A stretch of DNA of 64,000 bases from a virus. Its lineage: Duplodnaviria > Heunggongvirae > Uroviricota > Caudoviricetes. This document shows, one piece after another, positions 1 to 64,000 of this stretch. How positions within the stretch are numbered: the first letter of the stretch is position 1; the number at the start of each line of letters is the position of its first letter. The stretch lies in the IMG/VR virus record IMGVR_UViG_3300006143_000002. The stretch is one strand, 5' to 3'. The notes under the pieces are model-generated. The model did no database searches, had not been told where the DNA came from, and saw nothing but the letters and a program-made list of their open reading frames with translations. The translations under genes and the position numbers were made by a program.

Positions 1-44
1 TAAAAAATTATAGATAGGCTTTATAACCTATCTATATCAACATT

Positions 45-617
45 CTAACTTTCAACATCTATATTATATTCTCCATAAAATTTATTTTTTATATCTTTTA
101 TAAATTTATTTTCTGCTGGTTTCTTTGTATATTTCATTTCAATTATTACTGTTTTAGATTCCAATTCAAAGATAGCACTACCTATATACTCTTTTAAAGT
201 TTCCTTATAGTCTAATTTGTAACTTCTTAAATAATCATCATCTACTTCATTTTGACTATATATCATTTTTAACTTTTCATATTCTACTATTGCTATATCT
301 AATGTACTTCCAATTTTATAACTAGGTGACCATATATTATTTCCTATATCATTATAATTTTTCCAAGCATCTTTTATACATATATTTATTCTATCTAATA
401 TAATACTACTATCAAATAAGGGTGTATCTAAATATAACTGATATACTTTCAATATATTATGTCTTATATCTCCTTCATCTCTATGGTCTTTTTTAAAAAA
501 ATGAATTGTATTATATGCCAACTCTGAATTTGGGTCTAAAGGTATTACAATACTATTTGTATTATCAGGAAAATCTTCTTTATTTATTCTATTGACTAAT
601 ACTTCATTAAATAACAT
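45..617 (-). CDS. hypothetical protein
   Basis: 190-aa minus-strand ORF, no recognisable motif. Confidence 0.4.
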   Translation of the reverse strand: MLFNEVLVNRINKEDFPDNTNSIVIPLDPNSELAYNTIHFFKKDHRDEGDIRHNILKVYQLYLDTPLFDSSIILDRINICIKDAWKNYNDIGNNIWSPSYKIGSTLDIAIVEYEKLKMIYSQNEVDDDYLRSYKLDYKETLKEYIGSAIFELESKTVIIEMKYTKKPAENKFIKDIKNKFYGEYNIDVES

Positions 618-844
618 TATACTTTCTTTCCCCTTTCTTTTATCCTTCTTTTCTTTCTCTCATGTTCTAATATTAGCTGACTATATTCTCTTATATTTTG
701 TGTATAGTGCATTACGTCTAATAATACATTCATTCTTTCTAATTTATGTTCTTCTGACATTGTTGTATCATATTTTATATTAGTGGCACTATCTTTTAAT
801 TTAGATAATATTTCATTAACAATTATCTGTGTATTATTTTCCAT
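617..844 (-). CDS. hypothetical small protein
   Basis: 75-aa ORF, start overlaps the stop of the downstream ORF. Confidence 0.3.
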   Translation of the reverse strand: MENNTQIIVNEILSKLKDSATNIKYDTTMSEEHKLERMNVLLDVMHYTQNIREYSQLILEHERKKRRIKERGKKV

Positions 845-918
845 TATAATCCTCCAAGATATAACTTTATATACTTTTACAATTAAATTCCCTAGAAATC
901 AATTCTGGTAATTCCTGA

Positions 919-1419
919 TTATCTTTCTTCCTCATCCTCTAATTCATTATAATACTCGTCTACTTTTCTTTTAAATTCTCTTTTAACTTTTGCCCTGTTA
1001 AATTTAGGTTTCTTTTGATTATCATATACAGGTATTATAATACAATCATCTAAATTAAATTCTAATGGTATATTTGCAATATCTATTTCTATTATACCAT
1101 CTTCTGATGTATTCAACATCTTTAATTTAAAATGTATTAATTCTTTATTTACAGCTTCTTTTTGTTCATCTGGTAATGAATGTAACCAATCATGATTATA
1201 TCTTTTTATCAATGCTCCATTCTCTATTGTTGCTTTTCCTCCTAAATGTTTTTCTTTTATATGGTGATATGTTATCTCATCCTGTTCTCTTCTATACCCT
1301 CTAATAGTTTTTCTTTTCTCTATTGGTATATATCTTATTCCTGCTTCTTCTATCATACATATCCTACCATAAATCTTTTCTAATCTTTTTCTAACAGATT
1401 TATTATCACTCATATACAT
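919..1419 (-). CDS. HNH endonuclease
   Basis: His-Me finger pattern YHHIKEKHLGG...N...NHDWLH (HH-x6-GG-x-N-x-NH-x3-H). Confidence 0.55.
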   Translation of the reverse strand: MYMSDNKSVRKRLEKIYGRICMIEEAGIRYIPIEKRKTIRGYRREQDEITYHHIKEKHLGGKATIENGALIKRYNHDWLHSLPDEQKEAVNKELIHFKLKMLNTSEDGIIEIDIANIPLEFNLDDCIIIPVYDNQKKPKFNRAKVKREFKRKVDEYYNELEDEEER

Positions 1420-1513
1420 TACCTCTATACTAAAAGTAGTGGTAATCCAAGTATTTATATCAGGGGGTGATTACTTGGAAACAGTCAACTGCTGTCCCAC
1501 TACTTATTATCTA

Positions 1514-1756
1514 TTATTTATTATCTACTATCTTGTTATTTATTATTTCGGTATAAAAATAGTCTAATAATTTTGATTGCACACCAACTCTGTACTCAAG
1601 ATTTTTAATATATTTTTGTCTTTCCATATCTTTTAAGTCAGATGATTTAGCTAATACAATACAAAATCCTAATACAATTATATTTATACATATTATTAGT
1701 TTAATTAGTATTCCCCAAGTAACTTCTCTATTTAACCATTTCTTTATACTATTCAT
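1514..1756 (-). CDS. small membrane protein
   Basis: 80 aa with one strong hydrophobic helix (WGILIKLIICINIIVLGFCIVLA). Confidence 0.35.
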   Translation of the reverse strand: MNSIKKWLNREVTWGILIKLIICINIIVLGFCIVLAKSSDLKDMERQKYIKNLEYRVGVQSKLLDYFYTEIINNKIVDNK

Positions 1757-1767
1757 AATATTACCTC

Positions 1768-4323
1768 TTATTTAACAAATATTAAAACTTTTCCATTTTC
1801 ATATTTTTGCATTACTATACCAAACTTTTCAAATGCCTTTTCTTTATTCTTTACTACTGTTCCATTACTTGTAGCTCTTACATGGTCTCCTGGCTTTAAA
1901 TCCATATCATCTGTTTTAACCCATATCTTACCTACTATACCAACTGGGCATTTTTCATCTTCTTCTAATTCTGCACCACCTAAACACATACCTATTGTAT
2001 TTGAACATATTCCAATTAGATTAAATAAATCTTCTTGTGTTTCTACTTTGTGTACTAATCCATCTTCTCTTAAACAAACTATATCCCCATATTCAATAAT
2101 TTCATCCTTATCTTTTCTAAATATTTCACCATAGTCATTATAAACAGCACCAAAAACTCTCTTTCCTGTTATATCTCCTTTTGCATCTATATTACCATTT
2201 TTATCTAGTGTTATTGGATACTTGTTGTCAGAGCCTTTTGGTCCTACATTTATACTTGTATTAGCATAGATATTGTTTACATTTTCTATATTATTGTTAT
2301 CCATATTTAAGTTTGTATTTATGTGTAATTTATCTTCATTATTCAAATGATAGATTTTATATGTTTTAGTACCATCTGTGAAATATAGGTTTGATGTTCC
2401 ACCCTGATTTTTGATATAAACATCTCCACCATTAAAATATCCATCTCCATCTGCTGTTATATTATTTTTTATATGAAGGTTTGTATCAATGTGTAATATG
2501 TTATTATTATGTTCATGCCATATTCTTGCTGTATTTGCTGCACTATTTCCTGTAAACTTAATTTCAGATATTCCTGTTGTATTCTTCAATTCCATATTTC
2601 CATTAGAATAAGCTGTTACACCATTATTACCATTAGTTCCACCAACTTTAATATAACTATTTGTACTACCACCATTCTCATCTCTTAGGAAAATTGTCCT
2701 ATCTGTTAGTTTTAAATCTACATTATCATCTTGATTACTGTCTAATTGTATTTCATTTCTTTTAAAATAATTATCATCATTTCCATCATCAGGTCCAAAA
2801 TACAATGTACCTATACATCTATTCCTTGCATTTTGCATATAGAATTGAGGATATACATTCATCCTAATTGTATCATTTGCAAGTATATTATAGAATTTAT
2901 TATTTAGGTCATATTCTTGTATTGTTTTTCCTGTTGTTGTATGTGCCTTTTGATTTGTACCATCTTTTATCAATTCCCACTCATGTTTTAAGTCTGGTGT
3001 ATTAGGGTCTGTCATTCTTAAAACATTACCTGTTAATCTTAATGTTGGAGCATTACTATCAAATCTTTTCATATAAACATCATTATATGCTTCTAACTTA
3101 ATATCCCCACTACCTGATTCAATACATATACCTTCTGGGTTATGAATATGGAATATATCATCTTGAAAATTAGAATATATTTGAGCATGGTTCATATCAA
3201 TTTCTACTTTAGAATTTGATGCATATATTTCGATTGCTTCTGTTACATCACCTATACCATATATAACTCCAGTTTTTCCTACTAATTTCTTCTCGCCTTT
3301 TACTAAATCTGGTCTAGAACCTTGTACATAATTTCTTAATAATTCTATATCTTTTTCTGTTAAATCACCTTGTCTATTTCCACTAACACAGGCTAGTTCT
3401 TTTTCTAATGGTGTTGGTGTTTTTACACCATTTACAAAATCAGTCAATAATGCTAAGTCAGCGTCATTTATCTCACCATCATTATTTATATCACCATATC
3501 TCATTAATGTAGCATTTTCTAATGATGATGCTTTTAACACCATTTTAGTAGTATTCTTATCATAAGCTCTTAATATAAATCCAGGCATTGGGTCTTGATA
3601 TGGAGATGGATGTGCTCCTCTTCCTGGAACTACATTGATTTCACCATAACAAACATCCCCTTCTTTAGAGAAATACCAGTCTGGAACTTTATATAACCAA
3701 CTTTGTAAATCCATATAATAAACATCAGCATGTTTTGGGTCTTTTATATAACATCCAACATCTTCTGCTTCTATTCTGGAATACTTTTGAGGGTCTTCCT
3801 CTATATTTGTAAAATCATTACCATCCCATTCTATACTACCTAAATAAAGCATATCTGGGTCTTCATTTCCCTCATCTAATCTTTCATTATAATAAGTTAA
3901 ATACATTCCTTCAAATGTTTTTTGTACACCTACTGTTAAATCTCCTAGTACATTTCCTTTTAATTTATATTTTCCAACTGTAAAATCTCTTCCTAGATTA
4001 TCTCTTCCTAATTTAAAAGCAACATACCATTTACCTGCCTCTGCTGGAGGGTCTATTTGAATTGGTACTGATGCTATAATATCCATACCATTAATAGATG
4101 CCTCGCCTTCTGATATTTGTAATACAGTTTTATTTGTTTTTATATCATTTTCAGCACTCAATACAAAACTTGGATTTTTAATACAGAAATTCTTTTTTGC
4201 AACTCTGGTTACAAATCTTGCTTCATTAAATTCTGTATGTAATTTACCAAAATCTTTAGCATTTGATGATGGAAAACAAGTTATATTTTCTCCATCATAA
4301 TATGATACTGGGTTCTTTGCCAT
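1768..4323 (-). CDS. tail fibre / tail spike protein with an internal dockerin type-I module
   Basis: 851 aa with G/N/T-rich beta-repeat composition. Residues ~277-335 read GDINNDGEINDADLALLTDFV...SGNRQGDLTEKDIELLRNYV, a duplicated Ca-binding loop plus helix. A conserved late motif lies upstream at 4368..4389. Confidence 0.6.
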   Translation of the reverse strand: MAKNPVSYYDGENITCFPSSNAKDFGKLHTEFNEARFVTRVAKKNFCIKNPSFVLSAENDIKTNKTVLQISEGEASINGMDIIASVPIQIDPPAEAGKWYVAFKLGRDNLGRDFTVGKYKLKGNVLGDLTVGVQKTFEGMYLTYYNERLDEGNEDPDMLYLGSIEWDGNDFTNIEEDPQKYSRIEAEDVGCYIKDPKHADVYYMDLQSWLYKVPDWYFSKEGDVCYGEINVVPGRGAHPSPYQDPMPGFILRAYDKNTTKMVLKASSLENATLMRYGDINNDGEINDADLALLTDFVNGVKTPTPLEKELACVSGNRQGDLTEKDIELLRNYVQGSRPDLVKGEKKLVGKTGVIYGIGDVTEAIEIYASNSKVEIDMNHAQIYSNFQDDIFHIHNPEGICIESGSGDIKLEAYNDVYMKRFDSNAPTLRLTGNVLRMTDPNTPDLKHEWELIKDGTNQKAHTTTGKTIQEYDLNNKFYNILANDTIRMNVYPQFYMQNARNRCIGTLYFGPDDGNDDNYFKRNEIQLDSNQDDNVDLKLTDRTIFLRDENGGSTNSYIKVGGTNGNNGVTAYSNGNMELKNTTGISEIKFTGNSAANTARIWHEHNNNILHIDTNLHIKNNITADGDGYFNGGDVYIKNQGGTSNLYFTDGTKTYKIYHLNNEDKLHINTNLNMDNNNIENVNNIYANTSINVGPKGSDNKYPITLDKNGNIDAKGDITGKRVFGAVYNDYGEIFRKDKDEIIEYGDIVCLREDGLVHKVETQEDLFNLIGICSNTIGMCLGGAELEEDEKCPVGIVGKIWVKTDDMDLKPGDHVRATSNGTVVKNKEKAFEKFGIVMQKYENGKVLIFVK

Positions 4324-4367
4324 TTGATTACCTCCTTTAATTTATATACAATCTATGTATTTTATTA

Positions 4368-4389
4368 CCTCATTAATATTTTACCAAAA
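4368..4389 (-). promoter_or_regulatory. conserved late-gene motif TTTTGGTAAAATATTAATGAGG
   Basis: Follows a terminator hairpin, ~40 nt upstream of the AGGAGG-ATG of the 851-aa tail-fibre gene. Confidence 0.45.
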
Positions 4390-4420
4390 TAAATAAGGGC
4401 TTATTTGCCCTTATTCAAAT
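4388..4420 (-). terminator. rho-independent terminator
   Basis: AAGGGCAAATAAGCCCTT hairpin plus a T-tract, after the stop of the 4411..4875 gene. Confidence 0.5.
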
Positions 4421-4875
4421 CTTATTTTTAAATCTTCTATTACTGTTCCTATTAAATAATTATTTGTTATTGCAGAATTAGTTACTTGAGAACCATTTGC
4501 ATAGTACACTGGTATTTCAGAAATGAAATTAAACTTTGCAAGTATTGTATGATTATTCATTTTATGTGCAGTATAATCTGAAAATGTAGATTCTTTTAGA
4601 ATAGAATGATTAGCACCTCCGTATGCAGTTTCAAATATATAACCACCTAAAGAATGTCTAATACTTCCACCAAATTTTTCTATAATTATATTATTTATAT
4701 TATACATACTTTTATCTACAACAATAAATATATGTATTGACTTTCTCAAAGATGTAACATATCCTGAAACAAAATAACTATCTGAAATCAAATAGTCATT
4801 TGGTTTATAATATAAATCGTCAATTAACTTATTATATTTTTCTTCTAAATTATTGTTTTTACAATTTGGTATCAT
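4411..4875 (-). CDS. small tail-associated protein, MIPxCK paralogue 1
   Basis: 154 aa, N-terminus MIPNCK shared with the two downstream ORFs, otherwise divergent. Confidence 0.45.
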   Translation of the reverse strand: MIPNCKNNNLEEKYNKLIDDLYYKPNDYLISDSYFVSGYVTSLRKSIHIFIVVDKSMYNINNIIIEKFGGSIRHSLGGYIFETAYGGANHSILKESTFSDYTAHKMNNHTILAKFNFISEIPVYYANGSQVTNSAITNNYLIGTVIEDLKIRFE

Positions 4876-4891
4876 AATTATATATTCCTCC

Positions 4892-5344
4892 TTATTTCCA
4901 TTTTCCTATTGCCATATATCCGATGGCACAACTTACATATTCGCTTAAAGGACCATTTCTTTGTACTACAACTCTTCCTGGATTTTCTGGTGTACTTCTA
5001 AATTGTGGTAAGTATTGTGTTATATATGTTAAATCAGATGATGGATTATAATCAAAATTATATATATTCCAAAATATTTGTGGTCTATCAAATACATCTA
5101 TATCACTTTTAAAGGGTACTATAAAATTCTTGAATCCTATTGACATACTTCTATACCCCACATTAGTTACCATATCTGTTGTAATCCACCCATTCCATTT
5201 ACAATTTATAATTAAATCTCCATTATCATATTTTCTAGCTCTTTGTTTTTCAATTAAATCTTTACCATTAGAATCAACTTCTGTCCACTCTTTTACTATT
5301 TCTTCATAAGAATTGCTATCACCTATCTTACAAAATGGTATCAT
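4892..5344 (-). CDS. small tail-associated protein, MIPxCK paralogue 2
   Basis: 150 aa, N-terminus MIPFCK, RBS GGAGG upstream. Confidence 0.45.
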   Translation of the reverse strand: MIPFCKIGDSNSYEEIVKEWTEVDSNGKDLIEKQRARKYDNGDLIINCKWNGWITTDMVTNVGYRSMSIGFKNFIVPFKSDIDVFDRPQIFWNIYNFDYNPSSDLTYITQYLPQFRSTPENPGRVVVQRNGPLSEYVSCAIGYMAIGKWK

Positions 5345-5376
5345 AGTTATTATAATCCTCCTCTGACTTGCTGTAT

Positions 5377-5817
5377 CTATAAAACTTTATATCCATAAAC
5401 AGCATGTATTTTATTTAGATTTAAGTCCTCATCTGTTATTTCTTGTCCTTCTCTTTTTCTTCTATTAAATAATATAGTTATTGTTTTTCCTTTTTCATCA
5501 TTCCATTTTCCTTGAATACAAGCAAAATATACATAATTACTTCTTAACTGTGTTACATTTAATACTACCTCATTATCTTGCCATAAAGAATTACTATGCC
5601 AACTAGGGTTATACCAAGTTGATACATTTATTGATTTTGATATATCCCCTACTACTGCTGCTAACCAATCAAATCTTATAAAATCATAATCAATCATAGG
5701 TTTATCTAATACAAATATACTTCCCTCTTGTGCAGGTGCAGCACCAGTAGAATATAATATTTCTTGAGTTATATTTCCCTTTGATAGATTTATATTCCTT
5801 TTACAAAATGGCATCAT
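5377..5817 (-). CDS. small tail-associated protein, MIPxCK paralogue 3
   Basis: 146 aa, N-terminus MMPFCK. Confidence 0.45.
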   Translation of the reverse strand: MMPFCKRNINLSKGNITQEILYSTGAAPAQEGSIFVLDKPMIDYDFIRFDWLAAVVGDISKSINVSTWYNPSWHSNSLWQDNEVVLNVTQLRSNYVYFACIQGKWNDEKGKTITILFNRRKREGQEITDEDLNLNKIHAVYGYKVL

Positions 5818-5829
5818 CTCAATAACCTC

Positions 5830-8028
5830 CTAAATTAATCTATTACATCTATCATAAACTATCCTCATATAATTTCTACCACTTCCATCACTTTTAGCTT
5901 CATTGCTGTCTGCTGTTACATATTCTATATATTGAGAAAAGTTCTCTACTATATTGTTTGTATGGTCAAACTTAACATCATTATTATCAAATGAACCATA
6001 ATCATTTACCTGTTTCTTTGTTGCTACTATTCTATCATACCAATTAGCATAAGGGTATTGTGTTCTTAATATAGTTGTTCCTCTTACTACATTATTTGGT
6101 TGATTATTCCATACTACACCATAAGTATTCCTTACTCTATTTATTAATGCTTTAGAATTATTATAATGTGTTGCATATATTATATCTCCTCTAACTGGTG
6201 TAAATGATGCTGGTGTTATTGTAAATGTTCTAACATTACTCCATTCACTCCAATTATTTTTATCACCTGTATATTTCTTTTTAACTCTTACTCTCAATCT
6301 ATATGTTGTTGCAATAGGAAACCCTGATGCTTTAAATGGTGCAAATATCATTTTCCTTTGATATGTTAAATTACTTGCTAATGCACTTGATATAGATGCT
6401 GCTTGTGTACCTGTTGCTGTCTTACCTGCTGGGTCAGATGTTAATCTGAATACTTTATTATTTACTTCTATTTCTATATCATCATAATGATATGTTTCTA
6501 ATTCAGAACCTTTATCTGGGTCTGCTGGTAATTGAAAACATACTCTAAATTTTGTATTTATCCAATCAGAACCTTCTATTGGATATGTTATTGATGGTTT
6601 TGCTAATCTAGCAGCCATTACAACAAAATCACATTGAGTAGGAGATGTGAAATACCAATAATTACTTGCATAAGCTGGATTTGCTAATTGAGCTTGGTCA
6701 TTTCCAAAATAAGGTGTTATATCTACTTTAGTATGTTGCATTTTTGGTATATCTGCTTTTGGTATTACAAAACTCTTACTTGTTGTATAATATGTTTTTA
6801 CTACTGTTCCTGCTTGATTATATAATCTTATTCTATATCCTTGTGTATAACCAGCATCTGCTGTTGTTGTATCATATACCCAACTTAAATATATTCCTGT
6901 CAAACTGGTATCATTTATTACTAAATCGTCTTTACCTATTCCACTTCCACTTGAGTTATTTTTTCTATATGAAAGATTACCACAAGTTACACCTTTTAAT
7001 GGTTTATATATTACTTTAAAGGTGCAAGTCTTTTCTGCACTTTCCCAATTTGCTGAGTTATTTCTTCTTTTAACATGCATTGTTATTATTTGATTATCAT
7101 AAGCTTTTGGTACAAATCCTCTTAAATTTGCTCCACTTAAAGTAAATGTAGAATTATTACCTGCTGTTCCTACTTGTGTCCAAGCATTTCCTATATTTAC
7201 ACCACTATATGAACAATGTGCTAATGTGTAGAATTGTTGTTCTAGTGCTGCCCAAGCTCTATCATTAATTCCTGATTGTGTAAATGTTATTGTTTGATTT
7301 TGTGCATTTACAGCAGTAGGATTTGCAGATACACCTGTTATAGTAGGTTCTTGATATGTATAAAATGTTTTATGTCCTGTTTGATATTCTGCATGACCAT
7401 CACTAAACCTTATCCTAACATTATAAGAACTTCCATGTCTAAACCCATCACCCCAAGTTGGATAGAAACTACCCCATAAAGAATCTCCCTTACCATTTCC
7501 AAAACCAAAATCTCTTACACCATCTACTCTTGCTATTACCCAACCAAGTCCATTAGTACCACCATTTATCTTATAGTTTACATCTACTTTATCTCTATCT
7601 ACTTTTACTATTTGAGTAGCACTCCATATATCATAGGCAGGAGGAGAATATGGGTCTGGTACATATAATGTTAAAGAGCCAATAGTTACAGGTCCTCTTA
7701 GATTGGCAGAACAATGTCTTCCATTTGTAATATCAGGACATTCCATAGTTACTGAAATTGTATGATTTCCAGCACCTACATTTAAAGAACCTGACATAGA
7801 TATTCCACCACCAACCATTGCAACTGTTGTACTGCCAACCTGGTTACCATCTATGTAAAGTCTTACTGTATCTGACATTGAAGAGTGACCTGATGCAGTT
7901 AATACTTGATTTCCACTGAAAGAAGCACTTATGGTTAAACCTGAATAATTAGCACTTAAAGTTCCAGATACTTTTCTTCTAGGTGCTCCACCAGTATGCC
8001 AACCATTATCACACCAAACATCTGCCAT
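5830..8028 (-). CDS. tail fibre / structural protein (Ig/FN3-like, S/T/G-rich)
   Basis: Start moved to the internal Met (MADVWCDNG). The ORF-track N-terminus overlaps a terminator and the late motif. RBS AAGGAG precedes the ATG. Confidence 0.5.
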   Translation of the reverse strand: MADVWCDNGWHTGGAPRRKVSGTLSANYSGLTISASFSGNQVLTASGHSSMSDTVRLYIDGNQVGSTTVAMVGGGISMSGSLNVGAGNHTISVTMECPDITNGRHCSANLRGPVTIGSLTLYVPDPYSPPAYDIWSATQIVKVDRDKVDVNYKINGGTNGLGWVIARVDGVRDFGFGNGKGDSLWGSFYPTWGDGFRHGSSYNVRIRFSDGHAEYQTGHKTFYTYQEPTITGVSANPTAVNAQNQTITFTQSGINDRAWAALEQQFYTLAHCSYSGVNIGNAWTQVGTAGNNSTFTLSGANLRGFVPKAYDNQIITMHVKRRNNSANWESAEKTCTFKVIYKPLKGVTCGNLSYRKNNSSGSGIGKDDLVINDTSLTGIYLSWVYDTTTADAGYTQGYRIRLYNQAGTVVKTYYTTSKSFVIPKADIPKMQHTKVDITPYFGNDQAQLANPAYASNYWYFTSPTQCDFVVMAARLAKPSITYPIEGSDWINTKFRVCFQLPADPDKGSELETYHYDDIEIEVNNKVFRLTSDPAGKTATGTQAASISSALASNLTYQRKMIFAPFKASGFPIATTYRLRVRVKKKYTGDKNNWSEWSNVRTFTITPASFTPVRGDIIYATHYNNSKALINRVRNTYGVVWNNQPNNVVRGTTILRTQYPYANWYDRIVATKKQVNDYGSFDNNDVKFDHTNNIVENFSQYIEYVTADSNEAKSDGSGRNYMRIVYDRCNRLI

Positions 8029-8058
8029 ATATATAATCTCCTTTCTATAATACTTATT

Positions 8059-8080
8059 ACTCATTAATATTTTACCAAAA
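8059..8080 (-). promoter_or_regulatory. conserved late-gene motif
   Basis: TTTTTGGTAAAATATTAATGAG directly after the terminator of the upstream gene, 25 nt before the AAGGAG RBS. Confidence 0.45.
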
Positions 8081-8112
8081 ATAAAGACTACATTATTTGT
8101 AGTCTTTTTCAT
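8080..8112 (-). terminator. rho-independent terminator
   Basis: AAAGACTACAAATAATGTAGTCTTT plus ATTTTTGG, after the stop of the 8116..8868 gene. Confidence 0.5.
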
Positions 8113-8115
8113 ATT

Positions 8116-8868
8116 CTATAAATCTATCCAACTTGAGCCATTGTATTGTTTTACTGTTATATCTTGTCCATTTCCACTTTTTAATCCTATGGTTTCCCAA
8201 GTACCATTTACTAATTGTTTTACTGGGCTTGGTTGATATTTTGGTATATTAAATGTAAATCCATTTCCTACACCACCTCCAGGATTCCAATAACCACCCC
8301 AGCTAGTGTACCATACACCATAGTTACCAAAATGTAATGTAGTATTTCCTGATGTTTCCTGCATAGTCCATGTTTCTGTAAAATATCCACTTCCATCTCT
8401 GCCTATATTTTGAGCATCTCCGTGAATATTATATTGTGCTTCCCCACCATTTTTAGCTGCATAACAATATACTCTCCAATGATAATAAGTTTCTGTTGTA
8501 CCACCTACATTGTTCCACCACCACTCATACTTTACAGATAAAGTTTTATCATTTGCAGCACTTCTAGTTGCTGTTACTTTAAATGAATTTACTCTAAATT
8601 CTCCTGGAGATGGTTGTGCTGGATTAGGATTAGACATAAAAGCATTTGATGTCCACCTATTTGCACTAGGCTCTCTACACCATCCACCATAGTTTTCAGC
8701 AACCCACCACCAATCAGATGGTTGGTGTCGTCCTACTTTAGCATACCCAGTTCCTGGTCCGTTTCTAATTCTTAATATACTTGATACATCATAAGTAGTT
8801 GTAGACGCATGATTATGATAATGTGTATAACCTGTTGCTCCAAAACTTGTTACCTCTTCTAAAGCCAT
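8116..8868 (-). CDS. Gly/Trp/Tyr-rich tail-tip (putative receptor-binding) protein
   Basis: 250 aa, W/G/Y-rich, lies 3 nt upstream of the 733-aa tail gene in the same operon. Confidence 0.4.
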   Translation of the reverse strand: MALEEVTSFGATGYTHYHNHASTTTYDVSSILRIRNGPGTGYAKVGRHQPSDWWWVAENYGGWCREPSANRWTSNAFMSNPNPAQPSPGEFRVNSFKVTATRSAANDKTLSVKYEWWWNNVGGTTETYYHWRVYCYAAKNGGEAQYNIHGDAQNIGRDGSGYFTETWTMQETSGNTTLHFGNYGVWYTSWGGYWNPGGGVGNGFTFNIPKYQPSPVKQLVNGTWETIGLKSGNGQDITVKQYNGSSWIDL

Positions 8869-8880
8869 ATTATCTACCTC

Positions 8881-11706
8881 CTACTTTGTTACTATCCATA
8901 TATCACCATTTGCTGCTCCTGATGGTGTACTACTCTGTATAAATACTTTTCTACCATTTACAGTCAGATTTGTTGTATTTGTAGTTGTAAAATATCCAGT
9001 ACTATATCTTGCAGCAGATGTTCCTATTGCATAAGTATTATTTGCAGATGGTGTTAATGCTCTTGAAGTAATTGTTCCTGTCATTGTTCCCCCAGAAATA
9101 GGTAAGGCTTCTGTTCCTGTACTTCTAGTAATAGCAAAATTAGATATATTACCTGTTCCGTCAAAAGTTACACTTGCTACTGCTGTTTTAGTAACTACTT
9201 TACTATTTTCTAATGTTGTTGAATATTCTCCTGTTGGTATAGAAATAGTTGTATTATCTGCTGCGTCTGCAATACTTCCATTTATTCCAACTAATTGTAT
9301 TCTATTGTTAGCATCTCTATATGCTATATAAAAAGGTCTGTCATTTTTATTATAATAGTTATTAGTTAATCTTTTCTTAAAATCATCTGTAAGCGTTCCA
9401 TTAAAATATAATATTTCATCAACTTTAGTATAATCAGGTTTAATTGTAACTGTATTCGTTCCACTATCATCTGCTATAGCAAAGTCAACAAAGTTCAAAT
9501 TCTTTCTAAATGCTACATTTGAATTATTGTTTTTTATATCTCTTCTTAATTTAGTTGCTATGTTATCATAACCATCTTGTGTAAATTCCATAGTCAAATC
9601 AAAATTCTTTGTACCATCTGTTTTTAGATTTGTACTTTTTGTTGCATTTATTGAAACATCTCCATCAGTACTTCCTACTGTAAATTCTTTTGTTAATTTA
9701 TCAACTGTTGCTCCTGCAATATGTCCTACTTTATCTGTAACTACTATTTTATTTTGTGGAATATCTGCACCTATTGTATAATCTATATAATCTTCTGATA
9801 TTGCTTTTACATCTGCAGGTGTTAATGTAATACTTTCTCCTGACTTACCATTTACAGATTTTACACTTACACCTAAATCAGCTCTATTCCAACTCGAATT
9901 ATAATAATAAATCCAATCTCCTACTTTATAATTCTTTCCACCAAAAGTATTTGCTGTTGTAACTAACCATGCCTGTGATTCTTTAGGTGTTGCTGATGGA
10001 GCTCCTCCACCATCCCAATTTCCCATTATCCTTACTGCTTTTGTCAATCCTTCTGGTAATTGAGATTCTGGAACTATTCCGTTTACTAAACTTGGTATTT
10101 TAACACCAATATCACTAGGAGTTAATACTGCTGCAGAACCGTCAAGTGTAGTTGTTATTTTAAAACTATTTTTAGATGTATCTAATTTTGCATTTCCTTT
10201 TACTGCACCTGTTATTTCAAATGCAATCTCATGGTCTAATTCTTTTGCATTATAAGCAGTTGTTGGTAAATTTCCATCTGTATCTAATTTCAATGCTTTT
10301 CCTGAAGTTGGTGTATCTGATACTATATTAGAAGCATCTGTTGACATTGTTAAAGATAATTTATCATAACCGAATAAAACTTCTCCAGTAATATCTCCTT
10401 CTAATTTAAGTTTAGTATCGTGGTCTAAATCACTTGCTGTTAAAGCATTTCCTGGCAAATTCTTATCACTATCTACAAGTAATGCTTTTCCTGGAGTTGG
10501 AGATGTTGTAAACATATCATTTAATAAATCTTCTGTTTCTTTCTTATTGTAGTAATTTGATAAATCTTTACCTGCAGCTCCTTCTAATGCATCTAATCTA
10601 TCTGTTATATCTTTATGCTTATGCTTATCTGGGTCTATTGTTAAAGGTATTGTTGTATTTGTATTATTGATAACTGTTCCTTGTCCTGTTGCTCCTCCTG
10701 TAAATGCTAATATAAAATTATCTGTACTCAATGTAAATTTCTTTTTAGATGCTGACCATATTATCTTTGCACCTTTATATTCCATATTAGTTAATTTATC
10801 AATCATTTCTTGTAAAGCATTTGATTTAGCAACTGTACTAAAATCTGATATATCTGCTGCTTTATGAACATGTGATTTTAGTGCAAAATCTGTAGCATGT
10901 AATCCATCTAATTTATCTACATTAAAATTAAATGTAGCTGGTAGTGTACCATCTGCTTGTCCTTGCACAAGTTTATTATATATTGCTTCTCCAGATAATT
11001 GTAAATTTTCTAATTGTAAATTTCCTTCATGCCATACTTTATATCTATGTGCATCTGTCTTATATGGATTATTATCTAATGAAGGTCGTTCATTATAATC
11101 TACAAATATTTCATTATTTAGTACATTCCATTCTCCTCTTATATATGCAGTAGATTGGTCATCTATATATAACTCACCTTCAGATGAAAAAGAACCATTT
11201 GGAAGTATTCTTACCCCTCCACCTAAATAAGAAGATAGCACAAGATTATCATGTTTATCACTTACATATAATCTACCTTTGATTATTCTGTTTGCATCTC
11301 TTATTACTACTGAACCATCTCGTAGTAATCCATTATTATCTACTATTGTCGGATTTTGGTCATCTAAATATACTTCTTCTATGAAATCATGGTCTGTTCT
11401 GTATGCACTTGGATACTTATTATCAGAATATATACAAATCCACCTATTCATCCATAGCCACAATGAATTACTCTCCCAACAATAATATGTAATACCCATT
11501 TCTGGTATTATATTATTTTGTAAATCATTAACTGTATCTACTCCAACATATCCATATAATGTTCTTTTTGAATCAGATTCATCATACCATAGTTGTAGTG
11601 TATCTAGGCACATATACATATTATACTTATTACATTTAGTTCCTAGCAAATCATAATTATTCAATCTAATTATTTTATTTATTGTTGGTGTTGTAACTGA
11701 TGCCAT
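8881..11706 (-). CDS. tail fibre protein
   Basis: 941 aa, T/S/G/N-rich repetitive beta composition typical of phage fibres. Late motif and RBS upstream. Confidence 0.55.
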   Translation of the reverse strand: MASVTTPTINKIIRLNNYDLLGTKCNKYNMYMCLDTLQLWYDESDSKRTLYGYVGVDTVNDLQNNIIPEMGITYYCWESNSLWLWMNRWICIYSDNKYPSAYRTDHDFIEEVYLDDQNPTIVDNNGLLRDGSVVIRDANRIIKGRLYVSDKHDNLVLSSYLGGGVRILPNGSFSSEGELYIDDQSTAYIRGEWNVLNNEIFVDYNERPSLDNNPYKTDAHRYKVWHEGNLQLENLQLSGEAIYNKLVQGQADGTLPATFNFNVDKLDGLHATDFALKSHVHKAADISDFSTVAKSNALQEMIDKLTNMEYKGAKIIWSASKKKFTLSTDNFILAFTGGATGQGTVINNTNTTIPLTIDPDKHKHKDITDRLDALEGAAGKDLSNYYNKKETEDLLNDMFTTSPTPGKALLVDSDKNLPGNALTASDLDHDTKLKLEGDITGEVLFGYDKLSLTMSTDASNIVSDTPTSGKALKLDTDGNLPTTAYNAKELDHEIAFEITGAVKGNAKLDTSKNSFKITTTLDGSAAVLTPSDIGVKIPSLVNGIVPESQLPEGLTKAVRIMGNWDGGGAPSATPKESQAWLVTTANTFGGKNYKVGDWIYYYNSSWNRADLGVSVKSVNGKSGESITLTPADVKAISEDYIDYTIGADIPQNKIVVTDKVGHIAGATVDKLTKEFTVGSTDGDVSINATKSTNLKTDGTKNFDLTMEFTQDGYDNIATKLRRDIKNNNSNVAFRKNLNFVDFAIADDSGTNTVTIKPDYTKVDEILYFNGTLTDDFKKRLTNNYYNKNDRPFYIAYRDANNRIQLVGINGSIADAADNTTISIPTGEYSTTLENSKVVTKTAVASVTFDGTGNISNFAITRSTGTEALPISGGTMTGTITSRALTPSANNTYAIGTSAARYSTGYFTTTNTTNLTVNGRKVFIQSSTPSGAANGDIWIVTK

Positions 11707-11755
11707 TCTACACTCTCCTTTACATAATAAAAAATATTAATGAGGTTTTACATTT

Positions 11756-11777
11756 CCTCATTAATATTTTACCAATT
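11756..11777 (-). promoter_or_regulatory. conserved late-gene motif, part of an inverted repeat
   Basis: TTGGTAAAATATTAATGAGG. A second AATATTAATGAGG copy at 11733..11745 on the other strand forms an inverted repeat ahead of the 941-aa fibre gene. Confidence 0.45.
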
Positions 11778-11789
11778 TTGTATATTCAA

Positions 11790-12605
11790 CTAATTACCTA
11801 ACTTTTCATTCATTTTAGAAGATAAATCTGTTATCAGACTTATAGTAGCCTTCATGTCTAATATTGATATTGCAATATGGTCTAACCAACTTTTCATTTT
11901 ATTATATTCTTCATCTGGTATTCCATACTGTCTATACATATCATCCAATTTTAATTTTAAAAGACTTATATATATTGTAGCATTACCTTGTATCTCTTCT
12001 ATATCTTCGTCTGTTTCTGGTGTATTCTTGTTTGTACTAGATATATCATCTATGCTTAATTGTTTTTCTGTTTCTTCCTCTATATTAAGTTCCCTTGCTA
12101 AATCCTCTCTGTGTATATATTCTATCTCAATACTAACATCATAATCTTCTAATGCAGTTATCAAAGCATTTAATACCCATACAACCTCACCACTATATAC
12201 TGCTGTTATATATTTTGGTTCTCCCATAGGTGTTCTAAATATCTCTAACATACTATTCTGGTTATTTTTATACACATTACTTCTTATATGAATTGGTTCC
12301 GTAAATAGTTTCTCTGAAAAACTTGTATTTGTTTTACCTCCCCAGCTTAATATCATATTTCCTAATGCTATATTAAATTTTGTTTCGAATGCCTCCCAAT
12401 TATTTTCAGTTGCTTGTTCAATCTCATAGCTAAATGAGTTAATAACTTCTCTTGCTAATGATGCCCAAGTTGTTGGTTGTCGTCTAACTAATTTTTGTTT
12501 ATTTCCACAAAAACATTTTAATCCCAACACCTTTGTATAATTATAACCTTCAATATCAAAATTAAACTCATTTGGTCTAATTATTAAAAATTTACTATTT
12601 TCCAT
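11790..12605 (-). CDS. hypothetical protein
   Basis: Start set at MENSKF after RBS GGGGAGG. A TTGACA-17-TAAAAT promoter and a late-motif variant lie upstream. Confidence 0.4.
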   Translation of the reverse strand: MENSKFLIIRPNEFNFDIEGYNYTKVLGLKCFCGNKQKLVRRQPTTWASLAREVINSFSYEIEQATENNWEAFETKFNIALGNMILSWGGKTNTSFSEKLFTEPIHIRSNVYKNNQNSMLEIFRTPMGEPKYITAVYSGEVVWVLNALITALEDYDVSIEIEYIHREDLARELNIEEETEKQLSIDDISSTNKNTPETDEDIEEIQGNATIYISLLKLKLDDMYRQYGIPDEEYNKMKSWLDHIAISILDMKATISLITDLSSKMNEKLGN

Positions 12606-12620
12606 AATAGTATTCCTCCC

Positions 12621-12636
12621 CTTAAATATTTTTACC
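12621..12636 (-). promoter_or_regulatory. late-motif variant GGTAAAAATATTTAAGG
   Basis: Abuts the RBS GGGGAGG of the 11790..12605 gene. Confidence 0.3.
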
Positions 12637-12665
12637 ATAATATATGGTATTTTTACTATGGTGCT

Positions 12666-12694
12666 ATTTTATCATAGATATTTTTATCTGTCAA
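12666..12694 (-). promoter_or_regulatory. sigma-A-type promoter TTGACA-N17-TAAAAT
   Basis: Reverse complement reads TTGACAGATAAAAATATCTATGATAAAAT, upstream of the 11790..12605 gene. Confidence 0.5.
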
Positions 12695-12730
12695 TAGTAA
12701 AATAAAAAATTGCATAATATTTTTATCATG
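12694..12730. terminator. bidirectional hairpin terminator
   Basis: TTGCAT-AATATTTTTATC-ATGCAA flanked by T/A tracts on both strands, after the 12747..13262 gene. Confidence 0.45.
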
Positions 12731-12746
12731 CAATTTTTATCTTAAA

Positions 12747-13262
12747 TTATACATCTACTGATTTACTTTCTTTAATTCTGTGTCTGTGTATTGTGTCCCT
12801 ATGACTTTTAATAAATGCATCAATAGGTTGGTCTGGATATAATTCTTTATATCTATCAACAACAGAATGAAATTGTTTATTTGATATTCCAATCTTTCTA
12901 CAATACTCCCTAATAGGTAATGTATCTTTTAAATAATTTTCAACTGTTTTTGTAATATATTCATTTGAACTTGTTCTTAATATATGTGTACCTCTTTTTG
13001 GTACTTTATTTCTAATATCAAATCTTAAACTTTCAGCCTTCTTTTCTTTTTCAGGGTCTTTTCTACATTCATCACAAATAAATGCTATCATATATGGATT
13101 TTCTCTATTATGAAGAATTGCTCCTGGATTTCCACAGACAACACATTTCTTTACTATTCCACTTCTTCTTACAAAGTGAGCTACTTTAGTTCTTGCATTT
13201 GAATATTGGTCATCTGGTTTAACTATTTCACCTTTCTTTGGTCTTCCAGCTTTTCTTGCCAT
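12747..13262 (-). CDS. putative DNA-binding Zn-finger protein
   Basis: N-terminal AT-hook-like RPKKG plus CxxC...CxxC. Consensus promoter upstream. Confidence 0.4.
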   Translation of the reverse strand: MARKAGRPKKGEIVKPDDQYSNARTKVAHFVRRSGIVKKCVVCGNPGAILHNRENPYMIAFICDECRKDPEKEKKAESLRFDIRNKVPKRGTHILRTSSNEYITKTVENYLKDTLPIREYCRKIGISNKQFHSVVDRYKELYPDQPIDAFIKSHRDTIHRHRIKESKSVDV

Positions 13263-13303
13263 TTTACATTACACCTCCTTATAAGTCTATTTTTCCTAAC
13301 TAT

Positions 13304-13332
13304 ATTATACAATAATTTTGCAATTATGTCAA
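13304..13332 (-). promoter_or_regulatory. consensus promoter TTGACA-N17-TATAAT, with a second TTGACA 9 nt upstream
   Basis: Reverse complement reads CACTTGACAAATAAATACTTGACATAATTGCAAAATTATTGTATAAT. Precedes the RBS AGGAGG of the 12747..13262 gene. Confidence 0.6.
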
Positions 13333-13351
13333 GTATTTATTTGTCAAGTGT

Positions 13352-13831
13352 TTATGTAAAATCTTCCAAGACTTCTTTAGGTATAATATAGAAATCCTTT
13401 GATAAATTGCCTTCTATTTTATTATACCCAACATTATTAGATTCTAACCAATTTTTAAGATTAAAAGAAGTAGTATTATTCTTTAATTCAAATTTAGATA
13501 ATTGTACATTTTTCCAATCATCTCTTAAACTCATATCAATAAACTTACTACAAACAGAAAAATTATAGTTGCTATCGAATATATTAATATCTCCACTTAT
13601 CATATCTATATTAACACTCATATATTTATTACAATTTGGACAAATATGATGCATTTCAAATACATCTTTATTAATATCTTTTAAATCTATAATATATAAC
13701 AAATTTTTAAATGATTTTGTTTGCCAAAGAGTTGCTTCTTCTATGTCTGGAACTAAAATCTTTTTGCAAAATGGACATTCTTTTATTATTCTATCTGTAA
13801 CTGTTTTACTCATTTCATCAAACATACCCAT
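13352..13831 (-). CDS. Zn-ribbon protein
   Basis: CPFCKK...CPNCNKY motifs. Confidence 0.35.
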   Translation of the reverse strand: MGMFDEMSKTVTDRIIKECPFCKKILVPDIEEATLWQTKSFKNLLYIIDLKDINKDVFEMHHICPNCNKYMSVNIDMISGDINIFDSNYNFSVCSKFIDMSLRDDWKNVQLSKFELKNNTTSFNLKNWLESNNVGYNKIEGNLSKDFYIIPKEVLEDFT

Positions 13832-13832
13832 A

Positions 13833-14054
13833 TTATTTTACCTCCTGTTCACTTTTACTTTCAGAAACTAAACCATATAAAATATCTGCATTTACTTTAT
13901 CTTTACCATTTTCTTTAACAACATTACATATTTCAGATACTGTTGTTAAAAAATCAATAGTTCCATCTTCTGTTAAACACCATATTTTTTGATTAGGACT
14001 TGTATCTTCCATTTCTAATACATCATCCAATTTTAACCATATTTTGCTACTCAT
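13833..14054 (-). CDS. hypothetical small protein
   Basis: 73-aa ORF in the early operon. Confidence 0.3.
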   Translation of the reverse strand: MSSKIWLKLDDVLEMEDTSPNQKIWCLTEDGTIDFLTTVSEICNVVKENGKDKVNADILYGLVSESKSEQEVK

Positions 14055-14074
14055 TATAATTCACCTTCTTTCAT

Positions 14075-14281
14075 TTAATTTATTTTATCATAAACTATCA
14101 TTGCATAATGTTCAGTAACACACTCTGTATTCGTTACATTTGAAAATCCATTAACACTTCTTAAATGATGTAATTCTGTACTATATTGTACACTTATTAC
14201 ATTAATATTATTTGCTTCTATAAATGAGTTTACTTCTTTTTCAAATGCATCTGGGTTTATTTTATGTATTATTTTAATCAT
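14075..14281 (-). CDS. hypothetical small protein
   Basis: 68-aa ORF. Confidence 0.3.
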   Translation of the reverse strand: MIKIIHKINPDAFEKEVNSFIEANNINVISVQYSTELHHLRSVNGFSNVTNTECVTEHYAMIVYDKIN

Positions 14282-14292
14282 AATAAAACCTC

Positions 14293-14562
14293 CTATTTAA
14301 TTTCTTGCAATTTAATACCAAACCTCTTTTCTAAATCTGCTATCGCTTTATTTTTAATATCATCTTTATCATCTGTTATTACACCTTTATCAATTAATTC
14401 TTCTATTTCTTCTTCTGTATAATTTAATTTTGAAGAAATCTTTTTACTAAATACATATTGTATATCTTTTATTTGTATTTCTTCAATTTCTTTCGTTGTT
14501 TTATTTAGTTTATAAAATTTATCACCTATTTTATACTTATTACCAATTCTATATTTAGTCAC
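14293..14562 (-). CDS. hypothetical small protein
   Basis: 89-aa K/E-rich ORF. Confidence 0.3.
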   Translation of the reverse strand: MTKYRIGNKYKIGDKFYKLNKTTKEIEEIQIKDIQYVFSKKISSKLNYTEEEIEELIDKGVITDDKDDIKNKAIADLEKRFGIKLQEIK

Positions 14563-15478
14563 TATTTGATTCCTCCCTTAATTTTTCTTGTGTTTCTTTA
14601 GATAATTTATTAAAATCCCAATATGCAGAACGAAAACCTCTAGCCATATCTATTAAGTAGATTTCATTAGTTTCTTTTACATACATGAAATCAATACTCC
14701 AAATACCTTTTAATTTATCATCAAATTCTAATGTATCTATCCAATCAAATATTATATCAGCAACATCATTATATTCAACAAAGTGTACATCTGCTTTTAT
14801 AGTATTGCTGTGTAATTGATTATGAAAAACATCAAATATTATTCTATCATTTTTATTACTTAAATTATCTGCACAATAAAAATAATCCCAATAGTCTTTA
14901 ATATATTCTATCTTCTTTGTTTCCATATTATAGAAAACTCTAATCTCTGTTCTTAAAGGCATACCATTATATATTGTTAATGTATTATGGTTGTTATATG
15001 GTATTAACTCTCTAACAACTAATTCTGTATAACCACCTGTACTATACATACAAGATGCATAGTTTATATTCCATAGTTGTTTTGCTAAATTTTGCTCATT
15101 AGTTATACAGGTACTAAAATCAAACTTATTAGAAAAGCATCCATTTTTAATATTATATAATTTATTTCTTTCCATCTTTTCAAATGTAGGTTTTAATATC
15201 TTATTTATTTTATTCCAATCAACCTTATCTATATCATCTGTTTCTTGCATTATTTCTGTTTCTTCAAATGTAAATATCTGATTTGATATAACTTCTGCAT
15301 GACTAAATTTACCAAAATCTTTAATATGAGGATACCAATTTGAAAAGTTTTCTGGATATTCCCTATCATCATTATATGACTTTTTAGCTAATTCCTTAAA
15401 ATATTCTGATGTATATTTTTGCCTTTCTCTCAACATTATCTTTTCTAAATCTTTTAGGTCAAGTTCTGCCATTCCCAA
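14555..15478 (-). CDS. hypothetical protein (possible ATP-grasp-like C-terminus)
   Basis: 307 aa. The C-terminal EIYLIDMARG resembles ATP-grasp E-x-N motifs only weakly. Confidence 0.3.
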   Translation of the reverse strand: MGMAELDLKDLEKIMLRERQKYTSEYFKELAKKSYNDDREYPENFSNWYPHIKDFGKFSHAEVISNQIFTFEETEIMQETDDIDKVDWNKINKILKPTFEKMERNKLYNIKNGCFSNKFDFSTCITNEQNLAKQLWNINYASCMYSTGGYTELVVRELIPYNNHNTLTIYNGMPLRTEIRVFYNMETKKIEYIKDYWDYFYCADNLSNKNDRIIFDVFHNQLHSNTIKADVHFVEYNDVADIIFDWIDTLEFDDKLKGIWSIDFMYVKETNEIYLIDMARGFRSAYWDFNKLSKETQEKLREESNSD

Positions 15479-15660
15479 TAACCTCCTACCTCATTTTCTG
15501 TATAACAATATTCTCTATTACATTTAGGACATTTATAAACTAATTGTATAGGATTTGTTGTTAAAACAAAACTATCTCTATTTAATGGTATATCACAATC
15601 ATCACAATAAGGTGTTCTTTCAACATAACATTTAGGTTTATATCTAGTTTCTTTTATCAT
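15454..15660 (-). CDS. Zn-ribbon protein
   Basis: CDDCD...CPKCN. Confidence 0.3.
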   Translation of the reverse strand: MIKETRYKPKCYVERTPYCDDCDIPLNRDSFVLTTNPIQLVYKCPKCNREYCYTENEVGGYWEWQNLT

Positions 15661-16103
15661 CTATTTATACCTCTTTCATTCAATAATCTATTTGTAGTTT
15701 CTTGTATTTGATTATTCACATCAAATCTATTATAAAATAAATTTGTAGATATATAAGTTACTAATGATTTTACAACAATTTCAGATATATGTTCTTCTAC
15801 ATAATTAGATACATCTTCTATTTTTTCAACAAGTACCTTATTCTGTAATAAATCATTAGTTATATTTTCAGAAACTTTTTCTTTTAACCCATCTATTACT
15901 TTTTTACCAAACTCTGTTAATTCAGTATATGAATTGTGACTCCAACCACTAACTTCTCTATAAAAACCTTTATCCATTTTATCATTTAAGTAACTTTTTA
16001 CTATTTCTGTTTTCTGCTCATCAGATAATGTTTCAATTAAATTTGCTAAACCCTTATCTAATTCATTTAATTGCTCTGTACTTAAATCTAATTCGACTTT
16101 CAT
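15657..16103 (-). CDS. hypothetical protein
   Basis: 148-aa acidic ORF. Confidence 0.35.
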   Translation of the reverse strand: MKVELDLSTEQLNELDKGLANLIETLSDEQKTEIVKSYLNDKMDKGFYREVSGWSHNSYTELTEFGKKVIDGLKEKVSENITNDLLQNKVLVEKIEDVSNYVEEHISEIVVKSLVTYISTNLFYNRFDVNNQIQETTNRLLNERGINR

Positions 16104-16555
16104 TATAATTCACCTAACTTTCTTTTTACCATTTCACTTAACTCTTTCCCATCAACCTGATTTCCAAATTGTTCTTTTGCTGCTCTCATTACAATACCCA
16201 TATCTTTTATTGAATGGGCATCTACTTGATTTATTATTTTTGCAACTTCTATTTCTAAATCTTCTATTGATATTTGTTCTGGTAAATAACCTTCTAATAC
16301 TTGTATTTCTCTTTCTGTTTGCATTATAAGGTCTTCTCTATTTGCTTTCTTAAATTGTTCTAATGCATCTTGTCTTTTCTTCTTTTCTTTCATTATAATA
16401 TTCTCAATATCAACATCATTTAATTCTTTTTGTATATCTTTTTCTTCTTGTAATACGGAAGCTCTAACACTTTGTATTGTATTCTTAACTATTATATCCT
16501 TATTTCTCATTGCTTCCTTTAAATCGTCTAATAATCTCTCTTTCAAGTTTCTCAT
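16103..16555 (-). CDS. yqeY: GatB/YqeY-domain protein
   Basis: 150 aa. Collinear similarity to bacterial YqeY: N-terminal ...AMRNKD..., KKKRQDALEQFKKANREDL, EIQVLEGYLPEQ, MGIVMRAAKEQFGNQVDGKELSEMVKRKL. Confidence 0.7.
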   Translation of the reverse strand: MRNLKERLLDDLKEAMRNKDIIVKNTIQSVRASVLQEEKDIQKELNDVDIENIIMKEKKKRQDALEQFKKANREDLIMQTEREIQVLEGYLPEQISIEDLEIEVAKIINQVDAHSIKDMGIVMRAAKEQFGNQVDGKELSEMVKRKLGEL

Positions 16556-16654
16556 CTTCCTTTCTTCTTTTTATTTCATATATAAGTATTAGCATATATC
16601 CTATTGGTGCAGGAGATAACAATAATATTAATAATAGTAATTCATACCATTTCA

Positions 16655-16837
16655 TTAGTCTTTATCCTCATCTTTCTTATTTACATATACTGCAATTAAA
16701 TATCCTATAATATAACCCATTACAAATCCAAATAATAATATGAATGGATTTGAATTTGTAACAGCCAATGATGTATATATTATAATTATCATTAAACAGA
16801 TTATAACTACTTTAAAAATATTATTCATTATCATCAC
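16655..16837 (-). CDS. small membrane protein
   Basis: 60 aa, two hydrophobic helices. Confidence 0.3.
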   Translation of the reverse strand: MMIMNNIFKVVIICLMIIIIYTSLAVTNSNPFILLFGFVMGYIIGYLIAVYVNKKDEDKD

Positions 16838-17222
16838 TTTCCTCTTCTGTAAAATTTATTCTAATATTTTTATACCCTGCATTATATAAAGATATTATTT
16901 TATAACCTATATCTTGATACCAATCATTATATGTAGTATTTTTAGGTTTATTTGGTTCTATATTTGTTTGAGTTGCAAATTGATTAGATTCTTCAGTAGA
17001 TATAGATTTACTCTCAGCCATTACACTTGAAAATTCTTTCATAATATCTACCATTTCTCCTTTAATTTGATTTTTTAATTCTTTTTCTTTCTTTTCTTGC
17101 TCAAATCTTTCTCTTTCTCTATCTTCCTCTTCTTGGCATGATTTACAATAATAATGTTCATTCATATCTAATGATGTATGACATTTTGCACAATGTGTTA
17201 TTCCTGGATATGCAAAACTCAT
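16821..17222 (-). CDS. Zn-finger protein
   Basis: CAKCH...CKSCQ. Confidence 0.35.
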   Translation of the reverse strand: MSFAYPGITHCAKCHTSLDMNEHYYCKSCQEEEDRERERFEQEKKEKELKNQIKGEMVDIMKEFSSVMAESKSISTEESNQFATQTNIEPNKPKNTTYNDWYQDIGYKIISLYNAGYKNIRINFTEEESDDNE

Positions 17223-17314
17223 ATTAATCTACCTCCTCTGGGTTATATTCTAAACAAAATTCTTTATCTTTTCTCATAATACAATATTCATAATTCAAGC
17301 AAGTTTTACATTGT

Positions 17315-17785
17315 TCATTTTCTTTCAATATAATCATCCCCTTTTAAAATTCTTTTGTATGTTTCATCGATATGCTTAATATTAATTATTTTGCTAACTT
17401 CATAATTAAGTTCATCAACTAACTTTTGTTTACAATTATTACATAGGTCATCTTCTAAATTCCAATTTTCAGGATACTCATAATCATAATCTTCATTATA
17501 ATCATACTTACCACAAATAAATTCACCTTCTGAATAACTAATAAATTTATCTGTTTTAAACCCATCAAACTCTTTACCACAACAATCACATTTATAAATA
17601 TGTACTTCCTTTTCTGCATATTCTTGTTTTATACTTCTATCATCCATCCAATCAGCAGTAATATTATGTGAACCACATTTTTTACAAATTTGTATTGTTT
17701 CTATTTCTTGAGAATTACAATCTTTACAAAAAGGTACTACTACATTACCAGTTTTAACCTTTACTATATCCTTTCTTAAAAACAT
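17315..17785 (-). CDS. multi-Zn-ribbon protein
   Basis: Several CxxC pairs. Confidence 0.35.
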   Translation of the reverse strand: MFLRKDIVKVKTGNVVVPFCKDCNSQEIETIQICKKCGSHNITADWMDDRSIKQEYAEKEVHIYKCDCCGKEFDGFKTDKFISYSEGEFICGKYDYNEDYDYEYPENWNLEDDLCNNCKQKLVDELNYEVSKIINIKHIDETYKRILKGDDYIERK

Positions 17786-17787
17786 AT

Positions 17788-17988
17788 CTAGTCTTCCTCC
17801 AAATATCTTTTATTATTCCTTAATGCTTCATTGTACCCTTGCCTTTTTAAGTCATCATATTTATTTCTTTTATGCTGATAACAATCTGGGCATAAACATT
17901 CTCCATCTAACCATATTCTATCACCATCCCTAACATCATTTTTACAATTAGGACATTTTACAATTCTATCTAACCAATCACTACTCAT
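17788..17988 (-). CDS. Zn-ribbon protein
   Basis: CPNCKN...CPDC. Confidence 0.3.
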   Translation of the reverse strand: MSSDWLDRIVKCPNCKNDVRDGDRIWLDGECLCPDCYQHKRNKYDDLKRQGYNEALRNNKRYLEED

Positions 17989-18208
17989 CTACACAATCTC
18001 CTTTCAGTAAATTAATAAATGTACTAATTGCATCAGCTAAATCTATATATCTATTATTCAGGAATTTACCAATAAGAGCCATTATATGACATATAACAAT
18101 TAAAATAAATGTAGGTATTGATATTATTATAAAAGCTAGTAATAATAAGATGATTATAATATTACACAATAAATTTATAAAATAATCTTTAAGACTTATA
18201 TTCTCCAT
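17981..18208 (-). CDS. small membrane protein
   Basis: 75 aa, long hydrophobic segment. Confidence 0.3.
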   Translation of the reverse strand: MENISLKDYFINLLCNIIIILLLLAFIIISIPTFILIVICHIMALIGKFLNNRYIDLADAISTFINLLKGDCVDE

Positions 18209-18361
18209 ATATTACTCCTTTTCTAATTAAAATGGTAGGATTACCATTAATATTTTGTATATCAATATTAATGGCATCTCCTTCTTTTAGATTCATTTGT
18301 TCCATTACATCCTGAGGTATTGCTAACCTATTTTTATTTCCAATTCTTCTAATTAGTAACA
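18189..18361 (-). CDS. AbrB/MazE/SpoVT-type swapped-hairpin DNA-binding protein (not in the ORF track)
   Basis: 57-aa ORF MLLIRRIGNKNRLAIPQDVMEQMNLKEGDAINIDIQ... matches the RRIG-N-x-RLxIPKE...GikeGDxV signature. Overlaps the start of the next ORF out of frame. Confidence 0.45.
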
Positions 18362-20818
18362 TTATACTCCTCCATTTGCATAATATTCATTTCTTAATGA
18401 AATAATATTATCTTTTTTCCTTAGTTCAACTATCTTACTGATATTTTCTTTACCAATATTAATATTTTCTTTTATATTTTCACAAGTATAACCTGTTTCT
18501 GTTCTAGTTTTTATTTGTTTTTGCATAATTATACTTTCACCATCTTCTGCTAGTTCACATTGTTTTAAATCAGATAATTTTACAAAATCATTATTTATAT
18601 TATCTAATATTTTCATATACTCAACACATTTATCATCATATTTATCTTTAATAAATTTATAAAAATAATTCGCAGTTGCATTATATAGTTTTCTTAATTC
18701 TACATTTTTACCATTCATAGTCATTTCATAAACAGTCCTCATAGACTTCCAAAAAGAATAATAACTAAATTTAAGCTTTGTCATAAATGTTCCACATTCA
18801 ATTACAACGCCTTCTATATCTGTGTCTATTAATTCATTTTGATTTTTATGTTGTTCATAAAATTCAGTTAATTGCCTATATGTATCAAATTTAATATATA
18901 CTTGCTTATAATCTGTATCTTTTAATTTTAACGATTTAGCAATTTGCATTAATCCATCATAAGGTATCTTCTCAAAATCTACTTTATTATGAATTATATC
19001 TAATAAGACAACTCTACTTTCTTTTTCATCTATAATATGAGGGTCATTTTCTAAATCTATAACTTCAAATGTCATTGACATATTATTATTTTTTAGAAAT
19101 ACTGTAATATTGTCTATTTGTTCTTCTGTAAATGTATTATAAAATAAATTTTTAAAATACATTGCATATTCTCCACAATTTGAAGATTTACTATGAAATT
19201 GTAAATTATCATTATAATAACTTAAAATGCCCAAGAAACCATTATATTTTTTATAAGCAACAACTTCTTCATCTGTATCAAATAATCTCTTTAAATTAAA
19301 TAATCTACATGATTCTTGTTCGTTTATATTAAAGAACTTTTCATAACCTCTTGCTACTATTTTATTATTTACAGTATCTATAAATAAACCTCTTGCTTTA
19401 ACAGTTTCCTTATCCCATTTATCTTTTTCAAATGCTTTACGTGTAAAGTTGAATGATGATATTCCACCTTCTAATACACTTTCTCTTATATTTCTATTAT
19501 TTCTTAATCTATCTACAATATTTTCTATATTTATTTCTTGTGTATTTACTATTTGTTGGTGTTCTTCCCAAGATGTATCCCTATATAAGTCATTTTTTAT
19601 ACTATGGAAAAATATACCCTTATTTGTTAATTCTGCTACTTTTAGATTTCCACCAAATTCAACACCATCCTCTAATGAGAATGATAAAGGTAAATCTCTC
19701 ATTGGTTTTTCTGGTGCAATATATCTATGTCCGTGTATTTGTATTATTGATTTATTTTTCATGTTTTCTGTATATGATTCGTCAATAGGGAATTTGAAAG
19801 CTCCAACACCATGTATCATTTGACTTGTTGATATTAAAGGTAAATTATTTGGGATAGTATTCAATCCCCCATGACATACAAAATATGTTTGTCCTTTAAA
19901 GTTTATATAAGCCATTTGTCCTAGTTTTCTATAAAACTTTCTCATACTTGATGGGTCTATTGATTTAATTTGTGGTAATGTAAAGTTCATAAATTCTTTA
20001 CTTTTAATCTCGCTATCCAGTTCATTTGCCCAATACCAAATAAATCTTTCATGATTTCCTTCTAATAAAAGTACATTACTTTTTTGACATATACTAATAA
20101 TAAATTCTAATACTTCCTTATTTTGTAGTCCTCTATCTAAATAGTCCCCTACAAATATATAAGCATCTTCATCATTTAAAAATTGATGTAAATTTTGAGA
20201 ATTTACTTCTTCTTGATATTCTGTATATGTTTGTTTTAGTATATATTCTTTTAATGGGTTAAAACAACCATGAATATCTCCTATAATATGTATTCTTTTA
20301 TACTCATTAAAATCAAATTCTTTATTACTAAATGTTTCCCAAAACTTATCTCTAGGAATATCTACCCAACCACTTGTCTTTTCTTGAGTTTCAAATCTTG
20401 CATACATTTTATCAATTACTTCATCAGGAACTCTTTTATAGGCATTTCTTTGATGATTTCTTTCTATACATACTTCTTTTGGTACATCTGTAAATGATAC
20501 TACATACTTTCTATATCTATATGATTCACATAATGAATTATATCTACTAAAATCTGTTGAACGGCTATGTGTTGCATCTATTATAGTAAAATCTCCATTT
20601 TTCATTCTTTTCTCTAATAATTCATATAATAATGACCATATATAAGATTCATTTTCTTGTGATATAGTTGCATCTGTTCCATTTTCTGTCAATATTGGTG
20701 CAGATGCCATCATTCTTATATTATCTGGGCTTATTGTATATTGCTCTAAACCATTTTCTTTTATCCAGGTTGATTTACCTGAACCTGGGCATCCCCTTAA
20801 AACCACTAAATTTCTCAT
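18362..20818 (-). CDS. pnkp: trifunctional polynucleotide kinase / metallophosphatase / RNA ligase (bacterial Pnkp-like)
   Basis: P-loop GCPGSGKST. Calcineurin-like motifs GDIHG, GDYLDRG, GNHE. C-terminal covalent nucleotidyltransferase motifs I KYNG, III TFEVID, IV EGVVIE, V KLK in order. Start set at MRNLVV after RBS GAGAGGTAGG. The ORF-track N-terminal extension overlaps the promoter. Confidence 0.75.
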   Translation of the reverse strand: MRNLVVLRGCPGSGKSTWIKENGLEQYTISPDNIRMMASAPILTENGTDATISQENESYIWSLLYELLEKRMKNGDFTIIDATHSRSTDFSRYNSLCESYRYRKYVVSFTDVPKEVCIERNHQRNAYKRVPDEVIDKMYARFETQEKTSGWVDIPRDKFWETFSNKEFDFNEYKRIHIIGDIHGCFNPLKEYILKQTYTEYQEEVNSQNLHQFLNDEDAYIFVGDYLDRGLQNKEVLEFIISICQKSNVLLLEGNHERFIWYWANELDSEIKSKEFMNFTLPQIKSIDPSSMRKFYRKLGQMAYINFKGQTYFVCHGGLNTIPNNLPLISTSQMIHGVGAFKFPIDESYTENMKNKSIIQIHGHRYIAPEKPMRDLPLSFSLEDGVEFGGNLKVAELTNKGIFFHSIKNDLYRDTSWEEHQQIVNTQEINIENIVDRLRNNRNIRESVLEGGISSFNFTRKAFEKDKWDKETVKARGLFIDTVNNKIVARGYEKFFNINEQESCRLFNLKRLFDTDEEVVAYKKYNGFLGILSYYNDNLQFHSKSSNCGEYAMYFKNLFYNTFTEEQIDNITVFLKNNNMSMTFEVIDLENDPHIIDEKESRVVLLDIIHNKVDFEKIPYDGLMQIAKSLKLKDTDYKQVYIKFDTYRQLTEFYEQHKNQNELIDTDIEGVVIECGTFMTKLKFSYYSFWKSMRTVYEMTMNGKNVELRKLYNATANYFYKFIKDKYDDKCVEYMKILDNINNDFVKLSDLKQCELAEDGESIIMQKQIKTRTETGYTCENIKENINIGKENISKIVELRKKDNIISLRNEYYANGGV

Positions 20819-20836
20819 AAAATTTCCTACCTCTCT

Positions 20837-20865
20837 GTTTTTGTTTATTATATAATAAGTTTTAA
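20837..20865 (-). promoter_or_regulatory. consensus promoter (extended family member), drives pnkp
   Basis: Reverse complement reads CTTGACATATTTTAAAACTTATTATATAAT. Confidence 0.6.
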
Positions 20866-20881
20866 AATATGTCAAGTATTT

Positions 20882-21112
20882 TTATAACTTTTTTAAATCT
20901 TCTATTAAATCAGTTCCATTATTACTATGAAATAGTGCATCTAAATCATGGTCAATACATATTTCTTTATTAGAATCAAATAACTCTGTATCTATATTAC
21001 TATTATCTAACCATGAATATAACTCACTTTCCAATAATGTTAATTTACTTCCTATTTCCTCTATCTCTGTAATCAAATCTAGTATTCTTTTTGGTATCTT
21101 CATTATCATCAC
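20882..21112 (-). CDS. hypothetical small protein
   Basis: 76-aa ORF. Confidence 0.25.
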   Translation of the reverse strand: MMIMKIPKRILDLITEIEEIGSKLTLLESELYSWLDNSNIDTELFDSNKEICIDHDLDALFHSNNGTDLIEDLKKL

Positions 21113-21114
21113 CT

Positions 21115-21747
21115 TTATTTATTTCTATCCTTATAAACATCTTCATACATCTTTCTCCACAAATTGTAACCATCTGCTTCTCCACCTCGTTTATAATGTC
21201 CCATCGTTGGTATCCAAATACAATCATAATCATATACTAATTCATAACTATTAGAAGTTATTATAATATGTATATCAATATTTTTTTCTTTACAATCATC
21301 TAATATCAACCTGAATAATGACCTATAAGTAAGCATTAAATCTATACTAACACCACTATCACAACCATCAATTAAAATATATCCTTCTTTAATATTACCA
21401 TCAACTAATTGTCTTACATAATCACCTATCTTTGGAACATTTATATCTACAAGTGTATCAAATACTCTTTGCCCCTCAGAACTTACTATATGTTTTGCTA
21501 ATGACTGCATATCACCTGATAATGTAAAACTATCTGCTTTATGTTTTCCTTCTTCATACACATTTACATTTATATATTTCTTTTTCTGCTCATCTAAATA
21601 ATCACAAATTTGGGTACAAGCATAAGTCTTTCCACTACCATTAGGTCCTGTTAAAACAGTTACCCCTGAATTTATTTCAATATCTTTTACATTATAACAT
21701 TTACCCTCTAATTTAAACTTTATCATTAAAAACTGCCTCCTATACAT
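21115..21747 (-). CDS. P-loop ATPase
   Basis: Walker A VLTGPNGSGKT and a Walker B-like ILIDGCDSG. Confidence 0.45.
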   Translation of the reverse strand: MYRRQFLMIKFKLEGKCYNVKDIEINSGVTVLTGPNGSGKTYACTQICDYLDEQKKKYINVNVYEEGKHKADSFTLSGDMQSLAKHIVSSEGQRVFDTLVDINVPKIGDYVRQLVDGNIKEGYILIDGCDSGVSIDLMLTYRSLFRLILDDCKEKNIDIHIIITSNSYELVYDYDCIWIPTMGHYKRGGEADGYNLWRKMYEDVYKDRNK

Positions 21748-21897
21748 GCTAAAATTCCTATAATACTTATCACTATTGCAGATATTCCAGCAAAATCTTC
21801 CATACCTGCAGCAACATCGTCTTTATATTTATATAATATTCCATTTCCTATTATAAATATTATAATACATATAATTATTCCTAATACTCTATTCATC

Positions 21898-22803
21898 TTA
21901 TTTTCCTCCTTTTTCTTCTGGATTTAATATTATATTCCTTTGTAATTTTGGCTTATCCTTTGCCTTTACATAACTTTCAATAAATACAATTTTACCATCT
22001 TTGTAATGTCTATAATGCCCTTTAACATCAAATTGATGAGAATATTCAAATCCTTCCCTTCTTTTAATCATAGTTTGTACTTTTGATTGAGGTGCTTTAG
22101 ATAAATCATAAAAACTTGTTGTAATAATCTTAGTATTTGATACTTTTTTAGGTCTTTTTCTATTTAAAATAGTATCTTTTACTTCTTCTTTAGACAACTG
22201 TTGTTCATATCTATATTTATTTTTATATAAAGTCATATACCACATTGCACTAATAAATAAACCTGTATATATCATCATCATTGAATTTTGGAACTCATGT
22301 TCTCCATCTATTGCACATGAAGCATTTTCTATAATAATTGTATTGCCAATCCCACTAATATCTCCCAAAGATGATAACAACTTATAATCAACATCTCTAT
22401 ATTTCTGCAATGGAATATTTATTATTTGCTGTTCTGTTATACTTGAAAATATAGTTATGTTTGGAAGATTATCTATAAACTTGTAACTTATAACTATATC
22501 ATTTAACATAACTGAATATACATCACGTTCTAATTCTTCTTCAATTACTCTATATGTTGTTTTGCATTCCTTAGCCATCTTCTTTATAAATTCACTTTTA
22601 CAATTATTTATAAATTCACAAGGTATATTAGAAATAGTTATATATCCTTCTTCAAATACTTTTGGAATATCACTTAATCTAGTATTTGAAATATCTTCAC
22701 AATACCACTTTAAAAATGGTATTGTCTTATTACTTGGAATACTTATTATAGGTAAATTATAATCTATTTTTAAATTTTTATTAAATTGTGCTTTATTACT
22801 CAT
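21898..22803 (-). CDS. hypothetical protein
   Basis: 301-aa ORF, no motif recognised. Confidence 0.35.
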   Translation of the reverse strand: MSNKAQFNKNLKIDYNLPIISIPSNKTIPFLKWYCEDISNTRLSDIPKVFEEGYITISNIPCEFINNCKSEFIKKMAKECKTTYRVIEEELERDVYSVMLNDIVISYKFIDNLPNITIFSSITEQQIINIPLQKYRDVDYKLLSSLGDISGIGNTIIIENASCAIDGEHEFQNSMMMIYTGLFISAMWYMTLYKNKYRYEQQLSKEEVKDTILNRKRPKKVSNTKIITTSFYDLSKAPQSKVQTMIKRREGFEYSHQFDVKGHYRHYKDGKIVFIESYVKAKDKPKLQRNIILNPEEKGGK

Positions 22804-22978
22804 ATCTACACAACTCCTTTAAATATGTATCATAATCTATGCTTTTCAATCTATTCTTAATAAACTTATATCTATCTCTTTGTATATAATCTCCACAATT
22901 TCCATCCTTACTTTCAGTTACATTACAAAATGGAAATTTACTACAAGTTCTGCACTTATTACATATAAAATTACTCAT
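22796..22978 (-). CDS. small Cys-rich protein
   Basis: [13 protein letters not shown]. Confidence 0.3.
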
Positions 22979-23876
22979 AGCTACCTCCTAATCTTGATGG
23001 GTGTCTTAATTTCCTAAATGCCCTTGCTTCTATTTGTCTTATTCTTTCTTTTGTTACACCTAGTTGCCTTCCTGTATCTTCTAATGTATATGGTGCATTA
23101 TTTAAACTTGTTCCATCTTTTATTTTTGGTATATCTTTATAATATATATCTGGTAATAGACCATACCTGTACTTTAATACAAAAGATTCTCTTGTTGTAA
23201 GTGTATTATTCAAATGATATATTAACTTTTGTACTATTCTAGAATTATTTTCTATTTTATCTATCTCATTAAGTATAAATTCATCATTTATTATATCTAC
23301 AGTAGTATTACTATATGTATCATCTATATATTCTTCTATTTTACTTGAATTTTGATTATGTATTATTTTTGCATGGTCAAACAAGTGCATTGTTCTTGCA
23401 AAACCTTTATTTCTATTATCTAACATTCTCATTTGATATTCAATTTCCAAATCTTTATCTTCCATAAAATAATCATTAGGATACTTTTTTCTATAATCTG
23501 CTATTGCTTCCTTTATATATTCTTCGTCTGTTTTACTTTCATATACTTTATGAAAGTAACCTCTATCTGTAATTTTATTTCTATAATATAAGTTAGATGC
23601 TAAACAATTAGAAGAATCACCATCTTTAAAATCAACAACATCTAAACCATCTTTATTATCTACAAAATATTCTGCAACTAAATTAGCAAGGTCTATTAAT
23701 CTAAAACCTTTTCGAGTACCTGTTCTCAAATATACTTTTGTTCTAGAACCTCCCGATGTAGATAAAGTATAATGTTTTAAATATTTACCTGTTGATTTTT
23801 CTCTAACTATACTCATATTAGATACTTCATAATCTTGGTTGTTTTCGATTGTTTTCCACTCTATCATAAACCTCAC
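22971..23876 (-). CDS. sigma-70 region-4 domain protein with an N-terminal NUMOD4-like motif
   Basis: C-terminus [15 protein letters not shown]...[29 protein letters not shown] is a near-textbook sigma region 4.1/4.2. N-terminus [20 protein letters not shown] resembles the NUMOD4 motif of homing endonucleases. Confidence 0.55.
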
Positions 23877-23902
23877 CTTCTTATATTATAATCTTATATA
23901 TT

Positions 23903-23977
23903 TGGCAGGAGTGCTAGGATTTGAACCCAGACAAACAGTTTTGGAGACTGCTGTGCTACCATTAACACTACACTCCT
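23903..23977 (-). tRNA. tRNA-Trp (anticodon CCA)
   Basis: 75-nt cloverleaf folded by hand: 7-bp acceptor AGGAGTG/CACTCCT, D-stem GTGT/GCAC, anticodon stem GCAGT/ACTGT with loop CTCCAAA, T-arm CTGGG-TTCAAAT-CCTAG, discriminator G and encoded CCA. Confidence 0.65.
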
Positions 23978-23986
23978 ATATAGGGT

Positions 23987-24062
23987 TGGAGCTTCATATT
24001 GGATTCGAACCAATGGTCACAGATTTGCAATCTGTTGCCTTAACCAACTTGGCTAATGAAGC
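23987..24062 (-). tRNA. tRNA-Cys (anticodon GCA)
   Basis: 76 nt: acceptor GCTTCAT/ATGAAGC, anticodon stem ACAGA/TCTGT with loop TTGCAAA, T-arm ATTGG-TTCGAAT-CCAAT, encoded CCA. Confidence 0.65.
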
Positions 24063-24086
24063 ATATAATTTGGTGGGTTAAGCCCA

Positions 24087-24875
24087 CTACTCTTCTTCTG
24101 GTACTAATAAAAATTTATCTATAAAATCTCTATCTTTATTAAATAATGGTATTTCTGTATCACAGAATATTCCCTCATCTTTTCTATATACACAAAATCC
24201 TCTTTTCCATTTAGTTTCTAAATTATTCCAATTTATATTGTACTTTTCCATTAACATATCTTGTATATCACTTGTATTTTTCTTATCAAGTTGTTTTTGA
24301 CTAAACTTTGATTGTCCTAGTGATTGTATTGAGTTTCTTGATGCATCTTGTTGCCTCCATAAAAAGTAATTACATACATCTTCCTTTGGTATATTAAATG
24401 CTCTTGCATCAAACATTGCTATACCCATTTTCTTTTGCCATTTATTAAATAAGTCTAAATTCTCTGGTTCATCTGAATTTGCATAACCAGACCAAGCTAA
24501 TACCTTTTGTGTTACAAACTTATTAAAATACATTGTTGCTGCTGATGCTATTACTGAACATACCTTTTGTAATCTATAATCAAAATAACTATCAGTAGTT
24601 AATTTATCCCAGTCTGTTAATAATAAACTTATCTCATCAGACTGTGTATATGCTAACTTGCACCCTTGAACACTCAATATAAGATTTTCACAAACATATT
24701 GCATTACTTGTGATAGTATTTCATCAAATGGTTTATCTAAACCTCTTGTAAATGTGTGGAATGCTTTACCATCTATTCTTACTATAACAGGTGTTCTTTT
24801 TGTAAGTTTAACATCTGATACAGATTCATAATCTTTCATTCTATCACTTAATGTTTTTATCTTTGAATTTGACAT
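24087..24875 (-). CDS. thg1: Thg1-like protein (tRNA 3'-5' nucleotidyltransferase, TLP)
   Basis: Collinear matches to the Thg1 family: VIVRIDGKAFHTFT, KPFD, LAYTQSDEISLLL, FDARAFNIPKEDVCNYFLWRQQDASRNSI, KYNINWNNLETKWKRG. Confidence 0.8.
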   Translation of the reverse strand: MSNSKIKTLSDRMKDYESVSDVKLTKRTPVIVRIDGKAFHTFTRGLDKPFDEILSQVMQYVCENLILSVQGCKLAYTQSDEISLLLTDWDKLTTDSYFDYRLQKVCSVIASAATMYFNKFVTQKVLAWSGYANSDEPENLDLFNKWQKKMGIAMFDARAFNIPKEDVCNYFLWRQQDASRNSIQSLGQSKFSQKQLDKKNTSDIQDMLMEKYNINWNNLETKWKRGFCVYRKDEGIFCDTEIPLFNKDRDFIDKFLLVPEEE

Positions 24876-24918
24876 TATATACTCCTCCTTAAAACTATTA
24901 TTTACTTATTATACCTAT

Positions 24919-24947
24919 ATTATACTATAAGTTTTAAAATATGTCAA
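24919..24947 (-). promoter_or_regulatory. consensus promoter (extended family), drives the Thg1-like gene
   Basis: Reverse complement reads CCTTGACATATTTTAAAACTTATAGTATAAT. Confidence 0.6.
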
Positions 24948-24970
24948 GGGTTTTTTCAAAATTTATTAAA

Positions 24971-25021
24971 AAATTTAAGACAGTTGAAATTTATACTTAT
25001 AAACTTATATCAACTGTCTAT
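24971..25021 (-). terminator. hairpin terminator (9-bp stem GACAGTTGA/TCAACTGTC, 22-nt loop)
   Basis: Follows the stop of the nucleotidyltransferase gene, then TTAAATTTTTTAAT, just before the promoter at 24919..24947. Confidence 0.4.
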
Positions 25022-25057
25022 CTAAAATAGTTTCTAGGGAAACCTGATAAAGAAGAA

Positions 25058-25861
25058 CTATATTGTAAAATCATAATTTAAAGCTTTCTCATTTATATCT
25101 ATCAACCATTTATTTATTTTATGATAATCTGGTGTCTTTTGTAATGTACTTTCATCATAGTATTGGTGTATCTCTTTATCTAATCTGTCAAACATATCAA
25201 ATATTTCTTCTAATGTATATTTTCCTGCTCTTATATCTAATAATAATTTTCTCTCTTCTTCTGGTCTGTAAGAACAATAATCATGTGTTAATAATATTTG
25301 TTTTGCACAATATAGTAATCTTATAGCATGATAAGCAAATTTAGTATCATAACCAAATTTTTCAACTAAATCTTGTCTGCCAGTTCCATTTTGCTTCTTT
25401 ATATCTAGTTTATACCTTTGTGACATTGCAAATCCACAAAACTTTTTATATATTTCCTTAGATAAAAATTCTTTTCTTATACTTCTTAACTCTTTTCCAA
25501 AATCATCTATATGAATTATATCTTCATCTCTACAAAATAGTATATCAATATTATTTGGTACACCTTGCATAGCGTCTCTAACAAATTTATTTATATGGCA
25601 TATTACTATATCAATATCTTCTTTTGTATTATGTTCTCCAAAATTTTTACCACCAGACTTATTATATTCATTTATAGATTTTAATCCTAAATAATATTCT
25701 TTTGGTGGAATACATACACCCTTATAATCAGTATCAGATGTTTCTACATTTGTTCCATATATAACTGAACCTGCTTTAGTTAATAATATTGTTCTGTCTT
25801 CCAACCACATCATATTATCTGGTAGAACATGTTCTATATCTTTAAAACTAACTTTTGCCAT
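25058..25861 (-). CDS. Pol-beta-superfamily nucleotidyltransferase (RlaP / PF10127-like, RNA-repair-associated type)
   Basis: GSVIYGTNVETSDTDYKGV matches the hG[GS]...SDxD nucleotidyltransferase signature. 267 aa. Adjacent to the Thg1-like gene. Confidence 0.5.
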   Translation of the reverse strand: MAKVSFKDIEHVLPDNMMWLEDRTILLTKAGSVIYGTNVETSDTDYKGVCIPPKEYYLGLKSINEYNKSGGKNFGEHNTKEDIDIVICHINKFVRDAMQGVPNNIDILFCRDEDIIHIDDFGKELRSIRKEFLSKEIYKKFCGFAMSQRYKLDIKKQNGTGRQDLVEKFGYDTKFAYHAIRLLYCAKQILLTHDYCSYRPEEERKLLLDIRAGKYTLEEIFDMFDRLDKEIHQYYDESTLQKTPDYHKINKWLIDINEKALNYDFTI

Positions 25862-25872
25862 TTATATCACCT

Positions 25873-26679
25873 CTATTTACTTATATTGAATAAAGCTGAA
25901 GTATTCTCACCCATCATAGTAGTAGGGAATTGTCCATTCCATTTTTCAATCATTTTTTGTTTAATTTCTAATTCTTTTAATTGTAATGTCTTATCTGTTA
26001 TTTGATTATTTTGTAGTTCCATTACTTTTGCATCTTTTTCTGCAATACTTATTTCCTTTTCATTTTGAATTTTTTGTTTTTCTAATTCTGCTTGTGCAGT
26101 TACTACCTCTTGTTGTTTAACTGCTTTTGCTTCTATTGCTGCGTTAAAAGCATCACTAAAATCTATATTTGTTGTATTAAATTCTGTTATAGTAATTCCT
26201 CTACTATCTATTTTATTTGTTAATGATTCTCTAATCATTGAAGATACTTCTGCTCTTTTTGTTATTAACTCTTCTGCTGTATATTGTGCCATTACACTCT
26301 TAACACTCTCTAATATAGCAGGATTTATAACTATATTTTCAAAGTCTGTACCAACCTCTCTATATAATTTATTTGCTGTGTCTTTTCTTACATTATAATT
26401 TAATGCTATTGTTACTGATACTGTTTGTAAATCTTTGGTGCTACTTTCAGATGTAGCATCTATTTTCTTTGTTTTGCAATCTACTAATACAATTTTTTCT
26501 ATAAATGGTATTTTACCATTTAGTCCTTCTTGTAATACATCGTTCTGTACTTTCCCAAATTGGGTCTTTACACCAACACATCCTGTTGGAATTGTTTTAA
26601 ATGAATTAAATAATACTATTACTGCAACTATTAAAATTATACCTAATACAATCCATTTAATTGTCTTTCTGTTTTCCAT
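25873..26679 (-). CDS. SPFH / Band-7 (prohibitin/HflK-like) membrane protein
   Basis: N-terminal TM helix, then GCVGVKTQFGKVQNDVLQEGLNGKIPFIEKI, the start of an SPFH domain, and a C-terminal coiled-coil. Confidence 0.6.
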   Translation of the reverse strand: MENRKTIKWIVLGIILIVAVIVLFNSFKTIPTGCVGVKTQFGKVQNDVLQEGLNGKIPFIEKIVLVDCKTKKIDATSESSTKDLQTVSVTIALNYNVRKDTANKLYREVGTDFENIVINPAILESVKSVMAQYTAEELITKRAEVSSMIRESLTNKIDSRGITITEFNTTNIDFSDAFNAAIEAKAVKQQEVVTAQAELEKQKIQNEKEISIAEKDAKVMELQNNQITDKTLQLKELEIKQKMIEKWNGQFPTTMMGENTSALFNISK

Positions 26680-26750
26680 TTAACATCTACCTCCAAATTA
26701 AATTTTGTTGACAGAATTTTTAAAACAACTCTGTCAACATTAATAACATC

Positions 26751-29597
26751 TTATCTATTTAGTCTAGTAATATCTAAAATTTGATATATTGCATTATCAT
26801 TATTTGCACTTATTAAATCAAAATACTCTACACCTTTTTCTTTTGCTGCATCTTCACTTGTTGCTTTAACATCATAATATTTATTTACAAAGGGATTACC
26901 CTTTAATGATAAAAACTCTGCTTTAACTCTATATGTTGATATTCTATGTACATCTTTAGAATTACCTTGTTTTACATCAGGAGCTGTAACAGGTCCTTTC
27001 TCTGTCCAAAAATCTCTTCCTTGTGCTTTACTTTTATTTATTCTATCTATTCTTGCATTTGTTTTTAATATAGGTGTATATGCTCTTTTATTATTTAATT
27101 GTGCTTGTTTACACCAATCAAGTCTATCTATCATATCTGTATCTACTAATGGCATAAAAATAGAATTTTCTCTTAATTTCTTTCTATGTTTTAATGATTC
27201 TAATGTTTTATCATACACATCGCTATTATCATTTATATTTTTAAGTAATATACTCATTAAATTTAGGTCATCTCTAGTATATTTAACTTCTCTTCTTCTC
27301 ATTCCTATTGCTTTTAATTTATTTTGACAATATGTATCTGTTGATTGAAATGGTTGTAACTCAATTTCATGTTCAACTTCTCTTCTATATTGCTCTAATA
27401 TATCTTCATGGTCGTTTGTTAATCTAACTAATTTATTTTTGTTTTTTGCATAATTAGTTAATACTTCTAAAGCATATATAATTTCATCAAGATGAGAATA
27501 TGTATCCCCAGAAATTCCCATTTGATTACATTTTCTTTCAAATGTATTATTAACTTCATCTATAATGGGTTGGTATCTATCTTCTGATTCTTCTGTTATT
27601 ACTTTTACTATATCTGTTAATTGCTCATCTGTAAAGCCACTTTCTATTATTTTTGTATTATCTGCATTTTGTTCAGTAATATTTTCAAGTTCTTCAGGTA
27701 TATCACCTGTCTTATGTATAATTATTTTTCCATTTTCTTTTAACTCTAAATCTCTTAAAAGTTTGTAGAATACATTTGCACCAAATACACCTTGATATTT
27801 TTTACAAAATTGAATATATACTTCTCTTTTTGTTTTACAATTTTTTAATAATTCAAGTACACTTTCTTTCATCTCATCTGTAAATTGGTTATATTTCTTA
27901 AATTCTAATTTACCTCTTCTGTTTGTTAAAGTATCAAGATATGTAGAATTATAGGAAACATTAAATTTCTTGTTTACTATATCCATACATTCTGATTTTG
28001 TATGGTTACTACATATTGTTTTTACAAATTCATATACTTCATCTGCTATTCCTTTATTAGATTTAGTTGTATTTTTATAACTTCTTGAATTAGCCATTCT
28101 ATTACCTATTTCTTCTTTTGTTTCTGTTCTGTAATTTAATTTTCTACTTTTTGCAAAATATATTAAGTTGTTATAAGTCATTTTAGATTGTAATTCAGGA
28201 AATTTAGATTGTAATATTCTTAATGCTTCTCTTATTGTATTACCATTTACTGCTTTAGCAACATCATCATATATGCTAGAATATATAGATTGTTTTATAA
28301 GCTTAGATTGATTATCTGTAACTTTTGATACTCTACTTGTTTTAATACCTTTTTTAGATAATCTTTGTCTAAATGCTACTATTGTTATATCTTTAAGTAC
28401 ATCTATTTTATTTCTAACTTTTTCTAATATTTCTGCTGATGTATAACCTTTATCTACATAACTTTTAATTAGTTCCCAATCATTATCAGTTAATGCACTT
28501 GCTCTTCCACCTCTTACAGATTCTTTTTTAAATGGTATTTCTTTTCTATGTATAAAATTATGTAATCCTTTATAATTGTAATTTTTAAATTCATCATTAC
28601 TATTTACTATTTCTAATAATTCATTTATTGTTTTATCCCCATTAAATGTTCTTAAATATTCCTCTAATTTTATGGATATAGGGTCAGTTTCTCTTCCCCT
28701 TTTAGGTTTTGGAGCTTTAGATACTTTTAAATCATTTAGTTTAGTAATAAATTGTATATAAGGATATTTATTTGGAAACACTAAATTAAATTTAGCAAAT
28801 ATAGATGCATTATCTGTATCTTCCTTTAATAACTCTTCTATATAAATTTCTTCTAAAAATGAGAATTTACCAATAGATTCTTTTGTATTGAATGCTTTAA
28901 CCATATCTAAATTACTAATCTCTTGTATAAATGTTTTTAAATCACATTTATTAGGAAACATACCAATAAATATATTATATACTTCTTTTAACCCACTACA
29001 ACTTTTTATTAGTCTTTCTATTTCTCTAGCCTCTTCATTTGTAAAAATACTTGAATTGTTTTTGAATTTAATTAAATATTTATTACACATTTCCTCTAGT
29101 TTAGGCATTGTCATTCCTAAATATGTATATTTGTTTTGTATCTTTTCTAAACTTTCTTCTATTGTATATTTATTACCTAATTCTTTTACATACTCTACTA
29201 TATCATTTGTATATCGCATGTTGCCCATCTCCTTTCCTGTTCCTATTAAGTTTAATTTTAATAACTTTTCTTCAAATTCTTTTTCTGTTAAATCTATATG
29301 GCTTTTTGGATATTTATTTCTAAATTCTTCAAATACCTCTTTTATCTCATTATTACTGTTTAAACATTCATAGATAAATTCTATTTCTTCTAATGAGAAT
29401 ATATCAAACTCACCTCTTTCAAAATAAGGTATTCCATTTTCTTTACAATACTGCTTTAAACTATTTATTGTATATTTAGATGATGTGTAAGTATTAACTA
29501 ATACTTTACAATTTTCAATATTCATTGATTTAGATATTCCTAAAATATAATTCTTTATGTCAGCATTGCTTTCAAATATCGAATATAAACCTGCCAT
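26751..29597 (-). CDS. large protein with six or more tandem ~30-60-aa repeats, function unknown
   Basis: 948 aa. Recurring module ...EI/VY..F...(F/Y)P.......F/L..L..., for example KEVFEEFRNKYP, KEVYNIFIGMFPNK, ASIFAKFNLVFPNKYP, REVYIQFCKKYQGV. AT-hook-like KPKRGR. Confidence 0.45.
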   Translation of the reverse strand: MAGLYSIFESNADIKNYILGISKSMNIENCKVLVNTYTSSKYTINSLKQYCKENGIPYFERGEFDIFSLEEIEFIYECLNSNNEIKEVFEEFRNKYPKSHIDLTEKEFEEKLLKLNLIGTGKEMGNMRYTNDIVEYVKELGNKYTIEESLEKIQNKYTYLGMTMPKLEEMCNKYLIKFKNNSSIFTNEEAREIERLIKSCSGLKEVYNIFIGMFPNKCDLKTFIQEISNLDMVKAFNTKESIGKFSFLEEIYIEELLKEDTDNASIFAKFNLVFPNKYPYIQFITKLNDLKVSKAPKPKRGRETDPISIKLEEYLRTFNGDKTINELLEIVNSNDEFKNYNYKGLHNFIHRKEIPFKKESVRGGRASALTDNDWELIKSYVDKGYTSAEILEKVRNKIDVLKDITIVAFRQRLSKKGIKTSRVSKVTDNQSKLIKQSIYSSIYDDVAKAVNGNTIREALRILQSKFPELQSKMTYNNLIYFAKSRKLNYRTETKEEIGNRMANSRSYKNTTKSNKGIADEVYEFVKTICSNHTKSECMDIVNKKFNVSYNSTYLDTLTNRRGKLEFKKYNQFTDEMKESVLELLKNCKTKREVYIQFCKKYQGVFGANVFYKLLRDLELKENGKIIIHKTGDIPEELENITEQNADNTKIIESGFTDEQLTDIVKVITEESEDRYQPIIDEVNNTFERKCNQMGISGDTYSHLDEIIYALEVLTNYAKNKNKLVRLTNDHEDILEQYRREVEHEIELQPFQSTDTYCQNKLKAIGMRRREVKYTRDDLNLMSILLKNINDNSDVYDKTLESLKHRKKLRENSIFMPLVDTDMIDRLDWCKQAQLNNKRAYTPILKTNARIDRINKSKAQGRDFWTEKGPVTAPDVKQGNSKDVHRISTYRVKAEFLSLKGNPFVNKYYDVKATSEDAAKEKGVEYFDLISANNDNAIYQILDITRLNR

Positions 29598-29627
29598 AGA
29601 TACACCTCCTTTTTAATATCTGTAATT

Positions 29628-29656
29628 ATATTACTATAAGTTTTAAAATTTGTCAA
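29628..29656 (-). promoter_or_regulatory. promoter TTGACA-N17-TAATAT (extended family)
   Basis: Reverse complement reads CCCTTGACAAATTTTAAAACTTATAGTAATAT. The -35 overlaps the stem of an upstream 14-bp terminator hairpin. Confidence 0.55.
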
Positions 29657-29699
29657 GGGTTTTTACTAAATTTATTAAATTATTTTTAGTAAAAACCCT
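29657..29699 (-). terminator. 14-bp-stem hairpin terminator overlapping the -35 of the next promoter
   Basis: GGGTTTTTACTAAA-(14-nt loop)-TTTAGTAAAAACCC directly after the ligA stop. Confidence 0.5.
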
Positions 29700-29704
29700 C
29701 TTCT

Positions 29705-31694
29705 TTAAAATAAACTATTATTTTTAGTATTTCCACCTATTAAATCTAAAAATGCTTGTTCTGTAATTATTTCAACACCATATTTTTGGGCATCTTTATT
29801 TTTGCTTGAACCACTATCTGGAGTATTTGTTATTAAATACTTACAAGACTTTATAGCACTTGATAGTTCATATCCATAACTTTCAATATACTTTTCAAAT
29901 GCACTTCTTTTCATTGTATTTAATGCACCTGTTACAGCAACTTTAATTATTTCTTTATTAGATACTTCTTTATACTTTATTCTATTTCCTATATATAATA
30001 TATTTTTTAATTTAGTTGTTTGATTTTCTATTATAGATTTAGTTGTAGCTTCTTTGACAATTTTTAATAACTTGTCACTTAGAATATTATCTATATATCC
30101 TAAACCTTTTATATCATTTATTAGCTGCTTTACTGTATTTGTTTCTTTTGCTAAATCTTTTGCAGTTTTATCACCTAATCTTGGGATATTTAAAGCAATT
30201 AAAGCTTTTTCTACATCTACCTTATTATTATATAGTTTTCCAAAAAATTCTACAGCCTTTCTATCTGTTATACTTAAATTAGATAAGTAAGCCCAGCTAT
30301 CAATTTTTTCTTTAGTTTCTAAACAATATAAATCTGATATACTCATGATTCTAAATTTTACTAAATATTGTTCCATAAGTGTCCAAGCCATACCATCTGT
30401 TTCGCCTATTGTTTCACACCATTGTCTTAAATCACTATATTCTATATTTGGACAATCTTTAAATGCACATTTTAAATCTACACCATCCCAAATTAAAGTA
30501 TGTCCACATATTGAGCATTTTTCTGGTAAATCTACATCTGCTGCTTCTAATGTGTCCATGTGCTTTGGAATAACCTCACCACTTCTGCATACAGAAATTG
30601 TAGCACCAACACCTAAACCATTATCTAATAAATATTGAGCATTATTTCCAGTTACATTATGCACTACTGCACCAGACAATTCTATTGGCTCAATTTCTAA
30701 TACTGGTATATATCTTTGTGTTCTTGATAATTCCCATTTAATATTATTTATTGTAGTTTCTTTTTCTTCTGCTGCAAATTTAAAAGCACACTCATCATAA
30801 ATATATGATTTTGCATCTTCATGATATATAACTTCTGTATTTGAGATTACAACACCATCTAATTCGTATCCCATCGTATATTTAAAACTTTCAAATGTAT
30901 CTTTCATATATTCTTCAAATTTATCTTTTCTATCTAATATAGTGGTAACAGTTTCAATAACATTCTTAAAATTCCACTTCAACCAATCTTTAATGTCTTC
31001 TTTGGCTGGATTTCTTCTACTACATACACTATCTGTAACAATATTATTCATATCCCTTTCTTGTCCTGTTATTTTATAAGTTATAAAATCAATTAATTTT
31101 ATATCATCTATTGAATAATCTTTAGAGTTTATCCAACCAGCACATAAATTTCTTGCATTTTTAGCTTCGGGATATTTATATTTAACCTTTTCCCAGTTTT
31201 CAACAGATATTTCTAATTCTCCTCTTACACCACCTGTAAAATTCTTATCTTCTATTTCATTACCTACAATTATTCTCGCCTTATCTGTAATATCTTTTCC
31301 CTCTTGACCATTACCTCTTGTAACTGCTTTAATCAATTTACCACCTTCATAATAAAATACACCAGTTAAACCATCTAGTTTAGGAGATAAAGATACAAAC
31401 CCATTTTTAAATCTTTCAGGAACTTCATCATAAGTTCTACATTTATCAAGACTTTTTACTAATTGATACTTATGTTTTACTTTATGCCCTGTTTGTTTGT
31501 AACCCCATCCGAGGAACTTGCAATATTTTAGAAGTAGGATTTAATAATCTTAGTCTATCAACCAAATTATCAAACTCTACATCTGTCAATGTTTGTGTAC
31601 CATCTGTATAATACTTCTCAGACTGTTCCTTTATAATTCTTTCTAATTTTTCAATTTCTTCTTTTTCATAATCACCGAATAACACAATAGTCAC
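29705..31694 (-). CDS. ligA: NAD+-dependent DNA ligase (LigA), split into two ORFs by a 1-nt frame shift at a CAAACAAACA repeat (~31486..31500)
   Basis: Upstream 70-aa ORF carries domain Ia (YYTDGTQTLTDVEFDNL...PTSKILQVPRMG). After a +1 shift the frame continues HKVKHKYQLVKSLDK...KLDG (adenylation motif I)...TRGNGQEGKDIT, then a Cys4 Zn finger CSICGHT..C and a C-terminal BRCT-like domain. Total ~663 aa. Confidence 0.65.
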
Positions 31695-32565
31695 ACTCCT
31701 TATTAAATATTCCTTTTTTTATATGATGTCTTATGTGCATAGCCAATTTCATACTCTTACCAAAATTTGGATTAGATTTACCTTTCATAGAACCATCTCT
31801 AATACCAGATTTAAGCTCTGCTTTATATGTATTCCACTTTTCTGATTTTATCATGCCATTTTTAGTAGATATAGATGTTTTTTCTCTTTCCAGTACATTA
31901 CTAAATCTTTCTTTCTGTGCATTTGATAAATTTTGTTTCATACTATCTGTAAAATGTTTACCATACATCGGATTTTTATCTCCTGATAAATCAGATTTTT
32001 TATGCCTTCCCTCCTTGTATGCCAATTTTAAAGATATACTTCTTTTATTTCTTTCACTTTCTGTTTGTATTCTTCCTTTATTATACTTACCCATATCTTT
32101 ACTCTTCAATGTTTCTGATATTCTTTTTCTGGTTTCTTCACTGTGATAATATCCATATAACTCTATTTTTCTTTTCATAGATTCTTTTAACTTATTTCTT
32201 GTTTCTTGTGGTATTTTTCTTTCTTTTGCACTTAAAGACATTTTTTCTTTTGTTGATAGAGTATGTTCATCTTTTGAACCTTTTCCACCATGTTGAATAT
32301 TATAACAATATTCATCTTCTAGAACTTCTTTGGTTATGATTTCATTTTCAAATTTCAAAGCTTCATCATGACTTTCAAAAAATTTTATGATTTCTCTACT
32401 AAAACTTTCTTTCCCATACTTTCTAACTGCATTTAAAAAATGATACCCAGAACCAATATAACCATCATTTATGTTATTTGTACTATGAACACCATAGTAA
32501 TAATAAGGTGTTCCAATCCTTCTTGTGATATAAACAAAATGATACTTTTTCATATAATATTTCAC
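31672..32565 (-). CDS. GIY-YIG homing-endonuclease-like protein
   Basis: N-terminus YHFVYITRRIGTPYYYYGVHST...GYIGSG has GIY-x10-YIG spacing. K/S-rich C-terminus. Lies directly upstream of ligA. Confidence 0.5.
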   Translation of the reverse strand: MKYYMKKYHFVYITRRIGTPYYYYGVHSTNNINDGYIGSGYHFLNAVRKYGKESFSREIIKFFESHDEALKFENEIITKEVLEDEYCYNIQHGGKGSKDEHTLSTKEKMSLSAKERKIPQETRNKLKESMKRKIELYGYYHSEETRKRISETLKSKDMGKYNKGRIQTESERNKRSISLKLAYKEGRHKKSDLSGDKNPMYGKHFTDSMKQNLSNAQKERFSNVLEREKTSISTKNGMIKSEKWNTYKAELKSGIRDGSMKGKSNPNFGKSMKLAMHIRHHIKKGIFNKECDYCVIR

Positions 32566-32584
32566 CTCATTAATATTTTACTAA
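32565..32584 (-). promoter_or_regulatory. conserved late-gene motif (AGTAAAATATTAATGAGGTG)
   Basis: Here the GAGG of the motif doubles as the RBS, 9 nt before the ATG of the GIY-YIG gene. Confidence 0.4.
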
Positions 32585-32614
32585 ATATGTTACTAATGAA
32601 GTACCCTGATAATA

Positions 32615-32920
32615 TCATACACTATCAATATAACCATTACCAAATCTATCTCTTACATCATCTATTATATCTTCAAACCTTACCACATTATGTCTTTTTA
32701 GTAATTTTGAAAATGAGATACTTTTTTCTGTACTAACTATAGCACTCCAGAAATAATGTAATATTCCTTCTGGGTTTCTTTGTTGCATTCTCATTCTAGT
32801 ATATCTTGCACCTTGTGACATTTCAGGTATATTATTTTCTGTACCATATTGTATTGCTGGTTCAAATATGGTTTCATTAAAATAATTTAACATTTCTTCT
32901 TTTCTTTCTTGTTCTAACAT
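32615..32920 (-). CDS. hypothetical protein
   Basis: 101-aa ORF. Confidence 0.3.
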   Translation of the reverse strand: MLEQERKEEMLNYFNETIFEPAIQYGTENNIPEMSQGARYTRMRMQQRNPEGILHYFWSAIVSTEKSISFSKLLKRHNVVRFEDIIDDVRDRFGNGYIDSV

Positions 32921-32921
32921 A

Positions 32922-33137
32922 TTATCTACCCTCCATTTCTTCTTTTAAAAATTTTATAAAATCATCTGAATTCATATCACAATTTACTAATCCATTTATA
33001 TTATCTATAACAAAGTTAATATCTAACTCTAAATCATCAATTAAATAATCTTTAAGTTCCCAATATAATTTATGTACTATCTCTGCATGCTTACCTAATT
33101 TTTTTATTTGTTCTTTTCTATATTTTGGTAATTTCAT
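32922..33137 (-). CDS. hypothetical small protein
   Basis: 71-aa ORF. Confidence 0.3.
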   Translation of the reverse strand: MKLPKYRKEQIKKLGKHAEIVHKLYWELKDYLIDDLELDINFVIDNINGLVNCDMNSDDFIKFLKEEMEGR

Positions 33138-33138
33138 A

Positions 33139-33477
33139 TTAATCTACCTCCAACTTATATACTTTTATATTTTTTGGTTCATATATACATATTATAAAAA
33201 TATTATCATAATCCTTTATATATAATACATAAGATTTACCTCTATTATGATTTCCTTCTGCATAGGAACCACATCTATATCTCCAAATAACACTTGCATA
33301 TAAATTTATCCTAGCAACTAAATCTTGGATTACTTCATCTTTTGTAAATTCATTATACTTTGATGATGTCCATTTTATTATTTTGTTTAGATTAGTTCTA
33401 CTATATTTTAAGTTTTCATAACTTCCTATATCTATATAATTTTTAATTATATCTGAAATACCATCATAATATGCCAT
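33139..33477 (-). CDS. hypothetical protein
   Basis: 112-aa ORF. Confidence 0.3.
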   Translation of the reverse strand: MAYYDGISDIIKNYIDIGSYENLKYSRTNLNKIIKWTSSKYNEFTKDEVIQDLVARINLYASVIWRYRCGSYAEGNHNRGKSYVLYIKDYDNIFIICIYEPKNIKVYKLEVD

Positions 33478-33489
33478 GTTTTGTTCCTC

Positions 33490-33900
33490 CTATAATATAA
33501 CCATTTGCTTAGTTTCTAAAAAGTAGTAAATAACTTCTCCATTTTCACATTTATCTTCTACTCCATCAACTATATCTATTGAAAGAGATGTAGTTAAATA
33601 TTTAATACTATCTAAATGTTCTTTTTCTATATATGCTAATATACTTTTTCTAATAACTTCAATAAACTTTTCAATATCTGCATTAGTTAATTTATCTTTA
33701 TCTAAAAATACTTTATCTAATAAATCATGTGCTTCAATATAGAGTTCTCTATATTTTAATAAACTATCATAATCATCTAAATATTTATATTTATCGGAAG
33801 CACTATAATAATTTTTAAACCAAAATCTATCCCAATAGTTCTTTAAATCTTCTGTATAATCATTATCACTAAAACTTGTTCTTATAATCATTTTAATCAC
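33490..33900 (-). CDS. hypothetical protein
   Basis: 136-aa ORF. Confidence 0.3.
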   Translation of the reverse strand: MIKMIIRTSFSDNDYTEDLKNYWDRFWFKNYYSASDKYKYLDDYDSLLKYRELYIEAHDLLDKVFLDKDKLTNADIEKFIEVIRKSILAYIEKEHLDSIKYLTTSLSIDIVDGVEDKCENGEVIYYFLETKQMVIL

Positions 33901-34024
33901 TTCCTTTTCTTTTTATTGCTTCTTTTACTTAGATTTTTAAAAAATCTATCTTGATATTCTTTTACATTTTTCTTTCTCTGTCTTTCTTGATACTCATAAT
34001 TAATATGTTGTAAATCAGGTTCCA

Positions 34025-34513
34025 TTAATTATCTCCTTTCTTTAATCTTTTCTGTTGTTCTTTTTGTAATTTTTCAACTCTTTCTGCATTTAATTTTACT
34101 TGCTTTTGATTTTCTTCATATTCATTCTTTTTGAAATCTCCAAAATCTATAATTGATTTTATTAGACTTTGTGTTCTACCAAGAAAACTATATACATATT
34201 CTATATTATCATTACAATCATTTTTATTTCTTTTGAAGTTTTTAACATCATTTTTAAATAAATTAAAATTATTCATTAGCATATAGATTATATCTAATCT
34301 TTTTTGATTGTCCATTGCAATATATACAACATCTGCCATAAATGATGGTGGTCCTACCTGACTTAAATTCATACATGCTTTCGCAATATCCTCATTCAAT
34401 TTACTTAAATTTATAGTATTTACTACACAATCTTTTAATTCTACTAAATCTTCTGTTGATAATAAATCTATATCTATATTGTTTATATTTTTAATTATTA
34501 ATTCATTTGCCAT
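34025..34513 (-). CDS. hypothetical protein
   Basis: 162 aa, K/E-rich C-terminus. Consensus promoter at 34557..34585. Confidence 0.3.
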   Translation of the reverse strand: MANELIIKNINNIDIDLLSTEDLVELKDCVVNTINLSKLNEDIAKACMNLSQVGPPSFMADVVYIAMDNQKRLDIIYMLMNNFNLFKNDVKNFKRNKNDCNDNIEYVYSFLGRTQSLIKSIIDFGDFKKNEYEENQKQVKLNAERVEKLQKEQQKRLKKGDN

Positions 34514-34556
34514 TTATAACACCTTCCTACAAATATTATAACATCTTCTTATATCT

Positions 34557-34585
34557 ATTATACTATAAGTTTTAAAATATGTCAA
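34557..34585 (-). promoter_or_regulatory. consensus promoter (extended family)
   Basis: Reverse complement reads CTTGACATATTTTAAAACTTATAGTATAAT. Confidence 0.6.
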
Positions 34586-34593
34586 GCATTTTT

Positions 34594-34628
34594 GAAAATA
34601 AAAATAAGTAGGAATAAACCTACTTATT
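34594..34628 (-). terminator. terminator of the tRNA operon
   Basis: AATAAGTAGG-TTTATT-CCTACTTATT plus TTTTTATTTTC. Confidence 0.5.
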
Positions 34629-34767
34629 TATAATTATTTACCCAAGTAACAAATATACTTTCTTTAAACCACTACTCATATATTTGTTATTTAGATAGGT
34701 TATTATCCTGTGGGATTGGCTTTCTTTAGGCTCTTGAAGTGCTATTCCCACCAAGTTGAACCTGTTA

Positions 34768-34859
34768 TGGCGACATAGCTAGGATTTGAACCTAGGAACC
34801 CATTTCTGGATTGCCAGTTTTCAAGACTGGTGCATTAAACCAAACTCTGCCACTATGCC
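34768..34859 (-). tRNA. tRNA-Ser (anticodon TGA), type II
   Basis: 92 nt: acceptor GGCATAG/CTATGTC, 3-bp D-stem with long loop, anticodon stem CCAGT/ACTGG with loop CTTGAAA, long variable arm, T-arm CTAGG-TTCAAAT-CCTAG, encoded CCA. Confidence 0.6.
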
Positions 34860-34872
34860 CTATTTTTATTTA

Positions 34873-34944
34873 CAGCCATTGTTGGATTCGAACCAACCTC
34901 TCCTTACATTAGTAAAGTAATTTTTCCTACTAAACTAAATGACT
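34873..34944 (-). tRNA. tRNA-like gene, non-canonical (good acceptor and T-arm, aberrant D/anticodon region)
   Basis: Acceptor AGTCATT/AATGGCT, T-arm GTTGG-TTCGAAT-CCAAC. The central region folds as CTTTAC-TAAT-GTAAGG rather than a 7-nt anticodon loop. Confidence 0.3.
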
Positions 34945-35032
34945 ATATTAAAAAGATGCTTGATTTCTGCAGCTCTCAGCATCTTTTTGCCTAATCTCTA
35001 TATAGTGAATTCTGCCTATATATTTTAGACTT

Positions 35033-35103
35033 GCCTTTGAAATGGATTCGAACCATTGACTCCCTGTCGCATACAGGGGATTTTCCCACTAAACTATCAA
35101 AGG
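35033..35103 (-). tRNA. tRNA-like gene, anticodon loop TATGCGA (possible TGC/Ala, with A at position 33)
   Basis: Acceptor CCTTTGA/TCAAAGG, anticodon stem CCCTG/CAGGG, T-arm AATGG-TTCGAAT-CCATT. The D-arm is irregular. Confidence 0.35.
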
Positions 35104-35197
35104 GTATAATGTAAAGTAGGAGTAAATTATATTGACGTCAAATATAAATTTTATATCTAATGCGAGATACTATATTAACCTACTTTATTTTTGCATA

Positions 35198-35259
35198 TCA
35201 CCTGTTATGGATTCGAACCACTTTCTCCTATACATATATTTTCATACATGCAGCAGGTG
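35198..35259 (-). tRNA. tRNA-like fragment (T-arm and acceptor only, ~62 nt)
   Basis: TTCGAAT T-loop with a 6-bp acceptor. Too short for a D-arm and anticodon arm, so probably a pseudo-tRNA. Confidence 0.2.
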
Positions 35260-35264
35260 TTATT

Positions 35265-35339
35265 TGGTCGCAGGGGTTGGATTTGAACCAACATCGTCCG
35301 AAATATGGGCTCAGCTATGCTATATTACACCACCCTGCT
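35265..35339 (-). tRNA. tRNA-like gene, possible CAT anticodon, non-canonical
   Basis: Acceptor (A)GCAGGG/CCCTGC(G) with a 1:72 mismatch, T-arm GTTGG-TTCAAAT-CCAAC, encoded CCA. Anticodon stem CTGAG/TTCGG has wobble pairs and loop CCCATAT. D-arm is poor. Confidence 0.3.
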
Positions 35340-35343
35340 ATAT

Positions 35344-35419
35344 TGGGTGCGAGGGCTGGATTCGAACCAGCGAACTCTAGCTTATGAGGCTAGTGAGATG
35401 CCAACTTCTCCACCTCGCA
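35344..35419 (-). tRNA. tRNA-Met/Ile2 (anticodon CAT)
   Basis: 76-nt canonical cloverleaf: acceptor TGCGAGG/CCTCGCA, D-stem GAGA/TCTC, anticodon stem CTAGC/GCTAG with loop CTCATAA, T-arm GCTGG-TTCGAAT-CCAGC, discriminator C and CCA. Confidence 0.65.
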
Positions 35420-35454
35420 GTATTAAATTATTAGCATTACCTAATTAAAGGCTG

Positions 35455-35526
35455 GTCGAGTACATTGGATTCAAACCAATTCCATCATCCACCTGTTGGA
35501 TGCCGTGCACCATACACCATACTCGA
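35455..35526 (-). tRNA. tRNA-like gene, anticodon loop AACAGGT (non-canonical, no U33)
   Basis: Perfect 7-bp acceptor TCGAGTA/TACTCGA, D-stem GTGT/GCAC, anticodon stem CATCC/GGATG, T-arm ATTGG-TTTGAAT-CCAAT with one extra nucleotide before the acceptor. Confidence 0.35.
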
Positions 35527-35700
35527 TATATATATATACAAATGATTTAAGGTATATCATCAACCACACATCGAGCATTATTTATTTTTCATAGACTAAA
35601 CTATGATTAATCTATTTCATCTCATGCTCTATTTTGTTCACCTTTGAGAACCCTATGAAATAGATTATATATTACTTATACATAATATATAACATCTTTA

Positions 35701-35793
35701 TGGCGATAAGGGAGGGATTCGAACCCTCGATACATAATTAAATGTATGTCTCCTTAGCAGAGAGATGGTTTAAACCTACTCACCCACCTTACC
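35701..35793 (-). tRNA. tRNA-Ser (anticodon GCT), type II
   Basis: 93 nt: acceptor GGTAAGG/CCTTATC, anticodon stem TCTCT/GGAGA with loop CTGCTAA, long variable-arm hairpin ATACAT...ATGTAT, T-arm GAGGG-TTCGAAT-CCCTC, discriminator G and CCA. Confidence 0.6.
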
Positions 35794-36007
35794 ATTATAT
35801 TTTTAAATTGGTGAGATTCATAAACAACTAACTTTAGTCCCAGTAGAACGGATATTACCTTCATATTGCAATTCTCTTGTGTATGGTCATAGCAATACAT
35901 ATCTACAAAGTTTTAGTCCAGATATTCCATACATACTAATATCTAGTTTTATTTTAGTTGATTTGTGTACAACTCTGTTTAGTACCACATACACTTTGGT
36001 ACTTTTT

Positions 36008-36078
36008 CAGGGTATTGCAGGACTCGAACCTTAACTCTCTGCAATAGCAGATTGTTTTACCATTTAAACTATCAACCC
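36008..36078 (-). tRNA. degenerate tRNA-like element (perfect D-arm, weak acceptor and T-stem)
   Basis: GGGTTGA-TA-GTTT-AAATGGTA-AAAC D-arm and T-loop TTCGAGT. Acceptor pairs only 4 bp. Anticodon loop has 6 nt. Confidence 0.25.
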
Positions 36079-36313
36079 ATATATCTGTGAGAGCCTAATC
36101 ACTCTCTAGGGAATTGAAACCCTCCCAACTTGCAAAATTGGTACTTGTCACCCTATTATATTTAATCCAGTGTTTGTGTCCTACAAGATTACTCTTGTTA
36201 TTAAACGATACATAAGATTTTTGAGCTGGTTTTCTTATGCAGTAGAACCATCACTCTACATTTCAAACAGTCAGCTTTGTTCACTAGAGGCTACAACTTT
36301 CTCCGTCATGATT

Positions 36314-36342
36314 ATATTACCACAAGTTTAAATATATGTCAA
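36314..36342 (-). promoter_or_regulatory. promoter TTGACA-N17-TAATAT driving the tRNA array
   Basis: Reverse complement reads GCTTGACATATATTTAAACTTGTGGTAATAT. First tRNA-like gene lies ~230 nt downstream. Confidence 0.55.
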
Positions 36343-36358
36343 GCATTTTTTAAATTTT

Positions 36359-37903
36359 TTATTTAATTTTTTTATAAATTCTACTAAATGCCTCATATTC
36401 ACTTAAACATACTGGCTTAAAATTATTAACATCTACACCAACATTATATGAATTTTTAATCTTTTTTATAATATGGCTATTGCTATGAATATGCCCATAT
36501 AGATGAGTGCTACCATATTCTTTTTGTTTCCATGAAGATATTGGAAAATGAAATAATATGTATTTCTTATTATTGACTGTTATTTCTTTATAATCAACTA
36601 TCTCCTCAAATAAAGACTGGTCAAAATCTTTTCCAATACATATATTATCATGATTTCCTAATATAAGTATCTTTCTACCTCGTAATCTCTTAACAATTTC
36701 ATTAGTTTCTTTACTATTTCTAAATGATAAATCACCTAATATGAACACTAAATCATCATCATGTTTTACTGTACTATTCCATCTTCTTATAAGTTCTTCA
36801 TCATGAATTTTTATATATTCCTTATTAACCTCCATTTTATATTTATCCCAAAGGTCATCTGGTATATTATAAATTTCTTCATTTGTCAAACCTTCATCTT
36901 TTAATTTATTTACTATTGCTTGATGTTGGGTTATTCCACATAACTCCCATCTTTTTGGTTCAAAGTCTAATATATTTTCATGTCCAAAATGTAAGTCAGA
37001 TGTAAAAAATATTTTATCTGAGGTTGGTAACGATAGACCGCTTTTTCTTCTCCATTTATTTCTTTTTGGTGTAAAAATATTTCTTAAATATTTTTCAAAT
37101 ATTTTAACAGAGATTTTACTTAAAAATTCTTTAACCATGTCTTCACTATTTACTTCATTAAAAAACATATTTCTATGTGACTTTAATTGATTTATACTAT
37201 CATTTGCCAAATCTCTTGCTTCTTCTAATGAATATTTGCTTAATTTAGCATTAGTTAAAACTTCAATATTATCTTCCATATAATTATGGGAATTCATAGA
37301 TTTTTTAAAATCAAATGTTTCTATATATTTTTCTGCAAATAAATTTAATCTTAGTATATGATGTAATTGTTTTCCATCATATCCATATTTTTCTATCTTA
37401 TCTCTCAACCCTTCATAAGGATGTTCTAATGCTTCTAATTTATTTAAAGCCATACCATAAGTACAAACTATTAATTTTACTGGATTTGCACTAGAAATCA
37501 TATCAGCATTATCTAATATTTCTAACATATCATTTTTAAATAATGGGTTTAATATTCTAAATTCTGTATGTAATATTTCAAGATATTTTATATTTTGTTT
37601 TCTAAATAATTCTGTTATTAACCTAATATCTTTAACATCTATATGTTCATTATTATCTAATATTATTGTTTCAGATATATATTCATCCTTATTTATTAAG
37701 TTTTCAAAGGTAGGTAATACAATAGCTACTGTATCTATATCAGATTTATACTCATCTGTATATAAATCTAAATTATAATTTTGACTTCCTTGTAAGGCTA
37801 CCATTAAAAACTCATATTGTGGTCTCAATCTTTTTAATTCATTTACATGGTACTTTATACCTTTAAATATATTATTTTTTCTTTGTTTATCTATATCTGC
37901 CAT
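36359..37903 (-). CDS. Pol-beta nucleotidyltransferase (RlaP-like) fused to a calcineurin-like metallophosphoesterase
   Basis: N-terminal ALQGSQNYNLDLYTDEYKSDIDTVAIV nucleotidyltransferase signature. C-terminal metallophosphoesterase motifs SDLHFGHEN, ILGDLSF, GNHDN, GHIH. Lies directly upstream of the tRNA-array promoter. Confidence 0.55.
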   Translation of the reverse strand: MADIDKQRKNNIFKGIKYHVNELKRLRPQYEFLMVALQGSQNYNLDLYTDEYKSDIDTVAIVLPTFENLINKDEYISETIILDNNEHIDVKDIRLITELFRKQNIKYLEILHTEFRILNPLFKNDMLEILDNADMISSANPVKLIVCTYGMALNKLEALEHPYEGLRDKIEKYGYDGKQLHHILRLNLFAEKYIETFDFKKSMNSHNYMEDNIEVLTNAKLSKYSLEEARDLANDSINQLKSHRNMFFNEVNSEDMVKEFLSKISVKIFEKYLRNIFTPKRNKWRRKSGLSLPTSDKIFFTSDLHFGHENILDFEPKRWELCGITQHQAIVNKLKDEGLTNEEIYNIPDDLWDKYKMEVNKEYIKIHDEELIRRWNSTVKHDDDLVFILGDLSFRNSKETNEIVKRLRGRKILILGNHDNICIGKDFDQSLFEEIVDYKEITVNNKKYILFHFPISSWKQKEYGSTHLYGHIHSNSHIIKKIKNSYNVGVDVNNFKPVCLSEYEAFSRIYKKIK

Positions 37904-37905
37904 TT

Positions 37906-38496
37906 TTAATCACCTTCTTGCTTAAATAATGTATCTATTAATTCATAATAATAATCAGATGCATCTTTCATTCTTCTAAAAGAATTCATTATAATTCGTT
38001 GTTCTTCTAATGAAATTAAAGGAATAGTAATATTTGATATATCTGCTACAGTAAGTCTTTTTTGTTTTTTATTCTTAGACAATCTATGTATTTTCTCAAA
38101 CATCTTTGTAGATGTAAGTACTTGATATACATAATCCTCATAAACTATATCTCTATTTACTCTTACAATTATATTTGAACTATCATATACATCGTTTAAA
38201 AAATAAGGTTTTATAAAAGGGTTTGATTTAACAATAAGTGTACAGTATCTATTTGGAAATACTGGAAATACTATGTCTGTTGCTTTCACCATACAATCTT
38301 TACGCTTCTTACTAAAGTTATAAGTTTTAACAGGTGTATCTATTTTTCCACCTATAAATGTTGTAAATAAATCATTATATGAAATCAATCGTGCCTCTGT
38401 TCCAGTATCTGATTCCAATATCTGCTGTCCTTTAAATACATCTGCAATATCACCTAATCTTACATGTGAAATAGTATCAAAGTCTATTTTAATCAC
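37906..38496 (-). CDS. half-size type I R-M specificity-subunit (HsdS)-like protein with a single TRD
   Basis: N-terminal VRLGDIADVFKGQ (TRD start), and C-terminal LISLEEQRIIMNSF resembling the conserved PLPPLEEQ helix of HsdS. 196 aa. Confidence 0.45.
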   Translation of the reverse strand: MIKIDFDTISHVRLGDIADVFKGQQILESDTGTEARLISYNDLFTTFIGGKIDTPVKTYNFSKKRKDCMVKATDIVFPVFPNRYCTLIVKSNPFIKPYFLNDVYDSSNIIVRVNRDIVYEDYVYQVLTSTKMFEKIHRLSKNKKQKRLTVADISNITIPLISLEEQRIIMNSFRRMKDASDYYYELIDTLFKQEGD

Positions 38497-38517
38497 CTTC
38501 CTTCTTGTATAAATTAT

Positions 38518-38808
38518 TTATTTTTCATAAGTTTCAGATTCTTGTATTTCTGGATTTCCTTCCTCATTTTCAATTATTTCAAATCTGTGTATTCTAATCC
38601 AACCATTATCTTGATATGTGGATATTTGTAGTCCTACTCCCTTTTGTATTCCAATTATAATATGTTGTCCATTACTATCTGTACCATCTAACATATCACT
38701 TTCAGTATCAATAATAAAATCAATAAGCTTTTGCTCGTTTCTTTCTCCTGATGTAATATTATTAATTATATCATTTAAGATTTCTTTTATCTTATTCACA
38801 TCTTCCAT
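38518..38808 (-). CDS. hypothetical protein
   Basis: 96-aa acidic ORF. Confidence 0.3.
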   Translation of the reverse strand: MEDVNKIKEILNDIINNITSGERNEQKLIDFIIDTESDMLDGTDSNGQHIIIGIQKGVGLQISTYQDNGWIRIHRFEIIENEEGNPEIQESETYEK

Positions 38809-38820
38809 ATTACTATTCTC

Positions 38821-39498
38821 CTATATATTTATTTTAACATCTTGTGCTTTTAATTTATCTAATGCCTCTTGAAAATAATCCATAGTTAAACCTGTTTCTG
38901 TATCTACATGTATTAAATTATCTCCATACTTATATAAATCAAATATATCATCATCTATAATTAGAAAAGGTATATTTTTAAATGTAAACATTCCACTTCC
39001 TTTAAAATGATAATCTTCTATTTCATCTTCTCTCCAAGATATATAATTTTCTTTTGGTATTCTATTAGTCCTACCACCTATATAGGCTTTAACTTTATTT
39101 ATCTTAAAAACTGTATTCCATTCTGTTGGTGTCAATTCATATCTTCTTGTAGTTGTTAATATAATTGTATATGGTGCAACATCATATAACTTATTTAAAA
39201 ATTCAACTGCTTCCTTTTGAAAACACCATTGTTGCATAAAATTTCTATATTCAAAATCTTTATTTTCATCTTCTTTATGAACTAAAGCATTATGGATTTT
39301 TATTATATAATTACTACCTGCAGTTACACCATCCATATCTAAATATAGTATAAACTTATATTTTTCATCTGTTTCTATTTTATATGGCTCTAATGATTTC
39401 ACTAATTCATCTGGTGTATATCTACTTAATAATTTCTTAAAATCTTTCTGTAATTCTTCATTTGATAAATCCTTAAATTTCATTTTACCAACCTTCAC
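38821..39498 (-). CDS. HAD-superfamily phosphatase
   Basis: Motif I ILYLDMDGVTA (hhhhDxDGV), motif II IILTTT, late DDD. Confidence 0.45.
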   Translation of the reverse strand: MKVGKMKFKDLSNEELQKDFKKLLSRYTPDELVKSLEPYKIETDEKYKFILYLDMDGVTAGSNYIIKIHNALVHKEDENKDFEYRNFMQQWCFQKEAVEFLNKLYDVAPYTIILTTTRRYELTPTEWNTVFKINKVKAYIGGRTNRIPKENYISWREDEIEDYHFKGSGMFTFKNIPFLIIDDDIFDLYKYGDNLIHVDTETGLTMDYFQEALDKLKAQDVKINI

Positions 39499-39853
39499 TA
39501 TCTATTTGTTTCGCTCTGTTTATTGCATTTGCAACTACAAATCTATTACTAATAAATCTTTCTTTAGTCATGACATCTACTACTTGCTCTGGTGTAAATT
39601 CATGTTGATAATCACCACAATATATTATTCTACCTTGAACATTAATATCATCTATTGGATAACCATTTACAAAATCATCTACTTGTAATATTTCACATAT
39701 ATCTTCTGCTTCTACAACTTTAATAACTTTCTCATCTCCTGAAACATCTTCATATATACTTTTATTACAACATAATAGTATTGGTTCTCCACTTGATAAG
39801 TCTACACCATAAAATCCACCTTCACTTGTTCTTGCATAACCTAATTTAACCAT
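39485..39853 (-). CDS. hypothetical protein
   Basis: 122-aa ORF. Confidence 0.3.
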   Translation of the reverse strand: MVKLGYARTSEGGFYGVDLSSGEPILLCCNKSIYEDVSGDEKVIKVVEAEDICEILQVDDFVNGYPIDDINVQGRIIYCGDYQHEFTPEQVVDVMTKERFISNRFVVANAINRAKQIDSEGW

Positions 39854-39868
39854 AATTTTAATCCTTTC

Positions 39869-40258
39869 TTAGATTTCATCTGCATAAAATCTACCAAAAT
39901 TATCTAACCATTCTTCTAATTCTGGTGTCAATATACCATCCTTAGTCATGTGTTTTGCTAAACAAACTAATGTATCATTTACTATCATATCTTTATCAAA
40001 ATCTTCTTCATATTTTGATATAATATTTTCTGCATCTAATAGTTCTCTTTCATAATCATTATTTGCATCTTTTAATTCATCTATTTCTTCTTGTAATTCT
40101 TTAATCTTTTCATCCTTTTCTTCTAATTGTTTTCTTAAATCTTCTATTTCATCTAACTTAGAATACCCTAATATTCCACTATCTTTAATTTCATTATTTT
40201 CCATAAGGAATACTCCTTTCACCAAATTTCCAATCAAATATAACTTTACCATTTTCAA
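39869..40258 (-). CDS. coiled-coil protein
   Basis: E/K-rich heptad region. Confidence 0.3.
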   Translation of the reverse strand: MKMVKLYLIGNLVKGVFLMENNEIKDSGILGYSKLDEIEDLRKQLEEKDEKIKELQEEIDELKDANNDYERELLDAENIISKYEEDFDKDMIVNDTLVCLAKHMTKDGILTPELEEWLDNFGRFYADEI

Positions 40259-40559
40259 CCATTACTACAACACCAATAATATTAAGTCTTATTGCATTTT
40301 CAGAAGCTAAAAATAATGTTATTATACTTTGTACTATATCTAAGCTTCCCATAGCAAATGATTCTAGTATTTCTTCTAATAATTCATCTGGTGTTATAGG
40401 TTTACTTCCTATTGGAATTTCTTCAACTACTTCTTTTTTCATATTATTTTTATTAGCATTAACAATCTTTCTTGCTTTAGTTATATCTATAATATTATTC
40501 TTCTGTTGATTTCTTTTTTCTACCTCTTTTTGATTTTGGTTTTGATTCTGTTTTTCCAC
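40194..40559 (-). CDS. hypothetical protein (start uncertain, overlaps the downstream ORF)
   Basis: 121-aa ORF. Confidence 0.25.
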   Translation of the reverse strand: MEKQNQNQNQKEVEKRNQQKNNIIDITKARKIVNANKNNMKKEVVEEIPIGSKPITPDELLEEILESFAMGSLDIVQSIITLFLASENAIRLNIIGVVVMVENGKVIFDWKFGERSIPYGK

Positions 40560-40935
40560 CTATAAAATCCTCCCCATTATGAGCTTCTAAAAATTTATAA
40601 AAATCAATTAAAAATTCTGCAAAATCTTTCTTTGAATTTAAAGTATCTTCATCTTCCTCATCTTCATAATCTTCGTCTTCATAATCTTCGCTCTCATCTT
40701 CACATTCTAAACAATTATCAGATTCTTTTACTAAAAACGAAGATTCTATTCTAATACTATCTTCAGTTACAATCTTTTCAAATACTAACTTATTTACACC
40801 AAATAAATTTGCCTCTTCTGAAAATAAATATGACGTAACAGCCTCAACTAACATTTTCTGCATACCCTTATGTACATCTGTGTACTCTACTTCATTGCTA
40901 CAATTTCCTTTACAATTACTACATTCTTTGTTCAT
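40495..40935 (-). CDS. acidic Cys-containing protein
   Basis: CSNCKGNC, then an E/D-rich tail. Confidence 0.3.
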   Translation of the reverse strand: MNKECSNCKGNCSNEVEYTDVHKGMQKMLVEAVTSYLFSEEANLFGVNKLVFEKIVTEDSIRIESSFLVKESDNCLECEDESEDYEDEDYEDEEDEDTLNSKKDFAEFLIDFYKFLEAHNGEDFIGGKTESKPKSKRGRKKKSTEE

Positions 40936-41101
40936 TTTAAATCTCTCCTTTAATTTTATTTTTCTTTTAAATCATAAAATGTTTCTTTTATTATAATTCC
41001 TTCATTCTCTGCTTTTGAAACACTCCATCCTTCTTTTAATAAATCTTTTGCACTTACTAGTCCATTTTTATCTGCATATTTTCTAAATATTCCTTCTGCT
41101 G

Positions 41102-41809
41102 TCATTTATTAACCATCTTCCTTTCTTTTGTAAACTCTCCTTGTCTTAACATCTTTTGCAAGTCATGTACCTCACTTAGTTCTCTATCTACACAATTTCT
41201 AATATTACATATTTTATCTTCAAGCATTACATAAAGATTTTCAATTTCCATAGTCCAGTTAGAAAATAAAATATCATTATTCATTAATAAAATAACTTTA
41301 TAGTCTTTATAATATATATCTTTTTTAAATCCTTTAAGTACCTTTTCAAGCTGAACCATAGATACAGGATGTAATAAACCATCAATATTTGAAATTACAA
41401 AATGTCTTATTCCACTTAAACTAAATACATATAGATTATAATATAACCAGAATAATGATGTAACACCACTACCATGCTCTTCTTTTATAAAACATTTAAA
41501 CCAATCATTAACTGTGTATTCACTTCTAAACATTTTAAAATTTTTATCTATTATTTTAATACAAAATTCTTCAAATTCTTTAGAAAATGCATCTGTATTA
41601 GTTATCCTTTCACTAACACCCATTTCAGTTAAATCAAATACATGTCCACACTCTATATACCCTATTTTATTATCTGAATATGGTGTAATTATTTCGCAAG
41701 TATGTTCTTTTTCTGTTAAACTAAACTCAACACTTTTTTGTACTACTTTTAATGATGTATTCCATTCATCCTTATCAAACAATTTTGATAATTCCTTAGT
41801 TAAAAACAT
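41102..41809 (-). CDS. hypothetical protein
   Basis: 235-aa ORF. Confidence 0.35.
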   Translation of the reverse strand: MFLTKELSKLFDKDEWNTSLKVVQKSVEFSLTEKEHTCEIITPYSDNKIGYIECGHVFDLTEMGVSERITNTDAFSKEFEEFCIKIIDKNFKMFRSEYTVNDWFKCFIKEEHGSGVTSLFWLYYNLYVFSLSGIRHFVISNIDGLLHPVSMVQLEKVLKGFKKDIYYKDYKVILLMNNDILFSNWTMEIENLYVMLEDKICNIRNCVDRELSEVHDLQKMLRQGEFTKERKMVNK

Positions 41810-41813
41810 CTAA

Positions 41814-42386
41814 TCACCTCCTACCTCTATTATTTCTTCTTAATAATTCTGCTCTAGATATTAACATAAGATTTTCAATTACTAAGTTATCTGGATTTCC
41901 ATCTTTAGTTACAACTACATAACCTTTAGGCAAATCCTTTTGATTATGCAATTCCCATAAATACTTTTTATATAAATTATTAGGTTTTCTATTTCCTCTC
42001 CAATCTATATTTATATAATAATTCCATTCAACTTTTCCTTTATTTTTTCCTTTTCTATGAGTGCTTTTCCTTTTTACTACTGTTCCTTTTCTTAATGTAT
42101 TATAAGGTAAAAACACTCCTTCTTCACTAGACAAAGGAGATGCTGCTGTATTTTGATATTGTATATATGTCTTACTACATTTTTCTTGACTTTCCTTTGA
42201 CATCCATTCTTTTTGAGGTTTTCCTTTATTAAATGAAGGTTGTCCTTTTATAAATTGATTATCTTTAAATCCTTGGGATATATGTTCTCTAGCCCATTGA
42301 CAATAACACCAATAGCTACAAGTTTTTCTTTCTTTATATTCTGGTTTAGGTTCAAACTCTTTTCCACAAACTATACATTTATTCAT
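41814..42386 (-). CDS. HNH homing endonuclease (HNH_3 type)
   Basis: N-terminal Zn ribbon CIVCGK...C, C-terminal H-N-H region HNQKDLPKGYVVVTKDGNPDNLVIENLMLI. Confidence 0.55.
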   Translation of the reverse strand: MNKCIVCGKEFEPKPEYKERKTCSYWCYCQWAREHISQGFKDNQFIKGQPSFNKGKPQKEWMSKESQEKCSKTYIQYQNTAASPLSSEEGVFLPYNTLRKGTVVKRKSTHRKGKNKGKVEWNYYINIDWRGNRKPNNLYKKYLWELHNQKDLPKGYVVVTKDGNPDNLVIENLMLISRAELLRRNNRGRR

Positions 42387-42447
42387 AAAAACCTCCTTAC
42401 AAGAATTGATTTCTAGGGAATTTTATAGAATAACCAATATATCTTCA

Positions 42448-42687
42448 TTACCTGTTTTCTTTTATTACATCCTTAAAAGTGCTTATAAATATGTATGGTA
42501 TATATAAAATCCAAATTGCAGAAGCAAGAAAAGTACATATAAATATTGTTTTCTTATCTCCTATCAATTCTCTATCTTCATTATTATCTATATCTAATTC
42601 ACTTACTAACATAAATTGTAAAATTTTATATACAATAATTCCAACTACTATATAAAATAATATTCCAGTTATTGTTTCTAATCTCAA
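42448..42687 (-). CDS. small membrane protein
   Basis: Two TM helices. Confidence 0.3.
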   Translation of the reverse strand: MRLETITGILFYIVVGIIVYKILQFMLVSELDIDNNEDRELIGDKKTIFICTFLASAIWILYIPYIFISTFKDVIKENR

Positions 42688-42690
42688 TGT

Positions 42691-42984
42691 CTACACCTCT
42701 TTTCTGCCATATAATCCTTCTAGTTCATTTACTGCTTTTGTATATCTTCTTTTTGCCTGTGTTACTTCTTTTTTATCAACTTTATTCTGTATAAATAAAT
42801 CTTCTAATATAGATACTTCTGCTTCTAAATCTGCAACTTTAGTTATTCCTTCTAATATCATCTCTTCTGTAACTTGTTTATCTATTGCAGTATCTATAGC
42901 TTCTTTATATACATCATCTATCCTACTTTGATTTATAAAATTAATATACTCTTCTGTACTATTAAATGTTCTTATTACTTCCAT
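42691..42984 (-). CDS. hypothetical protein
   Basis: 97-aa ORF. Confidence 0.3.
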   Translation of the reverse strand: MEVIRTFNSTEEYINFINQSRIDDVYKEAIDTAIDKQVTEEMILEGITKVADLEAEVSILEDLFIQNKVDKKEVTQAKRRYTKAVNELEGLYGRKEV

Positions 42985-43138
42985 TTAGGTTCTCCTTTAA
43001 ATTTCATTTAGTATCTTCTTTATACCACCCAAAATTTTCATCAATATGAGTTAGTTTACCTACACCCTTATTTAGAAATTCTTTATCTATTCTATCTGCT
43101 TCTTGTAATGATTTATCTTTATATGTCATAAATACCTC

Positions 43139-43540
43139 CTATACTAATTCTGCAATATCACACTCTAGTACTTCTGCAAGTTTCTTTATTGTTTTTAAAG
43201 TTGGGTTATCTCTATCTCCACTTCTTAACATATCTAAATATCTAACAGTCATTCCTGCTTTAACAGCAATTTGTTTACTAGACATATATTCTCTTTGTGA
43301 TATTATCCTATTTAATTTATCTGCAAAACTTTCTTCCTTATTTGATTTTCTAATTACTTTGTCTGTATTTGAATATAATTTAGGAAGTAACCTAGTTATA
43401 ACAACATCTTTGGTTAAATCTTTTTCTTCATCATCTAATAATGATATTGTTTTTATACTTCTGCCTCCATCTGGTCTATTAAACTCAACTACTGGTTCTC
43501 TCAAAAACATTTTAATTGTATTTACCTCTAACTTTTTCAT
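43139..43540 (-). CDS. XRE-family HTH transcriptional regulator
   Basis: C-terminal HTH SSKQIAVKAGMTVRYLDMLRSG...LKTIKKLAEVLECDIAEL. Confidence 0.5.
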   Translation of the reverse strand: MKKLEVNTIKMFLREPVVEFNRPDGGRSIKTISLLDDEEKDLTKDVVITRLLPKLYSNTDKVIRKSNKEESFADKLNRIISQREYMSSKQIAVKAGMTVRYLDMLRSGDRDNPTLKTIKKLAEVLECDIAELV

Positions 43541-43652
43541 AATTATTCTACCTCCCTTAACTTATCTAACATTCTAGTATTCTCTAATACTATTTCATTT
43601 ATTATATAATTATCTATTTCACTATATTCTGTTAAAACATCCTTATACTCTT

Positions 43653-43681
43653 ATTGTACTATAAGTTTTAAAATATGTCAA
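43653..43681 (-). promoter_or_regulatory. promoter TTGACA-N17-TACAAT (extended family)
   Basis: Reverse complement reads CTTGACATATTTTAAAACTTATAGTACAAT, upstream of the XRE regulator gene. Confidence 0.55.
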
Positions 43682-43698
43682 GCATTTTTTAATAAATC

Positions 43699-44169
43699 TT
43701 ATGAATTATCACTAGATTTTGTTTCAACTACAATATCCTTATTTAATATTAGAATACAATCACAGTCCCAACCATATAATGCAAAATATAAATTATCATT
43801 AATTATAAGTTCTATTGCATCATAATCATCTTTAAGTTTCTCAAAATCAAGAAAATAATCATCTTCTGCTGCAAATTTAGGTTTATCTGCTTGTTGTGGT
43901 AAATCTTTTAATTGAGATACATCTGTAATAGTTAATACTTTAGCGTCGTCTTTCAATGTAAATTTAAACCATCTATTATCTGTATATTTATCAAAATGGA
44001 AGTCATTATCATCTACCCATTCTTTCCAGCCATATCTACAATTAATATTACTAGCCCATAAACCTCCTAATGGTTTATTCCAACCATATTTATTTTCTAC
44101 TTCTTTAAAACTATTCTGTCCGTCAAAATGTCTATGCCCATAGTGTATATAGGTATTCATAATAATCAC
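43699..44169 (-). CDS. hypothetical protein
   Basis: 156-aa ORF. Confidence 0.35.
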   Translation of the reverse strand: MIIMNTYIHYGHRHFDGQNSFKEVENKYGWNKPLGGLWASNINCRYGWKEWVDDNDFHFDKYTDNRWFKFTLKDDAKVLTITDVSQLKDLPQQADKPKFAAEDDYFLDFEKLKDDYDAIELIINDNLYFALYGWDCDCILILNKDIVVETKSSDNS

Positions 44170-44366
44170 TTCCTTTCTTTATAAATCTTTATATATTCTA
44201 TTTAAAGTATTCTTTATTTATTTAACATTATTATAGTTTAATACCAATATTTGCTTGTAGTTCTTTCCAAATAACCTAATCAAATCTTCATCTGTATATT
44301 TAAGTAAGCTTATTATTCTTATTTGTGTTAATAAATCTTGTTTATTATTTCTCATATCTATCGTCT

Positions 44367-44810
44367 CTAATCTTTACTCCAATACCCATAAACACATCTT
44401 GTTCCTTCTCTAGTGCAATCGTATGTATCGTATAATACACCATCTTTTACACAAGTTAAATGTTTACTAGCTTTAATTATTAAAATTCCTTTTGGTAATT
44501 CATTCTCATTTAGATGTACTTTACATCCACTTCCTATTGTCATTAAAGGATGCCATTTCCATTTTAATCTTTCTTCTATATATTTTCTTGATAACGGTTT
44601 TGGTACACCATTTCTAACACTACTACTTTCTTTAAATTTATGCTTTCTTCTTTTACTATGTTCCATGTGATATTTAATAAATTTATCTAAATCTTCATAC
44701 ACCTCTTTGTAATCTTTTCCTGTTGCATTGCATATTGCTCTACATACACAATCTCCAGCACTACCTTTAAAATATTTACTTCTACCACCATCACTATATA
44801 CTACTTTCAC
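44367..44810 (-). CDS. hypothetical protein
   Basis: 147-aa ORF, Cys-rich. Confidence 0.35.
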   Translation of the reverse strand: MKVVYSDGGRSKYFKGSAGDCVCRAICNATGKDYKEVYEDLDKFIKYHMEHSKRRKHKFKESSSVRNGVPKPLSRKYIEERLKWKWHPLMTIGSGCKVHLNENELPKGILIIKASKHLTCVKDGVLYDTYDCTREGTRCVYGYWSKD

Positions 44811-45136
44811 TATATCTCAGCTCCTAATCTATATAATCTTTCATCTATTTCTGTTGTAACATATTGCATCATATTTGAATATACATTATAAATTTTTCCC
44901 AATGTTTTATCTATATTAGCTAATTCTCTTGATGCTGTCATTAAATCTGATACAGCATATACAAAACTATTTCTTAAATCCGATAAAGTTTTTATATTAT
45001 TTATTTTAGATAATTTTAGTATTTCATCTACTGCCTTTGTATATTTTACATCCTCTTTTACTATAAATTCGTCATTGTCCTTAAAAGCCTCATATAAGTT
45101 TGTCAATGTTTGGTCTTCTAATTTTAATAAATCCAT
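44810..45136 (-). CDS. hypothetical protein
   Basis: 108-aa ORF with a consensus promoter upstream. Confidence 0.3.
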   Translation of the reverse strand: MDLLKLEDQTLTNLYEAFKDNDEFIVKEDVKYTKAVDEILKLSKINNIKTLSDLRNSFVYAVSDLMTASRELANIDKTLGKIYNVYSNMMQYVTTEIDERLYRLGAEI

Positions 45137-45236
45137 TTTGATTTACCACCTTTCTTAAATAATTCTTTTATATTGTATGATAATAATTTTAAAAATTGTC
45201 AACATTTAAAATTATTATTTCCTTTTACATCTGTTA

Positions 45237-45265
45237 TTATACTATAAGTTTTAAAATATGTCAAG
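45237..45265 (-). promoter_or_regulatory. consensus promoter (extended family). A weaker TTGACA lies at 45198..45203
   Basis: Reverse complement reads CCTTGACATATTTTAAAACTTATAGTATAAT. Confidence 0.6.
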
Positions 45266-45305
45266 GGTTTTTTCAAAATTTATTAAATTTGTTTAAACCT
45301 AGAGA

Positions 45306-45336
45306 CCAAAAAGATAGCATAAATCTATATGCTATC
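45306..45336 (-). terminator. rho-independent terminator
   Basis: GATAGCATATAGATTTATGCTATC plus TTTTTGG after the 651-aa gene. Confidence 0.5.
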
Positions 45337-45351
45337 AATTTATTATTTATA

Positions 45352-47307
45352 TTATTTCTCTTCTAATTCCTCATTTGAATTATTATCTCTAAATGCTTTT
45401 GGCATATTTGATTGATTATTCAAATTATTCGTATCAGGTGTATCATTTGTTTCTTCATTATTTTCTTCTGTCTCTGGTGCATCCTCGTTTGAATCATCTA
45501 TATCTTCTTCACTATCTGCTTCATCAACATCAGGTGTCTTATCCCAGAATTTCTTCATAGCACCATGTTTTCCTAATTGTCTTGCATATTCATCTGGTAA
45601 TTGGAAATCTTCCTCTGATACTTTTAAGAAATCTCTAACCCAGTCTATCTCATCTACTATCCATTGTTGTAATGTTGATGCAACTTGTTTTACCCAAGAC
45701 TTATTTGAAAGTAGTGAAATAAGATGTTTACACATAGCACCATAACCATTTGGATTTGTTATATTAGAAGGTCTGTTTTCTGGTTTCCCATATTTATATT
45801 CTAATACAGAAGCCATATAAGCAAATCTATACACAAAATCTCCACAATTACAATCAACTTTTATATTCATACCATCCATTGCACCTAGTAAAGCTTTTCT
45901 TACTGTTTCTAATGACATTTTCTTATCTCTTGCCTCATCTACTTCTAAACCTACCCAATATAAAATATCATCTAATTCTATTGTATCAAAATAGTCTCCT
46001 ACTCTATTAGTTATTACTATTGCATCTCTTGTTTTAATTGATGTTGTATCTATATCAACTAAACTAAAACCTTTATAACCTGCTGATTTATTATATCTAG
46101 TTATTGTTTCTGCTTTTGATTTTGCTAATAATTCATTTCTTGATGCTTCTTCTAACTTTTTACTTTCTACTTTCTTTTTATTATTTCTATATGCTATTCC
46201 AATTTCATCTATATATCTTTCAAAACTATCTGTATTTTCAAACTTTTTATTATCAGGATACAATAAATAGAATGTTCCATTTCTATTTTTACTAATAGCA
46301 CTTCTAATAAATATTGTTCTAAACTGTCTGTCTGCATATTCAAATTCTAATTTTGGTTTTCCTGTTTTTGCATACTCTAACCTAGAATCTATCTTTAATG
46401 TCTGTTTAAGTCTATCTTGTAATCTTTCTAAATTATCATATTGTGCTTGTACCCATTCATTTCCTATACTCTCTTTCAACTTTCTACTTTCTGTCAAAGA
46501 TATTTTATTTGCATTATCTAATAATTCTTTTAATTTTGCAATTTCATTTTTCTGCCCTAATGCACTAAACCCATTATCTATATCTTTTTGTAGCTCTTTT
46601 ATTCTTTTTTTCACAGCATCCACACTAACAAAATCAGAATTATCTACTAAATACATATCTCTATTATCTTTTATTTTTCTTACCTTATATCCATTACATC
46701 TTAAATCATTTTCAAATGATTTCTTATCTGGATAATCACTATCTTCTATAACTTTAGAATTACCATCTTCATCTGTAACATATCCATATAGATGTATTCC
46801 TTCTGTTATTCTTTTACTTTCTAATATTTGTATTTTACCCTTACAGTATTTATTTTCTGTTTCAATTAAATTTATAAGAGTATCATAATTATATGGAGAT
46901 ACAAATTTACCTTCATTTTTCTTAAACACATTTAGTAACTTATCTTTTCCAAACTTATTTATTATACTTGGTATATCAGATTCAACTGTATTTGTATGAC
47001 CTTGAACACTTGATATAGAAGATACCATTAAATCAATATCAATAATCTCTTCTGGTTTTATATTTCTATATACGATATATTCTGTATCATTTTGTTCAAC
47101 TAAATTTTCATCATTTTCATCTATTTCAAATGTTATAGTTGCACCACCATATCCATATCCTCTTACTGTACTACACCAGATACCAGCACCTTCAGCCTCA
47201 CTACCCTTACCATAAACAGATAATCTCATTCCACCTTTAATGCCTTCTGTGTTTATTTTTACAGCATTTTGATTAGAGGTATTATGATATAATGTAATAT
47301 TTCCCAT
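45352..47307 (-). CDS. hypothetical large protein with a SWIM-like CxC...CxH zinc motif and an acidic C-terminus
   Basis: 651 aa, CNCGDFVYRF...CKHL. Terminator downstream at 45306..45336. Confidence 0.4.
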   Translation of the reverse strand: MGNITLYHNTSNQNAVKINTEGIKGGMRLSVYGKGSEAEGAGIWCSTVRGYGYGGATITFEIDENDENLVEQNDTEYIVYRNIKPEEIIDIDLMVSSISSVQGHTNTVESDIPSIINKFGKDKLLNVFKKNEGKFVSPYNYDTLINLIETENKYCKGKIQILESKRITEGIHLYGYVTDEDGNSKVIEDSDYPDKKSFENDLRCNGYKVRKIKDNRDMYLVDNSDFVSVDAVKKRIKELQKDIDNGFSALGQKNEIAKLKELLDNANKISLTESRKLKESIGNEWVQAQYDNLERLQDRLKQTLKIDSRLEYAKTGKPKLEFEYADRQFRTIFIRSAISKNRNGTFYLLYPDNKKFENTDSFERYIDEIGIAYRNNKKKVESKKLEEASRNELLAKSKAETITRYNKSAGYKGFSLVDIDTTSIKTRDAIVITNRVGDYFDTIELDDILYWVGLEVDEARDKKMSLETVRKALLGAMDGMNIKVDCNCGDFVYRFAYMASVLEYKYGKPENRPSNITNPNGYGAMCKHLISLLSNKSWVKQVASTLQQWIVDEIDWVRDFLKVSEEDFQLPDEYARQLGKHGAMKKFWDKTPDVDEADSEEDIDDSNEDAPETEENNEETNDTPDTNNLNNQSNMPKAFRDNNSNEELEEK

Positions 47308-47327
47308 TATATAACCTCCTAATTATA

Positions 47328-47786
47328 TTATTTATTTTCTGTTTTTACCTCTTCATCTTCCTTACTCTCTTCTTTTACTTCATCTTTTTTACTATCTGTT
47401 TTCTTTTTAACTGTTTTCTTTTCTTCTTTTTTTGCTTCTTCATCTGCCTTGGATTGAGATTGAGCTTGAGCCTGAGCTTTTGCTTCCTCTTCTGCCTTTT
47501 GCATTTCTTTCATCATTCTTTCTTGCTCTTCCATTATTCTTCTATTTTCTGCTTCTTGCTCTTCCATTTTTCTTTGAAATTCTTCTTGTTTTCTTTGTCT
47601 AACTTCATTATCATCAATACCCTCAATATTTGTTTTGGATATTAATCCTAATGAAATTAACTTATTTACTCTCTGTCTTTCCATATCATAATATGAATCC
47701 ATTATTGGTTCAGATGTTTCTCCTTTTGCTAATGAAACACCACATACATTAATAACCTTATTACTTCTGTTAAAAATTGTAAACAT
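47328..47786 (-). CDS. E/K-rich low-complexity protein
   Basis: 152 aa, AEEEAKAQAQAQ repeats. Confidence 0.3.
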   Translation of the reverse strand: MFTIFNRSNKVINVCGVSLAKGETSEPIMDSYYDMERQRVNKLISLGLISKTNIEGIDDNEVRQRKQEEFQRKMEEQEAENRRIMEEQERMMKEMQKAEEEAKAQAQAQSQSKADEEAKKEEKKTVKKKTDSKKDEVKEESKEDEEVKTENK

Positions 47787-47803
47787 TTATATTACCTCCT
47801 AAT

Positions 47804-48550
47804 TTAAAATACTTTTTTAAAATCACTTCCATCATATAATAAATATGACTTATCCCCATATTTAGAACCACCTCTATATGTAGAATGTGTATCTGTAAAG
47901 AATAATCTAAAACCTTCTTCTTTTCTTTCTGTTATTGTTTCTACAGGAGAATGCCCTACTATTTGATTTGGTATTAACATTTTCTCTCTTAATGCAGATT
48001 GAAACAACTCTCTTTTATCTGTCCATACAGGAGAACTACATAAATCATTACCACCTCTCATGTATGAACAATATTTATAATATACTAAATTATTTAATTT
48101 ATCTTCTTGTAACTTATCTATAACTGGTTTCCAATCTCCATAAGTATCCAACACTTGACATATATAATCATTTGTAAATCCTGCGTGAGAACATACATAA
48201 GTAGTATTTTCATCTATTTCAAATTCTGTATATAAATCAAATAAATTTATATTATTTTCTAATAATCCATTTACTTCCTCTTCTCTTTCATACTGATGTC
48301 CTGAACAAGGAAATTGTAAATAACTCAATTCATGATTTCCAATACAAAAAGTATATTTATCTGGATTAGATTTCTTTAATTCTATAACCTTATTTAATGT
48401 TTGTATAGATTCAACATTAGTTGTATTCCAATCATCTACATAATCTCCTAAAAAGATTACTCTGTCTAAATTATATTCTTTATCTAATCTTCTTACATCA
48501 TCAAATATATATTGATGATTATGTACATCCCCTACAAATAAAACCTTCAT
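47804..48550 (-). CDS. calcineurin-like metallophosphoesterase
   Basis: MKVLFVGDVHNH, FLGDYVDDW, IGNHE. Confidence 0.55.
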   Translation of the reverse strand: MKVLFVGDVHNHQYIFDDVRRLDKEYNLDRVIFLGDYVDDWNTTNVESIQTLNKVIELKKSNPDKYTFCIGNHELSYLQFPCSGHQYEREEEVNGLLENNINLFDLYTEFEIDENTTYVCSHAGFTNDYICQVLDTYGDWKPVIDKLQEDKLNNLVYYKYCSYMRGGNDLCSSPVWTDKRELFQSALREKMLIPNQIVGHSPVETITERKEEGFRLFFTDTHSTYRGGSKYGDKSYLLYDGSDFKKVF

Positions 48551-48560
48551 ATACTACCTC

Positions 48561-49331
48561 CTATAATACTGTATCAAGCCCTGTTATATGTTGTACACTA
48601 TCATCTTTATTTACAAATTTTCCATAGAAACCTTGTGTACCATCATTATTAACATCATAATAGAAACTAGTATTAACATCTATTGATACAATAGGTTCGT
48701 GGTGTGCTTTCCATAAGTAACAGTCTTCTGAATAGAATGTAAGAGTTGACCTTACTATATTTCCTTTATTATTCATATTATGAATATCACTATTATCTTC
48801 AATTTCACTATTAAACATTATATTAAATGTATGATACATATTTAATCCATGTAATACTTTAACCAAAAGTGTTGGTCTTAAATGATAATACCATAATATC
48901 TCTCTAACTAATGCATCGTTAGTTATTCTATCTCTAGTCCATACATCTAATTGCCAATTTACTGTTATTGGAATTACTTGAGCTCTTACTTCTAATCTTT
49001 CTTTAGGGTTATCAGGATTTTGCATAAGAATTTTATCACCTACGAAAGTTTGGCTCATTTGTCTATCAAGATTTAATTGCCAACTCAATCTCTGTAAACT
49101 TATAAATGGCATTACAATTTTATCATTATCCATCTGCCCTAATATATTAAATGCTTGGTCAGGGGAAGCCATTATAACTTTACTGTTTATATCACTTTCT
49201 GTTATAGGTGGTTGTTTAAATCTTGCTCTAAAATCATTTACAAGTGCAATATCATAAGCATAAACTGACACATCACTCTCTTTTATATTAGGTTGTTGCA
49301 AATTTTTATTATCTATATTTGCTTCTGACAT
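48561..49331 (-). CDS. hypothetical protein
   Basis: 256-aa ORF. Confidence 0.35.
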   Translation of the reverse strand: MSEANIDNKNLQQPNIKESDVSVYAYDIALVNDFRARFKQPPITESDINSKVIMASPDQAFNILGQMDNDKIVMPFISLQRLSWQLNLDRQMSQTFVGDKILMQNPDNPKERLEVRAQVIPITVNWQLDVWTRDRITNDALVREILWYYHLRPTLLVKVLHGLNMYHTFNIMFNSEIEDNSDIHNMNNKGNIVRSTLTFYSEDCYLWKAHHEPIVSIDVNTSFYYDVNNDGTQGFYGKFVNKDDSVQHITGLDTVL

Positions 49332-49347
49332 TTATTATCTACCTCCA

Positions 49348-49860
49348 TTAATCTGATATTATTTTTCCTTTTGTTATACTAGATGTTTTCAACATTATAT
49401 AAGCCTTCCACCATTTATTTAATTGAACATGATTGAACTTTCTTCTTATAAATTGTATCATTCCAGTTCCCTTTACAATATTATCCCCATTATCAATAAA
49501 TTTTAAGAATTTAGTTATTGGTGTTCTTGTGTTAGGAATTAAAACCCTATTATCAAAATATATCTCCCATGTTTCTTTTCTTTTTCTTATTTTAAAACAC
49601 TTTTTTATACTAGCCATAATCATATCTGTTGTAATATCTTTTGAACTTATCCATTCTATCCATCTAGCTCTTTTTATATAATTTAATCTAGCATCAATTC
49701 TTCTTTTGTTTGCATCTCTATTCATATAAATAAATATTTTCTCACACAACCAATTCAAAAAATCTCTAATTCTATCTCGTTCGTCATCTGTTAAATTTTC
49801 GAACTGCATTCTTACTAACATATCCCATCTCCTATCCGCTAAATGGACTGTCCTCATCAT
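49348..49860 (-). CDS. hypothetical basic protein
   Basis: 170 aa, K/R-rich. Confidence 0.3.
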   Translation of the reverse strand: MMRTVHLADRRWDMLVRMQFENLTDDERDRIRDFLNWLCEKIFIYMNRDANKRRIDARLNYIKRARWIEWISSKDITTDMIMASIKKCFKIRKRKETWEIYFDNRVLIPNTRTPITKFLKFIDNGDNIVKGTGMIQFIRRKFNHVQLNKWWKAYIMLKTSSITKGKIISD

Positions 49861-50437
49861 TAATAAATGTATAATTATTTTCCCATTCTTTAAACTTCTC
49901 TGGTGTTGTATCTATTACTTCTGTATTAGTTGTATATAGTGAATTTTGTTCTTTAGATGTAACCTCACTTTTTTCTTGACTAACCTTTTCATTATTTACT
50001 AATGTATATTGATTTCTTTGTGGGAATTGGTCTAGTACTGGTGCTAAGGCTACTGTATAACTATCAGGATATTCTAAATTACTTCCTATTCTAGTTATAT
50101 CAAAAAGTCTAGGTCTGTCTGTACCTTTAATAGTTGCTAACATTATTCTGCACCCAACCATTAAATTTGGAGTGTCAAATGGTATATGTGCAATTATTGG
50201 CAATGTATCTCCTAATTCAGATAACCATCCATAAGTATTTAATGTTTCTATTGTAGGATTTTCATTTAGTATTATATTCATTCTAATAGGTTGAGAATAT
50301 TTGAAATTCTTTTCGGAATGTATTGTATATTCTTTATCTGTAACCCATTGATAAGCACAACTTATACCAACTAACTTACACATTTCCTTAAAGTATCTTC
50401 TTTGTAATAGTGCTTCATTTCTAATAAGCATTCCCAT
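49832..50437 (-). CDS. hypothetical protein
   Basis: 201 aa. The late motif abuts the RBS upstream. Confidence 0.35.
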   Translation of the reverse strand: MGMLIRNEALLQRRYFKEMCKLVGISCAYQWVTDKEYTIHSEKNFKYSQPIRMNIILNENPTIETLNTYGWLSELGDTLPIIAHIPFDTPNLMVGCRIMLATIKGTDRPRLFDITRIGSNLEYPDSYTVALAPVLDQFPQRNQYTLVNNEKVSQEKSEVTSKEQNSLYTTNTEVIDTTPEKFKEWENNYTFINDEDSPFSG

Positions 50438-50453
50438 ATCTTATTAACACCTC

Positions 50454-50474
50454 CATCATTAATATTTTACCGAA
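50454..50474 (-). promoter_or_regulatory. conserved late-gene motif
   Basis: TCGGTAAAATATTAATGATGGAGGTG after two hairpins, and abutting the RBS of the 49832..50437 gene. Confidence 0.45.
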
Positions 50475-50477
50475 TAA

Positions 50478-50520
50478 TAATAGGGTGTATTATATACACC
50501 CTGTTTTAAGTGCAATTTAA
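50478..50520 (-). terminator. tandem hairpins (terminator-like)
   Basis: GTGCAAATATTACACTTTAAATTGCAC and AGGGTGTATATAATACACCCT followed by ATTATTATT. Confidence 0.4.
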
Positions 50521-50540
50521 AGTGTAATATTTGCACTTTA

Positions 50541-52655
50541 TTATATAATAATCATACCATCTCTATTTCCCCATATCTCATTTATATCTGGTTCTTTTTT
50601 AACTGGTTGATTTACTACTTCTGTTTTTAACTTTTGCATCTCTTCACTTATCATAGTATTTATATCTTCGTCTTTATCTTTATTATTTCCTTGAGATGTA
50701 TCTGCTAAATGTACTACACCTCTTGTATCTACTGTAAACCCAAATCTTTTATTTATTGCATTTACATTTGATAAATCTCTTATAAATGTATTTCCTGTTC
50801 CATCTTTAGTTAATATTTTCTGGTCTAGATAATCTAATTCATCTAAATTTACAGATAGTACAGCATTATATACAGCTCCACCTAAACTATCTGCAATATC
50901 CTTACCCACTGATTTTATCATCTCACCATTTACCATTTTAACAGATTGCTTAGGATGGTCTACTTTACCAGTACTTTCGTTCTTCTCTAATGATGTTAAT
51001 TCTCTTTGTAATTCATACAAATCTAGCAAATATAGTCTTTTTTCGATTAATGTATTTCTAAACGATGTATATCCAACACATTCTTTTTTCTTTGTATCTA
51101 CAATATCCATAGATACTTCTTTTACTTCAAATCCATCTAATTTTAAACTCTGTAATAACATTAATGATTGGTAACCATCACATGATACCCCAGCAATATT
51201 CCAACCTAAATCATATTTTAAATAATGTATGAAATCTTTTACTTTAATCATTGAAAGCTCGTCATTAGGAGGGCATTTTAATCCTACACTAAATACATGC
51301 CTGAATACCATCTCTTTCATAGTATTAACAGCACCTTCATCGCTAAATCTTTCTTGATTTTTATATCCTAATACTGCAACTGCACTTATACCTGTCATAT
51401 CCCCAGATTTTGATAAGTCACAATGCACATATATTTTCTTAGTATATAATAATTCAGGTACTACTTCTGGCATAAAGAAATCTTTTATTTTAATATTATC
51501 CTTTAAACCTGTTTTGACTATTTCTTGTTTGAATGGATTTATTCCATCTCCTAAACAAGGTTCTATTATTCTATGTGTTATATATTTGTAGCTACTTTGT
51601 ACTGCAATACCACAAGTATCTATTAATGTTCTGTTCAAATCCATTTCAAATCTATGTAACATCTCTAAAGGTATATCTATTACTTCATAACCTTGTTTTT
51701 CTGCCTCTTTTATCTGTTCACTTGTAACATCTAAAGACATTATATAGCTTTCTAATGTATCATTACCAACTGCTAACTTAAACCACTCACCAGAGAATTT
51801 AGATGCAGGTAATACTTCCCATTGCTTGTATCTACTTACATGCATTCCTGGTTGCCCTTCATTATCTTTAATAAATGATTCTAAAACTGCATTTGTAGAC
51901 TTTGCTGAGGATATTAGATACATTCTACCTTGAATACGTCCAGCAGATAAGAAACGAGATGATAAACGAAGATATAACTGATTATATATTGCCATCATTC
52001 CTGTTTGTAGATATTCAACATTATCATTACTTCCAAATGACATCTCATCCATGGCTGCGAACATAACTGCAACAGATAAAGCATGTTCCTCTGTTGAACC
52101 AATATCTAATTTTATATCCTTATTTGGCTGATATACTAAATTTGTTTTTCCTGATATAGTTCCTCTTTCTCTAAACCACGGAGACATCTGTAATGCTTTT
52201 TGAAATTTACCCCACATTGTTTTTTCTGCAAGTTTTAAATTAAGGTTAAAAAATAAGAACCAAATAGTTTCATTTGCACCTAAATAAAATCTATTAGGAT
52301 TTTTTAAACACATTAATTTATATAACTCATAACATAATGAATATGTAGCAACTGTTGATTTACCTGTTCCTGTACTTCCTGTTATAGCCCATTGGTCTAT
52401 AAAATTTGCTGGATTATGTACATATTTTAATTCTTTTAACCATGTTTCATATATATCCTTACCACCATTTGTATAAGGTCCTAATAAGTCATCTCTTGAT
52501 AAAAATGTCCATAAGTCAACAGGTATTTCTTCATAATCTGCTAAATTTATTGCATCATACATTTCAGATGTACCTGTTTCTGATATATCATTTAGTATTG
52601 ATTTAACTGCTTCTAATTCATCTGGTGTTAATGATGAAAATTGTTCTTCTAACAT
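50541..52655 (-). CDS. terL: terminase large subunit
   Basis: Walker A GSTGTGKST, Walker B MFAAMDEMSF, C-terminal RNase-H-like nuclease motif YVHCDLSKSGDMTGISAV. 704 aa. Late motif and RBS upstream. Confidence 0.7.
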   Translation of the reverse strand: MLEEQFSSLTPDELEAVKSILNDISETGTSEMYDAINLADYEEIPVDLWTFLSRDDLLGPYTNGGKDIYETWLKELKYVHNPANFIDQWAITGSTGTGKSTVATYSLCYELYKLMCLKNPNRFYLGANETIWFLFFNLNLKLAEKTMWGKFQKALQMSPWFRERGTISGKTNLVYQPNKDIKLDIGSTEEHALSVAVMFAAMDEMSFGSNDNVEYLQTGMMAIYNQLYLRLSSRFLSAGRIQGRMYLISSAKSTNAVLESFIKDNEGQPGMHVSRYKQWEVLPASKFSGEWFKLAVGNDTLESYIMSLDVTSEQIKEAEKQGYEVIDIPLEMLHRFEMDLNRTLIDTCGIAVQSSYKYITHRIIEPCLGDGINPFKQEIVKTGLKDNIKIKDFFMPEVVPELLYTKKIYVHCDLSKSGDMTGISAVAVLGYKNQERFSDEGAVNTMKEMVFRHVFSVGLKCPPNDELSMIKVKDFIHYLKYDLGWNIAGVSCDGYQSLMLLQSLKLDGFEVKEVSMDIVDTKKKECVGYTSFRNTLIEKRLYLLDLYELQRELTSLEKNESTGKVDHPKQSVKMVNGEMIKSVGKDIADSLGGAVYNAVLSVNLDELDYLDQKILTKDGTGNTFIRDLSNVNAINKRFGFTVDTRGVVHLADTSQGNNKDKDEDINTMISEEMQKLKTEVVNQPVKKEPDINEIWGNRDGMIII

Positions 52656-52668
52656 AAAATACCTACCT

Positions 52669-52689
52669 CCCTATTAATATTTTACCAAA
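52669..52689 (-). promoter_or_regulatory. conserved late-gene motif upstream of terL
   Basis: TTTTGGTAAAATATTAATAGGGAGGTAGG directly after a terminator. Confidence 0.45.
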
Positions 52690-52730
52690 ATTAAAGAAGG
52701 GTATTAGTTACCCTTCTTTATTTGCAATAA
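52690..52730 (-). terminator. rho-independent terminator
   Basis: AAAGAAGGGTAACTAATACCCTTCTTT plus AATTTTGG. Confidence 0.5.
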
Positions 52731-53029
52731 TAATCTTTTTTCCACATCGCTAACTCTTCGTCTAAAGTATTTTGATATTTTACCTTCCAACTATTTACAC
52801 CATTAGCTATTTCTGCTTGGTCTTTATACCAACTTGCTATAGCATCTTCTCTTGGTTGATACCAGCTAAAATCACATATATCCCAACTATCAAATAATTT
52901 CTTGTAGCCTTTTCCATTTGCAATTTCACCTTTATATCGTCTTACTTTCCTATTTGCAATGTTTTTCATTCCTGGAGAGTTGAACTTTCTTCCAGGAAAT
53001 TTCCTATAACTCCTAGACATATCTGTCAC
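52718..53029 (-). CDS. hypothetical basic protein (possible small terminase, unproven)
   Basis: 103 aa, immediately upstream of terL. Confidence 0.3.
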   Translation of the reverse strand: MTDMSRSYRKFPGRKFNSPGMKNIANRKVRRYKGEIANGKGYKKLFDSWDICDFSWYQPREDAIASWYKDQAEIANGVNSWKVKYQNTLDEELAMWKKDYYCK

Positions 53030-53114
53030 CTGCTTTCTGGCAGGGTTTCAATAACCTGCCTAGAAAACACTCATTCTTTTTAACATTATTATCACCTCTT
53101 AATATTATAACATC

Positions 53115-55634
53115 TTATATATCCCATCTTATTGGAATTAAAAATTCTTGTAATTCTGCTTGATGTCCATCTAACATATAATCTATGAAGTCACCTGCAT
53201 CATAATATGAATATGCATCATCAAAGTCCTCATAATCATCACCAGTAAATTCATTTACACCTAATTCAATTAGCTTATTATAAATTCCCTCAACATCTCC
53301 ATTAAATGTATATAATGCCATTCTATGAGTACCATCATGATGTATTAAATTTATTGATAGACTTTCGTCATCACTTGTTTCAAACTCTATTATATCATAA
53401 TCTGCAACTAATGATTTAAAATCGTCCATTCCTCTTAATACTTTTCCTGCATTACCAGTTCCTCTCCAAGTTTGTGCTGTACCTAACATTATAACTAAAT
53501 CATTATCATCTAATTGTCTTTCTATCATAGGTAGTATATTCTCGTTCCAATCTTCTGATATTGCTTCATTATCATTTTCATTGTACATTTCTAAATAGTC
53601 TTGAATTAAGCCATCATAAATATTGTCCATCTCTTCTTGGTTATTTGGGTCTATTCCTAAATTTTCTGCTTCTTCTTGTGCTTCTGCATTTACATCATGA
53701 AACTCCGCTAACCACTCTTTAAAGTCAGGGTCATTCTGGTCAACATACTCACTTTCAGAACTCCATACTTTTGTTCCTTCAACTATCTTTTTACTTTCTG
53801 TTTCTTTTCTTCTCTGAATTTCATTATCAACATCCATATATAACTGGTCTAAATAATCAGCTACTTCTGTATTATCTTCTGTTCCTTCTCTTTTATTAAT
53901 TATATCTGTCATATATGCATCTAAATCTTCTGTTGACATATCTTTATAATTTGGTTCTTCTAAATTTTCTGTTATTTTCTTATTTTCTTCATATTCTTTT
54001 CTATATTCACCTGCCACATCTTCTAGTATATTTATTGTTTCTTTAAATCTATTCTCAAAATCGAAATCAGTATTTTTAATATATTCTACTAAACCTTTTG
54101 AACCACCTTTTATATTTAATGCTGGTATTAAGTATCCTATATTTCCCATTATTTTTGATTTATTAGCAGTTATTAAATCTTCATCATTATCTTTTATTGC
54201 ATCTTGTAATTCTTCTAAATAAATATCTAAATTTTGTAATCTATTATTTATTCTTCTGTCTGCCTCATTTCCATATAAGTCTTTAGATAAGTCACCTTCA
54301 ACTTTTTTACTCTCTTCAAGTTCTTCATTATACCAACTACCATCACATGTTATTTGTTGACTTTCACCTGTTTCAGATGATGTTACTGTCCATCCTATAT
54401 TTCTTGTCAAAACACCATCATCTGTAAATCTTGAAGGATTCAAACCTGCATCTTCAAGTGCTTGTTCTATTTCATAAAATATACCTTTATCATAGGTATC
54501 TCCTTCTGTCAATTTTTTACTTTCTTCAAATTCTTCTTCGTCATCATACTCATATAATTCATCATCTTCTACATAACTTGTATCTACTTTACTTAACACT
54601 GTAACAAAGTTATCAGCCCAACTAAATGCACTATCAGCTTTATAATCATTAAATAGTTCATCTATTGCTTCTTCAATAGTATTATTATCTTCTATTAGAT
54701 TTAAAATATTAGATATAGTTAAATCCATATATGAATTTAGATGATGAGATTTATCAGAATTATTTAAAATATCAACAGCTTTCTTTGGAAAATAGAAACC
54801 ATCAACTAATGTTTTATTATCTCCTTCATCTAACATATCTTTTAAATCTTTGAAAGCATCTCTAGCCTCTTGTGGTATATTTTTCTTTACTCTTTCACTA
54901 TAATCTTTTGCTAATGATTTTTCATTTTCTACATAGTCACCATAAGCATCTTCTTGTAGTTTCTTTCCTTCTATTTGTTTACTTTCTTTTCTCAATGGAT
55001 TTTCCTCCTCATCTTCAACCATTTCAGGTTCTTCTAAACTTTCTTGATTTTCTATATCTTCTGGTTCTTCAAGATTTTCTTCGTGTTCTATATTATCCTG
55101 TACTTCTTCTTTATCTGTCACAGCATTTGTATTTTCAACTCTACCATTCACAACAAAACTATCTGGTACTTTACAACATATAGGGCATGTATCTTCTCCA
55201 CTATCTAATAATGTATCATTTACAAATGTTCCTCCACATATAGGGCATGATAAAATATAATCTCCCTCATATTTATCTGTAAATGGTAATTCTCCTACAT
55301 CTGTATTATCAACTATACCCTGTAATTCGTCAGCTACTTCTTCAAATTCCTCACTTGTTATTTCAGGGTCTGTTACTACTAATATTCCATCTGCAATTCC
55401 ATCAACATTTTCCTCATCTTTCTCTGTTTCTGGTTTATTTGGGTCTTCTCTTGTTGGTGCAGATTTAATTATATTTGCAGTATCTATTGCTTCTTGGTTT
55501 GCATCTTTAACATTTTTATCTATTTTTATTTCTGTATCTTGTTTTCCTATTACATTATCTTCTTCTACTTTTTGTGTTTTTCCTAACATTTGAGCCATAA
55601 GTTCATGTAATGATTTTCCGTTTCCTACATCCAT
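53115..55634 (-). CDS. large acidic protein with a Zn ribbon
   Basis: Start set at MDVGNGK after RBS AGGAGG. The ORF-track extension overlaps the promoter. Contains CPICGG...CPICC and is very D/E-rich. Confidence 0.4.
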   Translation of the reverse strand: MDVGNGKSLHELMAQMLGKTQKVEEDNVIGKQDTEIKIDKNVKDANQEAIDTANIIKSAPTREDPNKPETEKDEENVDGIADGILVVTDPEITSEEFEEVADELQGIVDNTDVGELPFTDKYEGDYILSCPICGGTFVNDTLLDSGEDTCPICCKVPDSFVVNGRVENTNAVTDKEEVQDNIEHEENLEEPEDIENQESLEEPEMVEDEEENPLRKESKQIEGKKLQEDAYGDYVENEKSLAKDYSERVKKNIPQEARDAFKDLKDMLDEGDNKTLVDGFYFPKKAVDILNNSDKSHHLNSYMDLTISNILNLIEDNNTIEEAIDELFNDYKADSAFSWADNFVTVLSKVDTSYVEDDELYEYDDEEEFEESKKLTEGDTYDKGIFYEIEQALEDAGLNPSRFTDDGVLTRNIGWTVTSSETGESQQITCDGSWYNEELEESKKVEGDLSKDLYGNEADRRINNRLQNLDIYLEELQDAIKDNDEDLITANKSKIMGNIGYLIPALNIKGGSKGLVEYIKNTDFDFENRFKETINILEDVAGEYRKEYEENKKITENLEEPNYKDMSTEDLDAYMTDIINKREGTEDNTEVADYLDQLYMDVDNEIQRRKETESKKIVEGTKVWSSESEYVDQNDPDFKEWLAEFHDVNAEAQEEAENLGIDPNNQEEMDNIYDGLIQDYLEMYNENDNEAISEDWNENILPMIERQLDDNDLVIMLGTAQTWRGTGNAGKVLRGMDDFKSLVADYDIIEFETSDDESLSINLIHHDGTHRMALYTFNGDVEGIYNKLIELGVNEFTGDDYEDFDDAYSYYDAGDFIDYMLDGHQAELQEFLIPIRWDI

Positions 55635-55665
55635 TTCAAATCCTCCTAATCTTAATATACTATGT

Positions 55666-55694
55666 ATTATAATACAAGTTTTAAAATATGTCAA
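55666..55694 (-). promoter_or_regulatory. consensus promoter (extended family)
   Basis: Reverse complement reads CTTGACATATTTTAAAACTTGTATTATAAT, between a late motif and the RBS of the 839-aa gene. Confidence 0.6.
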
Positions 55695-55721
55695 GCAATT
55701 TTATAAAATATTTAAAACTAT

Positions 55722-55742
55722 CATCATTAATATTTTACCAAT
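55722..55742 (-). promoter_or_regulatory. conserved late-gene motif
   Basis: TTATTGGTAAAATATTAATGATGA after a terminator. The consensus promoter at 55666..55694 follows. Confidence 0.45.
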
Positions 55743-55790
55743 AACAAAAGTGGTATTACAATCTTTTGAAAGTAATACCACAATTCTACA
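55743..55790 (-). terminator. rho-independent terminator
   Basis: GTGGTATTACTTTCAAAAGATTGTAATACCAC plus TTTTGTTATTGG. Confidence 0.5.
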
Positions 55791-55792
55791 AA

Positions 55793-56161
55793 TTATTTTG
55801 TTTCTTCTGTTTTAGCTTCTTCTAATTCAGGTGTTACTGGTGTGTACCAGCTTGCTTTAAATCCTTTTATTGCAGCTTCTATTAAAATTGTTGCTTCTGC
55901 TTCTGTAATAGTTATTCCTTTTTCTTCTAACCATTCAACAGATGTTTCAAGAGCTTTTTGTAATTTCTCTTTTCCATCTAATGCTTCATACACTTGTTGT
56001 ACATACTTAACTGTTGCTTCCACAACTTCTTTTTTAGTATCTGTATTGATTTTTTCTTCAAATTTATTTTTTATCTTTAATGCTACATAACCTGCAATAG
56101 CTGTAACTATTGTAACTACATAAGGCATTAAAGCTGTTATGATTTGATTTACTTGTTCCAT
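55793..56161 (-). CDS. holin-like single-TM protein
   Basis: N-terminal TM ITALMPYVVTIVTAIAGYVALKI with a charged C-terminus, two genes from the endolysin. Confidence 0.4.
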   Translation of the reverse strand: MEQVNQIITALMPYVVTIVTAIAGYVALKIKNKFEEKINTDTKKEVVEATVKYVQQVYEALDGKEKLQKALETSVEWLEEKGITITEAEATILIEAAIKGFKASWYTPVTPELEEAKTEETK

Positions 56162-56166
56162 ATAAA

Positions 56167-56499
56167 CTACCTCCTATTAAAATAACTTGTTATTTCTTTA
56201 ATAACCTTTACATTTCCCAATAAGGGTTCATTATCATGCCCATTTAATCTTATTCTATCTCCTATTACTAGATATACCCTTGAATTTGAATACATTAAAA
56301 ATTCAAAATAATCTAACAATGTACTACTATTAGGATTATCTGGAAGCTTAGGGTAGTAGTATCCATCGGCATAAATTGCTTCATATACAGATACCCCAGC
56401 TTCCTCACCTACAATTTCATCCCCCAAATGGATTTTACTTTTACCATTTTCAGGTATTTCGCCAAATCTAATATATACTGGTACACTTGCTTGTTTCAT
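56167..56499 (-). CDS. hypothetical protein
   Basis: 110-aa ORF between the endolysin and the holin-like gene. Confidence 0.3.
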   Translation of the reverse strand: MKQASVPVYIRFGEIPENGKSKIHLGDEIVGEEAGVSVYEAIYADGYYYPKLPDNPNSSTLLDYFEFLMYSNSRVYLVIGDRIRLNGHDNEPLLGNVKVIKEITSYFNRR

Positions 56500-56528
56500 A
56501 ATTATATTTCCTACCTCTCTAAATATGA

Positions 56529-57710
56529 TTATTGAACATCTTTCTTATATACCCAAGACATAATCTCTTTTAATAGTATTCCATCTGGATGTGTATTACC
56601 ACTTCCTACTTGCATTATAGTATAAGATTTTCCCTTGATTGAACTTGGAATTGTTTGTCCTGTACAATATCTACCTGCTGATGTCTTTAATGTTACTCTT
56701 TGTCCTTTACTAAATCCTGCAGGTGCTGATGGTTGAGGTGTTGGTGCTGAATTTCCACCTACAATACAACTATCATTTACCCATCCAATATTACCATTGT
56801 TTAATAGATATGGATTATTTGCACCATTTACTATTTTTGTAATAGTACCTGATTTAACAGCTGGATTTAATTTCTTTGTTGACATTGATGATGTGAATAC
56901 ACCATTTATTGAAACATTTTCACCTACATAGTGTCCTTTAGGTTGTGTTGGTGCAGATGGTGTTGAACTTCCACCAACTCTCTTTGTAAAATCTAAACAA
57001 ATCCACCCTGTTCCAGATTTTAGTCTACCCCAATTACCTTGAGTTTCAACTATTGTATAAACACCTCTATCTCTTATACAACCTGTTATCGCATTTCCTG
57101 TTCCAGCTCCACTCCTAATATTTAATGCTCTTGTTGTTATTTGTACTAAATAACTGTCACCATTTACTGCTGGAGCAGGAGCTGGTGTTGGTATAGGTGC
57201 AACAGATGTACCAGATAATTCTGCATACTTTTGTCTAACTATATTCCAAAATCTTTCTAGTCCCATATCAAGTGTTCTATGAGGACAATATTTACCACTT
57301 CTACTTTGATGTGTATTTACAACTTTTGTTCCTATTGTATCTACACCCCATCCATATTGAAGCATAATTCTTGCAGTTAATTCAGCAGCATTTCTTTCGG
57401 CTGCTTCAAATCTTGCTCCTCCTGATTTACTATAACATATTTCTATTCCTATTGTTTGTCTATTTCCAAATCCACCACCATCACCAGCATGCCAAGCATT
57501 TCTATTATGTTCTATTGCTTGAACAGCTCTTACATCATCTACTGCCCAGTGGTATGATACTTTATTATTATTTGTAATCATATATGATACTTCATTTTTT
57601 GCAGAAGCATCATTAGCTGTATTATGAATGGTGATTCCTTGTGGATTCATTTCATAGGGTGCTTTACACCAATATTTACTTGATGGGCATAACATTTTTA
57701 CTATTTCCAT
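56529..57710 (-). CDS. endolysin: N-acetylmuramoyl-L-alanine amidase (amidase_2/PGRP) with three SH3b repeats
   Basis: Amidase_2 motifs GITIHNTAND...YHWAVDD...AWHAGD...GIEI...CPH. Three SH3b-like repeats (SYLVQITTRALNIRSG..., HYVGENVSINGVF..., FSKGQRVTLKTSAGRY...). Start set at MEIVKM after RBS AGGAGG. Confidence 0.75.
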   Translation of the reverse strand: MEIVKMLCPSSKYWCKAPYEMNPQGITIHNTANDASAKNEVSYMITNNNKVSYHWAVDDVRAVQAIEHNRNAWHAGDGGGFGNRQTIGIEICYSKSGGARFEAAERNAAELTARIMLQYGWGVDTIGTKVVNTHQSRSGKYCPHRTLDMGLERFWNIVRQKYAELSGTSVAPIPTPAPAPAVNGDSYLVQITTRALNIRSGAGTGNAITGCIRDRGVYTIVETQGNWGRLKSGTGWICLDFTKRVGGSSTPSAPTQPKGHYVGENVSINGVFTSSMSTKKLNPAVKSGTITKIVNGANNPYLLNNGNIGWVNDSCIVGGNSAPTPQPSAPAGFSKGQRVTLKTSAGRYCTGQTIPSSIKGKSYTIMQVGSGNTHPDGILLKEIMSWVYKKDVQ

Positions 57711-57711
57711 T

Positions 57712-57978
57712 TTACTTTTCCTCCTCTTTCTCACCTTTACTTTTTTCTTTTTCTAAAACCTTTGTAAGTTCTTGAATTGTAGTTTGTAAATCATTTATTA
57801 TCATTCTAACAACCTCTGACCTATCTCCTATATCTAAATAATTCTTTGCCATTCCAAATTGATAAGCTGGATAGGTATGTTCTGTATCAACAATGTGTGT
57901 AATACCATCTTCCTGTACTTTAGTTTTTTGATACCATGTTTTATGAATTTCAAACTCAACATCATTACTTAACCTCAT
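57712..57978 (-). CDS. hypothetical protein
   Basis: 88 aa, E/K-rich C-terminus. Confidence 0.3.
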   Translation of the reverse strand: MRLSNDVEFEIHKTWYQKTKVQEDGITHIVDTEHTYPAYQFGMAKNYLDIGDRSEVVRMIINDLQTTIQELTKVLEKEKSKGEKEEEK

Positions 57979-58003
57979 TGTAGATTACCACCTTTGTTAT
58001 TGA

Positions 58004-58153
58004 TTAACCTTGTGCTTCTTCTTCACTTTCAACACCAATGCCATCTTCAATCTTTTCAGACCAATCATTAGCAGGGTCATTCATACATTGTTGTCCCAAT
58101 TCCTCATTGTACTCAATAATCTCATTAGGTTCTAACCAATTCTTTTCTTCCAT
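58004..58153 (-). CDS. small acidic protein (not in the ORF track)
   Basis: 49-aa ORF MEEKNWLEPNEIIEYNEELGQQCMNDPANDWSEKIEDGIGVESEEEAQG, with RBS GAGGAGG and a late motif directly upstream. Confidence 0.3.
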   Translation of the reverse strand: MEEKNWLEPNEIIEYNEELGQQCMNDPANDWSEKIEDGIGVESEEEAQG

Positions 58154-58177
58154 ATTCTTCTACCTCCTCATAGAATA

Positions 58178-58198
58178 TCTCATTAATATTTTACAGAA
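58178..58198 (-). promoter_or_regulatory. conserved late-gene motif
   Basis: TTCTGTAAAATATTAATGAGAT after a terminator, ahead of the 49-aa ORF. Confidence 0.4.
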
Positions 58199-58235
58199 CA
58201 AAAAAAGAAACTCCTATTTGAGTTTCTTTTAAATC
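58199..58235 (-). terminator. rho-independent terminator
   Basis: AAAAGAAACTCAAATAGGAGTTTCTTTTTTTG. Confidence 0.5.
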
Positions 58236-58435
58236 TCAATCTCTAATTATACTACGTCCCAATAATCTAATAATTCTCTTACTGTACTTATATTTTCTGT
58301 TGGTGGTATTTGCCCTAATGAATCTTCTATAACATTTAGTATATTAGATAATTCTAAATCCTCTGGTAAATTCATTAGAAAATCTACAAATTTTTCAAAT
58401 AATTGTTCTTCATTCATTGATATTACCTCCTTCCA

Positions 58436-59038
58436 TTAACCTAAAGTATATATAATAAATCTTTCTTCTGGGAATATTCTATAACAATTATCTTCTTCTC
58501 TTGCTATAAAATCTTCATCAGATTCTTCTTCATCTTTAAAATCGTCAAAGTCACCATAAGAACCATTTACTAATACATTATCTATTACTGCCATTGGATT
58601 ATAATTGATAAATCCTAATTGCTCATCAATAATTTCCATTAGTTCATCCCATACTAAATCTGGTACTTCTCCCCATGATTCTTTTACCCATCCTGCTCTT
58701 GCATCTAGAGCACTTTTATAAACTTCTGGTGCATTATGGAATATTTCTTCCCATTCTCCCTCATCTAAATAATTTGTGTATCCATTTCCATTCCATTCTT
58801 CTGCCATTTCATAAATATTGCTATTTTCAGTAATATATGTGTCTACTACTTCAAATACTATTTCTCTTATTTCATCATAATCACCATTTGTATAACCAAA
58901 ATTTTCTAAATCTTCAGATGATATAAATGTATCAGTAAATTCATCTGTTGCATCATCCACATCTCTGTATCTCATATCATCATCTAACTCACACCAATTT
59001 TGTATTAAATCTCTTAATTCTTGTTCTTTCTTTTCCAT
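58436..59038 (-). CDS. acidic hypothetical protein
   Basis: 200 aa, D/E/W-rich. Late motif and consensus promoter upstream. Confidence 0.35.
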   Translation of the reverse strand: MEKKEQELRDLIQNWCELDDDMRYRDVDDATDEFTDTFISSEDLENFGYTNGDYDEIREIVFEVVDTYITENSNIYEMAEEWNGNGYTNYLDEGEWEEIFHNAPEVYKSALDARAGWVKESWGEVPDLVWDELMEIIDEQLGFINYNPMAVIDNVLVNGSYGDFDDFKDEEESDEDFIAREEDNCYRIFPEERFIIYTLG

Positions 59039-59072
59039 ATTAAATCCTCCAATTCAATTTTAATCTATACTT

Positions 59073-59101
59073 ATAATACTATAAGTTTTAAAATATGTCA
59101 A
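59073..59101 (-). promoter_or_regulatory. promoter TTGACA-N17-TATTAT (extended family)
   Basis: Reverse complement reads CTTGACATATTTTAAAACTTATAGTATTAT. Confidence 0.55.
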
Positions 59102-59138
59102 GCATTTTTTAAAATTTTTAAAATTTCCTAAACTTTTT

Positions 59139-59159
59139 CATCATTAATATTTTACAGAA
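59139..59159 (-). promoter_or_regulatory. conserved late-gene motif
   Basis: TTCTGTAAAATATTAATGATGA, followed by the consensus promoter at 59073..59101. Confidence 0.4.
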
Positions 59160-59180
59160 CAAAATTAAATATTCATAGAT

Positions 59181-59714
59181 TTAGTATTCATCTACTTTTT
59201 TCAAAAATTTGGTTACTGTATAAATCTCGCCATATTCATCTACAATTTCAACTTTATCTTTATACTTTTTCATAAATTCTTTAAATTGTTCTTTACTTCT
59301 TGGGAAACTGTACTCTTTTAATTCCAACCAACCATCATAAGATTTTTCTTCATTTATTTGTTCAATATCATAATATCCGTCTGGTACTGAATTTAACTTC
59401 CAATGAAAACCACCACCTGAATATGTACCTATTTCTATTTTAATATCTTCTATTTCTGATAGGTACACTTTCTTTAAATGATAGTCTTCAGGTTCATCTG
59501 GATAACCACCATACCAACTTGCTGCATTACAAAATTGCTTATTAAAATTATCTTCATTTATAATATTTTGAGTAATATTAGTAACTTTAGTATATAAATC
59601 CTCTGCAATAATTTCTAATGCTTTATTTATTATACTTTCAGTACCTTTTATTGTTTTTCTTATAGTATTTAATTCTTTATCATCTTTTAATCTCATATAA
59701 TAAGTTGTTGACAT
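59181..59714 (-). CDS. hypothetical protein
   Basis: 177-aa ORF. Confidence 0.35.
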   Translation of the reverse strand: MSTTYYMRLKDDKELNTIRKTIKGTESIINKALEIIAEDLYTKVTNITQNIINEDNFNKQFCNAASWYGGYPDEPEDYHLKKVYLSEIEDIKIEIGTYSGGGFHWKLNSVPDGYYDIEQINEEKSYDGWLELKEYSFPRSKEQFKEFMKKYKDKVEIVDEYGEIYTVTKFLKKVDEY

Positions 59715-59715
59715 A

Positions 59716-59961
59716 TTATCTATCCTTTCTGTATCTATTTAATTTTCTTTCTATTTCATATACAATTTCTGTATTAATTTGTTCTGTACTTATAGGATTG
59801 ACTGTGTACCAATCTTCTCCTAAAAAGAACCTACATAATTCATCTACTGCTGTTTGTGCTGTCATTAGGGAAGGAAACATACCATAGTCCTTCATATCAG
59901 TTAGATGGAATAATCTGTCAAAAGTTTCTCTTTCTGTTTCTTTTCTTTTAGGTATAATCAT
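59716..59961 (-). CDS. hypothetical small protein
   Basis: 81-aa ORF. Confidence 0.3.
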   Translation of the reverse strand: MIIPKRKETERETFDRLFHLTDMKDYGMFPSLMTAQTAVDELCRFFLGEDWYTVNPISTEQINTEIVYEIERKLNRYRKDR

Positions 59962-60362
59962 TACTTACCCTCCTTATGTTCTTTTATTAACTCGTCTATA
60001 TCTCTTTTTAAGTTTTCTATTACTTCTGGTTCTAGTTTAGCAAACATATCATCAATTTCTCTATCATCTATTTCATTTTGTTGTTGTACTTTTAGACTTA
60101 TTAGTTCTAATTCCATATCATTTATCTCATCCTGTCTTTTGTATAAACAATATTTATCCTCTACTTCTTTTTGAGTACCTATATGACAACCCACTGGGTC
60201 AGAAACAAGCATACCATCTACAACTATTAAATTACTTATAACTACTAAAATATCATCGTCTAATTCTTTTTTATTTTTATCTTCATCTATGTATGTTGCA
60301 AACCCCTGTATCAGTACAAAATGGTTTGATGTCAACCTTTTATAAATATCTCCTAAGTGCAT
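59961..60362 (-). CDS. hypothetical protein
   Basis: 133-aa ORF. Confidence 0.3.
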   Translation of the reverse strand: MHLGDIYKRLTSNHFVLIQGFATYIDEDKNKKELDDDILVVISNLIVVDGMLVSDPVGCHIGTQKEVEDKYCLYKRQDEINDMELELISLKVQQQNEIDDREIDDMFAKLEPEVIENLKRDIDELIKEHKEGK

Positions 60363-60372
60363 AATATACCTC

Positions 60373-61128
60373 CTAATCTTCTAAATAATTATTTTCTAAA
60401 TACACATATCCAAAATCTAATAATACTATTAATATAATCCATAATAACCAAAATCCAGTTACAGCACCAGTAACACTTGTTTGTCTATTTCTTATGACTT
60501 CATCAATACTACTATTATAATAAAATTCATTATCTACTATTGTATTATTTTCTATATGTGTAAACAACACACCATTAAAAGATATTGGTATTGCATAATA
60601 TTTATATCTAATATAATAACTTTCCTTTACAGTATCTATATATTTATCATTGTTGAATTTAATTGTATTATAATCAAATATAGAATTTAAAAACTTAAAT
60701 TGATTTACGTGTTTAATTTCACTAGACACATAATCCCATTCCCAGTATGTTTCTGTTGTATAATATGTTTCTGTTTTAGTACCACCATTACCATCTGGAA
60801 CTGTTCTTGTATGTTCTACTTGTCTTGTATGTTTAGTATATTCTTCTTTAACCTTCTTTATATAAAAATATTTTCCATTAATTCCATCATAGGAAACACC
60901 ATCTATTCCCTCAACAATTCCTGACGCTAATACATATCCTATATTTGTTTTTAAAGCATAACTAAACATATCCATATCATTATCTACCTTTAATGATTTA
61001 TAATATTTATCATTTGATTCATCTATACTATTTCTAATTGAACTTGCAATAAAAAATCCAATACCAATTAAAAATAAAGTTAATGCAATAGTAATCATTA
61101 TTTCTCTCTTAGTAACTTTAAATTCCAT
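60373..61128 (-). CDS. membrane protein (N- and C-terminal TM helices), LemA partner
   Basis: TM helices at both ends. Adjacent to LemA, as in LemA/TPM-type pairs. Confidence 0.35.
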   Translation of the reverse strand: MEFKVTKREIMITIALTLFLIGIGFFIASSIRNSIDESNDKYYKSLKVDNDMDMFSYALKTNIGYVLASGIVEGIDGVSYDGINGKYFYIKKVKEEYTKHTRQVEHTRTVPDGNGGTKTETYYTTETYWEWDYVSSEIKHVNQFKFLNSIFDYNTIKFNNDKYIDTVKESYYIRYKYYAIPISFNGVLFTHIENNTIVDNEFYYNSSIDEVIRNRQTSVTGAVTGFWLLWIILIVLLDFGYVYLENNYLED

Positions 61129-61140
61129 TTTAAATTACCT

Positions 61141-61683
61141 CTAATTATCTTTAAATAGATTTCTTGGAGCATCTTCTGATGCATCATATTCAAGATAATC
61201 TGTATCTATTTTTTCAAACCCCATCATATTTAATATCATATTATTTGGAAATTTCTTAATATACTTATTATATTTCTTAACTTGAATATTATAATTATTT
61301 CTATGCTCTGCAATTAAATTTTCGGTTGTAGATAATTCTGTCATCAATGTTTTATAATTTTCATTTGACTTTAATTCTGGATATTTTTCTGCAACTGCAT
61401 TTATTAATACCTGTGCTTCTTCTACTTGTCCGTTACTTGCTTTTGTTCTTGCTTCCACTATTTTGGTCATAGTATCCTGCTCATATTTATTATAACTTTC
61501 AACTGTATCTACTAAATTATAAATTAAATCTTCTCTTCTCTTTTCTTGTATATTAATACTTGATTTACTTTCTTTAATTTGTTCACTTAAACTTATTGCA
61601 GTATTATTTATACCTGCAAACATTCCTATAATTAGTATCAATAATCCAAATGCTATGCCTAACATTATCAAACTCTTTTTCAT
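61141..61683 (-). CDS. lemA: LemA-family protein
   Basis: N-terminal TM, then RREDLIYNLVDTVESY...AEKYPELKSNENY...ENLIAEHRNNYN...YNKYIKKFPNN, the LemA signature. Confidence 0.65.
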   Translation of the reverse strand: MKKSLIMLGIAFGLLILIIGMFAGINNTAISLSEQIKESKSSINIQEKRREDLIYNLVDTVESYNKYEQDTMTKIVEARTKASNGQVEEAQVLINAVAEKYPELKSNENYKTLMTELSTTENLIAEHRNNYNIQVKKYNKYIKKFPNNMILNMMGFEKIDTDYLEYDASEDAPRNLFKDN

Positions 61684-61685
61684 CT

Positions 61686-61952
61686 CTATTCTCCTTCCCT
61701 ACATTGACTATATGTTATTGTAGTGTCTTCATAATCTTTAACATTTATTTCAGTTAAATTAGGTCTTTTTAATAAATCTGCAATTTTTGTTGTAATTACT
61801 GTTTGCATACCTTGACCATTACAAGGGCATTCTGTGATAAAGGGTGCTAACACTCTCTTACATATAGGACATTGCCAACCTTGTTGTGCTCCTAGTTGCA
61901 TATATCCTGATGTATAATTTTTTGTTTCTTCTGTTGTCTTTGAAAATTCCAT
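61686..61952 (-). CDS. Zn-binding small protein
   Basis: CPICKR...CPCNG. Confidence 0.3.
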   Translation of the reverse strand: MEFSKTTEETKNYTSGYMQLGAQQGWQCPICKRVLAPFITECPCNGQGMQTVITTKIADLLKRPNLTEINVKDYEDTTITYSQCREGE

Positions 61953-62155
61953 TAATATACACCTCCTTCATCTGTTATATTACTTATTAATATTTCTTCT
62001 ATTTCATCTTCAGATACATAATAATTTCCTGTAACTGCATTTAATACATAATCTATAACATCTTCTGGACAATCTCCTAAAATATTTATTAGTTGATTTG
62101 CATAAAATGTAACATTTTTAATATCTTCTTTTTCCATCTTATTTGTCCTTTCCAT
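61952..62155 (-). CDS. hypothetical small protein
   Basis: 67-aa ORF. Confidence 0.25.
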   Translation of the reverse strand: MERTNKMEKEDIKNVTFYANQLINILGDCPEDVIDYVLNAVTGNYYVSEDEIEEILISNITDEGGVY

Positions 62156-62369
62156 ATTTTCCTATACTCACATTTAATGGACTTACATCAATAATTCCTA
62201 GTTCATGTTCTTCTATAATTTCTTCATGATTTTTAGTTGTCACTATTTTTGCTCTTCCGTTGTGTACTTTTATTTCTGTTAAATAATAATCATCAAAAGA
62301 TTTTTCAAATTTTACTAAACAACTTCCTGTATAGTATTTTGTATATCCATATACTTCCCTATCTGCCAT
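62139..62369 (-). CDS. hypothetical small protein
   Basis: 76-aa ORF. Confidence 0.25.
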   Translation of the reverse strand: MADREVYGYTKYYTGSCLVKFEKSFDDYYLTEIKVHNGRAKIVTTKNHEEIIEEHELGIIDVSPLNVSIGKYGKDK

Positions 62370-62380
62370 ATCTATACCTC

Positions 62381-63229
62381 CTATATTTCATATTGACATT
62401 TAACACAAGCATCTACATTGTTTGAAAACATCATTCTTTCAATAATCTTTCTATCTTTATTTTTCTTTAATGGTTTAGTTATTTCTATTAATATACAACT
62501 TGTATTTTTAGATTCTACAACTCTATTACATATTATACCATTCTTAAATCTAGCAGAAAGAACACTGTTATTTTCAAAATCATAATTATATTGTTCTTTT
62601 AGTATTTTTATAAGTTCTTCGCAAGACTTACTATTTGCATCATTTTTATTTATAAATGTAGATGCTGCATATACAAGTGCATCTCTTCTTGAATATAAAT
62701 GTTTTAAATAAATATAATCGTATAGTCTTTCTTTTGGTAAATTAAATGCTTTTACCTCAAATATTGATTTTAATAATTTTTGTTTATAAACAGATGTATC
62801 TAATATATGTTCTAAATGTCTATTTTTATTTTTATATTCCTGTTGTTTAATTTCATCTTGCAAAGCATCGTTGAATATACTTACAGCTTTACTTGCAACT
62901 ACACTTGATATATAGCTTATTGTTTTACTTCCCTTTAACAGAGATAGTGTACCATTTCCATTTATAGGTACAAATATTAAATCTATTTCATTATGACTAT
63001 AATACCCTAATGTACAACCTGGTAATTCTCTACATAATGTTCTCACAGTCTGAACCATTGCAGATGAATATACAGCATCATAAGGTTTTTTAAACTCTTT
63101 ACAAAACTCCTTAAACTCTTGTTGTTTTACCCTTACTATATAAGGTTCTGTCTTAATTATTTTTAATTCCTTATCGCTTTCATATATTCCAAAAATCTCA
63201 CTCAATTTAATCATTTCTTGTTTAATCAT
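62381..63229 (-). CDS. divergent Thg1-like paralogue lacking the catalytic carboxylates
   Basis: PYIVRVKQQEFKEFCKEFKKPYD, GYYSHNEIDLIFV, KAFNLPKERLYDYIYLKH align with the RIDGxxFH, SDE and FNIPKE...NYFxWR blocks of Thg1/TLP, but D to K and D to N substitutions sit at metal-binding positions. Confidence 0.5.
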   Translation of the reverse strand: MIKQEMIKLSEIFGIYESDKELKIIKTEPYIVRVKQQEFKEFCKEFKKPYDAVYSSAMVQTVRTLCRELPGCTLGYYSHNEIDLIFVPINGNGTLSLLKGSKTISYISSVVASKAVSIFNDALQDEIKQQEYKNKNRHLEHILDTSVYKQKLLKSIFEVKAFNLPKERLYDYIYLKHLYSRRDALVYAASTFINKNDANSKSCEELIKILKEQYNYDFENNSVLSARFKNGIICNRVVESKNTSCILIEITKPLKKNKDRKIIERMMFSNNVDACVKCQYEI

Positions 63230-63410
63230 TTTTATAACCTCCTCTATACTTTAAATTAAACCTCATTGATAAAACTATCAAATGATTACACTCATTGCAA
63301 CAAATACCATCGTTTACTGGATAAGCATTATTCCCATATCCCTTAAATTGTTTATCACAAATACTACAAATTTTGTCTTCCATATTAACTTCTTCACATA
63401 TCTCATTCAA
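63222..63410 (-). CDS. Zn-ribbon small protein
   Basis: CSICDK...CCNECN. Confidence 0.3.
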   Translation of the reverse strand: MNEICEEVNMEDKICSICDKQFKGYGNNAYPVNDGICCNECNHLIVLSMRFNLKYRGGYKND

Positions 63411-63450
63411 ACGAGAATTGGTTTATAGGTAATTTTAAATAATTTATATA

Positions 63451-64000
63451 TTAATCACCTAGCAATACATTATTCTTTGTTACTTTTCCACCTAAAAACT
63501 CTATTCCAAGTTTCTTAATATAATCCATACAAGCATTTATCTCATGCATATCAACTATAACATCCCCCATTGCTTTCTTAGCATATATTTTATCATATAT
63601 ATTCTCATCATAGGTATCTTTCATAATTAAATTAGTAACTGTAACACTATTTTTACTTGTAATTCTATGACACCTATTAAAACACTGTTCAAATGTTGCA
63701 TAATCCCATAGTATTGATATAAATACTACTTGTGTAGTATTAGGCAATGAATGTCCAGCACCTAATGTTTGTGTTTGTGCAAATATAACACTAAACCCAT
63801 CTGTATTTTCATGTGTATTTATTACATTCATTATTTCATTTCCCATACCACCTACAATTTTTTTAGGGCTATATTCTTTAAAATAATCCATTGCAATATC
63901 TATTGCTTGTGTGAATTGACAAAATACTAATACTTTTTCTCCATTAGATTTAGCCTCATCTAATATATCTTTTAATCTTTCAAATTTTGTAGACTTTTGT
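63451..64000 (-). CDS. SNF2-family helicase, C-terminal part (gene continues beyond the window end)
   Basis: Helicase-C motifs FAQTQTLGAGHSL...VVF..ILWDYATFEQCFNRCHRI (motif VI QxxxRxxRIGQ-like). The reading frame stays open to position 64000. Confidence 0.5.
   Translation of the reverse strand, partial: QKSTKFERLKDILDEAKSNGEKVLVFCQFTQAIDIAMDYFKEYSPKKIVGGMGNEIMNVINTHENTDGFSVIFAQTQTLGAGHSLPNTTQVVFISILWDYATFEQCFNRCHRITSKNSVTVTNLIMKDTYDENIYDKIYAKKAMGDVIVDMHEINACMDYIKKLGIEFLGGKVTKNNVLLGD

Follow-up and report, generated by a model that had tools for sequence, protein, structure and literature searches.

Few protein-protein interactions are tighter or more specific than those of cohesins with dockerins, whose Ca-dependent affinities are typically nanomolar or tighter; to our knowledge, these pairs have so far been seen as a means by which bacteria and archaea build complexes outside the cell. 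A classical dockerin consists of two tandem segments of ~22 residues, each with a 12-residue calcium loop (ligands at positions 1, 3, 5, 9 and 12) followed by a helix. In phages, added host-type binding modules hold the virion near its hosts (e.g., the Ig-like domains of T4 Hoc, or the BACON or CBM domains of gut phages). Here we describe a tail fibre with an internal dockerin, encoded in a 64-kb stretch of DNA from an IMG/VR virus record (henceforth the window). We propose that it follows the same logic, i.e., a host-type binding module on a structural protein, with the difference that Hoc, BACON and CBM domains bind glycans or mucus whereas a dockerin binds a specific protein module.

The module is closest to the type I dockerin of C. 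thermocellum Xyn10B (PDB 1OHZ_B / 2CCL_B) and to other cellulosomal dockerins, from which it differs in being internal to a virion protein made in the cytoplasm, with no evident secretion signal, rather than terminal to a secreted enzyme, and in having a degenerate second loop in the window's clade. The C-terminal domain of the fibre resembles that of the phi29 pre-neck appendage gp12 (Peptidase_G2) both by HMM and by fold, with a weak alignment at the predicted cleavage Asp; the two proteins differ in shaft and N-terminal attachment domain, and phi29 gp12 has no dockerin. Comparison of predicted structures (model confidence being low at aa 18-30 and 184-273) likens the N-terminal domain to the shoulder domains of lactococcal phage receptor-binding proteins (RBPs; p2, 1358), to TssK of the T6SS and to the HFTV1 baseplate fibre (tail fibre gp42), at 7-11% identity, and does not make it cohesin-like.

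Among 50,697 deposited phage records we found only four weak, unannotated dockerin matches: three in unannotated human-faecal phage contigs and one in Ruminococcus phage NatCom_28274, the only match with a named host. The latter protein (PV036439.1, 538-1626) has a C-terminal dockerin that is 43% identical to ours over the dockerin, but it is an unannotated 362-aa product at the end of a 59-kb genome, is not a fibre and is unrelated beyond the dockerin. Scanning IMG/VR with a pattern from the dockerin alignment returned 8 matches, all of the same fibre family, the pattern being highly family-specific and hence uninformative on other viral dockerins. In a full-text literature search, dockerins in viral contigs were mentioned only in passing, and no paper dealt with phage fibre dockerins.

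A genuine dockerin in a tail fibre

Translated on the minus strand, window positions 3319-3495 read GDINNDGEINDADLALLTDFVNGVKTPTPLEKELACVSGNRQGDLTEKDIELLRNYVQG, i.e., residues 277-335 of the 851-aa ORF mapped in Table 1. The Pfam profile Dockerin_1 (PF00404) matched residues 276-333 over profile positions 1-56 of 57, with 26.0 bits (E 1.1e-5; gathering score 22.9 bits), and it matched all of the homologues searched (36/36), with a best E-value of 6.2e-14. A profile built from the family matched CelD, Xyn10B, CelS and other solved dockerins, and the predicted structure is a three-helix dockerin fold whose structural neighbours are dockerins and not EF-hand proteins. EF-hand HMMs gave no match to the window protein at E<=1; among homologues, matches to EF-hand_7/5/6 were far weaker than those to Dockerin_1, and the ones checked individually fell below the cut-offs. 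The module is a genuine, type-I-like dockerin. This is what an earlier note, drawn up from the DNA letters, had called it, and the name is now borne out both by sequence (Pfam, homologues and family profile) and by predicted fold; specifically, two of the checks it had suggested gave clear outcomes, with the segment scoring above the PF00404 gathering score and structure prediction recovering a dockerin fold.

The same note had described two calcium loops, each followed by a helix, and this stands for the first but not for the second. Loop 1, DINNDGEINDAD, is canonical: in six frames of the 64-kb window the pattern D-x-[DN]-x-[DN]-G-x-[IVL]-x-x-x-[DE] has a single match, at 3457-3492. Loop 2, CVSGNRQGDLTEKD, is degenerate: the usually acidic ligand positions 1, 5 and 9 are occupied by Cys, Gln and Thr, and there is a 2-residue insertion relative to the DVNHDGVIDEKD of more distant homologues, in which both loops are canonical. 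An example of this two-loop version is aa 250-326 of P0027. This degeneration is fixed in the window's clade, and segment 2 keeps its helix despite it. Clades sharing 35-40% identity overall have kept the polar residues of helix 3 (E/D-K-D, N, Y/F), which speaks for selection on the module. Segment 1 varies at contact positions 10/11, where segment 2 has E-K; given this asymmetry, a dual binding mode is unlikely.

Table 1. Features of the dockerin-bearing fibre gene (window coordinates)
Feature	Position	Strand	Basis or remark
Dockerin-bearing tail fibre / receptor-binding protein	1768..4323	-	complete ORF, 851 aa + stop
N-terminal domain, aa 1-233	3625..4323	-	predicted RBP-shoulder/TssK-like, baseplate attachment
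Pro-rich linker GRGAHPSPYQDPMPGF + beta-hairpin, aa 234-275	3499..3624	-	AF2 strands 249-255, 258-264, low pLDDT; junction comparison
Dockerin module, aa 276-333	3325..3498	-	type-I-like three-helix fold
Ca-binding loop 1, canonical, DINNDGEINDAD, aa 278-289	3457..3492	-	sequence; sole loop-pattern match in window
Loop 2, degenerate, CVSGNRQGDLTEKD, aa 312-325	3349..3390	-	alignment with clade keeping DVNHDGVIDEKD
Post-dockerin linker, low confidence, aa 334-352	3268..3324	-	pLDDT, Blast breakpoints
Beta-rich shaft, presumed distal receptor-binding region, aa 353-729	2137..3267	-	AF2 all-beta
C-terminal intramolecular chaperone, aa 730-851	1771..2136	-	predicted cut N729|D730 (VYN|DYGEIF)

The protein is a baseplate-attached tail fibre, on the basis of the fold likeness of its N-terminal domain and of its C-terminal intramolecular chaperone (IMC) domain, and in keeping with its large fibre-like neighbours and nearby portal gene (see below). 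The label of tail fibre was thus well chosen: one end is like RBP shoulders and like a fibre seen in a solved baseplate structure, the other like the phi29 gp12 chaperone. The Pfam Peptidase_G2 IMC domain matched aa 684-787 (35.1 bits against a GA of 25), beginning upstream of the predicted cut. Foldseek aligned the C-terminus with the phi29 gp12 C-terminal fragment 3gqh_A (E 6.8e-5, TM 0.56), and D730 (DYGEIF) was aligned to residue 1 of that chain (DFAEYF), this alignment being weak (E-value 0.17); residue 1 we take to be phi29 D692, the first residue after self-cleavage. Across the family Y728 is invariant and N729 nearly so. The C-terminal 122 aa would be a folding chaperone of the phi29 gp12 type that is self-cleaved off at N729|D730. 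Matches to Phage_cement (PF22758) occurred near the cut-off in 7/36 homologues, all within the C-terminal IMC-matching domain, and not in the window protein; Foldseek of the C-terminal region also lists capsid cement proteins. We take these matches to reflect a fold that IMC and cement domains have in common. A head fibre, suggested by the Foldseek hits to cement proteins and to the base of phi29 gp8.5, is judged unlikely, as the cement-like matches correspond to the C-terminal IMC and the N-terminal domain is like baseplate RBP shoulders.

An optional cassette in a jumbo-phage family

The owner of the gene is an uncultured jumbo phage of ~217 kb with a T4-type portal: the fibre protein is identical on 7 metagenomic contigs (the longest, NODE_15 of ERZ12802907, of 217,435 bp), and the portal gene lies ~8 kb from the fibre gene, whose adjoining ORFs are large and fibre-like and which has a 941-aa fibre as a neighbour. 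Against the 50,697 phage records neither megablast of window positions 1-12000 nor tblastn of the whole fibre gave a match, and PHROGs gave no family for the fibre. The lysis genes are of Bacillota type (an Amidase_2+SH3 endolysin here, GH25/CW_7/LysM lysins in relatives), and the closest portals are those of Streptococcus, Bacillus and Listeria phages. Endolysin relatives occur in gut bins from mouse and rabbit that carry the labels Clostridia, Clostridium or Clostridiaceae; these bins may be largely phage contigs. These data narrow the host to Bacillota level, with low-GC gut Clostridia as the probable host; the phage GC content is 25-31%, well below that of Ruminococcus and Acetivibrio, the classical hosts with cellulosomes or amylosomes, but phage GC may be far below that of the host. 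The earlier note had inferred, from cohesin binding by the dockerin, a clostridial host of the cellulosome type; a clostridial host is probable, and its making of cohesins would be a hypothetical further step.

Of the 107 homologue clusters in the fibre family, 64 carry the dockerin and 43 lack it cleanly, making it an optional cassette. One dockerin-less relative, P0054, lies on a contig of 215,609 bp. What dockerin-less relatives lack is aa ~270-333 plus the linker at aa 334-352: Blast alignments break at query 268/364 when P0053 is the subject, and at aa 250-326 of the fibre of L012, a distant carrier, when this is compared with L052, a non-carrier. When fibres are clustered by N-terminal domain, carriers and non-carriers are interleaved, and the neighbourhood of the dockerin-less L052 has the same local gene order. 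The module comes after the virion-proximal shoulder domain and before the variable shaft, away from the distal tip and flanked by flexible linkers (pLDDT <50 at aa 336-352 in a 352-aa model and at aa 337-344 in the full-length model). Column identity is highest in the N-terminal domain (0.70, the family maximum), 0.67 in the dockerin and lowest, at ~0.50, in the shaft.

In a sister lineage, a +1 break of the reading frame at a CGG codon is conserved just 5' of the dockerin, CGG being absent or nearly absent elsewhere in the genes examined. The break site corresponds to the 5' end of the linker in the window (3616-3627, CCA GGA AGA GGA), where the sister lineage has one extra C and reads GTA CCA CGG AAG AGG. 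If the gene is truly split there, its products would be of 244 and 607 aa.

Candidate roles and partners

An optional cassette beside a conserved proximal domain would be an accessory adhesin and not the primary receptor-binding domain. We favour, with a probability of roughly 0.45 for the explanation as a whole, the reading that the dockerin serves outside the cell as an accessory adhesin, dependent on Ca and most likely directed at cohesins of the host surface. Dockerin folding requires Ca2+, which is scarce in the cytoplasm. In the mechanism that we infer (including the cohesin partner and its location, the calcium switch and a trimeric stoichiometry) the fibre would be assembled first, in the Ca-poor cytoplasm. 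After lysis the dockerin would bind Ca2+ and fold, using one canonical site in the window's clade and two in the sister clade, and would then plug into cohesins of the host envelope (e.g., anchoring scaffoldins or other cohesin-bearing surface proteins). The virion would thereby be retained at the cell surface, leaving specific receptor contact to the distal tip of this fibre and to the 941-aa fibre. Several observations run against an adhesin: the searches described below turned up no cohesin partner, the module lies near the baseplate end, receptor contacts being usually made at the tip, loop 2 has decayed in the window's clade, many dockerin-like modules outside cellulosomes have no known partner, and the phage GC content is low for a classical cellulosomal host, with the reservation given above. 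With its conservation close to that of the attachment domain (0.67 vs 0.70), the dockerin also looks more like a module with a constant partner or a structural role than like one in a receptor arms race.

The earlier note had also proposed looking for cohesin-like partners in the phage's own proteome. Direct Pfam scans of 41 window ORFs (~110 aa or more), precomputed Pfam hits for genes of near-identical loci and the 10-kb flanks of two relatives all lacked a cohesin (PF00963); the search covered ~30% of the genome and Pfam-detectable families, so that a divergent cohesin-like fold would escape it. Three cohesin-sized proteins of ~150 aa encoded upstream (4411-5817; start MIPFCK...), paralogues with 25-31% mutual identity, had no Pfam hit and were dropped as partners; the distant carrier L012 has no ~150-aa gene directly upstream of its fibre. 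A partner outside the phage, as expected of an adhesin, would fit the lack of a Pfam cohesin in these searches, an N-terminal domain that is not cohesin-like, and the need of dockerin folding for Ca2+.

Two rivals to the adhesin need to be weighed. One is that the module has no partner and acts outside the cell as a calcium-binding spacer or hinge, stiffening or orienting the junction of shoulder and shaft. In favour of this, low-confidence linkers border the module at a domain junction, 43 relatives dispense with it, and the window's clade has kept it while one of its calcium sites decayed; we also know of many dockerin-like modules outside cellulosomes that have no known cohesin partner. A monomeric three-helix domain would nevertheless be an odd spacer for a trimeric fibre, and the conservation of exposed polar residues in helix 3, retention in 64 clusters at 35-40% overall identity and the intact dockerin fold together suggest a binding surface; we consider a spacer unlikely.

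The other rival is docking within the virion, where a cohesin-like module of the phage would hang an accessory protein on the fibre or latch the fibre to baseplate or sheath (as T4 fibres are held by whiskers). The dockerin adjoins the baseplate-attachment domain and is equally conserved, its helix 3 surface is maintained across distant phages as a constant phage partner would predict, and most neighbouring proteins have no detectable family, meaning that a divergent cohesin could be missed. Moreover, since the sister-lineage gene is broken just upstream, its dockerin would stand near the N-terminus of a separate fibre protein. Against this, the scanned window ORFs and the relatives' flanks yielded no Pfam cohesin, the N-terminal domain is like an RBP shoulder and unlike a cohesin, and the module is absent from 43 related fibres of similar ~200-kb phages, all of which leaves the earlier note's suggestion of cohesin-dockerin assembly of fibre components without support. 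In addition, L052 shares the local gene order, comparison of local gene content revealed no carrier-specific gene common to the window and L012, and assembly in the cytoplasm would face very low free Ca2+. We consider docking within the virion unlikely. Finally, a chance Asp/Asn-rich motif or a generic EF-hand, to which a Pfam score just 3 bits over the cut-off and the weak EF-hand_7/5/6 matches among homologues might point, is refuted by the homologues' Dockerin_1 matches, the family profile's agreement with solved dockerins and the predicted fold, and has next to no probability.

Possible meaning for phages of gut anaerobes

A natural phage fibre with a swappable dockerin would be the first viral use of the cohesin-dockerin system that we found in the literature searched. 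More tentatively, and with considerable doubt, a large family of uncultured gut jumbo phages may have taken over this system: an exchangeable cassette would plug the virion into cohesins of host-surface scaffoldins, its presence or absence would tune host range, and dockerin specificity could be used to predict the host; in the sister lineage +1 frameshifting at the CGG 'hungry codon' could set the ratio of shoulder-only to full fibre.

Should the partner be a phage protein, the fibre would represent a new mode of virion-appendage assembly. If, as in the adhesin reading, it is a host-surface cohesin, it would define a new type of protein receptor used by phages of Gram-positive anaerobes in the gut; cohesin arrays would then offer a biochemical handle for assigning hosts to uncultured jumbo phages, and the cassette a natural template for plug-and-play phage retargeting.

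The dockerin segment and the architecture of the fibre

We found that the segment described in the earlier note as a type-I dockerin translates exactly into the peptide quoted there, and that it forms residues 277-335 of an 851-aa ORF. Pfam Dockerin_1 matched residues 276-333 over nearly the full profile with E = 1.1e-5, its 26.0 bits exceeding the gathering score of 22.9; the sole other family match in the protein was Peptidase_G2, the "IMC autoproteolytic cleavage domain" (residues 684-787). All 36 full-length homologues (alignment A1) likewise matched Dockerin_1 (best E = 6e-14), and EF-hand families scored far below it, which refutes a chance motif or generic EF-hand almost completely. When aligned into a profile (A2), the dockerin segments matched solved dockerins, namely the Clo1313_0689 double dockerin (1e-15), CelD (2e-12), Xyn10B (1e-11) and CelS (4e-9), with troponin C ranked well behind. 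AlphaFold2 predicted three helices (287-297, 305-311 and 323-333), for which block-mean pLDDT reached 72-91 when the full-length protein was modelled and was somewhat lower in a 352-aa model. Given these sequence matches and the predicted three-helix fold, we consider dockerin membership secure; the Pfam search and structure prediction proposed earlier both bear it out. The claim of two Ca-binding loops holds for the first loop, which is canonical in sequence (the strict pattern occurs once in six frames of the 64 kb); the second, CVSGNRQGDLTEKD, is degenerate, with no acidic ligand left at positions 1, 5 and 9 and two residues inserted. In homologues that are 35-40% identical overall, both loops have a textbook sequence (DVNRDGVIDxxD and DVNHDGVIDEKD).

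Among 5.8 billion proteins searched, the fibre had 107 homologue clusters, all metagenomic, many of them on contigs of 175-226 kb. The protein consists, in order, of a shoulder domain, a Pro-rich linker and hairpin, the dockerin, a linker, a beta-rich shaft with tip, and a chaperone predicted to cleave itself off. The shoulder fold anchors trimeric fibres to baseplates. For the C-terminal domain, Foldseek gave the autochaperone of phi29 gp12 (3gqh_A, E = 6.8e-5). D730, directly after the predicted cut in VYN/DYGEIF, aligns with residue 1 of the C-terminal fragment of phi29 that was crystallised (DFAEYF), and across the family Y728 is invariant and N729 nearly so. This order, from shoulder through shaft to a phi29 gp12-type chaperone, supports the identification of the dockerin-bearing protein as a tail fibre.

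A head-fibre reading, prompted by cement-protein matches, was rejected, as those matches map to the IMC domain. Across the chaperone-domain group (the window copy with P0004, P0014, P0038, P0040, P0041, P0088 and P0094) we found Peptidase_G2 (IMC) together with the capsid cement families Phage_cement, Phage_cement_2 and XM1_gp53_minor_capsid, the Phage_cement matches coming from 7 of the 36 homologues and lying near the cut-off. Foldseek likenesses of the domain comprised the phi29 gp8.5 base and the Pam3, BB1 and HFTV1 decoration proteins, which suggests a common fold or common origin of fibre autochaperones and cement proteins. P0124 (923 aa), which clusters with the window protein at 90%, is a fusion: its fibre ORF lacks the last five residues and the stop codon and runs straight into the 80-aa membrane-protein ORF that follows.

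An optional cassette and a frame break in a sister lineage

The dockerin was present in 64 of the 107 clusters and absent in 43, all of which retain the N-domain, at 40-53% identity, along with shaft and IMC regions that are related. Breakpoints were clean: against the homologue P0053, residues 1-268 of the fibre align with 1-247 and residues 364-850 with 255-728. Similarly, the fibres of a distant dockerin carrier (L012) and a dockerin-less phage (L052) differ by exactly aa 250-326, their neighbourhoods being otherwise syntenic. Carriers and non-carriers were interleaved in a UPGMA clustering on the N-domain (not a rigorous phylogeny), suggesting repeated gain, loss or exchange of the module. 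Column conservation stood at 0.70 for the N-domain and 0.67 for the dockerin, falling to about 0.50 along the shaft. Exposed positions of dockerin helix 1 are variable, whereas E/D-K-D, N and Y/F of helix 3 are kept in both clades; the two halves are thus not symmetric, which makes a dual binding mode unlikely.

In a sister lineage (L007-L011; five independent assemblies, four distinct sequences, proteins 65-79% identical) one extra C directly follows VVP, the junction reading GTA GTA CC(A/T) C GGA AGA GG against GTA GTT CCA GGA AGA GGA in the window. Frame 0 continues as CGG-AAG-AGG and stops after 10-11 codons, yielding a shoulder-only ORF1 protein of 244-249 aa, and the +1 frame runs on through GRGxxPSPYxDPMPGF into the dockerin fibre. 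The +1 frame of L007 lacks a start codon ahead of MVLKASS and yet keeps PGYILRAYDKNTTK, where changes from the window are synonymous only. None of the 12,961 codons of the window ORFs is CGG, and the junction CGG is the sole one among all called genes of L008, L009 and L010; L007 has only two others, which may be further frameshift sites. The junction has the appearance of a site for hungry-codon +1 frameshifting. A true, conserved two-gene split with termination-reinitiation stands as the alternative because in L008-L011 the ORF1 stop lies 9 nt ahead of an ATG.

Genomic neighbourhood and probable host

Nearly all long ORFs of the window lie on one strand, GC is 25-31%, and the gene set (eight tRNAs, a kinase-phosphatase-RNA-ligase fusion, NAD ligase and a sigma-70 region-4 protein) is that of phage DNA. 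A 217,435-bp contig carries an identical fibre and, about 8 kb from it, a T4-type portal whose closest deposited relatives (~27-31% identity) belong to phages of Streptococcus, Bacillus and Listeria with genomes of 124-222 kb. The Amidase_2+SH3 endolysin has relatives in gut bins from mouse and rabbit that carry the labels Clostridia, Clostridium or Clostridiaceae, its sole cultured match being Fervidicella (37%). Together, these portal and endolysin relatives point to a Gram-positive host, probably a gut member of Clostridia. As to the cellulosome-type host suggested earlier, no host bearing cohesins came to light. The low GC makes the classical producers, Ruminococcus and Acetivibrio, slightly less likely, although cohesins occur in some low-GC clostridia.

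Features of the window and of related loci (coordinates are those of the window unless a locus is named)
Feature	Position	Strand	Remark
Fibre ORF	1768-4323	-	851 aa
Dockerin segment	3319-3495	-
Strict Ca-loop pattern	3457-3492
C-terminal chaperone	1771-2136	-
Membrane-protein ORF	1514-1756		80 aa
~150-aa paralogues, three	4411-4875, 4892-5344, 5377-5817	-	directly upstream of fibre gene
Upstream structural protein	5830-8868	-	two adjacent ORFs, 250 + 760 aa
Same, L012	7560-9900		two ORFs, 262 + 525 aa, 26-nt overlap
Same, L052	7542-9920		one 792-aa ORF
250-aa protein	8116-8868	-	ORF list; between two large fibre-like ORFs
NAD-dependent DNA ligase region	29705-32565	-
Main ligase ORF	29705-31336		543 aa
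Small ligase ORF	31482-31694		70 aa
GIY-YIG/NUMOD3 ORF	31672-32565		immediately upstream of ligase ORFs
RNA-repair/tRNA toolkit	18362-20875, 24087-24875, 25058-25861, 38821-39498, 62381-63229	-
tRNA genes, eight	23903-24062 and 34768-35793		ARAGORN reports one (34872-34945) with two-base anticodon
Frame break	L007:7910-7930; L008 and L009:2955-2975; L010:4697-4717; also L011		extra C
Unbroken equivalent	3616-3627	-	sequence comparison
Other CGG codons, L007	L007:4216, L007:11257		each near ORF 3' end
Overlapping ORFs, L007	10939-11262, 11219-11578		one CGG two codons before stop of the first

The ~150-aa paralogues all begin M(I/M)P(N/F)CK, are weakly related (25-31% identity) and gave no Pfam match; their copy number varies, being two on the contigs L001 and L003, whose fibre is 100% identical. 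The 250-aa protein, by eye SH3b-like at its N-terminus (ILRIRNGPGTGYAKVG) and then Trp/Gly-rich for ~130 aa, showed no Pfam match and no blastp-detectable conservation with its L012 counterpart. The differing ORF layouts of the upstream structural protein may reflect a further polymorphism, by frame break or by fusion. The ligase appears split: its small ORF corresponds to a 67-aa ORF with a weak Nlig-Ia match at the near-identical locus L042, and ~146 nt separate it from the main ORF, where the adenylation-domain match begins only at profile position 65. Next to these ligase ORFs lies a homing-endonuclease-like gene. The dense RNA-repair/tRNA toolkit comprises a kinase-phosphatase-T4 RNA ligase 1 fusion, two Thg1-like proteins, RlaP and a HAD_SAK_2 'Swiss army knife' domain.

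Partner and possible role of the dockerin

Our preferred reading, held tentatively (probability roughly 0.45), is that the dockerin is an accessory extracellular adhesin on the fibre. Dockerin folding requires Ca2+, and free Ca2+ in the bacterial cytoplasm is very low; a dockerin on a fibre assembled in the cytoplasm would thus become competent only after lysis. Flexibly linked on both sides and present at up to three copies per trimeric fibre, it could then engage cohesins of the host envelope, keeping the virion there while the distal tips locate their specific receptor. Alternatively, the module may be a partner-less, Ca-dependent spacer or hinge, which we consider unlikely.

That it is instead a docking site internal to the phage seems improbable to us. 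The earlier note had proposed looking for cohesin-like partners in the phage proteome, and none emerged: Pfam cohesins were absent from the 41 window ORFs scanned directly (~110 aa or more), from precomputed hits of genes called on contigs with identical window proteins, and from the 10 kb around the fibre in both the distant carrier and the dockerin-less phage. The fibre N-domain showed no cohesin likeness, and comparison of local gene content revealed no carrier-specific gene common to the window and L012. A phage-encoded partner is disfavoured by this search, which covered about 30% of the genome with Pfam models that are blind to divergent cohesin-like folds.

Among 50,697 deposited phage genomes, tblastn with a canonical family dockerin gave four weak matches, none annotated as a fibre; one of them is a 362-aa protein that has no annotation, from Ruminococcus phage NatCom_28274. 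A full-text literature search returned no description of a dockerin in a phage fibre, only passing references in viral work: Vibrio phage VvAW1 and a brine-pool jumbo phage are each listed with a "dockerin" gene, and an ANME-associated viral contig with dockerin domains. Domain and protein type are each known, and their combination is so far undescribed. The presence of the cassette in some fibres and its absence from others would suit an accessory adhesin that helps on some hosts and is of no use on others.

Follow-up and report, generated by a model that had tools for sequence, protein, structure and literature searches.

The window, the whole 64,000-nt stretch of DNA that was analysed, belongs to an uncultivated gut/rumen phage of ~217 kb with a genome of 27% GC. 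It contains nine exact copies of a 13-nt core, GTAAAATATTAAT, which is designated motif B. All nine lie between genes on the minus (coding) strand, and because only 7.9% of the window is intergenic, 9/9 intergenic copies on one strand have P ~2e-13. Table 1 lists them with the adjacent hairpins and the early promoters (motif A) in tandem with two of them.

Table 1. Copies of motif B in the window, with adjacent hairpins and tandem early promoters
Feature	Coordinates	Strand	Remarks
Motif B copy 1	59143..59155	-	predicted +1 = G 59142
Early sigmaA-type promoter (motif A), TTGACA-17-TATTAT	59073..59101	-	tandem, downstream of copy 1
Motif B copy 2	58182..58194	-	predicted +1 = G 58181; head of lysis cassette
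Terminator-like hairpin with T-run	58203..58230	-	directly upstream of copy 2
Motif B copy 3	55726..55738	-	predicted +1 = G 55725
Terminator-like hairpin	55750..55781	-	upstream of copy 3
Early sigmaA-type promoter (motif A), 12/12 consensus	55666..55694	-	tandem, downstream of copy 3
Motif B copy 4	52673..52685	-	predicted +1 = A 52672
Terminator hairpin (12 bp) with T-run	52692..52720	-	abuts copy 4
Motif B copy 5	50458..50470	-	predicted +1 = G 50457; operon 49832-50437 through 45352-47307
Terminator hairpin	50482..50502	-	upstream of copy 5
Motif B copy 6	32569..32581	-	predicted +1 = G 32568; GIY-YIG homing endonuclease gene 31672-32553
Motif B copy 7	11760..11772	-	predicted +1 = G 11759; 941-aa tail-fibre-like gene 8881-11706
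15-bp hairpin	11731..11770	-	5' arm = copy 7 positions -11..+4
Motif B copy 8	8063..8075	-	predicted +1 = G 8062; 732-aa gene 5830-8028
Terminator hairpin	8083..8107	-	upstream of copy 8
Motif B copy 9	4372..4384	-	predicted +1 = G 4371; 851-aa dockerin-bearing fibre-like gene 1768-4323
Terminator hairpin with T-run	4390..4417	-	abuts copy 9

The lysis cassette behind copy 2 consists of small ORFs, an amidase endolysin (56529-57710) and a holin (55793-56161). Copy 4 is 17 nt ahead of the terminase large subunit gene (50541-52655), a position that is kept in all relatives examined. Copies 1 and 3 each precede a motif A promoter and an acidic protein gene, encoding 200 aa (58436-59038) and 839 aa (53115-55634), respectively. 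Because copy 1 and its motif A promoter are in tandem, the 200-aa protein gene has both promoter types. The earlier note had placed every copy 10-40 nt before an RBS. Measured to the start codon, the 13-mer is 15-53 nt ahead in seven copies and 91 nt (55726) and 104 nt (59143) ahead in the other two, with a complete sigmaA-type promoter between. At copy 6 the GAGGTG at +1..+6 is the endonuclease RBS (GAGGTG-N9-ATG), and the suggestion that GAGG sometimes doubles as the RBS holds for this site. The GIY-YIG gene is within an early region and splits the NAD-ligase gene.

The repeat described previously is real, with nine exact 13-mers instead of the ten copies claimed. The tenth, a variant assigned to position 12621 (12615..12636, minus strand, GGTAAAAATATTTAAGG), was rejected as a copy of motif B: an indel is needed to align it, and its gene is served by a TTGACA-17-TAAAAT promoter of its own (12694-12666), placed after a terminator. 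When a 22-mer is searched with up to 3 mismatches, 7 occurrences are found in the window versus 0.01 expected. The window has zero copies of the 13-mer with 1 mismatch, and 2-mismatch matches are at chance level. The core of the proposed conserved element was retained and its length was not; the unit is the 13-mer rather than the 22-mer since the flanks vary in relatives, where conservation does not extend to TTTTGG and what remains of GAGG is a preference for purines.

A terminator hairpin had been reported ahead of each copy. Clear hairpins with a T-run were found at 6/9 copies, the hairpin at 32569 is weak, and none precedes 59143 or 11760. Across the clade, a terminator-like hairpin is present ≤60 nt upstream of 30/62 copies versus 7/93 control regions (Fisher P 6e-9), and it ends 5-13 nt ahead of the 13-mer. 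The inverted repeat noticed near 11733..11777 also proved real, as a 15-bp stem, though its second arm is a partial copy and not a second site. This 3' arm is an inverted partial motif without the GT, and a T-run is next to it. The hairpin looks like a terminator for read-through RNA, and a transcript beginning at the predicted +1 could not form it. It is conserved in three related genomes of 210-227 kb (L293-L295), contig 082442 and c169468. Apart from two special hairpin sites, no conserved RNA structure involving motif B was found.

Motif B in related phages

The clade is widespread, with phages of ~160-240 kb in rumen, termite and human gut samples, and most of its genes are without annotation. 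The terminase is at most 34% identical to that of any cultured phage, which places this phage far from all cultured ones, and a near-identity DNA search of the INPHARED phages gave no match. The 703-aa right-flank protein retrieved only its own contig, the PNK/ligase query had no match in IMG/VR, and a motif A scan of metagenome contigs returned short contigs only.

Motif counts were made on ~396 kb of related phage DNA, which contains 62 non-redundant exact sites. 61/62 are intergenic, compared with 18.5% intergenic sequence (P ~1e-43), and 53/62 are co-directional with the next gene. The sole exact copy outside intergenic DNA is inside a 1-kb ORF (c144093). The earlier note had proposed a search of related phages, and had named abundance in coding regions as a sign of chance. 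The 13-mer was found across the clade, mostly intergenic and directed toward genes, and its near absence from coding sequence is against chance. Variants with 1 mismatch are intergenic in 23/26 cases, their changes recurring at -13, -2 and -1, and 2-mismatch matches behave like chance; as exact patterns were used to retrieve the loci, some of the seeming invariance is ascertainment, which the mismatch scan corrects only within the DNA so retrieved. Upstream of the terminase gene the 13-mer is kept in relatives with 65-74% aa identity, despite diverged flanks. A 17-mer searched against 596 Gb of bacterial and archaeal genomes produced 71 scattered single matches, which is the chance rate, and was not enriched in any bacterial genome. 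A literature search for a 12-mer gave no relevant match.

Promoter geometry and gene classes

In the proposed geometry TAAAAT would be the -10 hexamer at -12..-7, the 13-mer would span -13..-1, and transcription would begin at the purine directly after it. TAAAAT is invariant, with T-12, A-11 and T-7, and a purine is found 7 nt past its last base, at the predicted +1, in 62/62 sites; C never occurs at +1..+4. A -35 hexamer is lacking, information being ≤0.3 bit at every position from -45 to -14 of the 62 non-redundant sites. An extended -10 was rejected because TG at -15/-14 is not conserved: TG-N-TAAAAT occurs in 5/9 window copies and in a minority clade-wide, and G-13 abuts the hexamer. TATTAAT was rejected as the -10 hexamer since it would put the start within or beyond the SD at the copies whose GAGGTG directly adjoins the 13-mer. 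Several copies have this abutting GAGGTG with the ATG 11-16 nt off, and so the start site cannot be further downstream. Motif B was also rejected as a symmetric operator, since its orientation follows gene direction, and as a nut/put/Q-type antitermination site, since it lies after terminators and not before them.

The genes behind motif B encode terminase, portal, head protease, major capsid, adaptor/sheath/tube, baseplate wedge, tail fibre and endolysin/holin proteins. Besides these virion, packaging and lysis operons, one homing endonuclease gene is also behind it. Replication and RNA-repair genes have motif A, a perfect TTGACA-N17-TATAAT, instead of motif B. At divergent junctions motifs B and A stand back to back and point outward, each toward the genes on its own side, which leaves motif B as the only conserved element able to start those operons.

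These observations suggest a division of labor in which the early genes (RNA repair, tRNA, replication) would be transcribed by host sigmaA RNA polymerase from motif A promoters. A terminator ahead of each structural, packaging and lysis operon would insulate it, with transcription starting anew at a motif B promoter, probably late in infection, and genes that have both types of promoter would stay active throughout. The late promoter postulated in the earlier note, with a -10-like TAAAAT and no -35, has strong comparative support from orientation, intergenic placement, conservation, gene classes and divergent junctions. We consider it probable that GTAAAATATTAAT is the core of late-gene promoters in the ~217-kb phage and its clade, independent of a -35 and most likely read by a phage factor. 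Motif B would then be a simple, high-confidence separator of late and early transcription units in an uncultivated clade. The arrangement is a compact terminator-then-promoter unit, with a variant in which the putative promoter is inside the terminator hairpin, and both units could serve as genetic parts for AT-rich Firmicutes.

Candidate readers and rival readings

Diverged phages agree at practically every base from -13 to -1; these bases include G-13 and the "discriminator" ATTAAT, outside the sigmaA reading, and this points to a phage-encoded factor. Specificity most likely comes from a sigma-region-2-like or gp55-like protein or from a phage RNA polymerase. Like promoters of phage RNA polymerases, whether T7-like single-subunit or phiKZ/AR9-like multisubunit, motif B has 13 fixed, near-invariant nt that abut an R at the predicted +1. 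Pfam and PHROGs were searched with the whole window proteome and with ORFs of ≥60-100 aa from ~93 kb of sister contigs, and NCBIfam and a permissive Pfam scan were applied to 10 functionally unassigned early proteins. Over ~157 of ~217 kb these searches detected neither a sigma region 2 nor a gp55/gp33-like protein or RNA polymerase, and gp55, gp33 and the sliding clamp had no PHROG, Pfam or NCBIfam match there. Approximate sigmaA and gp55 queries matched only the sigma4 protein in phmmer. Neither split beta/beta' genes nor a DxDGD motif turned up in ~440 kb of clade DNA, nor any RNA_pol or beta/beta' family match in the clade DNA examined. The replisome consists of a family-A polymerase, DnaB and primase, with no clamp seen.

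It is possible, and we propose it tentatively, that the reader is a transcription protein of an unrecognised family, either a diverged sigma-region-2/gp55-like protein or an unconventional phage RNA polymerase, contacting every base from -13 to -1. If true, it would be encoded across a ~160-240 kb clade for which standard profile searches turn up neither a sigma factor nor a polymerase.

Unmodified or merely remodelled host sigmaA holoenzyme might read motif B as a -10-only promoter, with no phage specificity factor; late timing would then be due to the template, to copy number or to a phage protein that abolishes recognition of the -35. We regard this as unlikely. The extended -10 TG, normally required without a -35, is in a minority of copies only, sigmaA contacts leave the invariance of G-13 and -6..-1 unexplained, and no bacterial genome shows enrichment of the motif. 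What speaks for the host enzyme is that TAAAAT retains T-12, A-11 and T-7 with a purine start at the canonical distance, that the early promoters show phage dependence on sigmaA, and that ~157 kb yielded no phage sigma factor or RNA polymerase. The introduction of the AR9 paper names phage proteins that redirect host holoenzyme (PMC5312081). A free sigma-region-4 protein, present in some clade members, could compete for the beta-flap or the -35, but it was not detected in motif-keeping relatives. The same HNH/NUMOD4-sigma-region-4 protein (22971-23867) was the candidate reader of the earlier note, a role that now seems highly improbable. Its region 4 is a genuine RpoD-type one that could dock on RNA polymerase, all three homologues have another residue in place of the HNH His, suggesting domestication as a DNA-binding protein, and the gene is syntenic in one relative (49% identity). 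However, the ORF has sigma region 3.2-4 only and is without region 2, the part that reads the -10, and its recognition helix, ERIRQIEA, is the RpoD helix for TTGACA and not for motif B. The architecture forms only three clusters in a 5.8-billion-protein search, none recorded on a contig >148 kb, and a search of IMG/VR for relatives gave no match. L293-L295 keep motif B and the hairpin at the orthologous tail-fibre site; the gene is missing from their syntenic slot and was not found within ±10 kb of the PNK/RNA-ligase gene. To judge from these sequences, the proposal is largely refuted by the apparent absence of the protein from motif-bearing relatives.

The fallback readings of anti-termination, RNA processing and translational enhancement are disfavoured by the position after terminators, the variable distance to genes and the divergent junctions. 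An element acting in RNA, such as an endonuclease processing site, a 5'-stabiliser or a translational enhancer in polycistronic transcripts, is very unlikely. It would suit an AU-rich motif that separates co-directional genes and in many copies has an SD-like GAGG behind it, which is the RBS at one copy. Against it, half of the copies are just past intrinsic terminators, so little RNA would arrive, and divergent junctions offer no upstream co-directional gene or transcript. The distance to the start codon ranges from 11 to >200 nt and is not constrained, a whole promoter intervenes at two copies, and conserved RNA structure with the motif is confined to the two special hairpin sites. That motif B is non-functional, as a chance AT-rich repeat, a mobile-element footprint or a homing-endonuclease target, is next to incredible. 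The low GC content, the chance frequency of loose (2-mismatch) versions and the homing endonuclease behind one copy fit such a reading, but the exact 13-mer is far above expectation and on one strand only, its flanks are not repeated, so that it is not a MITE, and relatives have it at the same positions although their flanks have diverged. As far as sequence comparison can tell, this reading is already refuted by the statistics, including the P value for intergenic placement, and by orthologous conservation.

Comparison with known promoter systems

The preferred reading, a late promoter read by a phage factor, can be compared with several systems. Canonical sigmaA/sigma70 promoters resemble motif B in TAAAAT, with T-12, A-11 and T-7, and in the purine start 7 nt downstream; they differ in that motif B has no -35 and no consistent extended -10 and is invariant outside the sigmaA contacts. 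The phage's own sigmaA sites are the motif A early promoters. The gp36 protein of phiEco32 is a phage sigma factor whose promoters are -10-only. Motif B shares with gp36 promoters, and with the -35-independent promoters of remodelled host polymerase, the concept of a switch to -35-less middle or late promoters. It differs from them in lacking a conserved TG extension and in being conserved through the discriminator to -1, and no sigma-family gene has been detected here so far (~157 of ~217 kb). The introduction of PMC5312081 outlines the strategies by which phages pass from early promoters of the -35/-10 kind to middle or late ones that have no -35.

AR9 has a phage RNA polymerase that recognises invariant AT-rich 13-mers (PMC5312081). 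The early consensus is AAATATATATTAT-N6-G+1 and is very sensitive to single changes, and expression is continuous for genes that carry an early as well as a late promoter (PMC5312081). Motif B is like these AR9/phiKZ-type promoters in its invariant AT-rich 13 nt, purine start and dual-promoter genes, and early and late promoters also face apart at divergent junctions in AR9 (PMC5312081). In AR9, however, the AT-rich 13-mer is the early promoter, used by the virion polymerase, and the late motif is AACA-N6-TA/G (PMC5312081). The early promoters here are textbook host sigmaA sites, and the split beta/beta' genes and DxDGD were not found in ~440 kb of clade DNA.

With T4 late promoters, motif B shares a short conserved AT-rich -10-region element, no -35, a location ahead of virion, lysis and homing-endonuclease genes, and a start a few nt downstream, which for motif B is predicted. 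T4 late promoters likewise precede homing-endonuclease genes. In T4 the phage sigma factor gp55, together with gp33 and the gp45 clamp, reads TATAAATA at -13..-6, a short element of the -10 region alone that is highly conserved (PMC1524935). Motif B does not match this consensus; it has 13 fixed nt reaching to -1, whereas the T4 element has 8 nt of other sequence ending at -6. Over ~157 of ~217 kb, homologues of gp55, gp33 and the clamp went undetected here, and with a PolA-type replisome and no clamp seen, clamp-coupled activation is unlikely. The kind of element is familiar, and motif B is a further example of it.

Distribution of motif B in the window and its relatives

The repeated element described in the earlier note as a 22-mer gave 7 matches at ≤3 mismatches in the window, against 0.01 expected. 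Its 13-nt core, GTAAAATATTAAT (motif B), has nine exact copies in the window. Every copy is intergenic and lies on the minus strand, a placement with P ~2e-13 given that 7.9% of the window is intergenic. Scanning the window for 1-mismatch copies produced none, and 2-mismatch matches were at chance level. The putative variant copy at 12621 was rejected because it aligns only through an indel and adjoins a separate TTGACA-17-TAAAAT promoter. The window, which corresponds to IMG/VR contig 3300006139_000370, is AT-rich (~27% GC), and its genes are all carried by the minus strand with strong AGGAGG ribosome-binding sites.

No near match was found among deposited phages searched with window DNA, and the window terminase is at most ~34% identical to those of cultured phages. 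Sister-sample contigs, 100% identical to the window where they overlap, were tiled to ~143 kb, and a separate 13.6-kb replication contig was assigned to the same phage. A 99% identical PNK/RNA-ligase was found on a 217,435-bp ENA contig, which points to a genome of ~217 kb. Relatives (110–242 kb) came from rumen, termite and human-gut assemblies. In relatives whose terminases are 65–74% identical, the 13-mer, or GTAAAATATTAAC, lies directly upstream of the terminase gene. The TTTTGG and GAGG flanks diverge in these relatives, and the conserved unit is the 13-mer rather than the 22-mer.

The earlier note had suggested a motif search in related phages and took equal abundance of the motif in coding DNA as a sign of AT-rich chance occurrence. 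The clade scan covered ~396 kb of non-redundant DNA, 18.5% of it intergenic. Exact copies were intergenic in 61/62 cases (P ~1e-43), and 53 were co-directional with the next gene. 1-mismatch matches were intergenic in 23/26 cases, with recurrent changes at −13, −2 and −1, and 2-mismatch matches (18/96 intergenic) had a chance-like distribution. The mismatch scan only partly offsets bias, as loci were originally fetched with exact patterns. The 17-mer gave 71 scattered single matches among 596 Gb of bacterial and archaeal genome sequence, no more than the chance rate, so motif B does not represent a class of host promoter. A Bacteroidetes MAG contig (CAIYIS010000078.1) contains the 13-mer by coincidence, within an unrelated three-copy repeat (3237, 5014 and 6767; ~1.7 kb spacing) that has no relation to the phage clade.

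Proposed promoter anatomy and terminator coupling

With TAAAAT taken as the −10 hexamer (T−12, A−11, T−7), the 13-mer would span exactly −13 to −1 and the next base would be +1. That base is a purine in 62/62 non-redundant sites (G 52, A 10). A weaker A-G-G comes next, and C never occurs at +1 to +4. Positions −45 to −14 carry no information except T-richness from terminator tails. In several copies the Shine-Dalgarno sequence (GAGGTG) adjoins the 13-mer, with the ATG 11–16 nt away. The predicted start therefore cannot lie further downstream, which ruled out TATTAAT as the hexamer. The extended −10 class was rejected because TG at −15/−14 is not conserved.

A terminator-like hairpin lies ≤60 nt upstream of 30/62 motif B sites versus 7/93 control intergenic regions (P 6e-9), usually stopping 5–13 nt short of the 13-mer. 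The earlier note placed every copy immediately after such a hairpin. Among the window copies, a clear hairpin plus T-run precedes six and a weak hairpin one; the other two have none. What had been read as an inverted repeat of two copies is a 15-bp hairpin, in which motif positions −11 to +4 pair with a partial inverted copy downstream. A predicted promoter inside a terminator-like hairpin (14–15 bp) was found at two loci, this one and sister contig 6144_7 near 3860. The design is kept, with loop changes, in three relatives (L293–L295) and in a relative's contig, 082442; in another, c169468, it is one base pair shorter. A transcript from +1 would contain just 4 nt of the 5′ arm, and the hairpin would fold only in read-through RNA from upstream.

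Genes downstream of motifs B and A

The window copies of motif B lie ahead of the lysis cassette (endolysin, holin), the gene for the large terminase subunit, genes for three large fibre-like and two acidic proteins, and a GIY-YIG homing endonuclease gene. On sister contigs it heads portal, head protease plus major capsid, an adaptor/sheath/tube operon, baseplate wedge, tail fibre and holin genes. RNA-repair, tRNA and replication genes instead have the early motif A upstream, AAAAAnnC-TTGACA-TATTTTAAAACTTATAG-TATAAT, a perfect σA consensus. The exact motif A 29-mer is common to close relatives only. At divergent junctions B and A stand back to back, each directed at its own genes, and both occur in tandem before two window genes. 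In AR9, genes with both early and late promoters are expressed continuously (PMC5312081).

Two further TTGACA-type promoters belong to genes directly upstream of the late tail-fibre cluster, and may belong to a distinct (middle?) promoter class or mark a regulator. The 171-aa product is of equal length in L293–L295. The DNA ligase gene is unsplit in L288, another contig, and in L293; in L295 it is split elsewhere by a SegE-like GIY-YIG gene. The dockerin of the fibre-like protein is a hint that the host environment is cellulosome-bearing or associated with fibre. Very acidic large proteins, including four of 1252, 934, 509 and 449 aa on sister contig 6143_508, share repeated E-[ST]-K-K-[ILV]-x-E-G motifs, at which the prohead protease could cut internal or ejected virion proteins.

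Coordinates of window features
Feature	Coordinates	Strand	Remarks
Fibre-like late protein	1768-4323	−	851 aa; type I dockerin domain
Hairpin-embedded motif B	11731-11770	−	
TTGACA-type promoter	12666-12694	−	271-aa gene; spacer unlike motif A
TTGACA-type promoter	13317-13332	−	171-aa Zn-ribbon/HTH gene; spacer unlike motif A
RNA-repair/tRNA island (large)	13000-45000	−	two Thg1-like genes, RlaP, PNK-phosphatase-RNA ligase, HAD_SAK_2, nucleotidyltransferase/phosphoesterase, YqeY, 8 tRNA genes (anticodon loop unusual in one)
Motif A early promoters (n=8; first base of TTGACA)	20875, 24947, 29656, 34585, 43681, 45264, 55694, 59101	−	perfect σA consensus; near-invariant 17-nt spacer TATTTTAAAACTTATAG; A-tract upstream
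HNH-σ4 protein	22971-23867	−	
NAD-dependent DNA ligase	29705-32581	−	interrupted by GIY-YIG homing endonuclease gene with own motif B copy
Very acidic large protein	53115-55634	−	
81-aa protein	59716-59961	−	Pfam Tad8 (type II Thoeris inhibitor), E 2.5e-15

Mechanism and candidate readers

Motif B is best read as a −35-independent late promoter. The late promoter with a −10-like TAAAAT and no −35 proposed in the earlier note fits the 62-site anatomy, the late-gene association and the conservation across the clade. An action at the RNA level, its alternative, fits poorly because the motif comes after terminators, is present at divergent junctions without an upstream co-directional gene, and lies from 11 to >200 nt from the start codon. 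The fixed G−13 and the discriminator bases are not explained by σA contacts, from which we infer that a phage-specified factor would read the late promoter. Searches covering ~157 of the ~217 kb turned up neither a σ region 2 nor gp55/gp33 nor an RNA polymerase.

The candidate factor named in the earlier note, the HNH-σ4 protein, joins an I-HmuI-like NUMOD4/HNH_3 N-terminus to an RpoD-type region 3.2–4. It lacks σ region 2 and carries the recognition helix ERIRQIEA, the same as the RpoD helix that reads TTGACA. The architecture occurs in only three clusters among 5.8 billion proteins, and all three known homologues have another residue in place of the catalytic HNH histidine (VVDF-KDGD in the window version). 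One relative carries the gene in the syntenic position. Neither that slot nor the ±10 kb examined around the PNK/RNA-ligase gene contains it in L293–L295; these relatives retain motif B, hairpin included, so the protein was rejected as an obligatory reader. The protein may have arisen by domestication of a homing endonuclease, and we speculate that it might act at −35 elements (TTGACA sites) or at the β-flap.

Motif B is a real repeat, well supported as a late-promoter motif, and an element of a known kind. Its nearest precedents are the gp55 system of T4 late transcription (PMC1524935) and the 13-mer read by the AR9 polymerase (PMC5312081).

Follow-up and report, generated by a model that had tools for sequence, protein, structure and literature searches.

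The 64,000-nucleotide stretch of DNA analysed here (the window) belongs to a ~222-kb jumbo phage and carries ten minus-strand copies of one promoter, A-tract–CTTGACA–TATTTTAAAACTTATAG–TAnnnT, where chance would give none. As was suspected when the family was first predicted, the spacer between the hexamers carries information: it is conserved like the -10 box across five genomes and is far more uniform than the spacers in the arrays of other phages. At roughly even probability, these are strong host sigma-A early promoters, with the spacer as part of recognition, in a jumbo phage of low-GC gut Clostridia. From the sequence we infer that host sigma-A would read them, that they would fire early, and that the spacer would act through contact with RNA polymerase or through DNA shape. 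GC content, a dockerin domain, and MAG hits are what point to low-GC gut Clostridia as the host, which is uncultured.

A megablast of 12 kb against the INPHARED phages gave no match, and a search of IMG/VR for relatives of Pnkp found none. The literature, searched for the sequence as such, yielded a chance primer match only. Against plasmid and phage sequences, BLAST with a 70-mer gave no more than generic UP/-35/-10 resemblance (in Kayvirus, a 350-kb plasmid of B. thuringiensis, and Fusobacterium phage Fnu1).

Anatomy and placement of the promoter family

With up to three mismatches allowed, CTTGACATATTTTAAAACTTATAGTATAAT matches eight sites in the window (P1 to P4 and P6 to P9 in Table 1), every one on the minus strand, against 0 expected from 100 shuffles. 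Looser matching adds P5, the tRNA-array promoter (six mismatches), and P10 (five mismatches). An eleventh promoter, P11, has consensus hexamers but an unrelated spacer and lies outside the spacer family. A search with the hexamers only (TTGACA-N17-TATAAT, at most one mismatch) gives nine sites, all minus, versus 2.7 expected. Promoter-like matches at 9 of 12 positions are not enriched in this AT-rich window; only the class with 11 or 12 of 12 stands out, and this class is the spacer family itself. Every copy is intergenic and co-oriented with its downstream gene. The original prediction of a family of 11 or more minus-strand promoters thus holds in the form of ten family copies plus one consensus promoter with an unrelated spacer, and so do its gene names (Pnkp, Thg1-like protein, tRNA array, XRE regulator, and acidic proteins) and the minus direction of the copies ahead of these genes. 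Other contigs of the same phage add at least 25 further copies to the family. The decayed tandem promoter P3', with a 19-nt spacer, had been overlooked.

Table 1. Promoters of the window and copies of the second motif
Feature	Position	Strand	Sequence features	Context
P1	59073..59102	-	Family promoter: C, -35, spacer, -10 TATTAT; UP-like A/T block reaches ~16 nt further upstream; predicted +1 lies 7 nt beyond the -10 box	Precedes 200-aa acidic protein (58436-59038)
P2	55666..55695	-	Family promoter, spacer variant CTTGTAT	Precedes 839-aa acidic protein (53115-55634); orthologs L064:8212 and L108:9940
P3	45236..45265	-	Perfect 30-mer, long form (UP, core, conserved leader)	Directly upstream of the older promoter P3'
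P3'	45172..45202	-	Decayed tandem promoter TTGACA-N19-TACAAT	P3', not P3, is the true ortholog of the promoter at L039:252 in the 213-kb relative
P4	43653..43682	-	Family promoter, -10 TACAAT	Precedes XRE-type HTH gene (43139-43540)
P5	36314..36343	-	Variant CTTGACATATATTTAAACTTGTGGTAATAT with canonical TGTGn -16 motif	Precedes tRNA array (35793-34768); orthologs retain the same variant
P6	34557..34586	-	Perfect 30-mer	Immediately after terminator hairpin (34602-34629); precedes 162-aa helical protein (34025-34513)
P7	29628..29657	-	Family promoter, spacer start AAT, -10 TAATAT	Precedes 948-aa protein (26751-29597)
P8	24919..24948	-	Perfect 30-mer, long form	Precedes Thg1-like gene (24087-24875)
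P9	20847..20876	-	Family promoter	Precedes Pnkp gene (18362-20818; kinase-phosphatase-RNA ligase); same position in the 213-kb relative without counterpart
P10	13304..13333	-	Consensus hexamers, half-related spacer (TAATTGCAAAATTATTG)	Second TTGACA 16 nt upstream
P11	12666..12695	-	TTGACA-N17-TAAAAT, TG extended -10, unrelated spacer	After terminator hairpin; not a spacer-family member
GTAAAATATTAATGA	4370..4384	-	Second promoter-like motif, candidate middle/late class	
GTAAAATATTAATGA	8061-8075			
GTAAAATATTAATGA	11758-11772			
GTAAAATATTAATGA	32567-32581			
GTAAAATATTAATGA	50456-50470			
GTAAAATATTAATGA	52671-52685		2 mismatches	
GTAAAATATTAATGA	55724-55738			Upstream of P2
GTAAAATATTAATGA	58180-58194			
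GTAAAATATTAATGA	59141-59155			Upstream of P1

Position frequencies were computed over 27 non-redundant copies from this phage. None of the 27, and none of the family copies found in the relatives, departs from TTGACA at the -35, and the spacer is 17 nt long in every family copy. In the -10 box TAnnnT, T-12, A-11, and T-7 are conserved in 100% of copies and the inner positions in 67-89%, the forms seen being TATAAT, TATTAT, TAATAT, TACAAT, and TATACT. The predicted +1 is A in 89% of copies. The upstream A-tract of the original prediction is real (A in 93-100% at -39 to -43) and is joined by a T-tract (T in 67-89% at -46 to -49). Both lie within ~1 nt of the UP-element consensus, which derives from E. 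coli, where the alpha-CTD site (-38 to -59) reportedly has its A-tract near -41 to -44 and its T-tract near -47 to -50. The spacer ends mainly in TATAG before TAnnnT, with A at -14 and G at -13 (78%). The G at -14 of an extended -10/-16 element is thus absent from the main form and is found only in the minority variants TATGG, TATGA, and TGTGG. Taken together, the -35, the -10 pattern, the spacer length, the UP-like pattern, the A at +1, and the placement of the sites support their reading as putative sigma-A promoters.

A dyad-symmetric operator within the spacer is a weak reading, and a search for a conserved inverted repeat in the family found none. The only palindromes are the 8-bp TTTTAAAA and a TTATA-G-TATAA dyad, both of which are broken in a 213-kb relative (ATTTAAAA; TTATAATAnAnT). 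The block is not known to fit any of the Firmicute regulator sites for Spo0A, CodY, CcpA, TnrA, and PhoP/WalR. Terminator hairpins precede only some copies (P2, P3, P6, and P11); their sequences vary, and none forms part of the conserved block. The leader of the long form folds no better than shuffled sequence and is therefore not a structured RNA element; an Rfam scan of the window found tRNAs only.

No family copy is found in the structural-type region at positions 1-12000, where a second motif, GTAAAATATTAATGA, occurs instead. This motif marks structural-type genes, is conserved even in clades at 33-38% protein identity, and probably represents a late-promoter class.

Conservation of the spacer among related genomes

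The same spacer is found in 5-6 related genomes in which protein identity is only 50–80% and the intergenic flanks are near random. At the orthologous promoters P5 to P8 in five genomes, identity is 100% for the -35, 89% for the spacer, 88% for the -10, 75% for the proximal UP region, and 45-49% for the flanks. Since the spacer is about as conserved as the -10 box, it is under purifying selection and not the product of a recent duplication. In the sampled regions of relatives (L098, L100, L102, and L108), every TTGACA-N17-TAnnnT carries the family spacer. Mean pairwise spacer identity is 0.75–0.86 here (0.78 in the window) versus 0.37–0.43 in the control arrays, which are those of Kayvirus and two other phages with dense early-promoter arrays.

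Uniformity of this kind could also be historical: a neutral spacer in a cassette that was recently copied, or whose copies gene conversion has kept uniform, as has been suggested for the promoter-early stem-loop (PeSL) cassettes found in T4-type phages. Several observations fit such a history. A ~95-bp long form (UP, core, leader ATAGTAAGTAAATAATA, and SD) is near-identical before eight non-homologous genes, P3 and P8 being the window's members of this subset, and similarity stops at the start codon. P3 is a long-form cassette inserted upstream of the older, now decayed P3'. P9 and L068:1529 are each present in one genome and absent from the other, and most copies in the 213-kb relative carry the same two spacer changes. 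However, conversion within a genome cannot fix sequences between genomes, and the spacer is shared among genomes with diverged proteins and near-random flanks. Recent recombinants sharing promoter segments are argued against by the diverged coding sequences of the relatives. Copy-specific variants (TTT of P7 and CTTGTGG, with TGTGG, of P5) are inherited orthologously, implying selection rather than homogenisation, and promoter copies do not border most of the differences in gene content among the relatives. The comparison of P5 to P8 with their orthologs largely refutes history as the sole cause, and a neutral spacer is highly improbable. The recently duplicated cassette offered in the original prediction fails as a whole explanation because the copies are old and positionally orthologous and keep their own variants.

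Spacer versions also exist. In the 213-kb relative, most copies, orthologous ones among them, are changed at spacer positions 1 and 3 (TAT to AAA or GAA). Such changes would not be expected of a fixed RNA polymerase optimum and count against the RNA polymerase reading. More distant clades have their own version, CC-TTTACA-AATTTTTAAATA-N5-TATAAT. An IMG/VR scan for the TTTACA-type pattern was unspecific, with single chance matches among those listed.

Copies in mobile elements and candidate readers

Both motifs are also found in integrated elements and in ~3-kb Rep elements of gut Clostridia MAGs. In the integrated elements, a 23-nt block, CTTG(A/T)CATATTTTAAAACTTATA, is perfectly conserved but has no -10 box at N17; in one version it has TTGTCA instead of TTGACA. 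It lies 4-60 nt upstream of a different promoter and shows 100% conservation, against roughly 60% for the flanks. In this setting the block resembles a protein-binding site more than a promoter. In the ~3-kb Rep elements, the complete promoter is present, including a proper -10 box, which favours a reader supplied by the host. The only gene of the window with homologs in the integrated elements is that of the 162-aa protein downstream of P6. PADLOC found no defence system in the integrated-element operon, and Pfam matches of the mobile-element proteins are DUF6809 and DUF6664 only.

These copies bear on a possible, if somewhat unlikely, alternative, namely that a sequence-specific protein binds the -35 and spacer block of ~23 nt (CTTGACA-TATTTTAAAACTTATA) and so switches all early promoters together. 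The hexamers would then serve RNA polymerase and the spacer a regulator from the phage, the host, or another mobile element, e.g., for shut-off when the second class takes over or for a boost at entry. The spacer is as strict as the -10 box and stricter than RNA polymerase needs. The occurrence of the block upstream of other promoters without a -10 box, once with TTGTCA, and its full conservation beside variable flanks also suit a binding site, as does the 162-aa P6 protein as the sole window gene shared with the integrated elements. Lineage versions (TAT versus AAA inside the clade, TTTACA-AATTTTTAAATA in more distant ones) are what co-evolution of site and reader would produce. Against a binding protein, the site is asymmetric and its single palindrome is not conserved, the spacer sequence was not found outside promoters within the window, and no candidate reader was found. 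The ~3-kb Rep elements carry the full promoter, yet neither a regulator family nor a homolog of the 162-aa protein was found in them.

The gene at 22971-23867, whose product was originally called a sigma-region-4 protein and listed for EMSA with the spacer, encodes an HNH endonuclease with a C-terminal HTH. Because of these domains and the absence of the gene from the 213-kb relative, it is taken as a homing endonuclease and is rejected as a regulator.

Some jumbo phages use virion-packaged RNA polymerases. A polymerase or sigma factor specified by the phage, rather than host sigma-A, might accordingly read the family. The length of the promoter and its near-invariance across ~220-kb phages would suit such a reader, several large window proteins have no family match, and the retention of GTAAAATATTAATGA at 33-38% protein identity suggests phage-specified transcription for at least one class. 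This reading is nevertheless improbable, as the promoters match the sigma-A consensus at 12 of 12 positions, show textbook tolerated -10 variants, and have a UP-like element. No RNA polymerase or sigma family is matched in the window, and the same promoter is present on ~3-kb Rep elements, which cannot encode a polymerase.

A rather doubtful reading joins both motifs. The -35 and spacer block and GTAAAATATTAATGA may each be a word of one cis-regulatory code with dedicated trans-acting readers, which ~200-240-kb jumbo phages would share with unrelated integrated elements and ~3-kb Rep elements from the same gut Clostridia. The small elements may be satellites or eavesdroppers on the early and late signals of the phage; alternatively, the phage may plug into a regulator of the host or of a mobile element. 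The spacer may in that case be an operator inside a sigma-A promoter, co-evolving with its reader (TAT, AAA, and TTTACA-AATTTTTAAATA).

For recognition by host sigma-A, it is reported that sigma-70 is able to sense spacer sequence near -18 (PMC3130263). The only host housekeeping promoter encountered, that of the SRP RNA (L084), is TTGTAA-N17-TATAAT with an unrelated spacer. As the other phages and this host promoter use unrelated spacers, RNA polymerase does not require this spacer.

Under the host sigma-A reading, unmodified host sigma-A RNA polymerase would read the promoters upon DNA entry. It would meet a maximal module made of UP-like A/T sequence (AAA, TTTT, n, and AAAAA, from -52 to -39), C and TTGACA, the 17-nt spacer, TAnnnT, and A at +1. 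The T4A4 block of the spacer, ~two helical turns from the upstream A-tract, may produce a defined bend, and the spacer 3' end (TATAG, or the TATGn/TGTGn variants) would occupy the position of the Gram-positive -16/extended -10 element with a conserved G at -13. Every position would have been under purifying selection since before the related genomes diverged. All early units would thereby receive a uniformly very strong start and out-compete host promoters. The early region would consist of short units, each a terminator, a promoter, and one to several genes. Occasionally the whole ~95-bp cassette (UP, core, leader, and SD) would replace or join an older promoter (e.g., P3), and promoters would be gained or lost over time (P9 and L068:1529). 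Structural and late genes would then be served by GTAAAATATTAATGA, which lies in tandem with P1 and P2.

If the spacer acts through RNA polymerase, the family would be a natural and unusually clean Gram-positive case of promoter strength outside the hexamers. Its dozens of replicates and several evolutionary versions suit spacer swaps and promoter design for low-GC Firmicutes. If a separate factor reads the spacer, it would define an early switch acting globally in a jumbo-phage family not yet described, and would link this family through regulation to small mobile elements that share its hosts. Either way, the two motifs would give a temporal map, early versus late, for annotating uncultured ~220-kb phage genomes.

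Comparison with known promoter systems

Gram-positive promoters are said to have a -16 region (TRTG), or extended -10 element. The 3' end of the family spacer lies in that position, and the variants TATGG, TATGA, and TGTGG fit TRTGn. The commonest form differs, being TATAG with G at -13 and not -14, and on its upstream side the conserved block exceeds every known -16 element by 12 nt.

The early promoters of T4, a big lytic phage, form a large set of very strong promoters for host sigma (PMC2988021), as the family would here. In T4 a UP element and near-consensus hexamers are accompanied by "additional regions of consensus" beyond UP/-35/TGn/-10 (Hinton 2010, PMC2988021); the family likewise has a UP-like pattern, near-consensus hexamers, and conserved positions outside them, and both sets are thought to out-compete host promoters at entry. 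Unlike in T4, the whole 17-nt spacer is near-invariant here (93% or more per position) and not merely biased, the main form has TATAG instead of TGn, and the host is Gram-positive. An Alt-like modifier, as in T4, was not identified here.

Another likeness is to the PeSL cassettes described in T4-type phages (Arbiol 2010, PMC2839356; Comeau 2014, PMC4122927), which are ~100-bp repeats with an AT-rich upstream part, a sigma-70-like early promoter, and an SD. These too lie ahead of unrelated small genes with terminators nearby. Conservation over ~100 bp is found here in the eight long-form copies, and, as with PeSL, there are indications that a cassette was inserted or exchanged (P3) and that promoters were gained and lost. 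Unlike PeSL, the conserved unit contains no stem-loop, the hairpins being separate and different between copies. Copies flank only a minority of the indels that separate the related genomes, the cases found being one insertion (P3) and two of presence or absence (P9 and L068:1529). Since the copies are mostly positionally orthologous, selection rather than PeSL-like mobility is indicated.

The terminal-region arrays of Staphylococcus Kayvirus (Twort-like; L105) share with the family a dense arrangement of A-tract and TTGACA-N17-TAnnAT before small early genes and a low-GC Gram-positive host. The Kayvirus spacers vary, however, with a mean pairwise identity of 0.37 as against 0.78 in the window.

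The promoter family and its source genome

The promoter family is real and well defined. As originally predicted, the window holds near-identical promoters: the 30-mer CTTGACATATTTTAAAACTTATAGTATAAT matches eight sites with at most three mismatches, all on the minus strand, while none is expected in shuffled sequence. The sites at 36314 and 13304 join the family under looser matching. These minus-strand promoters are numbered P1 to P11 from 59073 down to 12666, where P11 has consensus hexamers and an unrelated spacer. A hexamer-only search returns nine sites against 2.7 expected, again nine of nine on the minus strand. Generic matches at 9/12 positions are not enriched in the window (27% GC). 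The 11-12/12 class alone stands out, and this class is the spacer family.

The minus strand carries every called gene of the window, and each family copy lies in an intergenic gap with a gene ahead of it downstream. The genes behind the promoters are as first described, namely Pnkp (a kinase-phosphatase-RNA ligase), a Thg1-like protein, a tRNA array, an XRE HTH protein and two very acidic proteins. The last two, behind P1 (200 aa, 58 D+E, pI 4.05) and P2 (839 aa, 219 D+E, pI 4.05), have no family match. Note that one region of the window is dense in RNA-repair and tRNA genes: it holds Pnkp (kinase-phosphatase-ligase), RlaP, an NAD-dependent ligase, at least eight tRNAs, a CCA-adding-like nucleotidyltransferase-phosphoesterase and one of two Thg1-like genes, the second lying outside. 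The anticodon of a tRNA-like gene is unreadable.

No close match to the window was found among deposited phages. Since IMG/VR contigs prolong it at both ends with 100% identity, and exact-protein look-ups find its genes in contigs as long as 222,235 nt, the assembled sequences indicate that it is a piece of a ~222-kb jumbo phage. A motif search of IMG/VR yields further parts of this genome, where the promoter is the sole match to the window. The window and the other contigs together contain 27 non-redundant family copies. Hexamer-only ascertainment of the same contigs gives 34 TTGACA-N17-TAnnnT sites, 25 of which have a spacer within 3/17 mismatches of the consensus; the other nine have 4-10 mismatches, mostly chance level.

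Conservation over the 27 copies is given in the table. As the values at 15 of its 17 positions show, the spacer is for the most part less variable than the inner half of the -10 box. The tolerated -10 variants follow the expectation for sigma-A, which is the best internal evidence for real promoters. Eight copies, including P3 and P8, have in common a ~95-bp unit (long form) that extends from TTTAATAAATTTTGAAAAAACC through the core and the leader ATAGTAAGTAAATAATA to the SD. Long-form copies precede unrelated genes, and their likeness ends at the start codon. The long-form leader shows no structure.

Positions and conservation of promoter elements (-10 box placed at -12 to -7; ungapped pairwise identity of P5-P8 orthologs in five genomes) and window coordinates of other features
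Feature	Position	Strand	Conservation, 27 copies	Identity, P5-P8 orthologs
AAA	-52 to -50		about 80%	
TTTT	-49 to -46		67-89%	
AAAAA	-43 to -39		93-100%	
C	-36		100%	
-35, TTGACA	-35 to -30		100%	100%
Spacer TATTTTAAAACTTATAG			93-100% at 15/17 positions	89%
A	-14		74%	
G	-13		78%	
-10 box TAnnnT	-12 to -7		outer bases 100%, inner bases 67-89%	88%
A	predicted +1		89%	
Proximal UP				75%
Flanks, both sides				45-49%
GTAAAATATTAATGA	4370-4384	minus		
GTAAAATATTAATGA	8061-8075	minus		
GTAAAATATTAATGA	11758-11772	minus		
GTAAAATATTAATGA	32567-32581	minus		
GTAAAATATTAATGA	50456-50470	minus		
GTAAAATATTAATGA, 2 mismatches	52671-52685	minus		
GTAAAATATTAATGA	55724-55738	minus		
GTAAAATATTAATGA	58180-58194	minus		
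GTAAAATATTAATGA	59141-59155	minus		
GTAAAATATTAATGA inverted repeat	11729-11772			
Tail-fibre-like gene	1768-4323	minus		
RNA-repair and tRNA region	18362-37903			
HNH endonuclease	22971-23867			
HNH, tRNA-Cys, tRNA-Trp insertion	22971-24062	minus		
Thg1-like gene	24087-24875			
162-aa protein behind P6	34025-34513	minus		
tRNA-like gene	34872-34945			
Nucleotidyltransferase-phosphoesterase	36359-37903			
Acidic protein behind P2	53115-55634	minus		
Acidic protein behind P1	58436-59038	minus		
Thg1-like gene	62381-63229			

Age of the copies and clade-specific spacers

The 213.7-kb genome IMGVR_UViG_3300045988_082442 is syntenic with the window, and its proteins are 50-80% identical. Four more genomes of the clade (L098, L100, L102 and L108; contigs up to 224 kb) were reached by way of homologs of two window proteins. 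The same promoter family is present in all of them, and in the sampled 20-kb regions of these four every TTGACA-N17-TAnnnT carries the family spacer. P5, P6, P7 and P8 have positional orthologs in five genomes, and copy-specific variants are passed down orthologously. The P7 spacer, for example, starts with TTT in four of the five, and P5 orthologs retain CTTGTGG, a canonical TRTGn '-16' motif. Because the orthologs keep the spacer far above the level of the flanks and inherit such variants, the comparison indicates that the copies are old, largely independent in evolution and under purifying selection that covers the spacer. The same comparison speaks against the earlier proposal of a recently duplicated cassette; neither recent duplication nor gene conversion is the main cause. 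Some cassette turnover is seen. P3 is a perfect long form, and downstream of it stands an older promoter, the true ortholog of the one in the relative, that has since decayed (19-nt spacer). P9 has no counterpart in the 213-kb relative; conversely, a promoter of the relative (L068:1529) corresponds to a 1-nt gene junction in the window.

Three arrays from other phages, the terminal region of Staphylococcus Kayvirus and two unrelated IMG/VR phages, were scored identically as controls. Their A-tract/TTGACA/TAnnnT architecture is the same, but their spacers are variable, in Kayvirus too, whereas those of the family are near-invariant: mean pairwise spacer identity is 0.75-0.86 in the studied group and 0.37-0.43 in the controls. 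An invariant spacer is not ordinary for phage early promoters. The 213-kb relative has the consensus AAAAATG-CTTGACA-AAATTTAAAACTTATAR-TAnnnT and departs from the window phage at spacer positions 1 and 3 in most copies, orthologous ones included. Two distant clades (L106 and L107; 33-38% protein identity) have their own family, AAAAACC-TTTACA-AATTTTTAAATA-N5-TATAAT, in which the 5' half of the spacer is invariant and the consensus equals the window phage's spacer at 12/17 positions. These separate uniform versions indicate that the phage group as a whole has a fixed spacer, worded differently from clade to clade. L106 also contains a tandem pair of TTTACA-type promoters.

The protein first described as 'sigma region-4' is instead an HNH endonuclease with a C-terminal sigma-r4-like HTH. 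Together with tRNA-Cys and tRNA-Trp it forms an insertion that the 213-kb relative (L034) does not have, and which looks like a homing-endonuclease cassette. In the relative, the NAD-ligase gene appears split by an insert (L054, ~7439-8260; compared with window 29705-31336 and 31672-32553). The window has a homolog of this insert, a 293-aa gene upstream of its ligase gene, and a mobile insertion of intron or intein type may account for the split.

A second motif

Another motif, GTAAAATATTAATGA, has eight exact copies in the window, each of them intergenic and on the minus strand. Usually a terminator precedes it and a start codon comes 10-60 nt after it; TTG(G) often stands just before it. The genes behind it are of structural type (tail-fibre-like, 760-aa, 941-aa and others). 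It also stands in tandem upstream of P1 and P2 and is kept in every related clade, including those at 33-38% protein identity. Most simply, it is a candidate middle/late promoter class, and its complementary distribution supports the label 'early' for the TTGACA family. Within the window, searches turned up no gene for a sigma factor or an RNA polymerase.

Upstream of the 941-aa gene, GTAAAATATTAATGA is paired with an imperfect inverted copy of itself (GGTAAAATATTAATGAGG ... CCTCATTAATATTTTTT), giving a hairpin-like inverted repeat. In the tail-fibre-like protein, an autoproteolytic Peptidase_G2 domain occurs alongside a type I dockerin domain, and the latter hints at a cellulosome-bearing clostridial host.

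Both motifs in bacterial genomes and the reading of the spacer

A scan of one genome per bacterial species for CTTGACA-NNN-TTTAAAACTTATA gives 28 loci, nearly all in gut MAGs labelled Clostridium, Clostridia or Bacilli (24-31% GC), with NNN being TAT in most. Some are ~3-kb contigs with REP_ORF2-G2P Rep proteins (L070, L077, L083, L087, L093 and L096). These are probably small circles, since L083 was assembled as a 3.2-kb tandem repeat, and may be small plasmids, ssDNA elements or satellites. They carry GTAAAATATTAATGA and the complete family promoter, including a proper -10 box, in TAT as well as AAA versions and oriented against the Rep ORFs.

Other loci (e.g., L075, L076, L078 and L086) are integrated and mobile-element-like; one of them, directly adjoining a tRNA gene, contains a cI/cro-like pair. 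Here a 23-nt block of -35 and spacer, CTTG(A/T)CATATTTTAAAACTTATA (CTTGTCA in one version), lacks a -10 box at the proper spacing and lies 4-60 nt upstream of another recognisable promoter. It is 100% conserved across species, while the flanks have diverged (roughly 60% identical, by eye). GTAAAATATTAATGA has 23 matches in 176 kb of the same MAG loci, seven of them exact. Among window proteins, only the 162-aa product behind P6 has homologs (48% identity) in the integrated elements. Modelled confidently by AF2 (pLDDT 88), this protein is a plain helical bundle; it contains the invariant loop LSQVGPPSFMAD, and comparison with known folds gave no DNA-binding and no informative match. The only host housekeeping promoter visible, that of the SRP RNA, is AAAAAAATG-TTGTAA-N17-TATAAT with an unrelated spacer.

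That the family represents strong sigma-A-type early promoters with a functional spacer is well supported by these sequence comparisons. The favoured reading is that the spacer would be read by RNA polymerase itself, through DNA shape, because about two helical turns separate its T4A4 block from the upstream A-tract, because its 3' end occupies the '-16' position and the G at -13 is conserved, and because the small Rep elements use the same promoter and are probably unable to supply a dedicated factor. It is reported that sigma-70 senses the spacer (PMC3130263), which is a parallel to this reading. A serious rival is a dedicated DNA-binding protein. Three things weigh on the side of such a protein and against RNA polymerase: 23-mers that stand alone with no -10 box, spacer wording that changes between lineages, and the fact that other phages and the host manage without this spacer. 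None of the explanations considered covers both the block without a -10 box and GTAAAATATTAATGA in the same integrated loci.

Three directly testable features give the family its interest: the spacer is strictly conserved, it comes in clade-specific versions, and other mobile elements share both motifs. Early promoters of T4 are reported to have 'additional regions of consensus' (PMC2988021), a further parallel to the reading by RNA polymerase. Among described systems, PeSL cassettes (PMC2839356, PMC4122927) come closest to the long form. These are defined by a stem-loop, however, which the long-form unit lacks, and unlike in PeSL cassettes, most indels in the studied phages are not bounded by promoter copies.
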